Below, piece by piece: positions 1 through 37,141 of a stretch of 37,141 nucleotides of DNA. Origin of the DNA: a virus (lineage: Duplodnaviria; Caudoviricetes); the IMG/VR virus record IMGVR_UViG_3300020045_011693, positions 1-37,141 of that record; one strand, 5' to 3'. A program made the translations under genes and the position numbers. The stretch's first letter is position 1. Each line of letters starts with the position of its first letter. The notes under the pieces are model-generated. The model searched no databases. It was not told where the DNA came from and worked only from the letters and a program-made list of their open reading frames with translations.

Positions 1-121
1 CGCTCGACTGGGCGGGTAACGTTGCGTCGCTGGCGTGGTCTGACTACATCGCTCCCTTCCTGTGGGATGCGTGGTTGACTGCGGTGGACTGGGCAACCTA
101 CATCGCTCCGATTGCCTGGGA
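1..121. repeat. Terminal direct repeat (assembly overlap of a circular contig), left copy
   Basis: Bases 1-121 are identical to 37021-37141, and the TMP reading frame runs through the junction in frame. Confidence 0.95.
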
Positions 122-1331
122 GACGATCATCACCACTCTCTCAGACTGGGGGCAGTGGATTACATCGCTGGACTGGACGAATATCATCACGACGGTGCTC
201 GACTGGGCAACGTGGATACCAGCGCTGACGTGGACGGCATTTGTGACTGCGCTAGAGTGGTCGGTGTACATCGCTGGTGCGTTGGCGTGGGGCACGTACA
301 TTGTGTCGCTCAAGTGGGTCGATTGGATTTCGAGCCTGACATGGGCGGATATGGTGGCTGCGGTCAAGTGGGTTGACTACATTGTGTCGTTCACCTGGGA
401 TTCATTCATCTCGAAGCTCGAATGGACCGGTCTGATTGCCAAGCTGGAGAGTTGGGGTGAATTCATCACGTCTCTTGATTGGACGAAGATTATCACGACA
501 GCAGTCCAGTGGGCTGTCTTTGTGCCAGTGCTGGCGTGGAATACGTTTGTCGAGTTGATCGAGTGGGCAGATTGGTTATTGACAATGGAGTGGGACGATT
601 ACGCGTCGGAATTGAAATGGTCTGATTTTGTAGCGAAAGCGCTGGCCTGGGGCGATTTTATCAAGTCGCTTGATTGGGCATCGTGGGTGGCGAAGGCGTT
701 GGCCTGGGGTGATTTTATTAGCGATTTGGTGTGGTCCACCTTTATTTCTCAAATCGAGTGGCCTGATCTCTCGTTTGACTGGGGGCGATTTGTGCCCGAT
801 CTGTCGTGGCCGTCGATTGGCTGGCCTGGGTGGGGTAGTTTTATTCCGAGCTTTCCTGGGTGGCCTGATGTCGGCGGGATGATTTCGGGGCTGATCGGCG
901 GCGGCGGTGAAGAAGCGGAAGAGGAAAAGAGCGGTAAAAGCGGCAAATCGGGGCGGAGCAGTCGAGGTGGGGGGCTGGGGGTTGCGGCTGAGTTGTTGGG
1001 TTTGAATTCGTTTATCGACACATACCGACCGTTGCCTGTGTTGGATTTGGCGGCGTTTGGCATGGATAAATTCCCCCGGGTGACTGATTCGTCGTTGGAT
1101 TTTGAGAGTGTGCCCGGCAGTCAGGTTACTAACCAGGTGGTGCCGAAGGCGAACAATGGGCGGTTGAATGTGGATGATTTGGCAGAGGCGATTATACGGG
1201 CGTTGCGGGCAGAGCCAATGCAGGTGCAGTTGAACTTTGCGGCGACGATATCCGGGGATGCGGATGCGGAGCGGGTGAGCTATCAAATGGCCAGGCGCAT
1301 CGGTGAGATTTTGCAGCGGCGGACGGCGTAG
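3..1331 (+). CDS. Tape measure protein, C-terminal part (continues from 34665 across the circular junction; about 1228 aa total as assembled)
   Basis: In frame with the ORF from ATG 34665; Trp roughly every 9 residues (LDWATYIAP/IAWETIITT); directly precedes the distal tail gene. Confidence 0.88.
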   Translation, partial: LDWAGNVASLAWSDYIAPFLWDAWLTAVDWATYIAPIAWETIITTLSDWGQWITSLDWTNIITTVLDWATWIPALTWTAFVTALEWSVYIAGALAWGTYIVSLKWVDWISSLTWADMVAAVKWVDYIVSFTWDSFISKLEWTGLIAKLESWGEFITSLDWTKIITTAVQWAVFVPVLAWNTFVELIEWADWLLTMEWDDYASELKWSDFVAKALAWGDFIKSLDWASWVAKALAWGDFISDLVWSTFISQIEWPDLSFDWGRFVPDLSWPSIGWPGWGSFIPSFPGWPDVGGMISGLIGGGGEEAEEEKSGKSGKSGRSSRGGGLGVAAELLGLNSFIDTYRPLPVLDLAAFGMDKFPRVTDSSLDFESVPGSQVTNQVVPKANNGRLNVDDLAEAIIRALRAEPMQVQLNFAATISGDADAERVSYQMARRIGEILQRRTA

Positions 1332-1335
1332 GTTG

Positions 1336-1364
1336 CCGACTGATAAGCAATTATTATCGTTCGA
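1336..1364. repeat. 29-bp 11-7-11 site copy 1 (CCGACTGATAA gcaatta TTATCGTTCGA)
   Basis: Read directly; lies in the TMP/distal-tail intergenic gap and abuts the RBS. Confidence 0.9.
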
Positions 1365-1372
1365 GGATTTTT

Positions 1373-2743
1373 ATGGAAGTGCGATTTTCGGATGGCGCAA
1401 CAACCTACAATCTTTATCTGGGTGATGTGACACTGCTGAGTTACACGCCAACGGTTGGCGAGCGGTCGAAAGACAGAGTGACTGACAGCCTGGAGATACT
1501 GATCGCAGCATCTAGCCTTGCCAACCAGCAGGCCACGAAAGACACGATCAATTCGTGGCTGTCGATTGCGCGTGAGATGTGGGAGACGGTCAGCGAGACG
1601 AGGATTTGGATCGAGATCAAACAGGCGGATGAAAGCGAATGGCGCAGGTCTGAGCTACTGGGCGGGCGGTTGCAGCCTGTCAGTGGCACGTTGGATGGAC
1701 ACTCACAGTTGAAGCAAATCTACCAGATTGTTTTTGAACGACGCAACTGGTGGGAGTGGCCGGAAGTCGAATTGCCCATTTCGATTGATAATTCGACCTT
1801 TGCCACGGGTGGGGTCGAAATTACGGCGGATGGGGCAGCGATCTACCTACAGGGCACTGACATCGCTGGAGATCCACAGCAACCCGTGCCAGTGCGCATC
1901 GAATTGACGGAGCCAACGGGGTACTACGAGGGGATCGACAAAGTTTATATTGCCCACAACGTTTTTGCCGATCTGAGTCAGGCTGCGCCTGATGATCACA
2001 TTTTGGAGGGTGAGGAGGCTGCGCCACTGGTCGGGGCGACGGCAGATGCGCTGGCGAGGGGTGGGCAGGTCAACCGGATAACATGGTCTGGCGGACCGAT
2101 GGATAATGCGCACATGCTCAAATTTTCACTTAGTAGTGCGTTGCTGGCGGATTTGGGCGGGCGCTGGTATCGGCTGCTGTTGGCAGTAAAGCCAACCATA
2201 ACCGAGCCGCTTTACGGACACTTTTCGCTCTTCTGGGGTGGCTATCAGGCAAACATTCATAGCCCGATAGCGGAGACTGAAGAGGTTGAGATCAAAGACA
2301 GCGCACTGGGGAACTATCGACTCTTGGACTTTGGGGCGCTGCAATTGCCATCATTTGTGCCAGCGGCATTATCGCCGGCGGGACTGACGTTGACTCTGCG
2401 CTTACGGACGATCCACACATCGGGTACGGTGGACGTGGACTTTTTGGTACTTGCGCCAACCGACAGTTTTCATTCAACGAAATCAGCGAATGTAACCCGG
2501 ACGTTTGACAAAATGTTTTTCGACGGACGGCTGCCGAAAACGTATGTTCGTGAATACATCGCTGACTTGGCTATCGATAGCTTCGCTGACGTGTCGAAGC
2601 ATGTGAGTTTGTGGCCTGGTCGGGATCAATGGCTGGGAATTCTCCAGACGTACCACGATGGGGACTCGAGTTATGATGATTTCTTGTGGGATATTCCGTG
2701 GACGATGCAGGTGTGGTATCGACCACGAAGGAGCACGGTGTAA
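1373..2743 (+). CDS. Putative distal tail / tail-tip protein
   Basis: 456-aa ORF immediately after TMP with RBS GAGGA; C-terminal VWYRPR resembles Dit-like ends. Assignment is mainly by synteny. Confidence 0.6.
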   Translation: MEVRFSDGATTYNLYLGDVTLLSYTPTVGERSKDRVTDSLEILIAASSLANQQATKDTINSWLSIAREMWETVSETRIWIEIKQADESEWRRSELLGGRLQPVSGTLDGHSQLKQIYQIVFERRNWWEWPEVELPISIDNSTFATGGVEITADGAAIYLQGTDIAGDPQQPVPVRIELTEPTGYYEGIDKVYIAHNVFADLSQAAPDDHILEGEEAAPLVGATADALARGGQVNRITWSGGPMDNAHMLKFSLSSALLADLGGRWYRLLLAVKPTITEPLYGHFSLFWGGYQANIHSPIAETEEVEIKDSALGNYRLLDFGALQLPSFVPAALSPAGLTLTLRLRTIHTSGTVDVDFLVLAPTDSFHSTKSANVTRTFDKMFFDGRLPKTYVREYIADLAIDSFADVSKHVSLWPGRDQWLGILQTYHDGDSSYDDFLWDIPWTMQVWYRPRRSTV

Positions 2744-2745
2744 TT

Positions 2746-3795
2746 ATGGCATTTACGCGAGTTTGGCAGGCGGGGGCGGAGTTACAGGCGCTCAACGAGT
2801 CGAGCGAGTATGTGTCTGCCTCCTATGGTGGCGGCAGCATGACCGTCTCGAATACTAAGGCGAAAACAGGCAGCTACAGCTTTCGGTCTGGGACGAATGA
2901 CTATCCGCGTGGCTATGCTGGCGTGCTCACGCAATTTCGGGCTGGCGTGTTCATTAATCACAATGGGGTTTCTGGTACGGTTGCGGGGCGTAAATCGTTC
3001 ATTTTTGTGGTGCCGACGACTGGCATAACGAACGTCGAGGTGTATTGGGATCACAATACGTCGCTGTTGAATCTCGTGGTGAATGGTACGGCAGTCGATA
3101 CCATTGATGTGGGTGCGGCTGGGTTCAGCACAACGAACACATGGTTTCATTTGGGCATCACCTACAAGGCGCACGCCAGCACAGGATTTGTCTCGGTCTA
3201 TTTGGACGGGACAAAAATCCTTGAATTTACTGGCAACACGGGCACGCAGGCTGACGGCGTGTATTTTGGTGGGCGGAGCACAAGTATCAACGGCTGGACC
3301 AACTATGCCTATTTTGATGATTTCTATGTTGACTCTGCCTCTGGCGATGCCGACGCAGCTCCACCGTCGTACCGATTCCTGTGGCAGGCTGTCAATGCTG
3401 CGGGCACATCGGCAGCGTGGACGGCAACCGGGGCATCCCCCAACTATGCGTGCGTGGACGATGCGGTGCCAAACGATGATACGGACTACGTGTCTGCAGC
3501 AAGTGCGGGGCTGGTAGACTACTACAACACAGCGTCTGTCACCGTGCCTACAGGCTATGTGATCAATGCAGTCATACCGACCGGATGGGCGAAAAAGACC
3601 GACGCTGGCACAGATAGCGAGATTAAACTGGGGACACGACTGAGCGGCACGGACGTGGATGGCACAGCGCAGAATCTACAAACTGCCTATGGTCTGGTGT
3701 TCGAGAGGCACACGACTAAGCCCGGCGGTGGGTCATGGTCGGAATCAGACGCCAACAGTGCTGAGATTAAAATCGAGTCGGCTGGCGCATTCTAG
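2746..3795 (+). CDS. Tail-associated protein with LamG/concanavalin-like domain (candidate receptor-binding or accessory protein)
   Basis: ATG 2746 after AAGGAG; motifs TWFHLGITY, VSVYLDG and YFDDFYV are typical of LamG folds. Confidence 0.65.
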   Translation: MAFTRVWQAGAELQALNESSEYVSASYGGGSMTVSNTKAKTGSYSFRSGTNDYPRGYAGVLTQFRAGVFINHNGVSGTVAGRKSFIFVVPTTGITNVEVYWDHNTSLLNLVVNGTAVDTIDVGAAGFSTTNTWFHLGITYKAHASTGFVSVYLDGTKILEFTGNTGTQADGVYFGGRSTSINGWTNYAYFDDFYVDSASGDADAAPPSYRFLWQAVNAAGTSAAWTATGASPNYACVDDAVPNDDTDYVSAASAGLVDYYNTASVTVPTGYVINAVIPTGWAKKTDAGTDSEIKLGTRLSGTDVDGTAQNLQTAYGLVFERHTTKPGGGSWSESDANSAEIKIESAGAF

Positions 3796-3805
3796 GGGGT
3801 AACTC

Positions 3806-5137
3806 ATGGCAACAGGAAGAGTTACCAAATCTGGGGCGTATGCGGAGTTGGGCGGTGCCAGCGAGCAGGTGACGCAGGCTGGGGCATACGTCGAGATTGG
3901 ACAATCGTCGATCTCTGCGCAGGTGACCCAGGCTGGAGCCTACGTCGAGATTAAGTCGATTGAGGTGCGGGTCACGCAGCTTGGCCCGTATGTCGAGCTA
4001 GTCACTGAGGGTCACGTTACACAGATTGGGGCGTATGTTGAGATCGAGCAGCCGCCTCCACCCAAGCCCTCGGCCAACCGAGAGCCTGCGTTTTACTGCC
4101 ATCTGCAGCGACCCGACTTCAGCGAATCGCCCAGTCTGCCCTTTGAACTGATGCCGCTGCGTTGGAGCTGGACCCGTCCAGGCGGGCCGGATCGGGCGAC
4201 GGTCGAGGTGATGGGCACAGAGCGCAATGTGTGGCAGATGTTGCCTGCGTTTCTGCGGGCGCCAGTGACGATCTACAACAATAACCATTCACAACTTTGG
4301 TGGGGATACGTGGCGCAGATCGAGCTATTTGCCAACGATATGGTAGTCGGGTTGTCGCTGGATGGTTTGTACAACCGGGTGGCGGTGACCTATAACGATC
4401 TGCCGGCAGGCGGGTCGAGCAGCACGCCAGCGGTGACGGCCTGGGTGCAGAATGATGAGAGTGTGAGTCGGTTTGGGACAAAGGAATTGTTGCAGCAATA
4501 TGGGGACGCTACCAGCGCACAGGCTGAGGCGGTGCGAGATGGGATATTGTCAGCGTTTCAGTATGTGCTGCCCGATGTGCGCCCAGGGCGGTCAAATGTG
4601 GTGGGTCGGCTGATTTGTCGCGGTTGGTGGCAGACGTTGGGCTGGCGTTATTACGAAAATAGTGGCACGGCGAGCACGGTGATCAGCGACCAGATCGGGG
4701 ATATTGTGACTGCGGTCGGCGATTACTTCACCGGGTTCGATGCGGTTGATGCGCACGCAGTTTCGTCGAACGAATACCGGGATGGGACGGAGACGGCGCA
4801 GCAAATCATCGAGCAGTTGCTCCAGACTCCATCGGGCGGGGCGGCGGTGACTGCGACGGTGACAAAGGAGCGGCTGCTTCGGTTCGGGGTCGAGGGGTCG
4901 AGCGGGGTCGAGGATTGGGTGTTGCTGCCTAACAGTCAGTTCCGCACGTATTTGGGTGGCGTGCCTGACCCTGGGCGGGAGATCATCGGGTGGACGCAGT
5001 TGCGAGGAATGTTGCCGACGGATAGTTGGGGGTATATGAATAGCCCAACGCCGCTGTACATTGAAGAGAATGAGTTTGATGCGCAGTCGCTCACCTATCA
5101 ATGGCGGGCGAGGGGGGCGCAGAGTCCGTGGTTATAA
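3806..5137 (+). CDS. Minor tail / baseplate-hub-like protein with N-terminal VTQxGAYVEI repeats
   Basis: Last gene of the late operon; LWWGYVAQIE and SVSRFGTKE segments resemble phage tail hub proteins; five short N-terminal repeats. Confidence 0.55.
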   Translation: MATGRVTKSGAYAELGGASEQVTQAGAYVEIGQSSISAQVTQAGAYVEIKSIEVRVTQLGPYVELVTEGHVTQIGAYVEIEQPPPPKPSANREPAFYCHLQRPDFSESPSLPFELMPLRWSWTRPGGPDRATVEVMGTERNVWQMLPAFLRAPVTIYNNNHSQLWWGYVAQIELFANDMVVGLSLDGLYNRVAVTYNDLPAGGSSSTPAVTAWVQNDESVSRFGTKELLQQYGDATSAQAEAVRDGILSAFQYVLPDVRPGRSNVVGRLICRGWWQTLGWRYYENSGTASTVISDQIGDIVTAVGDYFTGFDAVDAHAVSSNEYRDGTETAQQIIEQLLQTPSGGAAVTATVTKERLLRFGVEGSSGVEDWVLLPNSQFRTYLGGVPDPGREIIGWTQLRGMLPTDSWGYMNSPTPLYIEENEFDAQSLTYQWRARGAQSPWL

Positions 5138-5142
5138 AATCG

Positions 5143-5171
5143 CCGACTGATAAGAAGTGATTATCGTCCGG
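5143..5171. repeat. 29-bp site copy 2 (CCGACTGATAA gaagtga TTATCGTCCGG)
   Basis: Read directly; 5 bp after the last tail gene stop. Confidence 0.9.
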
Positions 5172-5174
5172 CAC

Positions 5175-5226
5175 CCACAAACGAAGAGAGCCACCTGGCT
5201 GACCAGGTGGCTCTCTTCGTTTGTGG
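5175..5226. terminator. Long hairpin between the convergent late and early arms, probably a bidirectional terminator
   Basis: Perfect 24-bp inverted repeat CCACAAACGAAGAGAGCCACCTGG-ctga-CCAGGTGGCTCTCTTCGTTTGTGG. Confidence 0.75.
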
Positions 5227-5260
5227 TGTCTGTCTGTAAAACTTTCTCGGTTAAACCTCA

Positions 5261-5367
5261 CTGCGACTGACTGAGTGGTAGTACTGCAACTGACTGAGAC
5301 TGACTGGGTGGTAGTACTGTGAATGACTGGATGGTTGACTGGGACTGGTTAAGATTGACTGGTACTG
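5261..5367. repeat. Cluster of GACTG short direct repeats
   Basis: About ten GACTG/ACTG units, including GACTGACTGRGTGGTAGTACTG twice (5265, 5298). Confidence 0.8.
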
Positions 5368-5897
5368 TCTCGGCGGTTGTACTTGGATAGTCTGATACTG
5401 ACTTGACGACGCAGTTGCATCCACTTGCGCTCGGTGGGTTTGTTGTTTTTGAGCCACAATTCTACATCTTCCAGCGACTCGAAGCTGACGGTATCGAGTG
5501 CCCAGTCTCGCCGATGCGAGTTGTAGAAGAGTGGCGGGGTCTGGCGAGATTCTTGCTGCCAGAGGATGTAGTTGCGCAGGGTGAAGCGCGCTACTCTGCC
5601 CAGTTTGCCAGTGCCCGACCAGGGCGTTTTGACGCCTGGGGCAAGCCACTGGTTATCAATGAGGTGCAGGAAGATGCCCTCTTCACTGGTCCACAGCGAA
5701 ACCAGAAATAGACGTAGTGTGTGCCAGGCGGCGTCTATTTCTGGCTGAATCAGCAGGTCGTCAAAGCTGTGCTGAATGGGCTTGCCAGTCAGCCCGAAGT
5801 TGCCAGCGGTCTCGACGGCTTTGGCGAATAGGTTGTTGACACGGGCGTCGGTGCCATCGATCACGTCGCTGGCGTGGTTGCCGTTGAGGTGGATCAT
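5349..5897 (-). CDS. Hypothetical protein
   Basis: 182-aa ORF, ATGA-coupled to the upstream ORF, RBS GGAGG. Confidence 0.7.
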   Translation of the reverse strand: MIHLNGNHASDVIDGTDARVNNLFAKAVETAGNFGLTGKPIQHSFDDLLIQPEIDAAWHTLRLFLVSLWTSEEGIFLHLIDNQWLAPGVKTPWSGTGKLGRVARFTLRNYILWQQESRQTPPLFYNSHRRDWALDTVSFESLEDVELWLKNNKPTERKWMQLRRQVSIRLSKYNRRDSTSQS

Positions 5898-6400
5898 GTG
5901 CTGCCTCCGTAGTCACGCTCGATGCGTTTTTTGCGCTCGATGATGTCGAGTTTGTGATGGTCTCGCCACTGACGTAGACGCATGGCTACGACCCGCCCAG
6001 CCCAGTATGCTGGGCTTTCTGACATGTGCCAGGCACTCACTACCAGGAAGGTGAGGATGTAGCCTACGCTGGCCAACACAAGCCAGGCGAGCAGGCTAAA
6101 ACCGGAAAGCACACTCAGTGCAGCAGCTGTGGTCACGCTGAGGAAGCTGCCCACCACGAGCGACTGGTAGACGACGGCTTTGGCACGGGTAACAGGGTCG
6201 GCGATCTCCTGGCGTACATGGGTGATGGGGGCTGGCACGCCGGCGTCTTCCTCGTCTCGCCAGGTCGGGATCGGGTTGACTTGTATGGCTGGGCGCTGGG
6301 CCAGGGCGGTGGTCTCACGCGGGACGATGCGCTCGCCATACTTGTCGCCGATGAAGATGGTGTCGGTTGGTTTGGTGTCGAGGTCTTGGTAGTGGTTCAT
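5894..6400 (-). CDS. Hypothetical membrane protein (2 TM)
   Basis: 168 aa with two hydrophobic segments; start/stop overlaps with both neighbours. Confidence 0.75.
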   Translation of the reverse strand: MNHYQDLDTKPTDTIFIGDKYGERIVPRETTALAQRPAIQVNPIPTWRDEEDAGVPAPITHVRQEIADPVTRAKAVVYQSLVVGSFLSVTTAAALSVLSGFSLLAWLVLASVGYILTFLVVSAWHMSESPAYWAGRVVAMRLRQWRDHHKLDIIERKKRIERDYGGST

Positions 6401-6627
6401 TTGCGCACCTTTGCCTTTGCTGCCTTGACCAACTTCTTGATCTCCTTGGCCGTTTTTGGCATGTTCACCTTTCCGCCTTCCAGCGGTCGCACAAACTCAC
6501 GCTGAGCGCGTTCTTCTTCGGCTTTCGTTGGTTTGCGCGCCTTTCGGCTGCGTTTGGTGGTGCGTGTGCGCTTGCGGGTCAGGTCTCGACCGGAGAGTTT
6601 TGAAAGCACTCGTGTAAAAAGGCTCAT
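6397..6627 (-). CDS. Small highly basic hypothetical protein
   Basis: 76 aa, K/R-rich, 4-bp overlaps with both neighbours. Confidence 0.7.
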   Translation of the reverse strand: MSLFTRVLSKLSGRDLTRKRTRTTKRSRKARKPTKAEEERAQREFVRPLEGGKVNMPKTAKEIKKLVKAAKAKVRK

Positions 6628-6869
6628 TGTCCCACCTCCACGATTGCGCTAAATCCCAGCAAGATCACCACGAACAACAAAATCGCAATCGAGAATGCGA
6701 TTCCACTCGCCCCATGACGAATTCCTTCCTCAGCAATCTCTAGCGATTTTTCAGGGTCATCAGCCTGCTGGTGAGACTCAATCAGTGCGCTAGTGGTGCT
6801 CTTCATGCTGAACAGCCAGCGAACCAGTCCTATGATGAGCGCTACAATGGCGATTTCGATTCCAGTCAT
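6624..6869 (-). CDS. Small membrane protein (2 TM)
   Basis: 81 aa with hydrophobic N- and C-terminal helices; coupled overlaps. Confidence 0.75.
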   Translation of the reverse strand: MTGIEIAIVALIIGLVRWLFSMKSTTSALIESHQQADDPEKSLEIAEEGIRHGASGIAFSIAILLFVVILLGFSAIVEVGQ

Positions 6870-7414
6870 TTGCTCACCTCCATCTGATCAAGCATGTGGA
6901 CTGGTTGAGTCTCGTAATCAAACCAGTGAATACCGGTCTCGGTCACAGTCTGCGCCGGACACTCGGATTGAACAGTAATAGGCTTCTGATGCTGGATGAT
7001 GCGATACCCGTCGCTCCGCTCTTGCTCGTTCAAAGCGATAGCCGCAGCATGTCTCTTGTCTTCCTCGGCCATGCTGTCGCAAACGGCACTGACAACACAG
7101 ATCATCATTGCGCCCAAAAACAGACCAGAACTTAGCAGGGACTCGCCAGGCGTAATCGAGCAAGCTTTGGCGCAGAAGAGCGTACCGAGCATAACGAGCG
7201 ACAGGAACGCTCCACCGATTGCGCCCCACATCATGGAAATCTGAAAGTTCGTTGGCTCCAGCCCCCTGTGATAGCCGTAGCTTGGTGTCTTCGCCAGACC
7301 CTTCAGCGCGCCAACCGCAGCTGCGCCAGCTATTAGGCTACCGGTCACGGGTGCGCACAGCGCGACCCCTATACCGAGCGGGACGGCTATTGACATTGAA
7401 ATTGTCTTGTTCAT
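6866..7414 (-). CDS. Hypothetical membrane protein (3-4 TM)
   Basis: 182 aa with several hydrophobic segments; RBS GAGGTG. Confidence 0.7.
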   Translation of the reverse strand: MNKTISMSIAVPLGIGVALCAPVTGSLIAGAAAVGALKGLAKTPSYGYHRGLEPTNFQISMMWGAIGGAFLSLVMLGTLFCAKACSITPGESLLSSGLFLGAMMICVVSAVCDSMAEEDKRHAAAIALNEQERSDGYRIIQHQKPITVQSECPAQTVTETGIHWFDYETQPVHMLDQMEVSK

Positions 7415-7707
7415 CTGCTCACCTCGGTTTCTTTTTTGACAAGGGGATAGTTTGTCGGTCGGTTAGGCACGGGGCGCACATAATCCGGTTCTGACAATAG
7501 CTCGTACCGTACCGGGCGTTGTGGTTGCGGCTGCCCGACTGGTTGACGATTGGCGGTAACTGCAATCAGCGCAGCGGGGATGCCTGCCATCATGCCGAAA
7601 ATTACGCCCAGGGCCAGCCCCAGGGCGTCGGTGTTGAGGCGGCTGCCGACTTGCCAGCCCGCAGCGGCCACGAAGACCAATAGTGTAATGCCTAGTAATT
7701 TATTCAT
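7411..7707 (-). CDS. Hypothetical membrane protein (2 TM, Pro/Gln-rich tail)
   Basis: 98 aa, RBS AAGGAG. Confidence 0.75.
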   Translation of the reverse strand: MNKLLGITLLVFVAAAGWQVGSRLNTDALGLALGVIFGMMAGIPAALIAVTANRQPVGQPQPQRPVRYELLSEPDYVRPVPNRPTNYPLVKKETEVSR

Positions 7708-7715
7708 AGTGCTCC

Positions 7716-7850
7716 TTAGAACAATGAAGCTAACGCTTCGACAAAGACCGAGCCGATCATCATCAGTCCGGCGAACAATAGACCCGACCCGATTACGAGT
7801 GCCAGCAGGCGCTTGCGTCGCTCACTGGCCAGTTGATGTTGTTTGTGCAT
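7716..7850 (-). CDS. Small single-TM protein (44 aa, MHKQHQLASERRKRLLALVIGSGLLFAGLMMIGSVFVEALASLF)
   Basis: Translated by hand (below the ORF-track cutoff); strong RBS AAGGAG; stop lies next to the following RBS. Confidence 0.65.
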   Translation of the reverse strand: MHKQHQLASERRKRLLALVIGSGLLFAGLMMIGSVFVEALASLF

Positions 7851-7917
7851 ATCTCTCCTTTTTCAGTGCCAGTGAGCCAAATAAAAACAGCCCACTAGCG
7901 TATGGCATAGATTGAAC

Positions 7918-7946
7918 TTGCCACCGCCGTGGGCTGTTGCTATGAT
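7918..7946 (+). promoter_or_regulatory. Sigma70-type promoter pointing against the early operon
   Basis: TTGCCA-N17-TATGAT with extended -10 TG. Confidence 0.5.
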
Positions 7947-8090
7947 TGCAACAGCACCGCTACCCGGTCAAAGGTACGAGCGGTGTGTCTTGTTTGTGGC
8001 CAGGCCGTGAACCTGGTCACAAACGTACTACGCTTTAGTTGGTTTAGTTCCTCGCATCACCCCCTTTCGTTTTCGATGTAGCTGTAAACC

Positions 8091-8309
8091 CTACGTGGTT
8101 TCTTCTGCCCATTTGCTCAACAGTTGGTCGTACATACCAGCTTTGAATAGATAACGCTCCACCGTGTTGGTCGCTTGCACTGTGCCACAAGCGGCATTGA
8201 CTTGCTGTTGCGGAATCTTATTTGCGTAATACCTTTTGCGATGTTCAAGCGCCTCGAAGATTAGGTCGATCTCTTCTTGCTCGAATAGCTCTAAGGTGGT
8301 TGCTGCCAT
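8091..8309 (-). CDS. Hypothetical protein
   Basis: 72 aa, RBS GAGGAG. Confidence 0.7.
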   Translation of the reverse strand: MAATTLELFEQEEIDLIFEALEHRKRYYANKIPQQQVNAACGTVQATNTVERYLFKAGMYDQLLSKWAEETT

Positions 8310-8330
8310 AGTTACTCCTCATTGTTTTCT

Positions 8331-8359
8331 CCGACAGATAACCCTTTCTTATCAGTCGG
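8331..8359. repeat. 29-bp site copy 3 (CCGACAGATAA ccctttc TTATCAGTCGG)
   Basis: Read directly; supplies the TGA stop of ORF 8352-8723. Confidence 0.9.
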
Positions 8360-8723
8360 TGGCTGTTTGAAAAAGATAGAACTCAAACGGCTTGACTTCG
8401 AGTCCAGTATCGAAGGCGTCGAGCCACTGAAGCACTTCAAGCGGCGCTTCATAACGCTCACCATCGATCTCGATATACTCATCTCGTTCGTACTGAGCGA
8501 CTTTGACCGACTTGGCAGCGGGCAGGGCACGCCGAATGGCATGTGCCACTGAACAATCGGCGTAGTGGGCAACGATGCCATTTTCGATGTCTTGTTGGGT
8601 GACGGTGACGTGGATGGGCAAGGGTGCAATCGATAGTTCTCGCAGCCAGGCCAGCACCAACGCTGCCGCTCCGCCAACGCATAGACCGGTCATGGCTGCG
8701 ACGATAATTTGTGTGAGTGTCAT
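8352..8723 (-). CDS. Hypothetical phage protein with N-terminal TM anchor
   Basis: 123 aa, RBS AAGGAG, hydrophobic N-terminus. Confidence 0.7.
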   Translation of the reverse strand: MTLTQIIVAAMTGLCVGGAAALVLAWLRELSIAPLPIHVTVTQQDIENGIVAHYADCSVAHAIRRALPAAKSVKVAQYERDEYIEIDGERYEAPLEVLQWLDAFDTGLEVKPFEFYLFQTATD

Positions 8724-8735
8724 TGGTTTTGCTCC

Positions 8736-9356
8736 TTATCGAAAGTAAAACTTCTTTGGACAAAAGTACTTGACCAACGCCAGCCCCGACTCGGTGAAGG
8801 GTGACGACCAGGCTAGCAGGTGCGGAGCGGTGAGCAGGTGTGAAGCCGCTTCTACTGCCAGCAGACGTGCAATGCCTTGTCTGCGCCAAAGACTGGCTAC
8901 CCACACCATTTCGACGCACCAACGTGGAGTCGGGTCGGGTGTGCCCATTTTTTCTCCCCACTCGCCGAGCACCGACTCGGGGCGGCGACACATGGCTACC
9001 ATGCCGATAGCTTTCTGCTCTTTGATGTAGAGAAAAACGTGATATGCCAACTTGCTATCGGCTGGGGCATCTGCCATGTAGCGATACCAGCTAAACCCAG
9101 CTTTGCGATCCACCGATTGTTTTGCCGCCCAGCTCGCTTGCTCGGCAACTTTCTTTTCTGCGATTGGTGCCGAGTTATGATCGACTGCCACAATTCTATC
9201 TTCGCCTCGCACCCTTGCTACCTCCACTGACCAATCAAGCGAGGCTTCTACGCCCTGCTCAACCATTGTGTGAATGCGCTGATGATGCGCCCGATCCTCT
9301 GCTAAATCTGGGCAATACATCATGTTACACACATCACAAATTTTTACGTCTTTCAT
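8736..9356 (-). CDS. GNAT acetyltransferase with N-terminal C2H2 zinc finger (Eco1/ESCO-like architecture)
   Basis: CDVCNMMY...EDRAHHQRIH zinc finger; acetyl-CoA motif VWVASLWRRQGIA; C-terminal AWSSPFTESG; RBS AAGGAG. Confidence 0.8.
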   Translation of the reverse strand: MKDVKICDVCNMMYCPDLAEDRAHHQRIHTMVEQGVEASLDWSVEVARVRGEDRIVAVDHNSAPIAEKKVAEQASWAAKQSVDRKAGFSWYRYMADAPADSKLAYHVFLYIKEQKAIGMVAMCRRPESVLGEWGEKMGTPDPTPRWCVEMVWVASLWRRQGIARLLAVEAASHLLTAPHLLAWSSPFTESGLALVKYFCPKKFYFR

Positions 9357-9380
9357 GAAATTTTTCTCCTTGGTTGATTC

Positions 9381-9682
9381 TCTGAACTTTGCCCGAACTT
9401 CTCTGAACTTTGACCTAAAATTGCCCCAAGTTCGGCGAAGTTCGGCCCAAGTTCAGACTCTTTTTATCCTCTATTTAATTTTTTCTGACTATGAACAATA
9501 GATTTGACATTTTAAGTGGTGACGTTCAGAAATTTTTGCTGTTTTTTGCCATTTTCAGACATCTTGGTAAGTAATCTGTAGACTCTGTCTGAACTTCTGA
9601 ACTTTAAACCCCTAAAATGCAGAAAATGGAAATTATTTTTAGATCACCCCATTTTTAGCCCTTCAAAGTTCAGAAGTTCAGA
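9381..9682. other. Putative replication origin with GAACTT iterons
   Basis: AT-rich non-coding gap next to the primase-helicase stop, with about 10 (T/C)GAACTT copies in direct and inverted groups. Confidence 0.7.
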
Positions 9683-9691
9683 AAAGTGGCT

Positions 9692-12283
9692 TTATACGCA
9701 CCATTTTGGTTTGTGAATGCCATATCGATTCATCAGCCCCGTTAACTCTGTATCCTCGACAACCACTGTAATTTTTCCGTCGCTGGCACGGTCGCCACGT
9801 CTAAATAGTCCCAGTTGCTTGCTCAAAACATAGCCTGTCTTTTTGGGTGAGAATTTCATATCGGGGTCTAGGCTGGTGCCCAACGCTTCGGCTACTGCTG
9901 CCACGTTACTGATGCTCCAATCTGGCTCTATCTCGACCACTGTTGGTTTGGGGTAGCGAATATGCACCAGGGCTTCGACGACAATCGCTGGGTCGCTCGA
10001 TTGGCGATCGTTGATCAATGTCTGGTTATATAGGCGCACAAAACGCACCAACTCGTCTAGCACAGTCGGGTCATGAATGATCGACTTCAGAGCCAGTGTG
10101 ATTTGTGCTAGGCGCGGCATGATCGTGCGGTCAATGTCGGATGTGTTGACCTTGACTGGCTTCCAGTGTTTGAGGCGAAAGTCGAGCAGGCGATTGCGCA
10201 AGCGTTGTGCATCCACATAAAACTCTTCGGTTAGATCGGCTGGAATATCTCCTCGTACTTGAATGGCTGTTGTGTAATGGGTTAGACAACGGCTATCGCT
10301 AGCGCTGTCGCCAAACCCGCTACGCGCCCCAAATATCTTGGGGCCAAAGACGCCAAATCGCTTCACCTTTAGTCCGCTGTTGTCAGGCTTTGGCTCCATC
10401 CGTTTGACGCTTCCTTTTCGTTGGTTGCCCATATTGATAATCTTGGCGATCAGCGCTGATTCGTCTGATTTTGTAAAATCTGATTCATCCACGACCATGG
10501 TGCCCTTAAAGGTTTGCATGGTGTAGTAAAGCGTGGCTTCGCTGTCGCCTCCGCCAAAAATCATCGGTCGAAAGCACAAAAAGCCAATCGTCATGATAAA
10601 GCGGGTCTTGCCGGTGCCATACTCACCGAGGGCACGCAGGTAGGGCAGTGTCTCGTACCCGGCGTCGTAAAACCAGCTCAACAAAACATAGTAGCTGGCG
10701 ATATTTTCATAATAGGCAGGCACATCTAGCCAGTAGTGGATAAAGGCTCGAATTGATTTTAACAATTCGAGCTCACTGCCACTTTCTTCGCGGTCGCTGG
10801 CAAAGAGTACATCGTCACCTTCGAGTAACTCCTCGTCTCGTGCATCAATCGGCCAGTAGGCTGTGTTGCCCACAATCACTGATTGCATTTTTGCAAAAGT
10901 GCCATCTGGTTTGCGCACCCAGTAATAGCTCTTCTTCTCGCCGTCGGGCAGCGTCTCGACACACATCTCAAAGAGGAAGCCGCCCACAAACCCGCCAGGG
11001 CTAATCACGTGCCGCTCTGAATGCTGGGCTTCTTCCTCTTTGTTCGCTTCTTGGTATGCCTTCCACATGCGTTGGAACTGGCTCATACCACCACACAAGC
11101 GCTGTGCGAGGTCTTGTTTCATGTCGGTCTGGTCCATCTTGTCTAGCCCGCTGTAGATGGCGAAGAAGCGATGGACCAGGTCTTTGCGCAGGTCTTTGTC
11201 GCGCTCTTTGCCTGCTTTGCTGGCGAGAGCTTGGATGGCTGTCTGTGCGTCATCGAGTAGGGCAGAGATGGCGTTGATGTCGAGATCGGTACGCAGCAAG
11301 TCGTTGGCGTCTTTGATCGTTACATGGTTCGTGCCTGGCTCCTTGTTCTTTGCCTCTTTGGGCCAGGTGACGAGGCGGCAGAATGGACCTATCGCCAGTC
11401 CCAGATCGAGCGCTTTGGCCTGGCCAGCGCTGTCGTTGTCAAGCGCCACGTGACTGATGTCGCCCAGGGATGTATCGCCGACGGCGACCCCGCAGAGTGC
11501 GATGGCGTCGAAGCCCAGTTGCCCCAGGCTGATGGCGTCGGCCTGGCCTTCGCACAGAATGACCACGCCACGGGCTGGCTTGAGCGGGTTGGCATGGTAG
11601 GGCTGGCGTGGACCAGCTAAGTCTGCAGGTAGATTCCAGTGGCGCTTGCCTTCGATGCTGCGAGCGCTGAGGTAGGTGATCTCGCCCTGACATCGATGGA
11701 CGTAGACCAGGTGTCCCGCTGGCAGGCTGAGCACGGCTTTGGCGAGCGGATGGTCGAGCAGCTTTTCTGCCCGCAATCGCTTGGCGAGCGGCTGATCGTC
11801 ACCGACTGATAATAATGGCTTATCAGCCGGATTTGGGTTGTAGCCGATCAGTTGCGTGTTGATGGTGCCGTCGTTCCAACCTCGACCATAGCAGTAATCG
11901 AGCGCAGTCTGGTTGCCTTTGAGTTGGTAGTGATAGTGTCCCGCAGCGATATTGAATATAGTGCGGCGGTCGCTGGCCTCGCTACGTTGCTGAAAGATGG
12001 CGGCGCGCTCTTCGACGGTGAGCGGTCGCAACTCGACGCCCGCTTTCTCGGCCAGGGCGTGGAGTGCTGTGTCGAAGTCGCAGCGGTGGATGTGCTGCCA
12101 CCAGTCGAGCAGATCGCTGCCTTTCCCCTGGCTGTACCAATACCATGTGTTGGTATCTGTGTAGATTTTTAGGCTGTCGTGTTCGGTGGTGGTACGCACG
12201 CGGCCACGACCGGTCACTGTAAAATCTTCGGCGATGAGGTCTGCAATTTTGAGGTTGGCTTTGATTTGCTCGATTGGTGACAT
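9692..12283 (-). CDS. DNA primase-helicase (DnaG-like N-terminus, TOPRIM domain, C-terminal P-loop domain)
   Basis: Likely start MSPIEQIK at 12283; TOPRIM motifs CEGQAD and ALDNDSAG; Walker A GEYGTGKT; Walker B-like MVVDESD. Confidence 0.85.
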   Translation of the reverse strand: MSPIEQIKANLKIADLIAEDFTVTGRGRVRTTTEHDSLKIYTDTNTWYWYSQGKGSDLLDWWQHIHRCDFDTALHALAEKAGVELRPLTVEERAAIFQQRSEASDRRTIFNIAAGHYHYQLKGNQTALDYCYGRGWNDGTINTQLIGYNPNPADKPLLSVGDDQPLAKRLRAEKLLDHPLAKAVLSLPAGHLVYVHRCQGEITYLSARSIEGKRHWNLPADLAGPRQPYHANPLKPARGVVILCEGQADAISLGQLGFDAIALCGVAVGDTSLGDISHVALDNDSAGQAKALDLGLAIGPFCRLVTWPKEAKNKEPGTNHVTIKDANDLLRTDLDINAISALLDDAQTAIQALASKAGKERDKDLRKDLVHRFFAIYSGLDKMDQTDMKQDLAQRLCGGMSQFQRMWKAYQEANKEEEAQHSERHVISPGGFVGGFLFEMCVETLPDGEKKSYYWVRKPDGTFAKMQSVIVGNTAYWPIDARDEELLEGDDVLFASDREESGSELELLKSIRAFIHYWLDVPAYYENIASYYVLLSWFYDAGYETLPYLRALGEYGTGKTRFIMTIGFLCFRPMIFGGGDSEATLYYTMQTFKGTMVVDESDFTKSDESALIAKIINMGNQRKGSVKRMEPKPDNSGLKVKRFGVFGPKIFGARSGFGDSASDSRCLTHYTTAIQVRGDIPADLTEEFYVDAQRLRNRLLDFRLKHWKPVKVNTSDIDRTIMPRLAQITLALKSIIHDPTVLDELVRFVRLYNQTLINDRQSSDPAIVVEALVHIRYPKPTVVEIEPDWSISNVAAVAEALGTSLDPDMKFSPKKTGYVLSKQLGLFRRGDRASDGKITVVVEDTELTGLMNRYGIHKPKWCV
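11802..11830. repeat. 29-bp site copy 4, inside the primase CDS (CCGACTGATAA taatggc TTATCAGCCGG)
   Basis: Read directly; encodes PADKPLLSVG in the primase. Confidence 0.9.
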
Positions 12284-12311
12284 GGTTGCTCCGTTCTGTG
12301 TTCTGGGTTGG

Positions 12312-12779
12312 CTATTGCTCGATCGATAATGGGTCTGACTGAAAGCCATTGACGTGCAGGTCGGTGATGGCGACGATGGTGGGTAGCTTGGGTGGGCGTC
12401 CCTTCGCCTTCTTGAGCAACGGTGCAGCCGACGGGGTCTTGCTGCCTTCGACCAGGGCAACCAGGTCAGTTTCGAGTTTGGCGAGGCGGCCGAATTCAGC
12501 GGCGATCACTTCGACCAGTTCACGGCGCAGCGGTATCCAGGCTTGTGGGTCATCTACGTTGTCGGTGAGCGTGCTGCGCAGGGTTTTGACAGTGGTTTGA
12601 ATATCCATAAGGCGTTGGTTCCTTTCCCCGATCGGGGGAATCAATTTGATTAGGTGTGCGAATTCTGCGATCGACAGATAGTTTGTTGGTGCTTTGTAGC
12701 GCACTACACCAAAAGCGGCATGGTCGAGCAGACGGTTGATGTGATGCGCTACAAAGTCGGGTTTAGAACGGAATGTCAT
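12312..12779 (-). CDS. Hypothetical protein
   Basis: 155-aa ORF overlapping the upstream stop, within the early operon. Confidence 0.65.
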   Translation of the reverse strand: MTFRSKPDFVAHHINRLLDHAAFGVVRYKAPTNYLSIAEFAHLIKLIPPIGERNQRLMDIQTTVKTLRSTLTDNVDDPQAWIPLRRELVEVIAAEFGRLAKLETDLVALVEGSKTPSAAPLLKKAKGRPPKLPTIVAITDLHVNGFQSDPLSIEQ

Positions 12780-13707
12780 AACCTAAACCCTCTGGCCGTG
12801 TTGGTTCGGTGGGCGGTGCGACTGGGTCGCTGAGCACGTGCGGCGGCACGTTGACAATAAAGTCACCCGCCTTTACATGACGGTGATAAGCGAGCGGTTC
12901 GGTGATGCTCGACGTTTCAAAAATCTTCGGTGTGGCATCGAGAAAACAGGCGATGACACGATCCTTGACGGTGCCGTTGTCTTCGTCGATTTCTTCGATC
13001 TGTGGCCCGACCGCACTGGTGACGATGAAATTGAGATCGGTGCGAGTGACGACAAATTCGACGAAGTCGCCCTCGTGGCGCCGGTCATTGTAGAAACTGG
13101 GCGTGTATCGCACCATCCACGCTTCCCAGGGCTGCCAGAGACGGGCGGTTTCTGCTTCGGCCCATTGCTGGCAGGCGGCTTCGTATTCGGACATGGCTCG
13201 GCTGTACTGGCTGTATAGTTGGTCTCTCTGTTCAATCTCCTGGACACGCTGGCGCACTTTTTTGATTTTGGCAATGGCATCACGGGCATGGTAGTAAATG
13301 GTTTCATCTTCCACTTCAAGCAACGTTGTTTTCAGCTCGGCGTTGAAAAAGGTATCGTCGGAGCTGAATTTGAGAAATGCGTTTTCTTTGAGATTGTCGC
13401 TGCGATAGTATTGACAAATCTGGGTATCAACGACCGTTTCCTGTCCATCGATCACGAGGGTGACGCTGCCATTGATTCTCATGCGCCAGTTCACAGTCGT
13501 GGCATCTTGGTTTTCGGTGTGGATGGTCGTGAGGTCCAGACCCAAGAGTTCGATCAATCGGGTGGCTTCGAGTTCGTTGCGGAACTGGGCGCTTGTACGA
13601 TAGAAGCGCTCAGCGTAGGCTTTCTTTTGGGCAAGATTCTGTTCTTCTTTTTCCTGGGCAAGTCGTTCTTCTCGTTCCTGCACCAGTTGATTGAGTTGAT
13701 TGTTCAT
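12763..13707 (-). CDS. Hypothetical protein (coiled-coil segments, acidic DIPF C-terminal tip)
   Basis: 314 aa, RBS AAGGA. Confidence 0.75.
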   Translation of the reverse strand: MNNQLNQLVQEREERLAQEKEEQNLAQKKAYAERFYRTSAQFRNELEATRLIELLGLDLTTIHTENQDATTVNWRMRINGSVTLVIDGQETVVDTQICQYYRSDNLKENAFLKFSSDDTFFNAELKTTLLEVEDETIYYHARDAIAKIKKVRQRVQEIEQRDQLYSQYSRAMSEYEAACQQWAEAETARLWQPWEAWMVRYTPSFYNDRRHEGDFVEFVVTRTDLNFIVTSAVGPQIEEIDEDNGTVKDRVIACFLDATPKIFETSSITEPLAYHRHVKAGDFIVNVPPHVLSDPVAPPTEPTRPEGLGYDIPF

Positions 13708-14123
13708 GTGAGTTCCTTTTGGTGTGTTTGATAAGGGGTGAAGGTGCAGTCTTCAGTTCCTGCACCTTCACCCGGCAGCCTTGCACGAAAACCAGTTGGG
13801 CAGGGATTGAATGTTGGCTGGTCTGGTCGTGTCCCCGTTTGGAGTGTCGAGGTGCAACATGCGGCGGCTCCCCATTCGCTGCCTGTTACTGTCCCCGCCC
13901 TGCCCTGTCGGGTGGCATCGAGAATTTAATGTAGGGTTCCGCTATTCCAGTTGACTTTGCGTCCACTCCAGGAGCGGTTGCGGTTGGACGTTGCGGTGTG
14001 GTGCGATGTGTGATACAGTAAGTGTTGCATGGTTTTTGTGTCCTTTCTTGAGTGACAATTAATTGCTGTGCCGATGATCGCCCGGTTGCTTCCACGCCGA
14101 CGGGCGATTGTCTGTTTTCTGCC

Positions 14124-14372
14124 TCAGAGTTCTTCTACATTTTCCTCACCTCCCAAAAGCGCTTGGCGCTCTGCTAGTTCAACTCGTTCGTAATAACAGG
14201 CAATGCACGAGTGTCGCCCGCTAGGCGCTGCTCGGAACCAGATAACCAAAGGGCGATAGGCGCCGGTGTGTGCTACATGGCGGCCGCACCGTTGACGAGC
14301 GATGCCATCGGCGCTGAAATACCAGTGGAGCAGATCAGGCGAGAGTTCGTTCAGGTTGAGCGATAGGGGCAT
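14124..14372 (-). CDS. Hypothetical protein (possible Cys/His metal-binding)
   Basis: Likely start MPLSLNL at 14372 after GAGGTGG; contains CxxH and CxxC. Confidence 0.5.
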   Translation of the reverse strand: MPLSLNLNELSPDLLHWYFSADGIARQRCGRHVAHTGAYRPLVIWFRAAPSGRHSCIACYYERVELAERQALLGGEENVEEL

Positions 14373-14607
14373 ATCCCACCTCGATAAACTGAAACGCCTG
14401 CGACTCATTGGTGAAGGGACCGCTATGAAAGTACATTTGGCTGTCTGCCCAGTAGTAGCGGTTGACATTTCTGTGTGAACCTTCGCCGTTGCGTCCGATC
14501 CATTCGGTGGCGGTGAACTTGACCAGCGATACGCCTAAGTTGGCCGCAAGCTGCATCTGGGTTGTTGTCATGCGTGCTTCATTAGTTTGCTCTGCTATTT
14601 TGTCCAT
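14335..14607 (-). CDS. Hypothetical protein
   Basis: 90-aa ORF with AAGGGG upstream. Confidence 0.5.
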   Translation of the reverse strand: MDKIAEQTNEARMTTTQMQLAANLGVSLVKFTATEWIGRNGEGSHRNVNRYYWADSQMYFHSGPFTNESQAFQFIEVGYAPIAQPERTLA

Positions 14608-14709
14608 TTGGTTAAGCCCCTTACTTGCACTCGTCTAAAAATTTATGCTACAGAAAAGTACGTCTTTTGGCGTATGTAACAGAATGAGCTAGACTTGAGA
14701 TGGCTGCGA

Positions 14710-15885
14710 CTAAAATTCAAAGCGAAGGTTCTGGTATAGACCCTCGCTCCACGAATCGACTGGATCGTCGAGCACGTCTCGGATGTAGATGCCTGTCGTA
14801 GCTAGACTCTCGTGGTGGAGGCGTTCCCGCAACGCCTCCATGTCCCCGTTGATTTTGCGAAAGCGCTTGGCAAAGGTGTGACGGAGGTCGTGTACACGCA
14901 TTTTGCCCTCTACGCCAGCGTTGCGCAGGCAATTGTTGAGAATGACGCCCACTTGCTTTTCGCTGATGTGCCCCGTGGTTGGTTCCTCTTTGTGATTCTT
15001 CAGGTTTGATAACCCATGTACGGAAATCGGTTTGAAAATATAGTCGTCGGGTTGCATGGTGTCGGGATGGCGACCACTGGTCTTGAGATAGGCACAGATG
15101 GCGTGATAGACGCGGTTGGGTAAGGCGTCGGTCTGCTCTTTGGCACCCTTTCCCTTCCAGGCCACGACGTAGGCGCCGGGTTGGCTGGCGTTGGGGCGGA
15201 TGGCTCCCCACTTCAGCGAGACCAGTTCAGTGTTGCGGTAGCCGGTCATTAAATAGCCGAGCAGCAAGGCATAGTTGCGGCTGCCGTTGATAGTGTGCTG
15301 TTGGCTTTCGAGGTAGGCGATCAGCGTCGATGTCTCTTTGGCGCTGAGTTTGCGCGCATTGCCATATTTCTGGGTGCGGGCACGTTGGACGTTGCCACCA
15401 TAGAATGGGTTCTCACGGGTCCTGCCGGTGATGTCCATGAAGGCGGTGACCTCCACGCCGCGTACCAGTCCACGCTCGCGAATGACAAAGCTATAGAAGG
15501 ATGAGCAGGCAGCGAGTCGCTGGTTGATGGTGGATGGTGATAGGCCACGCTCGAATAACGATTGTTGCCAAGCACGGACATGAGCACTGGTCGCTTCCCA
15601 AAGTTGGACCGTGCGACTGTCGCCATGCGTGCAGGTCGAGAGGAATCGCCACCATTCGACCGTAGCCGTCTCATAGCTGCGGCGTGTGTGGTCGCTGTCG
15701 GACTTGGCTTGTTTGGTGCGTAGCCAGGCGTCGCGCAGTTCGACCCACAAGGCACGCATTTGGTCTTCTGCTCCGTGGATGCCAGCGTTGAAGAGGATGT
15801 CAAAGCTATCGGCCTTGGGGTGCGGTGTGGGCAGGATGATGGCGTAGCCGTCACTGTCTGGGTTGTAGTCGATTGTTTCATTCAT
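14710..15885 (-). CDS. Tyrosine recombinase A (XerC/D-like, in the early operon)
   Basis: Likely start MNETIDY at 15885; core-binding segment (GLSPSTINQRLAACSSFY); catalytic motifs TGYRNTE, KGK, HDLRH, LHHESLATTGIY. Confidence 0.92.
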   Translation of the reverse strand: MNETIDYNPDSDGYAIILPTPHPKADSFDILFNAGIHGAEDQMRALWVELRDAWLRTKQAKSDSDHTRRSYETATVEWWRFLSTCTHGDSRTVQLWEATSAHVRAWQQSLFERGLSPSTINQRLAACSSFYSFVIRERGLVRGVEVTAFMDITGRTRENPFYGGNVQRARTQKYGNARKLSAKETSTLIAYLESQQHTINGSRNYALLLGYLMTGYRNTELVSLKWGAIRPNASQPGAYVVAWKGKGAKEQTDALPNRVYHAICAYLKTSGRHPDTMQPDDYIFKPISVHGLSNLKNHKEEPTTGHISEKQVGVILNNCLRNAGVEGKMRVHDLRHTFAKRFRKINGDMEALRERLHHESLATTGIYIRDVLDDPVDSWSEGLYQNLRFEF

Positions 15886-15901
15886 GGTCTGCTCACTCCG
15901 G

Positions 15902-16309
15902 TTAAACAACAGGGTCGAACGATAATGCTTTGTTATCAGTCGGGGATTCTGGTTGTGGCGCCGTGCAAGGATGCACCACAGCAAACCAGTCTTCAATCTC
16001 GGCTGATATATTGACCATCGCCTCTAATCGCTCGATGGCTTCAATGACGTTGCGATATACGCCGATCTGTTCTGGGTGAAATTCGACAGCGCCGTCTGAT
16101 CCCCCTACTCTGAGCCAGTTGCGGACTCTCGCCGGGGAATGTGATCTATCGACATGCAAGGCGTAGAGCCAGTAATTTGAGTGAAGATAGCGGACTGCAA
16201 GCAGGTGATCATCGAAAAGTTTGATTGCCCAGCCGTGATAATAACTGGCCCTCTGTTGCCACATCCAGAGAGAATCGAGATAGTAACTGGGTATTTCTGA
16301 TGTGTTCAT
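15902..16309 (-). CDS. Hypothetical protein
   Basis: Likely start MNTSEIP at 16309 after GGAGG; its 3' end contains site copy 5. Confidence 0.65.
   Translation of the reverse strand: MNTSEIPSYYLDSLWMWQQRASYYHGWAIKLFDDHLLAVRYLHSNYWLYALHVDRSHSPARVRNWLRVGGSDGAVEFHPEQIGVYRNVIEAIERLEAMVNISAEIEDWFAVVHPCTAPQPESPTDNKALSFDPVV
15915..15943. repeat. 29-bp site copy 5 (TCGAACGATAA tgctttg TTATCAGTCGG)
   Basis: Read directly; about 30 bp upstream of the recombinase A start; encodes PTDNKALSF in the upstream ORF. Confidence 0.9.
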
Positions 16310-16641
16310 CTTGCCTCCGTGAGTGCTAACACCTCTTCCCGCCAACGCAGGTTGACCACAAAGTAATGAATGTTGCGCCGGGTTTTGGCGTGGGTGTGCC
16401 ACGCGTCCAAGCGCTCCTCACTGGCACCTTCGGGCACGCCAAACGCCGATCGGCAAATGGTGATTTCCATATCCGACGGATAGACAGCCTCTCGACCTAA
16501 CCCCAAGCGCCATTGATGATTCGTTCGTTGTAGGACGATGTGCAACCCACGCGGAAGCGGATGATGCAACGCGCCGGAATTTTGGTTGCAAAGTTTCAGG
16601 CGCATGGTGTGCGCCAAGTTTGACAATTTTTGTTGGGACAT
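16306..16641 (-). CDS. Hypothetical protein
   Basis: Likely start MSQQKLS at 16641 after GAGAGG; coupled to the next ORF. Confidence 0.65.
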   Translation of the reverse strand: MSQQKLSNLAHTMRLKLCNQNSGALHHPLPRGLHIVLQRTNHQWRLGLGREAVYPSDMEITICRSAFGVPEGASEERLDAWHTHAKTRRNIHYFVVNLRWREEVLALTEAR

Positions 16642-16803
16642 AAAAGCCTCTCGTGGAAGAGGAACTGTGGGGAGTAAACGTTGTGCTCTGCGCCCGGTCA
16701 CACCGGGTTGGCGGATGAAACGAGATCGGCCCCCACTCGACTCGCTTCATCCGCCAGGGTTGGCGTGAATGCGTCCCGCAACGCATTCACGCCAACCCTG
16801 GGT

Positions 16804-17109
16804 TTACCCCGCAAACACCTTGCCGTAACAGTCGGCCTTGGTGGTTTCCCAGTGGGCGAGCAGGGCGGCAAGAACTTCGCCGCGTGTGGTGAGTGGCTTG
16901 GCTGTGACCTGTTGCAGCTCATCGGCCACAGCATCAAGCGCCAGGGCGTGGTCGAGGGTTACGCCGCCGTCGATGTAAGATTGAATGGCGAATCGGATGT
17001 GATCGGCCATATCCTTGCTTACGCTTTTTTCTGCTATGACTCGCAACTCCGCCTTCAGCGAGGGTGCGCAACGTACATTGGGCAAGTATTCCGTCATTAA
17101 CTCGTTCAT
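16804..17109 (-). CDS. Small DNA-binding protein, probable ribbon-helix-helix fold (Cro-position gene)
   Basis: LPNVRC strand followed by two helices (SLKAELRVIA, MADHIRFAIQSYI); first gene divergent from the repressor. Confidence 0.6.
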   Translation of the reverse strand: MNELMTEYLPNVRCAPSLKAELRVIAEKSVSKDMADHIRFAIQSYIDGGVTLDHALALDAVADELQQVTAKPLTTRGEVLAALLAHWETTKADCYGKVFAG

Positions 17110-17154
17110 AAAGATTATTCATCCGTGAATTACCTAAAAATCCGATACATCGGA

Positions 17155-17182
17155 ATTGTAACACAATGTATTACACTGTCAA
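17155..17182 (-). promoter_or_regulatory. Early leftward promoter with TGTAwTACA palindrome in the spacer
   Basis: Minus strand TTGACA-N16-TACAAT; TGTATTACA at 17167-17175. Confidence 0.65.
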
Positions 17183-17254
17183 GTGTCAATTTTGCGAATG
17201 TCTAAAGATAATGCTTTTGTCGGATTCTATTCCGTGATGGGATTAAGATTTAGT

Positions 17255-17641
17255 ATGTTCGACGCCAAAATAATGGCTCAGCGAGTGCTGTTGTCTCGAA
17301 GAGATTTGGATATAGACCAAAAGGAACTCGCTCGACGTTCCGGGGTAAGCAATACCTATATCTCGGATATAGAGCGGGCGAAAGTTTCCAACGTTGGGCT
17401 GGAATACATGTTCGCCTTGGCTAAAGCACTTGGCGTTTCTCCGAAATATCTGCTCGGCTTTACTAGCGATCCACATGGTAATGATGACGCCATCCCGGTG
17501 TTTGATGAACCCATCGACGCGTTGACTCATGAGTTTGTATCTATATTCCAGCAGCTTAGCGACGACAAAAAGAAGACCCTGCTGAACCTGGCGAAGATGC
17601 TAAGGAGCAGCGATGAACCCCGAATTATTGGTGGTGCGTAG
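17255..17641 (+). CDS. XRE-family HTH transcriptional repressor (CI-like)
   Basis: QKELARRSGVSNTYISDIER...LAKALGVSPKYLLG is a classic HTH_3 pattern; divergent switch layout; exact start uncertain. Confidence 0.9.
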   Translation: MFDAKIMAQRVLLSRRDLDIDQKELARRSGVSNTYISDIERAKVSNVGLEYMFALAKALGVSPKYLLGFTSDPHGNDDAIPVFDEPIDALTHEFVSIFQQLSDDKKKTLLNLAKMLRSSDEPRIIGGA

Positions 17642-17794
17642 GTTGCGGTTATTGATTGGGATGGCGTTGCGTTTGAAGCGCAATCGGCGCGTGTGGTTGT
17701 GCTGGTCGGAAGAGGGTTGGCGGTTGTTGTGAGGGCGATCAGATAATCGTAAGACTCTTTCTCATAATTCAGAGGGTCGATAAAAGTGCAATCA

Positions 17795-17823
17795 CCGACT
17801 GATAAGAAACGGTTATCAGTCGG
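17795..17823. repeat. 29-bp site copy 6, both arms perfect (CCGACTGATAA gaaacgg TTATCAGTCGG)
   Basis: Read directly; the symmetry extends outward as AATCA...TGATT. Confidence 0.92.
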
Positions 17824-17894
17824 TGATTTGATTGTCACGACAAATTGATTTGTCAAACGCTTGATAAACCGCTAATTGCGGGTACGGTTACTTG

Positions 17895-17933
17895 CCGACT
17901 GATAAGACATTTAGCGTGTGTGTTATCAGTCGG
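17895..17933. repeat. Variant site: two perfect arms with a 17-bp spacer
   Basis: CCGACTGATAA gacatttagcgtgtgtg TTATCAGTCGG. Confidence 0.85.
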
Positions 17934-18098
17934 TGGAGGTGTGTTTTTCCTTTGGTGCGCATGTGATAACTGGGGTTCTTGCGCATGTGATAATACGCCA
18001 AAAACCCTAGTTATGACATGCAAATGGGGCTATGAAACCGGTCATTCCACAAGATTATCGATGGCATTTTCATCATGGAAACGCAAGGCGTTTTTTAA

Positions 18099-18109
18099 TT
18101 ATCAGTCGG
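18099..18109. repeat. Isolated half-site TTATCAGTCGG
   Basis: Read directly; no matching left arm. Confidence 0.75.
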
Positions 18110-18112
18110 CAG

Positions 18113-18154
18113 AAGAGACCCGTTGCAACCGTGCAACGGGTCTCTTTCGTTTTT
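18113..18154 (+). terminator. Intrinsic terminator upstream of recombinase B
   Basis: AAGAGACCCGTTGCA-accg-TGCAACGGGTCTCTT followed by a T-rich tract. Confidence 0.7.
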
Positions 18155-18178
18155 GCGATAAAAATTATTATCAGTCGG
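18151..18178. repeat. Variant site with 6-bp spacer (TTTTGCGATAA aaatta TTATCAGTCGG)
   Basis: Read directly; about 40 bp upstream of the recombinase B start. Confidence 0.8.
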
Positions 18179-18216
18179 CAGAGCATGTACATGTCATAAC
18201 AGGAAAGGGGGGTTCT

Positions 18217-19155
18217 ATGGCAAAAAGTAAAGCGAAGGTGGCCATCTCGATGCAGTTGTCGCGGGCGATTGAGGGTTATTTTTTGGAAAAGGAACGAGTG
18301 TACAGCAAAGATACAATACGGGCGTATCGGGGGACATTGAAGCGATTCTGCGACTTTGTCAATGACATCGAGATTGATGAACTTTCGGCGGACCACATCC
18401 GGCGCTACCTACGGCACTTGGAGGATGGGGGCATGATCAAAAGCAGCGTGGCGCGGGCGTGGTCTGTGCTATCAAGCTTCTTCACGTGGGCATCGACAGA
18501 GTTGGGGATTCAACAGGTTGTACAAAAGGTGGCGCGTCCCATCTTCAACGACAAGATTGTCGAGGCGTACACCGAGTTGGAGATGAAGGCGATGTTGGAG
18601 TCATGTGGGCATACGAGCTCGAGCAAAAATATGCAGAGTCGTAATCGGGCCAGTGCGCTGCGTGATGGGTTGATTATCCGCATTTTGTTTGACACGGGTC
18701 TACGGGCAAGTGAATTGTGTGCGCTTGAGGTGCGGGACTACAACCAGGCGCAGAGGATTCTCAAGGTGAGGCATGGCAAGGGTGGGAAAGAGCGGATTGT
18801 TGTGGTTGGGCTGAAAACTCAGCAGTGCCTTTGGAAATACCTGGCGGCGCGTGGCGATGTTGCGGGGACTGAGCCGCTAATTATCACCAGGAACAACACG
18901 CCGATCTCGCGTGTGTCTCTGCTTGACCTGGTTGTAAACATTGCCAGACGTGCCGGGGTGAAGAATGCCAACGTGCATAAGTTTCGCCACAGCTTTGCGA
19001 TTAACTTTTTGCGCAATGGTGGAAACCCACTGGAGTTGAAGGAACTTCTTGGGCATGAAAAACTAGAAACGGTGATGATCTATGTGAAGTACGCCCAGGT
19101 TGATTTGGTGAATGCGCACAAGCGGGCAAGCCCCGTGGATAGATGGAACCTGTAG
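18217..19155 (+). CDS. Tyrosine recombinase B / integrase (XerC/D-like, 312 aa)
   Basis: ATG 18217 after AAGGGGGG; catalytic motifs TGLRASE, HGKGGKER, HKFRH, LGHEKLETVMIY; no N-terminal arm-binding domain visible. Confidence 0.93.
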   Translation: MAKSKAKVAISMQLSRAIEGYFLEKERVYSKDTIRAYRGTLKRFCDFVNDIEIDELSADHIRRYLRHLEDGGMIKSSVARAWSVLSSFFTWASTELGIQQVVQKVARPIFNDKIVEAYTELEMKAMLESCGHTSSSKNMQSRNRASALRDGLIIRILFDTGLRASELCALEVRDYNQAQRILKVRHGKGGKERIVVVGLKTQQCLWKYLAARGDVAGTEPLIITRNNTPISRVSLLDLVVNIARRAGVKNANVHKFRHSFAINFLRNGGNPLELKELLGHEKLETVMIYVKYAQVDLVNAHKRASPVDRWNL

Positions 19156-19191
19156 CTCTCACCAACTTTTCATGAAACTTACGAAGGATTG

Positions 19192-19228
19192 AGCGTCACA
19201 ATAGCGATTGGCTATTGTGACGCTTTTT
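19192..19228 (+). terminator. Intrinsic terminator after recombinase B
   Basis: AGCGTCACAATAGC-gattg-GCTATTGTGACGCT followed by a T run. Confidence 0.8.
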
Positions 19229-19329
19229 CATTGGTTGGTCTTCATGCTCTCTTCGATTTCACAAGCCTCCATACGAAGACTCGCACAGATGTGCTATACT
19301 GTGGACTATAAAACTTTCACGCGTGGATA

Positions 19330-19992
19330 GTGATGATGACGCAATTAAATGTACTTGTGATAGCGCCAGAACACGCAGACCTTTCCCATGTGAGTGCAGA
19401 AGTGGCAGCGTATAAGCGCAATCACCAGGTGGTTGCGCTTGAAGGCGTTGTGCGCGAGATGGACATCGCCAACGCGGTGGAGGAAGGTCCGTATGACGTG
19501 GTTGTTTTTGCATCGCATGGTCATGCGAATGGCATTGAGTTGAGCGATTCACTTTTGAGTATGGAGGCGGCGCAGCAATACGTGAAGCGAAGCGGAGCAA
19601 CGTTGATCGTGCTGAATACCTGCGACAGCGAATCGGTGGGTTATCAATTGCTGGGTGAGCGCTGTGATGTGATCTTCACTGTTAGTAATGTCGAGGATGC
19701 AGATGCTGTGCGGTTTTCTGTGCTGTTGGCCGGGGCGTTGACGCGCTGTGATGAGTACAAGGATGCGTTTGAGCAGAGCGTTGGGAGGGGTAGCAAATAC
19801 CGGTTTTTGTCGGCGAAGTCGGCGGTGCGCTCGGCGATGCGACGCGATGATGAAGAATTGCGCGAGATGGTTTACACGATGCGCACGGAGGTGGCTGTGC
19901 TACGCACCCTGCTGATTATGATGTTGATTGGCATGGTGGTTGTGGTTGGCATTGAGTTAGCGTTGTGGGTGCGGCTTAGTTCGCTGGTGTGA
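19330..19992 (+). CDS. CHAT/caspase-fold domain protein with C-terminal transmembrane helix
   Basis: YDVVVFASHG and LIVLNTCDS match the CHAT His/Cys dyad motifs; hydrophobic C-terminal helix. Confidence 0.7.
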   Translation: MMMTQLNVLVIAPEHADLSHVSAEVAAYKRNHQVVALEGVVREMDIANAVEEGPYDVVVFASHGHANGIELSDSLLSMEAAQQYVKRSGATLIVLNTCDSESVGYQLLGERCDVIFTVSNVEDADAVRFSVLLAGALTRCDEYKDAFEQSVGRGSKYRFLSAKSAVRSAMRRDDEELREMVYTMRTEVAVLRTLLIMMLIGMVVVVGIELALWVRLSSLV

Positions 19993-20080
19993 CTGCGTAT
20001 AGCCATACAGATATGGACATACCTCTATAGCGGCTTCGCCGCGTTGTGCTGATAGGTGAAAGTACCGAAAGTTCCGCTTT

Positions 20081-20659
20081 ATGAGTGATGAAACTTTATT
20101 CCCAGCCAGTGGGAACACGCCAGGCCAAACGCAGAGCCGTCGCAATTACGAGGAAATTGTTGATCGGCTCTCGTCGTTTGCATGGTATCAAGAGTATCAG
20201 GAGTTGATCGCGCAAGGTTGGGATTATCGAAAGGCGATCTATATCGCCTGGGAGGCGTCACCAGGTGTAGGTCGAGAGCCAGCGACACAATATGAATTAG
20301 CAACGCAAGTGCTTGGCCTGACTGACGATCGGACTATCCGCAAGTGGAAGTCCAAGCAACCAGAGATCGAGACGGCAATTGTGGAGTTGGCCGCTGCGCC
20401 GTTGCTGCGTCATCGACGAGACATCTACATGGCATTGATCGACAGTGCAACCAACCCGGCGCCTGCTAACCATAGCGATCGCAAATTGGCGCTGGAGATG
20501 CTGGGCGATTATGTGCCCAAGAGCAAGCAACAACTGACTGGCAAAGATGAGGGGCCGATTGAATATCGTGATGCGAGTGAGTTGAGCGATGACGAATTGG
20601 CGCTTATCGCAGCAGGACGCAGCCCAGGAGCTGCTCCGTCGTCGAAACGCAAGAAATAG
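20081..20659 (+). CDS. terS: Terminase small subunit (putative)
   Basis: HTH-like segment (TQYELATQVLGLTDDRTIRKW), DRKLALEMLG and LTGKDEGPI motifs; overlaps terL. Confidence 0.75.
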   Translation: MSDETLFPASGNTPGQTQSRRNYEEIVDRLSSFAWYQEYQELIAQGWDYRKAIYIAWEASPGVGREPATQYELATQVLGLTDDRTIRKWKSKQPEIETAIVELAAAPLLRHRRDIYMALIDSATNPAPANHSDRKLALEMLGDYVPKSKQQLTGKDEGPIEYRDASELSDDELALIAAGRSPGAAPSSKRKK

Positions 20660-22112
20660 CGTCTTGACTTTCACCGAGTACACCTATCCACAGTACAAGG
20701 CTGACCCGGTGCACCAGTTGTTGGCCAACACGTTGGATCGGGTGGTTGCGGGTGAATTGACGCGGCTGATCATCGTCGCACCTCCGCAGCACGGCAAGAG
20801 CGAGTTAACCAGCGTGCGGCTGCCAGCCTACTGGTTGGGCAAGCGACCGAATGACCCCGTCATCCTTTGTAGTTATGGCGCCGAGCTGGCAGAGGGGAAA
20901 AGTCGGCAGGCGCGTGATATTGTGCAAAGTGGTGAGTATCGAGCGCTCTTTGGCTCGCTACGAGCAGGTGAGATTGAGTCGGTAGAGGTGCGACCGGACA
21001 GCCGGGCGGTGCAGCGCTGGCAGTTGATGACACCGCACCGCGGCGGGTTGATTGCTGTGGGTGTGGGTGGGCCGGTGACTGGCCATGGTGCTCGGTTGGG
21101 GATTATCGACGATCCGCACGAGAACTGGGAGGAAGCGCAAAGCCAAACGATGCGTGAGCGGGTGTGGAGCTGGTATCGTGGCACCTTCCGCACACGCATC
21201 TGGGAGGGTGGGGCGATTGTGCTGATGATGACGCGTTGGCACGAAGATGATTTGGTGGGCAAGCTGTTGAAAGAACAACCAGGGCAGTGGACCCTGCTAC
21301 GCTTGCCAGCCATCGCCGAAAGCCAACAGGAGCGCGATGAGAACAATCGTCACATGGGGCTGCCGTTGGGTGAGGATGACCCGTTAGGGCGTGTAGAGGG
21401 TGAAGCATTAGCACCCAACCGCTATAGTGCAAATGAATTGAACAGTATCCGGCGTGATGTGGGGTCGATGATCTTCCAGGCTGAATACCAGGGGTCGCCG
21501 CGTGCGCCCGAAGGCAACATGATCAACCGGGCATGGTTGCCGATTAAAGAGATCGGAATGCCCAACGCTCTGGTGAGGATCCGCTACTGGGACAAGGCAG
21601 CCTCGCTCAAGAAGGGCAGTAAGTATAGCGCTGGGGTAAGGGTATCGATTACCGAGCAAGGATGGGTCACCATTGAACATGTGGTGCATGGACAATGGAG
21701 CACGCTTGATCGACGCACGATTATGAAACAGACAGCGCAGCTCGATGCCGAGTTGTTTGGGAATAGCGTGCTGGTCTACATCGAACAGGAGCCGGGGTCC
21801 AGTGGTCTGGACAGCGTAAGCGACGAGATCCGCTTGCTGGCTGGCCACCCGGTCTTTGCGGACCACCCCAGCGGCGACAAGAATACGCGTATGATGCCCT
21901 TCGTGGCCCAGGCTGAGGGCGGCAATGTGCGGCTGTTGCCAGGGCAGTGGAATGGCGAGTATGTAGACGAGATGGCTGTGTTACCCGGTGGAACCTATCG
22001 AGACCAGGCTGATGCGACCAGCGGGGCGTACAATCGAGGGATCGATGTGATCAACGCTCAGCCACAGGGCATCATGGTGTATGAGGATTATGTAGAGATT
22101 TCGCCGGTGTGA
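20589..22112 (+). CDS. terL: Terminase large subunit
   Basis: Walker A APPQHGKS, Walker B GIIDDP, coupling motif MMTRWHEDD, nuclease motifs RYWDKA and DQADA. Confidence 0.95.
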   Translation: MTNWRLSQQDAAQELLRRRNARNSVLTFTEYTYPQYKADPVHQLLANTLDRVVAGELTRLIIVAPPQHGKSELTSVRLPAYWLGKRPNDPVILCSYGAELAEGKSRQARDIVQSGEYRALFGSLRAGEIESVEVRPDSRAVQRWQLMTPHRGGLIAVGVGGPVTGHGARLGIIDDPHENWEEAQSQTMRERVWSWYRGTFRTRIWEGGAIVLMMTRWHEDDLVGKLLKEQPGQWTLLRLPAIAESQQERDENNRHMGLPLGEDDPLGRVEGEALAPNRYSANELNSIRRDVGSMIFQAEYQGSPRAPEGNMINRAWLPIKEIGMPNALVRIRYWDKAASLKKGSKYSAGVRVSITEQGWVTIEHVVHGQWSTLDRRTIMKQTAQLDAELFGNSVLVYIEQEPGSSGLDSVSDEIRLLAGHPVFADHPSGDKNTRMMPFVAQAEGGNVRLLPGQWNGEYVDEMAVLPGGTYRDQADATSGAYNRGIDVINAQPQGIMVYEDYVEISPV

Positions 22113-22351
22113 CGTGTGACGTGGTGCGTATTACTTGGAAAGGTGCGACGATGCTACGAGAGGTGCGATCACGGCGGGGCTGCAAGCTGTTGTTTCGCTT
22201 CGACCCGGAGCGAGATTTGATTGAGATCAAGACGCCGCTGGGTGAGATCGAAACGGTGGCGCTGGATGAGCTCCGCCCGTTGCATCTGCGCAGGGTGCAG
22301 CGGGCGGAGGGTGTGAACTTCGCTCGGATTGATGGCGTAGAGGCCGACTGA
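22109..22351 (+). CDS. Hypothetical protein
   Basis: 80 aa, overlaps the terL stop; its TGA lies in site copy 7. Confidence 0.65.
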   Translation: MTCDVVRITWKGATMLREVRSRRGCKLLFRFDPERDLIEIKTPLGEIETVALDELRPLHLRRVQRAEGVNFARIDGVEAD

Positions 22352-22372
22352 TAATAACGAGTTATCGGTCGA
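22344..22372. repeat. 29-bp site copy 7 (CCGACTGATAA taacgag TTATCGGTCGA)
   Basis: Read directly. Confidence 0.9.
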
Positions 22373-22391
22373 CAACCCAGGAGGACAACAA

Positions 22392-22682
22392 TTGAACAGG
22401 CTTATAACATTACCCACAAGTGAAAGACGGCCAAATACTCCGCCCAACATTCAATTAATACCAGAGATGCCAAGCAAAAGCATGAAACGAATTGAAGATA
22501 AAATTCGAGAAATGCCATTAATTGAACGATTGACAATTGCCGATGACATGATCTGCGCAATGTGCAAAGATGGTCGATCCCCCAAAATGAGCATTCCGGT
22601 TCAGCCAACAGACGAGGATGTGTTTATCTCTTTGGCGTTACGAGATGCCAAAGAGCTTATAGAAGTTCTGCGACGACCATAG
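22392..22682 (+). CDS. Hypothetical accessory protein (AT-richer than its flanks)
   Basis: TTG start after AGGAGG; 96 aa. Confidence 0.6.
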   Translation: MNRLITLPTSERRPNTPPNIQLIPEMPSKSMKRIEDKIREMPLIERLTIADDMICAMCKDGRSPKMSIPVQPTDEDVFISLALRDAKELIEVLRRP

Positions 22683-22702
22683 TGTTAATAGTTGCGAGGG
22701 GC

Positions 22703-22731
22703 TTGATCTGCACGAACAGACGTGCTATGAT
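22703..22731 (+). promoter_or_regulatory. Sigma70-type promoter for the tRNA gene
   Basis: TTGATC-N17-TATGAT with extended -10 TG. Confidence 0.65.
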
Positions 22732-22810
22732 TGGGTTGCGTCCGGATGACGCTCAAATGAATCGTCCCATGTGTATCTTCACGGCGAAAGCTGTACACTT
22801 GGGACGCCTT

Positions 22811-22885
22811 TGCGAGGTAGAGCACCGGTAGCTCGACTGGCTCATAACCAGTAGGTACCTGGTTCAATTCCAGGCTTCGCAACCA
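22811..22885 (+). tRNA. tRNA with CAT anticodon (Met, initiator-like), encoded CCA
   Basis: Cloverleaf: acceptor TGCGAGG/CTTCGCA, D stem GAGC/GCTC, anticodon arm ACTGG-CTCATAA-CCAGT, T arm CCTGG-TTCAATT-CCAGG, 3' ACCA. Confidence 0.93.
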
Positions 22886-22919
22886 TTATAGGCGCTGCGC
22901 CATTCGCAGCAAGAGCGCC

Positions 22920-22962
22920 AAGAGCGCCATGACCGAAAGGTTATGGCGCTCTTCTTTTTTTT
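22920..22962 (+). terminator. Intrinsic terminator between the tRNA and the convergent toxin gene
   Basis: AAGAGCGCCATGACC-gaaa-GGTTATGGCGCTCTT followed by C and T8. Confidence 0.85.
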
Positions 22963-23010
22963 CTGGACTAATGCTGGGGCAACAGGTCGGGCGCTTCCTG
23001 CGGCAAGTTG

Positions 23011-23280
23011 CTAGATGTTTTTGAGGATGCGGTCGTATTCGTCGTGGGGGCCGATCCAGAACCAGACGATGGTGTCGCCACGCAGGAGTCCCAGCGCTCG
23101 ATAGTCGAGATTGACACGGACGGAGTAGATGGGCAGGGTGGCGTTGATGCGTTTGAAGTGCAGACCGGGGTGTCGGGGGTTCTGCTTAAAGAGCCGATAC
23201 GATTCTCGTGCCTGTTGGCGAATGCGGTCGGGCAAGCTGGCGTAGGCTTTGCGGAAACGGGCATTGATGCGTGAATTCAT
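23011..23280 (-). CDS. Type II toxin, RelE/ParE superfamily
   Basis: FRKAYASLP, NPRHPGLHFKR, YSVRVNLDYRALG and WIGPHDEYD motifs; 89 aa, basic. Confidence 0.85.
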   Translation of the reverse strand: MNSRINARFRKAYASLPDRIRQQARESYRLFKQNPRHPGLHFKRINATLPIYSVRVNLDYRALGLLRGDTIVWFWIGPHDEYDRILKNI

Positions 23281-23522
23281 GCGAGGACTCGTTCGGGTTG
23301 AAGCTCATCCCACAGCACGTCGATGGGTTGGGTAAGTCCGGCATCATCTTCAGCCATCGCTTCGAGTGCCCAGGCCGCCAACATATCGCCTGACTGGGCA
23401 AAGAGTTGGTCCCAACGTTGCTCGCTGGCCAGTTCGTCGAGTATCCATTGGGCAAGGATGTCTTGTTGTGGGATGGGGAGTTGTCCAGCCTGCTGAAAGG
23501 CGGTTTGTAGTAATTTCGTCAT
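23277..23522 (-). CDS. Cognate antitoxin
   Basis: 81 aa, acidic, ATGA-coupled upstream of the toxin (MTKLLQTAF...QQDILAQWIL...WDQLF). Confidence 0.8.
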   Translation of the reverse strand: MTKLLQTAFQQAGQLPIPQQDILAQWILDELASEQRWDQLFAQSGDMLAAWALEAMAEDDAGLTQPIDVLWDELQPERVLA

Positions 23523-23584
23523 AGGTTTGTCCCATTCGGTGAGGATGTCGAACGTCGTTCACTTGAGCATCTTGTTTGTGTCAC

Positions 23585-23613
23585 ATTGTAATACATCGGA
23601 GTACAAAGGTCAA
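23585..23613 (-). promoter_or_regulatory. Promoter of the TA operon with overlapping TGTAATACA
   Basis: Minus strand TTGACC-N17-TACAAT. Confidence 0.75.
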
Positions 23614-23630
23614 TGGTTGTTCGACGGTCA

Positions 23631-23659
23631 GCGGGCGATAAGGGTTTGTTATCAGTCGG
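23631..23659. repeat. 29-bp site copy 8 (GCGGGCGATAA gggtttg TTATCAGTCGG)
   Basis: Read directly. Confidence 0.9.
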
Positions 23660-23697
23660 CAGCCCCACCCCAGCCCTCCCCGAAAAGAGGGAGGGAG
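23660..23697. repeat. REP-like hairpin CAGCCCCACCCCARCCCTCCCCGAAAAGAGGGAGGGAG, copy 1
   Basis: Near-identical copies at 28306 and 32236, each fused to a 29-bp site. Confidence 0.85.
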
Positions 23698-23720
23698 CTT
23701 TCACGGGAAGGATTGAGATC

Positions 23721-23858
23721 ATGATTGATTGGCTGAAGAATAATTCGACGGTGGCGATTGTGGTGATTGTGTGCGTGTCTGCGCTGTTGGCGCTGGCCAT
23801 GTGGCTGGGGTTGGATCTGTCGTGGCTGCCTGATCTCTTGAAGAGGGTAACAGGGTGA
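23721..23858 (+). CDS. Small single-TM protein (45 aa)
   Basis: ATG 23721 after AAGGA; hydrophobic core; GTGA-coupled to the portal gene. Confidence 0.65.
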   Translation: MIDWLKNNSTVAIVVIVCVSALLALAMWLGLDLSWLPDLLKRVTG

Positions 23859-25453
23859 CAAGACGCAAAGCTGCACCGCAACCGAATAGCCAGGATGGGG
23901 TACTGGTCGAGTCGCTGAGCGCTCAGAATATAGATCTGAGCGAGCGGCTGGCGGCGTTGGAGTTCGCTCTGGAGTCGCTAGACTGGCGGATGTTGACGAG
24001 CCAGGCTGAGCAGGAATTCAGTAGGGAAGGGCTGCGCATCATCACGGAGTTGGCGCGGGTGATGTATCTGAAGAATCCGATTATCCAGCGTGGGGTGTCG
24101 GTGCAACGGCTGTATGTGTGGGGGCAGGGTGTGTCTATCTCCTGCCGGCAGCCAGAGATCCAGGCGGTGATTGATGCTTTTAACAGCGATAGCAAGAATC
24201 AGGTAGAGCTGACGAGTCACCAAGCCAGGATGCAGAAGGAGATCGAGCAGCAGACGGACGGCAACACCTTCTTCGTGCTTTTTGTGAATGAGCTGACGGG
24301 GGCGGTGCGTGTGCGTACTATCCCGTTTGAGGAGATCGGCGATGTTGTCTGTGACCCGCAAGATGCGAAGTCGCCGCGTTATTATGTGCGGCGCTGGTCG
24401 CAGACTACGTTTGATGAGCGCACGGGGGCGACCTCGGTCGAATCACGGGCAGCCTACTATCCAGATTGGCGCTATACACCGGTCAACAAGCCAGGGACGA
24501 TCAACGGCAACCCGGTGATGTGGTCTAGCCCGGTCTACCATTTGAAGACGGGCGGCTTTTCGGGTTGGAAGTTTGGAGTGAGCGAGATCTACGCGGCGAT
24601 TGACTGGGCACGGGCGTATAAGGAGTTCTTGGAGGACTGGGCGAGCATCGTACGGGCATATCGCAAGTTCGCCTTCCAGCTGACTACACCCGGCGGGAAG
24701 AGTGGCATTGCAGCGGCCAAGGCCAAGCTGGGGACAACGGTGGGGGCGTCCAGTGGCGAGACGAATCCTTCGCCGGTGACGGGTAGCACGTTTATCGCGG
24801 GCGAGGGCGTGAATCTGACGCCTGTGCGCACGAGCGGGGCCACAGTGAGCGCAGAAGATGGGCGCAGGCTGCTGCTGATGGTGGCTGCGGCTACGGGGCT
24901 GCCGGAGACGTTTTTTGGCGATGTGAGCGTGGGTACGTTGGCAACGGCCAACAGTCTGGATCGTCCGACTGAGTTGATGATGCGTGACCGTCAATCGCTG
25001 TGGGCGGATGTGCTGCGGGCGATTTATCAGTTTGTAGTCTTGTGGCAGGTGAAAGCACCAAACGGCTTGCTGCGTGGGCTGGCGTCGGTTGAGCGGCGCG
25101 TTGATGGTGATGAGGTGATGGAGGTGGTGCGCTGGAATGAGGATGTGAATGCGCACATCGATATCGACTTTCCGCCGATTGTGGCTGGTAACACGCTGAG
25201 CCAGGTGCAGGCGATTGTAGAGGGGGCGACGCTGGGTGGACGTTCGCCGGTGGCCCTGGACCTGCCGACATTGACGCGTATGATTTTGGTGGCGCTCGGT
25301 CAGGACGATGTAGACGAGATTGTGAATCGTCTGTATCCAGATGGGAAGGTGGTCGAGCCGCCCGTTCAGTCTGGTGAGCGACCGCAGGCCGAGGCGATGA
25401 TGGTGGAGGCGGTAAGGGAGTTACGCGATGCCCTGTCTAATCTCCGAGGTTAA
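23855..25453 (+). CDS. Portal protein
   Basis: 532 aa after terL; ARVMYLKNP, DGNTF, GVSEIYA and ATGLPETFFGD portal-like motifs. Confidence 0.85.
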   Translation: MTRRKAAPQPNSQDGVLVESLSAQNIDLSERLAALEFALESLDWRMLTSQAEQEFSREGLRIITELARVMYLKNPIIQRGVSVQRLYVWGQGVSISCRQPEIQAVIDAFNSDSKNQVELTSHQARMQKEIEQQTDGNTFFVLFVNELTGAVRVRTIPFEEIGDVVCDPQDAKSPRYYVRRWSQTTFDERTGATSVESRAAYYPDWRYTPVNKPGTINGNPVMWSSPVYHLKTGGFSGWKFGVSEIYAAIDWARAYKEFLEDWASIVRAYRKFAFQLTTPGGKSGIAAAKAKLGTTVGASSGETNPSPVTGSTFIAGEGVNLTPVRTSGATVSAEDGRRLLLMVAAATGLPETFFGDVSVGTLATANSLDRPTELMMRDRQSLWADVLRAIYQFVVLWQVKAPNGLLRGLASVERRVDGDEVMEVVRWNEDVNAHIDIDFPPIVAGNTLSQVQAIVEGATLGGRSPVALDLPTLTRMILVALGQDDVDEIVNRLYPDGKVVEPPVQSGERPQAEAMMVEAVRELRDALSNLRG

Positions 25454-26258
25454 TCGAGAGGCTGTGCTGCAGGCGCTGGACCACTTTGTGGAGGCGGCCA
25501 GTGTAGCGCAGAAGTGGCGCATTTTGCGATCGCAAGAGACGCGCTTGACCGGTCAGTTGACCAAGGCGTTTTTGAGCCAGAAGCGTGGACTTCTCAAGCG
25601 GTTGCGCCCGCAGTTTGCAGAGGCGAAGCGGTTGCGTGAGGCGATGACCGACGACTGGAACCAGGCGTTTGAGGATGCGGCCAACGAATCGTTCGATCTC
25701 TTTCTTGAGCCTGTACAGGGTGCGGTGGCCGCGGCGCTGATTCAGGGTGCAAGTGATGTAATTTCGTTTGTGGGGTCGTCGATCAACTTTAATTTGCGTC
25801 ACCCGCGTGCAGAAGCGTACATGGTCGAGCATGGGGCAGGGCTGATTACGCAGATCGATGAGGTGACACGCGGCAATATCCTCACCATCCTCAATCAGGG
25901 GATTCAAGAGGGGTGGAGCTATGACCGCATTGCTAGGGCGATCAGTTCTGAGTACAGCGAGATGGCAATAGGTAGGCCCCAACAGCATATCAAGAGTCGG
26001 GCGCATCTGATTGCTGTGACTGAGCTGGGGAATGCCTACGAAAGCGGGTCGTCGATTGTGGCCAGGGATTTGCAGGATGGTGGGATGCAGTTAGAAAAGG
26101 CTTGGTTGACCGTCGGTGATGAGCTGGTGAGTGCTGGCTGCGAGGGGAATGAGGCCGAGGGCTATATCCCTCTGGCGCAAGCATTTTCGAGCGGTCATCA
26201 ACATCCGTTGCGATTTCCTGGTTGTCGGTGTACGACTCTTTATCGGAGGAAGCCATGA
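25428..26258 (+). CDS. Head morphogenesis protein (Mu gpF / SPP1 gp7 family)
   Basis: RAHLIAVTE, KAWLTVGD and PLRFPGCRC motifs. Confidence 0.88.
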   Translation: MPCLISEVNREAVLQALDHFVEAASVAQKWRILRSQETRLTGQLTKAFLSQKRGLLKRLRPQFAEAKRLREAMTDDWNQAFEDAANESFDLFLEPVQGAVAAALIQGASDVISFVGSSINFNLRHPRAEAYMVEHGAGLITQIDEVTRGNILTILNQGIQEGWSYDRIARAISSEYSEMAIGRPQQHIKSRAHLIAVTELGNAYESGSSIVARDLQDGGMQLEKAWLTVGDELVSAGCEGNEAEGYIPLAQAFSSGHQHPLRFPGCRCTTLYRRKP

Positions 26259-27718
26259 AGCGGAGCGTAGTGCGTGGTGCGTGGTGCGTGGTAGCGTTGC
26301 TGATGATTTTGTTGGTCGTCAGTCAGGCGAGCGGCCAGCGGTTGGAGTGCGTCTTTGACATCGATGGCGCTGTGGTGGTGCCGCAGTGTGTTGTGGTGCC
26401 CACATCGACGCCGACGCCAACCGAAGAGCCGTCGAGTACGCCGACTGTAACAGCGACAGCAACGGCATCGATGACGCCAACGCCAGTGAATACGAAGCCG
26501 CCAGTTGAGACGCCTGGCGCTGAGATGACGCCGTTTCCAGGTGCACCGCTGTGCGCTGAGCATGACCCTGAGGTGTGGCATTCGCTGTGGAACGCAAAAG
26601 AGGGGTGTCACTATGACCACACGCACGGTCATGACCCGACAGACCCCACGCTAGTGGCGCTGTTTGGCCCGCTCGACTTTGCGTTTGTGCGCAAATGGCA
26701 GACGGTGAATGAGAACCAGGTGAAGCACAAGGGTAACTTTTGTGTGGCGGCGTTCGACCTGCCGTTGGTGCCCTGGGAATTGAACTGGACTAGGGATGTT
26801 TCGGCGGGGATCCGTGACGTTTTTGCTTGCATTCACTTCCACCCTACACATCTGGATGGGGTGGTGCAGGTGCATAGTTTTGAGATGTGGCAGCGGCACT
26901 GTAACCGGGTCGGCACGACGTGGGGTGAGGATTGCGGTTTTGCGCATCTGGGTGGGCACATCAACACCGGGATTGCGCATTGCAATTACAAGGAGCGGCA
27001 TTGCCCGATGTGGACAGACCCTTCGCCGATTCCGGGCTGGCAGTGGATTCCAGGGACGGCGACCAGTGGCAAGTCGATTGATCCCTACCGGGCGCATATG
27101 CGCAGCTGTAGCCAGGTGCTAAGTAAGTTGCGTCAAAATCCAGATGGGTGGCTGCGTGGGGCGTCGCTGGCGCATGAGGATAACAATCGGGACAATCCGG
27201 TGCTGTGGTCGTCTGCACCTGGCGCTTATGGCTATAACCAGCATGGTGGGTTTGCTGTCTTCTCTTTCGACAATGTGACGTGTATCGATTACGAGAAGGG
27301 GCTGGCAGCGGGTGAGCCTGGTTCGTTTGCGTTTACACAGGCGATTGCGGTGGATCTGTGTGCGGAGCGCATCAAGCTGGGGTTGCCGTGTCGCTTTGAT
27401 GGCAGCGTCTTCTCGCTGGTCAATGCCTTTACCATCGTCAAGCCTGGTTGGGACAATGGGGCGATGGACCGCAACCCAGCGTGGGGGCGGGTGACGCTGA
27501 GCGCGTATAGCAATGTGTATGGCGAGTTGGTGGAGAGTTGTGTAGAGGCGGCGGCGAACTGTGTGCCCTTTGTGCTGACCGACGCTTATGTTGGCCAACA
27601 TGGGTTCAATTTTACACAGACCGCTTTCCCGAATGGCAAGGGGCCGTGGATGGAAGACTTTGATCTCTCGCCCGACGGTGAGTATTGGATCAGTGCCTTC
27701 CGCCCACACGGGCATTGA
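26255..27718 (+). CDS. Secreted Cys/His-rich protein with signal peptide and Pro/Thr linker
   Basis: ATG 26255 after GGAGG; signal peptide ending QASG; PTSTPTPT linker; CHYDHTHGHDP motif. Confidence 0.8.
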   Translation: MKRSVVRGAWCVVALLMILLVVSQASGQRLECVFDIDGAVVVPQCVVVPTSTPTPTEEPSSTPTVTATATASMTPTPVNTKPPVETPGAEMTPFPGAPLCAEHDPEVWHSLWNAKEGCHYDHTHGHDPTDPTLVALFGPLDFAFVRKWQTVNENQVKHKGNFCVAAFDLPLVPWELNWTRDVSAGIRDVFACIHFHPTHLDGVVQVHSFEMWQRHCNRVGTTWGEDCGFAHLGGHINTGIAHCNYKERHCPMWTDPSPIPGWQWIPGTATSGKSIDPYRAHMRSCSQVLSKLRQNPDGWLRGASLAHEDNNRDNPVLWSSAPGAYGYNQHGGFAVFSFDNVTCIDYEKGLAAGEPGSFAFTQAIAVDLCAERIKLGLPCRFDGSVFSLVNAFTIVKPGWDNGAMDRNPAWGRVTLSAYSNVYGELVESCVEAAANCVPFVLTDAYVGQHGFNFTQTAFPNGKGPWMEDFDLSPDGEYWISAFRPHGH

Positions 27719-27721
27719 TCG

Positions 27722-27750
27722 CCGACTGATAATAAGCTCTTATCGGCCGG
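27722..27750. repeat. 29-bp site copy 9 (CCGACTGATAA taagctc TTATCGGCCGG)
   Basis: Read directly; the symmetry extends outward as TGATCG...CGATCA. Confidence 0.9.
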
Positions 27751-27761
27751 CGATCAGTGGC

Positions 27762-28040
27762 CTAGTAGCCTTCGGGGACCATCTTCCAGATGGGGACACG
27801 ACAATGGCTGAGTTGGCTGAGTAGTTTTTTCTGCTGCTTGGTGAGTCCACTGGCAAAGAGCGCCCGTTCGAGATTGCTCATCTTGCGCAACACTGCGGCA
27901 AGCGCGGCAGGGTCGAAGGTGGGCTGGTCTGGGTCGAAGGCTGGATGGGTGGGGTCGAGGTGCTCACCGAGCATGATCTCGGATACGCTGAAATGGTCGA
28001 TCAATCTGACGGTGGTGGAGGTTACTTTGCTGGCCGGCAT
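27762..28040 (-). CDS. Hypothetical accessory protein (moron-like, own promoter)
   Basis: Likely start MPASKV at 28040 after CAGGAG; 92 aa. Confidence 0.6.
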   Translation of the reverse strand: MPASKVTSTTVRLIDHFSVSEIMLGEHLDPTHPAFDPDQPTFDPAALAAVLRKMSNLERALFASGLTKQQKKLLSQLSHCRVPIWKMVPEGY

Positions 28041-28239
28041 ACGATTCTCCTGTTTGATAATACACAGACGGGTGGTATCCAAGGAGCCGGCCAGCCTTCG
28101 CATCCCAGCGGTTTCCCGTTGGAGTGTTTACCTTGGATACCACCCGTCTGTGTCGAAAAGTGGTTTATATGGTCCAACGGCATAACAAAACCGCTGGTGT
28201 GATACGAAAGTGGCTGGCCGGCTACTCTTCGCAAGGTCG

Positions 28240-28268
28240 ATTGTAGCACGTTGTAATACACGGGTCAA
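28240..28268 (-). promoter_or_regulatory. Leftward promoter with TGTAATACA in the spacer
   Basis: Minus strand TTGACC-N17-TACAAT with extended -10 TG. Confidence 0.75.
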
Positions 28269-28276
28269 TAGAACAT

Positions 28277-28305
28277 CCGAGCGATAAGTAATTGTTATCA
28301 GTCGG
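28277..28305. repeat. 29-bp site copy 10 (CCGAGCGATAA gtaattg TTATCAGTCGG)
   Basis: Read directly. Confidence 0.9.
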
Positions 28306-28343
28306 CAGCCCCACCCCAACCCTCCCCGAAAAGAGGGAGGGAG
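28306..28343. repeat. REP-like hairpin, copy 2
   Basis: One mismatch to copy 1. Confidence 0.85.
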
Positions 28344-28370
28344 TGGTCACGGTAGGATGATTGGAGGATT

Positions 28371-29636
28371 ATGCCAAAGGTAGAAACACAGAAGCTGTTA
28401 GAGGCGAGGAATGTGGGCGAGTGGTTGGAGGCTCGTTTGCATTTGATGTTTACTGAGATCGCAGACGGGATGTTTGGCGATGGTCGTTTGACGCGGGATG
28501 AGCGGATTGCGTTGTCCGGGGCGATTGGTGGTGCGCTGGATGCGTTCCGGGCAACGGTGGAGGCGGGTGCTGCGCAACTCTATCAACGGGACCCGTATAG
28601 CGAGCCTTCGAGCCAACCCATGAGCGAGGCTTCGATCGACGGTGCGTTTATGCCGTTGCTCGAACGGGCGCTGCGGGCGGACGGCACGATTCCACTCAAG
28701 CTGATCAAGCCAGGCTGGGGAACAAGTGGTTATTACCCGGCTGAGATTCTGGAGCGGGATGGGCCGAAGGTCTTCACTAAAGGTACCAAAATGTTTTGGA
28801 ATCATCCGACGGTGACTGAAGAGGCTGAGCGGCCAGAGGGTGATCTGAACGCGTTGGCGGCTGAACTGGTGGACGCTGCCAGGTGGGATCAGAACGGGGT
28901 GGATGGTCCCGGCCTGTATGCGAATGCCAAGGTCTTCGAGGCGTTTCAGCAACCGGTCGGTGACTTGGCACCGCACATTGGTGTGAGCATTCGGGCGTTT
29001 GGTCCTGCGGTCACGGGTGAGGCTGAGGGGCGACGTGGTGCCATCATCCAGGGGATTCGCAGCGCTCGTAGTGTGGATTTTGTGACAAGCCCTGGGGCGG
29101 GCGGGAAGATTCTAGAATTGTTCGAGGCGGCCCGGCCGGGGAAAGTTGGGCAGTTGGTCAGTGAACCAGTGAGTCAGTCAAAAGGTAAAGGAGCCGATAT
29201 GACAGATGTCGAGAAGCAGTTCAAGGAGGCGAGTGATCGCCTGGCGGTGCTTGAGCAGCAGAATGCGCGCTTGCGGGAGTCGCTTCTGCTACGAGAGAGC
29301 CGTGATTTTGTGGTGGGGCAGTTGACAGCCAGTACGTTGCCTGAGATTACAAAGGTGCGGCTGGCGCAGTCGTTAGGGGCGAATCCGCCAGTCAAGGAGG
29401 GGGCGCTGGATACCACGCTCTTCAGCACTCAGATTGCCGAGGCGGTCAAGGTCGAGACTGAGTATATCGCGCAGATTGTTGGGGCTGGGAAGATTGCTGG
29501 CATGGGTGGCAGCGGCAGCGCTGCCCTGCAACTTCCCAGCGCTGAGGATGTGCAAAAGCGGCTGGCTGAGGCTTTCAGTGGGTTAGGGTTGGGAGAGAAG
29601 GAACTGAAGCACGCGGTGAATGGCCGTTTGCTCTAA
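28371..29636 (+). CDS. Prohead protease / scaffolding protein
   Basis: GWGTSGYY, MFWNHP, IGVSIRA and SVDFVTSPGAGG motifs followed by a helical scaffold-like C-terminus. Confidence 0.8.
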   Translation: MPKVETQKLLEARNVGEWLEARLHLMFTEIADGMFGDGRLTRDERIALSGAIGGALDAFRATVEAGAAQLYQRDPYSEPSSQPMSEASIDGAFMPLLERALRADGTIPLKLIKPGWGTSGYYPAEILERDGPKVFTKGTKMFWNHPTVTEEAERPEGDLNALAAELVDAARWDQNGVDGPGLYANAKVFEAFQQPVGDLAPHIGVSIRAFGPAVTGEAEGRRGAIIQGIRSARSVDFVTSPGAGGKILELFEAARPGKVGQLVSEPVSQSKGKGADMTDVEKQFKEASDRLAVLEQQNARLRESLLLRESRDFVVGQLTASTLPEITKVRLAQSLGANPPVKEGALDTTLFSTQIAEAVKVETEYIAQIVGAGKIAGMGGSGSAALQLPSAEDVQKRLAEAFSGLGLGEKELKHAVNGRLL

Positions 29637-29677
29637 TCCTCTTATCTCGATAATAAGCAGGAATATCAGGAGATTTT

Positions 29678-30022
29678 ATGGCACAAAACATGATTCAGGC
29701 GGTGGGTGACATCCTTGATGTTGCGATCGCCAGCAAGGTGAGCGGGGACCCTGGTGTAAAGGGGCAAATCCCTGGGGTGTGTCTGACCGACACGGATGCG
29801 GATGGCAAAGTGCGCTTGCAACTGAATGGCGTCTATGACGTGTCGGTGAAGGGCGTCAATGGCGGCGGCAACTCGGCGGTAGCGATCGGGGACATCATCT
29901 ACTACACCGAAGGTGATACGCCCAAGCTGAACAAAAAGACGGACGGGGTGCGCTTTGGCTATGCGCTGGAGGCAATCACCAGCGGTAGCACAGACACGAT
30001 CAAGGTGAAGCTGGGCTACTAA
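29678..30022 (+). CDS. DUF2190-like capsid cement/decoration protein
   Basis: 114 aa with MAQN...G start, GVYDVSV, GDIIYY and FGYALE; lies between scaffold and capsid genes. Confidence 0.8.
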   Translation: MAQNMIQAVGDILDVAIASKVSGDPGVKGQIPGVCLTDTDADGKVRLQLNGVYDVSVKGVNGGGNSAVAIGDIIYYTEGDTPKLNKKTDGVRFGYALEAITSGSTDTIKVKLGY

Positions 30023-30069
30023 GCTGTTGCCCAGCAGTTATTTGATAGACAAGCATCAGGAGACTATTT

Positions 30070-31269
30070 ATGGACGAGTATAACCTGCTTGAATCGGGCG
30101 ACTTGACAGGGTACGCCAAGTTTCAGGCACAACGCAATCAGCAGCATCTGGCGCGGGTGGCCAGTGCTGCGATGCTGTGGGGTGACCTGCTGAATGGCAA
30201 GGTGCCGAGCTACTATATGCACGAAGCGATTTCGCCGCGTACGCCAGCGATGATCTACGCGCTGAATAACAACTATCCGGGGCTGTTTAGTGTGCGTGAG
30301 AGCATGACGCGCAGCGACTTTCCGTTGCTGACCGGGGATGTGTTGGACCGCATGACGTTGGGGCGCTACCGGGAGTTTCCATCACCCTGGCGTAGCTTCT
30401 GCAGGGTGAGCAACAATCTGCGCGACTTCCGCACGGTGCGACGCATCGCAGCGGATGGGTTGGAGGGCACGTGGAGCGCTCAGGCTGAAGAGGCTGAGCT
30501 AGAATATGCGTCGATGGACGAGACGGGCTACACCTATGCGCCCAAGAAGTATGCGAAGGGCACGAAGATCAGCTTCGAGGCGATCATGAATGACGACCTT
30601 GATGTCTTCAGTTCGGCACCTGACCGCTTAGGTCGGGGTGGGGCGCGCACGGTGTCCAAATTCGCCACACAGCTCTATGTGGATGCGAGTGGGCCACATG
30701 CCAGCCTCTACACGGGGGGCAATGCCAACATTGTCACCAGCAACCCGGTGCTGTCGGTAGCGGCGCTGAACACAGCGTTCACCAAGCTGGGGGCGATGGT
30801 GGATGCGGATGGCGAGCCGATCTATGTCGAGGAAGCTATTCTTGTCATTCCTCCGGCGCTGCGCGTCACGGCCAATAACATCATGAATCAGTTGTCGGTC
30901 GATGTGAATGAGGCAGGCGGCACGGCCAACCAGATGGTGCGTGTGAACAACTGGATTGTGGGCAATCTGCGCGTGGTAACTGACCCGTACATTCCGATTG
31001 TGGCGAGCACTGCGAACGGCAACACGAGCTGGTTCCTGTTTGCCGACCCATCCATGGGGCGGCCAGCGTTGGAGGTCGGTTTCATCACAGGGTTCAGTGA
31101 GCCAGCCCTCTACCAAAAGCAGAGCAACACCATGCGGGTGGGTGGTGGCGTCGAGCAGATGAGCGGTGACTTCAGCACGATGAGCCAAGAGTACAAGGGT
31201 GTGATCGCCTTTGGCGGCACGCGCTTGGATCCAAAATCAACCGTGGGGAGCAATGGGAGCGGATCCTAG
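30070..31269 (+). CDS. Major capsid protein (Mu gpT-like)
   Basis: ESMTRSDFP, DFR, ISFEAIMNDDL, LVIPPAL and WFLFADP motifs; synteny. Confidence 0.9.
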   Translation: MDEYNLLESGDLTGYAKFQAQRNQQHLARVASAAMLWGDLLNGKVPSYYMHEAISPRTPAMIYALNNNYPGLFSVRESMTRSDFPLLTGDVLDRMTLGRYREFPSPWRSFCRVSNNLRDFRTVRRIAADGLEGTWSAQAEEAELEYASMDETGYTYAPKKYAKGTKISFEAIMNDDLDVFSSAPDRLGRGGARTVSKFATQLYVDASGPHASLYTGGNANIVTSNPVLSVAALNTAFTKLGAMVDADGEPIYVEEAILVIPPALRVTANNIMNQLSVDVNEAGGTANQMVRVNNWIVGNLRVVTDPYIPIVASTANGNTSWFLFADPSMGRPALEVGFITGFSEPALYQKQSNTMRVGGGVEQMSGDFSTMSQEYKGVIAFGGTRLDPKSTVGSNGSGS

Positions 31270-31442
31270 TGGACCCTCGCCCTTTACCCAACCCAGTGAC
31301 GGTGAACGATTCGCTGCTGTATGAGCTGATCTTGGAGGTTCGTGCGCTGCGGGCGTTGCTGGAACCAAAGCCAGAAGCGCCCAGCGAGGGTGACATCGAA
31401 CTGAGAGAACCCGCCAAGAAAGCCAAGAAGAAAGGCGAATAG
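31269..31442 (+). CDS. Small hypothetical protein after the capsid gene (57 aa)
   Basis: Translated by hand; GTG overlaps the capsid stop, Lys-rich tail, fills the gap exactly. Confidence 0.6.
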   Translation: MDPRPLPNPVTVNDSLLYELILEVRALRALLEPKPEAPSEGDIELREPAKKAKKKGE

Positions 31443-31443
31443 C

Positions 31444-31833
31444 ATGGCATTCACCTATGTACTATCCACTGACATCGGCAAGGTGCGGTTGCTGACGATG
31501 GATAATAATTCCAGCAACTACACCTTTGAGGATGAAGAGGTCGAGGTCTTTCTGGCGATGGAGACGGGCGTAAAACGCGCTACTGCGCTGGCGTTGGAGA
31601 CGATTGCCAGCAATGAGGCGTTTGTGCTCAAGCGCATCGAATTGCTTGACCTGAAGACGGACGGTCCAGCCGTGGCCAAGGAGTTGCGGGCACGGGCGGC
31701 AGATCTGCGAACTCAGGCAGAGCGAGACGAGGCGAGCGAAGATGGGGGCAGCTTCGATATTGCTGAGCAGGTGGTGGACGCGTTCACATATCGGCAGCGG
31801 CAAATCAATGAGTCGCTGCGGGGGGTGCTGTAG
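31444..31833 (+). CDS. Head-tail connector / adaptor protein
   Basis: MAFTY...KVRLL...FEDEEV pattern and synteny. Confidence 0.75.
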   Translation: MAFTYVLSTDIGKVRLLTMDNNSSNYTFEDEEVEVFLAMETGVKRATALALETIASNEAFVLKRIELLDLKTDGPAVAKELRARAADLRTQAERDEASEDGGSFDIAEQVVDAFTYRQRQINESLRGVL

Positions 31834-32198
31834 TGGCCAACCAACTGGGGATTGTCCATGCTGATCTGATCACTCGTCTTCAGCCCACCTTCTATCCAAC
31901 ATCGGCGACGATTCGACGCAAGACACGGTCGAGCGATGGGATGGGCGGGCAGAGCGAGACTTGGGCGGATGTGGCAACGGTGAAGTGCCGCTATGCGCCC
32001 AGTAGTGGCAAGGCAGACGAGCAAATCAATGCCGAGCGTCTTGAGAACGCCTCTTCGTGGACGATTGCCTTTGCGGGTGCGCCGGATGTGCGTGATGCGG
32101 ACCGAATTGTGATCGGGGCGCGCACGTTCGAGGTGGTGAAGGCGCTGAGTCACACAGTGGCCAGCCCGCTGAGCGTAAATGTGGTTGAAGTTGTGTAG
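31833..32198 (+). CDS. Head closure protein (SPP1 gp16-like)
   Basis: DGMGG...TW and DRIVIGARTFEV motifs. Confidence 0.8.
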   Translation: MANQLGIVHADLITRLQPTFYPTSATIRRKTRSSDGMGGQSETWADVATVKCRYAPSSGKADEQINAERLENASSWTIAFAGAPDVRDADRIVIGARTFEVVKALSHTVASPLSVNVVEVV

Positions 32199-32206
32199 TT
32201 GATTCT

Positions 32207-32235
32207 CCGACTGATAACAAACAATTATCGGTCGG
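32207..32235. repeat. 29-bp site copy 11 (CCGACTGATAA caaacaa TTATCGGTCGG)
   Basis: Read directly. Confidence 0.9.
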
Positions 32236-32273
32236 CAGCCCCACCCCAGCCCTCCCCGAAAAGAGGGAGGGAG
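32236..32273. repeat. REP-like hairpin, copy 3
   Basis: Identical to copy 1 over the core. Confidence 0.85.
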
Positions 32274-32304
32274 CGGTCATGGGGTAGATAAAGATTGGAG
32301 GCTT

Positions 32305-32694
32305 ATGCCGATTGCGATTGAGGTGAGGTCGAATAAATTGCCAGGGATGGGTGAGAGAATGCTGTCGGAGGTGGCGCAGGTTGTGGCGGCGGCTGCGCTA
32401 AATTGCCAGTCACTGGCGAAGGTATTGGCGCCACCTAGACCGGGTGGAAACAAAACGTCTGGTAACTTAAAGCGGTCTATCGGGGCTGAGCCTGAAAATG
32501 CTGAGAAAACGGTGTGGGTGGTGGGAACAAACGTTGAATATGCCGCTCGTATTGAGTTTGGGTTCAACGACACAGACAGTCTGGGGCGTCGGTATCATCA
32601 AGCGCCACAACCCTACTTGACCCCAGCAGCGGAACAAATACGGCCACGGTTTATTGCTGATCTGGAACGTGTGGTGAAGGAAATTGCCTCGTGA
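32305..32694 (+). CDS. HK97 gp10-like tail completion protein
   Basis: SGNLKRSI, VGTNVEYA..IEFG and PQPYLTPA motifs. Confidence 0.88.
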   Translation: MPIAIEVRSNKLPGMGERMLSEVAQVVAAAALNCQSLAKVLAPPRPGGNKTSGNLKRSIGAEPENAEKTVWVVGTNVEYAARIEFGFNDTDSLGRRYHQAPQPYLTPAAEQIRPRFIADLERVVKEIAS

Positions 32695-33107
32695 TTGAAC
32701 CACTGCGTGGACATGAATGGCTGTATACCGTGCTATCTGGGGATGCGACGATCACCAGCCTGGTGGGAAGTCGCATCTACGATGGCATCTCGCCGCAAGG
32801 GGTTATTTTTCCCTATATCATCTACAGTTTTTTGGGTGGTGCGGATACACGAGGGGTAGGCACGGTTAGAGTGTTCAACAGTGGTTTGTACCAGGTAAAA
32901 GCTGTCTGTGAAGGCGAGAGCTACGCACCTGCTGCTGCGATTGCGGACCGGATAGACGAGCTGATCCACGGCAATCGGGGCAGTGTGAGTGATGGCTCGG
33001 TGGTGGATTGTGTGCGTGAGCAGCCGCTCACGTTGATTGAGCAACAGAACGGAGTCCAGTACCGTCATGTGGGCGGGCTGTATCGAATTATCGTACAGGA
33101 GGCGTAA
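32691..33107 (+). CDS. Tail terminator (DUF3168-like)
   Basis: LYTVLSGD..LVGSRIYD..P...FPYI pattern and synteny. Confidence 0.8.
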   Translation: MIEPLRGHEWLYTVLSGDATITSLVGSRIYDGISPQGVIFPYIIYSFLGGADTRGVGTVRVFNSGLYQVKAVCEGESYAPAAAIADRIDELIHGNRGSVSDGSVVDCVREQPLTLIEQQNGVQYRHVGGLYRIIVQEA

Positions 33108-33108
33108 T

Positions 33109-34089
33109 ATGGCTGAGAGATCAACCCTATCACAGGGTGTGCAAATCGGGGTGGAGACGACACCCGGCACGGCTGTCGCTGCCAACAAGAAGTTGTTGGC
33201 GACGAGCATCGAGCTGGGCATCCAGGCCAACATCAGTACTTTTCGTCCGAGTGGCGGGAAGTTTGCGACGATCCAGGCCATGGGTAAGGAGTGGGCGAAG
33301 GCGAAGATTTCGGGGCAGCTCACGTATACCGACCTGGTGTATTTGGCATCGAGCAACATTAAGTACGCTGCGCCTGTCCAGCAGGCTGCCACGGCGGCGT
33401 ACAAGTGGACGCATTTTCCGGCGCAGAGTGCAGAGGACACGGTCAAGACTTTCACTGTGGAGAATGGTAGCGCTGTGCGGGCGCACAAGGCGGCGTATGG
33501 CATCGTCAACTCGCTGGGGTATATGGTGACGCGTGACAAGACAGAGATCAAGGGTGAGATGTTGATGCAACGCGTCACGGATGGTATCACGTTGACAGCT
33601 ACGCCAACAGATGTAGCGCTGAAACCGATTCTGCCCTCGCAATTTGACTATTATGCGGATGACGCATCTGGCGACCTGGGAACGACGAAGTTGCTGCGTG
33701 TGTTTAGCATCGACTGGGATTTCAGCAATCGCTTTGGCCCGGTATGGCCGATCGACAGCGCACAGGCTAGCTTTGCGGCACATGTGGAAACTGAGCCACA
33801 ACCGTTGCTGAAGGTTGTTTTGGCTGCCGATGCTGTCGGTATGGGGTATCTGGCGAATGCCCGCACCGGGGATAAGAAGTTTATCCGCATCCAGGCAACG
33901 GGTGAGAACATCGAAGATACCTACGATTACAGCATGATTCATGACATCTGTGGTGTGGTTTCGGCGGTCGAGGAGTTCAAAGACCACGAGGGGGTTTATG
34001 CCATCGGCTATACCTTCCGCTGCGCGTATGATGCGACGTGGGGCAAGGCGTTTAACCTCGAAGTAATTAATGCGTTGACGGGGCTGTGA
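33109..34089 (+). CDS. Major tail (tube) protein
   Basis: ATG 33109 after AGGAGG; IGVETTPGT start motif; synteny. Confidence 0.82.
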   Translation: MAERSTLSQGVQIGVETTPGTAVAANKKLLATSIELGIQANISTFRPSGGKFATIQAMGKEWAKAKISGQLTYTDLVYLASSNIKYAAPVQQAATAAYKWTHFPAQSAEDTVKTFTVENGSAVRAHKAAYGIVNSLGYMVTRDKTEIKGEMLMQRVTDGITLTATPTDVALKPILPSQFDYYADDASGDLGTTKLLRVFSIDWDFSNRFGPVWPIDSAQASFAAHVETEPQPLLKVVLAADAVGMGYLANARTGDKKFIRIQATGENIEDTYDYSMIHDICGVVSAVEEFKDHEGVYAIGYTFRCAYDATWGKAFNLEVINALTGL

Positions 34090-34091
34090 TC

Positions 34092-34502
34092 ATGAAACTT
34101 CATAGTGTTTTATCGAACGTTAAGCGGCTGGCGATTGACATTGATGGTGATGTGCTCAATGTGGCGTATCGACCGAATGTGATTACGACGGAGTTCAAGA
34201 GTAAGTTGGTTGGCTTTGCCGAACGGATTGATAGTGTTCGTGCCGAAGATGAGGATAAAGACGATCTCAGACAGGGGTTGCTATCGATCCAGATGAGCGC
34301 AGAGATGTCGGATATTTACGTGAAGCAACTGGTTGCATTTGTGGCGGAGTGGGACCTGACCGAGGACGATGGTCAAATGGTGGCTCTCACCTCGGAACGA
34401 GTCGGACAATTGCCGGAACGGTTCATCCAAACTGTTATGCAGGCAATCAACCAGGACAATCGACCGGACCCTACGAAGCCCTCTCGCTCACGCGCTACCT
34501 AA
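34092..34502 (+). CDS. Tail assembly chaperone (G-like)
   Basis: Between the tail tube and TMP genes; VAEWDL motif; ends near DPT. Confidence 0.75.
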   Translation: MKLHSVLSNVKRLAIDIDGDVLNVAYRPNVITTEFKSKLVGFAERIDSVRAEDEDKDDLRQGLLSIQMSAEMSDIYVKQLVAFVAEWDLTEDDGQMVALTSERVGQLPERFIQTVMQAINQDNRPDPTKPSRSRAT

Positions 34503-34684
34503 AACACGGTGGCATCATGGGCGAGTTGCCGGATTGGTATTTGCTGATTCGAGCGGCGCGCTATTTGCAGACTACGCCGTGGGAGTTGGCAAAACAATCT
34601 GAGTTTTGGGTTGGTGCCGCAATGGCTGCGCAGAACGCTGAGATTGAGGCGGAGAATTTTCGACATGAGCATCACGGTCGCTGA
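34466..34684 (+). CDS. Tail assembly chaperone frameshift extension (GT-like, -1 frame)
   Basis: Open -1 frame (GPYEALS...AARYLQTTPWEL) overlapping the end of G and running to the TMP start. Confidence 0.6.
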   Translation, partial: GPYEALSLTRYLKHGGIMGELPDWYLLIRAARYLQTTPWELAKQSEFWVGAAMAAQNAEIEAENFRHEHHGR

Positions 34685-37141
34685 TTTGCTGGTACGGTTT
34701 GCGGCAGACACAGATAATCTGGATCGTGGCTTTGCCAGTGCAAACCAACAGATCGATGGATTTTCCCAACGCAGCCGGGGCGCCTTTGGCACTCTGCAAT
34801 CACTGGGTGGCGTAGCCCTGGGTGGGGTGGTGACTGGTTTGGCCGCGCTGGGTGGCGGCTTTATCGCGACTGCGGCCAGCGGGCTGTCGATGAATGAACA
34901 GATCGAGACTGTCACTGCGCAACTGAATGCCTTTACCAAGGATGGGGCGAAGTCGGCGGAGATCCTCGACATGATTCGAGAACGGGCCGCCAAGACGCCC
35001 TTTGAATTCGACCAAATGGCGGCGGCTGCTGCGGGCTTATTGCCGGCGGCGAAGGCGAGTGGGCAAGGGCTGGAGAGCCTGATCGAGAAGGCTGAGATTT
35101 TGGCTGCATCGAATCCGGCTGAGGGTTTGGAGGGTGCAGCATTTGCGCTGCGTGAGGCGGTGAGCGGTGATTTCACCTCCATCATCGAGCGCTTTAACCT
35201 TCCTCGACAGTACATCAATCAACTGAAAGCCGAGGGTGTGCCAGCGCTGGAGATTGTCAGCCGGGCGATGCAGGAGATGGGATTTGACACGGATCTGGTG
35301 TCAAATCTGGCGGAAACCGCTACGGGGCGCTGGAGCACGCTGAAGGACACCTTTACGAATTTTGCGGCGACGATTACGCAGCCGATCTTTGACCGCTTTT
35401 CGAGTGGTCTGGGAGGATTGAATACCTGGCTGGCGGCAAATGAGCCGTTGTTGAACCAGGTGGCGACGACCATCGGCACGGCGCTGAACGGTGCGATTGA
35501 TGGGCTGATCGGCATATTGCCCTCTGCGGATGTGTTGCTAGCTGGGTTGACGAATGGTGTGTTGGCGTTGATCGCTGGCGTCGGGGATTTGGTAACGTGG
35601 TTTTCTTCGCTGGTTGCGACCATGCGACCGGTTTTCTCGTTTGTTTCTTCTCTTCTTTCTCCTCTGGTGAGTCTTATCTCTCGCTTTGTCTCGTGGAAGG
35701 ATGTGCTGATCACGCTTGGGGTGGCGATTGCGGCGGTGGTTGTGCCTGCGATCGTTGCGTTTGTGGCGGCGTGGGCACCGGTGATCGGGACGATTGCGCT
35801 TGTGATCGGGGCGGTGTCGTTGCTGCGCAATGCGTGGGAGAGTGATTTCCTGGGGATTCAGACGGTTGTGACTTCGGCGGTGTCGGCGCTGGTTGACACC
35901 TTTGGCCCTTACATTTCTGCGGTGGGTACGGCGATCGAGGCGGTGAGTCATTTCATCCGCACTGGGGAGTTGCTGAGTGCGGTGGAGTTTGGGGCGAGCG
36001 AGAGTGTGGCAGCGCTGGCAGATCGCTTCTCGGAGTTTGGTGCAGATGTCTACGATGCGGTATCGTCGGTAGTCAGTACGTTTGCCCCCTTTGTCTCTGC
36101 TGTACAGTCGGCAATTCAGGTGGTGAGTCACTATATTCGCACGGGTGAACTGCTGAGTGCGGTTGAGTTCGGTGTGGGTGAAAGCGTGGCGGCCTTGGCA
36201 GATCGGTTCGCTGAGTTTGGTGCGGATGTCTACGATGCGCTCTCGTCGATGTGGTCTGGGGTACAACCGGTACTGAGTGCGCTGTGGGAGTGGCTGAGTA
36301 CAAACATCCCATCTGCGATAGATAACGTTTTATTATCAGTCGGAAATTTCATCCAGACGCTGGGGGTTTTGGGTGATTATTTTCGGGCAGTGGTCGAGGA
36401 TGGGGATTATCTCAATGACTGGTTGACGCATCTTCCGGGCTGGATGCAGGGTCCGGTGGAGTGGGTTGGGCGGTTGACCTCCGGGTTGATGGATCTGGCG
36501 GCGGGGGCTGACCTGGCGTCGCTGCGGACTAACTTGATCGGGTCACTGGGGGATATTGGCACAGCGGTGCGTGAGTTTTTTAGCGGCGACATCTCGCTGG
36601 GCGGGTTGGCCAGTGCGATGTACCAAGGGCTTGCGGACATCGGCGCGGCGCTCTCTGGGTTTTTCGGGGGAGGAGACTGGGGGCAATTTCTAGAGACGAT
36701 CCAGTGGAGCGAATTTGTGCAGGTGCTGACCTGGGAAAATTTCGTCAGTGTGTTGGACTGGGCGGGTAACGTTGCGTCGCTGGCGTGGTCGGACTATATC
36801 GCTCCTTTCCTGTGGGATGCGTGGTTGACTGTGGTGGACTGGGCCACCTACATCGCTCCGATTGCCTGGGATGGCTTCATCACTGCGCTGGACTGGGCTA
36901 CGAACATTGCGTCGCTGGCGTGGTCTGACTACATCGCTCCCTTCCTGTGGGATGCGTGGTTGACTGCGGTGGACTGGGCAACCTACATCGCTCCGATTGC
37001 CTGGGATGGCTTCATCTCTGCGCTCGACTGGGCGGGTAACGTTGCGTCGCTGGCGTGGTCTGACTACATCGCTCCCTTCCTGTGGGATGCGTGGTTGACT
37101 GCGGTGGACTGGGCAACCTACATCGCTCCGATTGCCTGGGA
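34665..37141 (+). CDS. Tape measure protein, N-terminal part (runs through the circular junction)
   Basis: MSITVADLLVRFAADT start; tape-measure motifs (AAKTPFEF, GRWSTLKD); Ala/Gly-rich; absent from the ORF track because no stop occurs before the window end. Confidence 0.92.
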   Translation, partial: MSITVADLLVRFAADTDNLDRGFASANQQIDGFSQRSRGAFGTLQSLGGVALGGVVTGLAALGGGFIATAASGLSMNEQIETVTAQLNAFTKDGAKSAEILDMIRERAAKTPFEFDQMAAAAAGLLPAAKASGQGLESLIEKAEILAASNPAEGLEGAAFALREAVSGDFTSIIERFNLPRQYINQLKAEGVPALEIVSRAMQEMGFDTDLVSNLAETATGRWSTLKDTFTNFAATITQPIFDRFSSGLGGLNTWLAANEPLLNQVATTIGTALNGAIDGLIGILPSADVLLAGLTNGVLALIAGVGDLVTWFSSLVATMRPVFSFVSSLLSPLVSLISRFVSWKDVLITLGVAIAAVVVPAIVAFVAAWAPVIGTIALVIGAVSLLRNAWESDFLGIQTVVTSAVSALVDTFGPYISAVGTAIEAVSHFIRTGELLSAVEFGASESVAALADRFSEFGADVYDAVSSVVSTFAPFVSAVQSAIQVVSHYIRTGELLSAVEFGVGESVAALADRFAEFGADVYDALSSMWSGVQPVLSALWEWLSTNIPSAIDNVLLSVGNFIQTLGVLGDYFRAVVEDGDYLNDWLTHLPGWMQGPVEWVGRLTSGLMDLAAGADLASLRTNLIGSLGDIGTAVREFFSGDISLGGLASAMYQGLADIGAALSGFFGGGDWGQFLETIQWSEFVQVLTWENFVSVLDWAGNVASLAWSDYIAPFLWDAWLTVVDWATYIAPIAWDGFITALDWATNIASLAWSDYIAPFLWDAWLTAVDWATYIAPIAWDGFISALDWAGNVASLAWSDYIAPFLWDAWLTAVDWATYIAPIAW
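35881..36240 (+). repeat. Two diverged 180-bp (60-aa) tandem units in TMP
   Basis: GGTGAGTCA, GCTGAGTGCGGT and GATGTCTACGATGCG recur at a 180-bp offset. Confidence 0.8.
36315..36343. repeat. 29-bp site copy 12, inside TMP (GCGATAGATAA cgtttta TTATCAGTCGG)
   Basis: Read directly; encodes AIDNVLLSVG. Confidence 0.9.
36756..37141 (+). repeat. 135-bp (45-aa) tandem repeat, about 3 units, in TMP
   Basis: GACTGGGC starts units at 36756, 36891 and 37026. Confidence 0.9.
37021..37141. repeat. Terminal direct repeat, right copy
   Basis: Identical to 1-121. Confidence 0.95.

What the first reader, a model, noticed from the sequence alone, without database searches (positions are those of the whole stretch)
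1336..36343. Genome-wide family of dif/lox-like 29-bp sites: one invariant arm, one degenerate arm and a unique 7-bp spacer per copy
Seen: twelve 11-7-11 sites at 1336, 5143, 8331, 11802, 15915, 17795, 22344, 23631, 27722, 28277, 32207 and 36315, plus variants at 17895, 18099 and 18151. Each full site has one exact CCGACTGATAA arm; the other fits TTATCnnYCGn and is perfect only at 17795. Read from the exact arm, the spacers are GCAATTA, GAAGTGA, GAAAGGG, TAATGGC, CAAAGCA, GAAACGG, TAACGAG, CAAACCC, TAAGCTC, CAATTAC, CAAACAA and TAAAACG, all different. Known: 11-13-bp inverted arms around a 6-8-bp spacer is tyrosine-recombinase core-site geometry; dif has 11-bp arms with inner ATAA/TTAT ends; pdif sites show a conserved XerD arm and a variable XerC arm; strand exchange usually needs matching spacers. 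Inference: these are targets of the phage's own recombinases, and unique spacers make them orthogonal. A site would then recombine only with its positional twin in a sister or related genome, giving programmed module exchange or multimer resolution without self-deletion. I know of no described phage system like this.
Basis: partly seen in the sequence, partly recalled or inferred. Interest (0 to 1): 0.93.

Follow-up and report, generated by a model that had tools for sequence, protein, structure and literature searches.

The report
Phage genome tiled with recombination sites
This uncultured phage carries twelve mirror-symmetric 29-base DNA sites spread unusually evenly round its genome, each with its own 7-base centre; they are likely cut and joined by one of the phage's own recombinases, which would let almost any packaged copy of a predicted circularly permuted chromosome close into a circle without scrambling itself.

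Summary
Observation confirmed: twelve 11-7-11 sites at the stated places, all spacers different. They are evenly spread (largest gap 4,549 bp, P 0.0002), and two lie inside genes. Of 23 phage contigs encoding a relative of recombinase A (14710-15885), 22 carry such sites. Arm sequence and spacer length change along its tree, and four single sites sit beside its gene. Recombinase B, the XRE and a host repeat fit worse. Arrays occur in 15 of 18 contigs with non-HK97 terminases and 0 of 4 with HK97-type ones. Best reading (0.55): a lattice of non-cross-reacting lox-like sites that joins the repeated ends of any headful-packaged, permuted genome; module exchange is likely a by-product. Against it: spacer uniqueness is not beyond chance (P about 0.08), headful packaging is only predicted, three non-HK97 contigs lack arrays, and no reaction is shown. 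The 'one invariant arm' pattern is peculiar to this genome. My searches did not find the design in print. This scan noted the same design before on other DNA.

The parts
1336..1364 (.). 11-7-11 site, spacer GCAATTA, just after the tape-measure stop
5143..5171 (.). 11-7-11 site, spacer GAAGTGA, where tail and early genes converge
8331..8359 (.). 11-7-11 site, spacer CCCTTTC on the + strand
11802..11830 (.). 11-7-11 site inside the primase-domain gene; at the same place in 8 of 8 relatives' primase genes examined, always coded with GAT and the rare TTA codon
15915..15943 (.). 11-7-11 site 30 bp upstream of the recombinase A start
17795..17823 (.). perfect 11-7-11 site about 420 bp upstream of recombinase B; its spacer varies among close relatives while the arms do not
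17895..17933 (.). 11-17-11 arm pair (one helical turn wider); similar pairs at the same place in relatives; likely accessory binding site of the attachment region
18099..18109 (-). lone arm before a hairpin upstream of recombinase B
18151..18178 (.). 11-6-11 variant 39 bp before the recombinase B start
22344..22372 (.). 11-7-11 site at the end of the small gene after terL
23631..23659 (.). 11-7-11 site before the portal gene, followed by a repeated hairpin
27722..27750 (.). 11-7-11 site after a 498-aa gene with no match in the relatives compared
28277..28305 (.). 11-7-11 site before the first head gene upstream of the capsid, followed by the repeated hairpin
32207..32235 (.). 11-7-11 site after the head-completion gene, followed by the repeated hairpin
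36315..36343 (.). 11-7-11 site inside the tape-measure reading frame
14710..15885 (-). recombinase A, 391-aa tyrosine recombinase in the leftward operon that also holds the primase gene; catalytic R217, K246, H332, R335, H358, Y367 conserved; likely enzyme of the sites
18217..19155 (+). recombinase B, 312-aa Xer-like protein; likely the integrase (relatives carry a tRNA 3'-end-like stretch just upstream; this genome does not)
17183..17641 (+). XRE-family repressor; rejected as the binder
20589..22112 (+). large terminase, best family phrog_38; predicted headful type

Best explanation
The twelve sites are an evenly spaced lattice of likely crossover sites for the phage's own recombinase A, which would join the two repeated ends of a predicted headful-packaged, circularly permuted chromosome at whichever site happens to fall in the terminal repeat. 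Steps. (1) Shown: the sites, their even spacing, their presence inside two long genes. (2) Inferred from co-occurrence, co-variation and gene adjacency: recombinase A binds one monomer per 11-bp arm and exchanges strands in the spacer. (3) Predicted from distant terminase homology: virion DNA is longer than one genome, with ends that differ between particles. (4) Inferred: after injection recombinase A, which lies in the operon with the primase gene and so is likely early, pairs the two identical copies of the site in the repeat and closes a unit circle, the substrate for replication or for integration by recombinase B. (5) Inferred: different spacers keep non-twin sites from completing a crossover, so the genome is not deleted or inverted. 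The same reaction would resolve multimers and now and then swap segments between co-infecting relatives at twin sites.
For: Even spacing: largest gap 4,549 bp against 9,570 expected, P 0.0002; also G001 P 0.00007, G002 0 of 200,000, JACCDT011167940.1 0 of 200,000, G015 0.004, G017 0.0008, G423 0.0025. The real spacing would serve 79%, 93% and about 100% of permutations at 8%, 10% and 12% redundancy, against 63%, 71%, 78% for random placing and 8-12% for one site; P1 packages about 112% of its genome (PMC10999674, passage). Sites are built into codons: 8 of 8 primase-embedded sites use TTA, which is 16 of 248 and 12 of 320 leucine codons in large genes. Enzyme link: 22 of 23 phage contigs with a recombinase A relative have at least one site; G005, with a related head and only a recombinase B relative, has none. 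Arms change along the tree (GATAA-7, GACAA-7, CATAA-6, GATAA-6). In G427, G428, G429 and G263 the single site lies within about 80 bp of the 3' end of the recombinase A gene, the usual place of a cognate site (PMC10250229, passage). Catalytic residues are conserved and the model (pLDDT 89) matches XerH and Cre. Packaging link: arrays in 15 of 18 contigs with non-phrog_9 terminases, 0 of 4 with phrog_9 (HK97-type) terminases, Fisher P 0.005 uncorrected for kinship; the four fall at three places in the tree, G004 being sister to this phage. Twin spacers are more conserved than neutral sites: 55 of 65 variable positions against 72% at fourfold sites, P 0.015, as expected of a crossover region and not of an operator's filler.
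Against: No binding or recombination was tested. Headful packaging rests on 31-32% terminase identity to phages themselves only predicted to be headful; the size of the repeat is unknown and must be about 12% for full cover, larger than in many headful phages (recalled). G427 and G429 have this phage's terminase family and one site only, and no site was found in G430. Spacing is not significantly even in most fragments (G016 P 0.12, G431 0.79 with an 11.8-kb gap, G422 0.32 with a 10.5-kb gap, G011 0.07, G012 0.05) and G015 has a gap of 20% of its length. Spacer uniqueness is not significant (P 0.07-0.11) and one-mismatch pairs are about as common as chance (19 against 23.6); Cre tolerates mismatched spacers in vitro (PMC1479339, passages). 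Closing one's own ends does not need spacers conserved between lineages, so that conservation fits exchange between genomes at least as well. Arms with 17-bp and 6-bp spacing and lone arms near recombinase B show the motif is also used without crossover geometry.
Confidence: 0.55

Rival explanations
1. Programmed module exchange is the selected function: recombinase A swaps segments between co-resident relatives at positional twins, as proposed for pdif sites.
For: 8 of 15 twin spacers identical between G002 and JACCDT011167940.1, several with one or both flanks unrelated; 11 of 50 alignment ends within 25 bp of a site against 4.6 when sites are shuffled among gene junctions, P 0.0015; one clean break at the left edge of G423 site 28352 and one Logan contig that starts to match at 17792; a toxin-antitoxin pair and a tRNA lie between sites 22344 and 23631. 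Acinetobacter plasmids form cointegrates at sites with closely related central regions (PMC11705084, passages).
Against: The second close pair shows no enrichment (3 of 30 against 1.7, P 0.23). Conserved sites seed alignments, which inflates the count. Large variable blocks have a site at one end only. Sites inside the primase and tape-measure genes, the even spacing and the absence of arrays from HK97-type relatives are not explained.
Confidence: 0.17
2. The sites are binding sites only: recombinase A, or another protein, coats the genome every few kb to silence transcription, protect DNA ends from nucleases or organise the DNA.
For: Most sites lie at gene junctions (13 of 16 in G002) and one just before recombinase A; lone arms and an 11-17-11 pair surround the recombinase B start; stoperators are a precedent for genome-wide sites (PMC9283540, start of abstract). 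An end-protecting role would also need even spacing and permuted ends.
Against: Sites are palindromic, and spacer polarity is 3 one way and 4 the other among seven sites in the rightward structural region. The XRE differs in its recognition helix between G002 and its close relative (50% identity overall) and the RHH-like protein was not found in the latter, while sites are kept. Spacer length is fixed per phage, spacer position 1 is never A in 108 sites, twin spacers are conserved and the catalytic residues are kept.
Confidence: 0.15
3. The sites serve only to resolve or build multimers of the replicating circle, as loxP does for the P1 plasmid.
For: Cre/loxP is described as P1's multimer resolution system (PMC10999674, passage); single-site relatives G427 and G429 encode ParA-type ATPases and may live as plasmids.
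Against: One site is enough for that; it gives no reason for 6-16 evenly spaced sites, for sites in codons, or for the terminase link.
Confidence: 0.08
4. The motif is a host repeat or a site of the host's XerC/XerD.
For: The inner ATAA/TTAT ends are those of Xer sites (PMC11705084, passage); repeated hairpins abut three sites.
Against: A scan of 185,579 species genomes gave 28 isolated matches and no cluster; 3 of 401 genomes of the phylum of a Roseiflexaceae genome have one match each; arms follow the phage enzyme's tree.
Confidence: 0.05

Closest known systems
Cre/loxP of phage P1 and Cre-type recombinases (PMC10250229, PMC10999674: passages read; Cre's role in closing terminally repeated DNA after infection is recalled, not read)
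   Same: Phage-encoded simple tyrosine recombinase with a Cre/XerH-like fold; inverted arms round an asymmetric spacer; site beside the gene in single-site relatives; headful phage with redundant ends.
   Different: Twelve sites with twelve spacers rather than one; 11-7-11 rather than 13-8-13; 15-18% identity to Cre in structural alignment and no Cre hit by sequence; a second recombinase likely does the integration.
pdif / xrs sites and dif modules of Acinetobacter plasmids (PMC11705084: passages read)
   Same: Many sites per replicon, inner ATAA/TTAT ends, differing central regions that prevent self-deletion, exchange between replicons at matching sites; toxin-antitoxin cargo between sites.
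   Different: pdif sites use host XerC and XerD on two different arms with a 6-bp centre and flank accessory genes; here the arms are one motif, the centre is 7 bp, the likely enzyme is phage-encoded, and sites tile the whole genome including essential genes.
Stoperators of cluster A mycobacteriophages (PMC9283540: search listing and start of abstract)
   Same: Numerous copies of one motif across a temperate phage genome, many at gene junctions.
   Different: Stoperators are asymmetric repressor sites (their orientation with transcription is recalled); these are palindromic, unoriented and do not follow the repressor.
Resolution sites with accessory binding sites for the same enzyme, such as TnpI of Tn4430 (named in an earlier scan note; details recalled)
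   Same: Near recombinase B a full site is followed by a wider arm pair and lone arms.
   Different: Only one of the twelve sites has such extra arms; the others are bare cores.

Membership tests
Tyrosine recombinase with simple core site (works like Cre/loxP) | Catalytic R-K-H-R-H/W-Y set | tested here: met
   R217, K246, H332, R335 invariant and H358, Y367 at 90% or more in 85 homologues; assignment of roles by motif is recalled
Tyrosine recombinase with simple core site (works like Cre/loxP) | Core-binding plus catalytic fold | tested here: met
   Model pLDDT 89; best matches XerH, XerA, IntI4, Cre, TM 0.5-0.6 for XerH and Cre
Tyrosine recombinase with simple core site (works like Cre/loxP) | Inverted arms round a 6-8-bp asymmetric spacer, near the gene | tested here: met
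   11-7-11 here, one site 30 bp upstream of the gene; single sites at the gene's 3' end in four relatives
Tyrosine recombinase with simple core site (works like Cre/loxP) | Spacer-matched strand exchange by the enzyme | not testable with these tools
   Only indirect: twin spacer conservation
Cre family proper | Sequence kinship to Cre and a 13-8-13 site | tested here: not met
   No Cre hit by phmmer; 15-18% identity in fold matches; 11-7-11 geometry
dif / pdif (host XerC/XerD) | ATAA-central region-TTAT inner ends | tested here: met
   12 of 12 sites; motif stated in PMC11705084
dif / pdif (host XerC/XerD) | 6-bp central region | tested here: not met
   7 bp here; 6 bp in relatives G017 and G431
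dif / pdif (host XerC/XerD) | Two distinct arms for XerC and XerD | tested here: not met
   Both arms fit one consensus; the exact-arm polarity of this genome is weak elsewhere (40 against 24, 27 ties, P 0.06)
dif / pdif (host XerC/XerD) | Processed by host enzymes | tested here: inconclusive
   Arms follow the phage enzyme; both phage recombinases score far below XerC and XerD cut-offs; host enzymes not tested
Stoperator / operator array | Asymmetric site oriented with transcription | tested here: not met
   Palindromic; polarity 3 against 4 in the rightward structural region
Stoperator / operator array | Site follows the repressor | tested here: not met
   Repressor helix changes and RHH-like gene not found while sites persist
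Headful-packaging phage | Terminase of a headful clade | tested here: inconclusive
   phrog_38; 31-32% to Bordetella phages predicted headful; no terminase tree built here
Headful-packaging phage | Permuted, terminally repeated virion DNA | not testable with these tools
   Only assembled contigs were available

The most novel reading that the evidence does not exclude
A family of Chloroflexota phages has turned one lox-like site into a genome-wide, address-coded lattice: a single phage enzyme reads 6-16 non-cross-reacting sites spaced closer than the terminal repeat, so any permuted headful closes into a circle without homologous recombination; the lattice is gained or lost as head modules switch between headful and cohesive-end packaging, and it doubles as a fixed set of joints for genome mosaicism. 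It would also be a natural library of orthogonal sites with several enzyme specificities.
Probability: 0.5. Interest if true: 0.88.

Novelty: new variant of a known kind. Interest (0 to 1): 0.76.

Why it matters
How headful-packaged phages close their varying ends is usually put down to homologous recombination or, in P1, partly to one loxP site (recalled). A lattice of spacer-coded sites is a different solution, and the link to terminase type makes it testable. It bears on why mosaic boundaries recur at the same places. It also offers natural enzyme-site pairs with 6- and 7-bp spacers and many variants each, the kind of heterospecific set that genome engineers build by hand. Ten literature searches were run; those aimed at this design found no description, but the library lacks most subscription journals and older phage papers.

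Tried and rejected
Spacer uniqueness as proof of selection: not significant in the window or pooled over 11 genomes. Two-enzyme reading: arm polarity is not a family trait. XRE and RHH-like proteins as binders: rejected. Recombinase B as the enzyme: G005 has only that type and no site; G428 and G263 have a site and no recombinase B hit; relatives have a tRNA 3'-end-like stretch (identified by eye, type recalled) before it, so it is more likely the integrase. Host repeat: rejected. Do array phages lack their own homologous-recombination proteins? No RecT, ERF, Rad52 or similar family was hit in array or non-array phages (subsets of genes only), so the test is uninformative. A viral scan with recombinase B alone found nothing. 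The single-sequence fold of recombinase A failed (pLDDT 35) and was replaced by an alignment-based one. No integrated copy with host flanks was found, so the attachment site of this phage is not located. The unfiltered repeat finder mostly returned GC-rich noise and hairpins; the filtered one was used. Left out of the terminase table: G014 (no terminase in the fragment), G005 (no recombinase A), six host-contig stretches with distant homologues and no head genes (G206, G374, G205, G214, G148, G266), near-copies of G002 (G003, G006, G009, G010) and short fragments. The P 0.0008 for spacer conservation needs one site dropped after the fact; P 0.015 keeps all 13.

Full report
The observation. The window is a whole 37,141-bp phage contig with a 121-bp end repeat. 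It encodes two tyrosine recombinases, an XRE protein, a primase-domain protein, a terminase, a MuF-like head protein and a Mu-like capsid. Named homologues of recombinase B come mostly from Chloroflexi and Caldilineaceae genomes, so the host is likely in Chloroflexota. No weaker site was missed.

The largest gap on the circle is 4,549 bp, 12% of the genome, where twelve random points would leave about 9,570 bp (P 0.0002). Two sites lie inside reading frames, in the primase and tape-measure genes, the two longest genes. The primase-embedded site is at the same place in all eight relatives' genes examined and always uses TTA for leucine, a codon that makes up 4-6% of leucines in large genes. The DNA, not the protein, is under selection there.

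The family. Pattern and protein searches gave related phages with the same kind of array: G001 (12 sites), G002 (16), JACCDT011167940.1 (15), G011, G012, G015, G016, G017, G422-G426 and G431. Spacing is significantly even in all seven complete arrays but only in one of six fragments at P under 0.05, and G431 and G422 have gaps over 10 kb. The motif is not a host repeat: 28 isolated matches in the species-genome collection and one match each in 3 of 401 genomes of the likely host phylum.

Which protein. Of 23 phage contigs with a recombinase A relative, 22 have at least one site; G430 has none that I could find. G005 shares portal and capsid, has only a recombinase B relative and no site. The arms shift along the recombinase A tree: GATAA with 7 bp in this clade, GACAA with 7 bp in G016 and G423-G426, CATAA with 6 bp in G017, GATAA with 6 bp in G431. 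In G427, G428, G429 and G263 the only site lies at the 3' end of the recombinase A gene; three of these single-site calls rest on one palindrome of 8-9 of 11 symmetric bases. Recombinase A keeps its catalytic residues in 85 homologues and folds like XerH and Cre. The XRE has a different recognition helix in G002 and its close relative, and the RHH-like gene was not found in the latter, while the sites persist. Recombinase B is preceded in relatives by a conserved block: a full site near -400, usually an arm pair about 17 bp apart, a stretch that reads like a tRNA 3' end, a hairpin and lone arms. That makes B the likely integrase and suggests the site-binding protein also helps organise the attachment region. 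This genome has the block without the tRNA-like stretch.

Spacers. No two spacers in one genome are identical: 0 of 552 pairs in 11 genomes. But only 2.3-2.6 were expected, so P is 0.07-0.11, and one-mismatch pairs are near chance. Spacers are biased: never A at the first base or T at the last in 108 sites, mostly AA at positions 2-3 once oriented. Between G002 and its 82-89% identical relative, 15 sites have positional twins and 8 share the spacer exactly, in several cases with unrelated flanks and altered arms. Variable spacer positions match at 55 of 65 against 72% at fourfold-degenerate sites (P 0.015). Two twin pairs go the other way: 4 of 7 spacer bases changed while arms and flanks are almost identical. 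Two runs holding close relatives of this phage each differ by one base in the spacer at 17795, with arms unchanged. I cannot explain these block changes.

Module exchange. Alignment ends cluster at sites in the G002 pair (11 of 50, expected 4.6, P 0.0015) but not in the G423/G424 pair (3 of 30, expected 1.7, P 0.23). Conserved sites seed alignments, and big variable blocks have a site at one end only. Exchange at twin sites probably happens, but it does not explain even spacing or sites in codons.

Packaging. G004, sister to this phage in the recombinase A tree, has both recombinases yet one full site, and has a P27 small terminase, phrog_9 large terminase and HK97 portal, protease and capsid; that this set makes cohesive ends is recalled knowledge. 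G013, G428 and G263 also have phrog_9 terminases and one site; G263 is cut by its contig end. Arrays are found with four other terminase types. The table is 15 of 18 against 0 of 4 (P 0.005, not corrected for kinship), with the HK97-type cases at three places in the tree. The exceptions are G427 and G429, single-site phages with this phage's terminase family and ParA-type ATPases, and G430. This phage's terminase is 31-32% identical to those of Bordetella phages that cluster with headful, permuted phages in PMC10269795 (passages). Headful phages package more than a genome with ends that differ among progeny (PMC11769102, passage); P1 packages about 112% (PMC10999674, passage).

Mechanism. A permuted headful has one stretch present at both ends. 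If a site falls in it, the two copies are identical and in direct repeat, and a simple tyrosine recombinase can close the circle. One site serves only a fraction of particles equal to the redundancy. This lattice would serve 54%, 79%, 93% and about 100% at 5%, 8%, 10% and 12%. Many sites are dangerous unless they do not cross-react, hence different spacers; Acinetobacter sites with unlike centres do not recombine (PMC11705084, passages), though Cre can be promiscuous in vitro (PMC1479339, passages). Cohesive-end phages need no lattice and have none here. I put this at 0.55, module exchange as main purpose at 0.17, binding-only roles at 0.15, multimer resolution alone at 0.08, a host system at 0.05. 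I noted this reading, before seeing that six earlier scan notes on other genomes describe similar lattices, four with the same idea; those notes are unchecked and are not counted as support.

Novelty. It works like Cre/loxP and looks like a pdif array, and belongs to neither family. The parts are of known kinds; the arrangement, a whole-genome lattice tied to packaging mode, was not found in my searches. Papers were seen as search listings, with passages read in PMC10269795, PMC11705084, PMC11769102, PMC10250229, PMC10999674 and PMC1479339; none was read whole and no supplement was opened. Verdict: real, a new variant of a known kind, interest 0.76.

Noticed in passing
window 22392-23522: A tRNA-Met (22811-22885) and a ParE-like toxin with a likely antitoxin lie between sites 22344 and 23631, like a cargo module.
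   Followed up: partly
window 23660-23706, 28306-28352, 32236-32282: A 46-bp G+C-rich hairpin abuts three sites; relatives have other repeated hairpins and purine-rich runs beside their sites, some shared between different sites of one genome.
   Followed up: partly
window 9381-9457 and 9588-9682: Two long inverted repeats built from a repeated 9-mer just downstream of the primase gene, in the most A+T-rich kilobase; possible replication origin.
   Followed up: no
window 17934-18098: Where relatives carry a tRNA 3'-end-like stretch before recombinase B, this phage has unrelated sequence; its attachment target may be of another kind.
   Followed up: partly
window 8736-9356: A GNAT acetyltransferase with an ESCO/Eco1-type zinc finger in the early region.
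   Followed up: no
window 34665-37141 and 1-1331: The contig closes inside 135-bp tape-measure repeats, so the true gene and genome may be longer by whole repeats.
   Followed up: no
G004 35868-36190 (L041): Five identical repeats about 72 bp apart, resembling a mini CRISPR array in a phage.
   Followed up: no
G002 5997 against its relative; G423 21144 against G424 15121: Spacer changed at 4 of 7 bases while arms and flanks are nearly identical; unexplained block replacement.
   Followed up: partly
G012 31709 and G013 1310: The same perfect arms round 6-bp spacers in two phages of one recombinase A clade, although the G012 array otherwise uses 7 bp.
   Followed up: no
L109, L151, L180: Unrelated metagenome contigs with one matching 11-7-11 site 110-190 bp downstream of a distant tyrosine recombinase gene.
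   Followed up: no
window 19330-19992: A CHAT (caspase-like) domain gene between recombinase B and the small terminase, also in G002.
   Followed up: no
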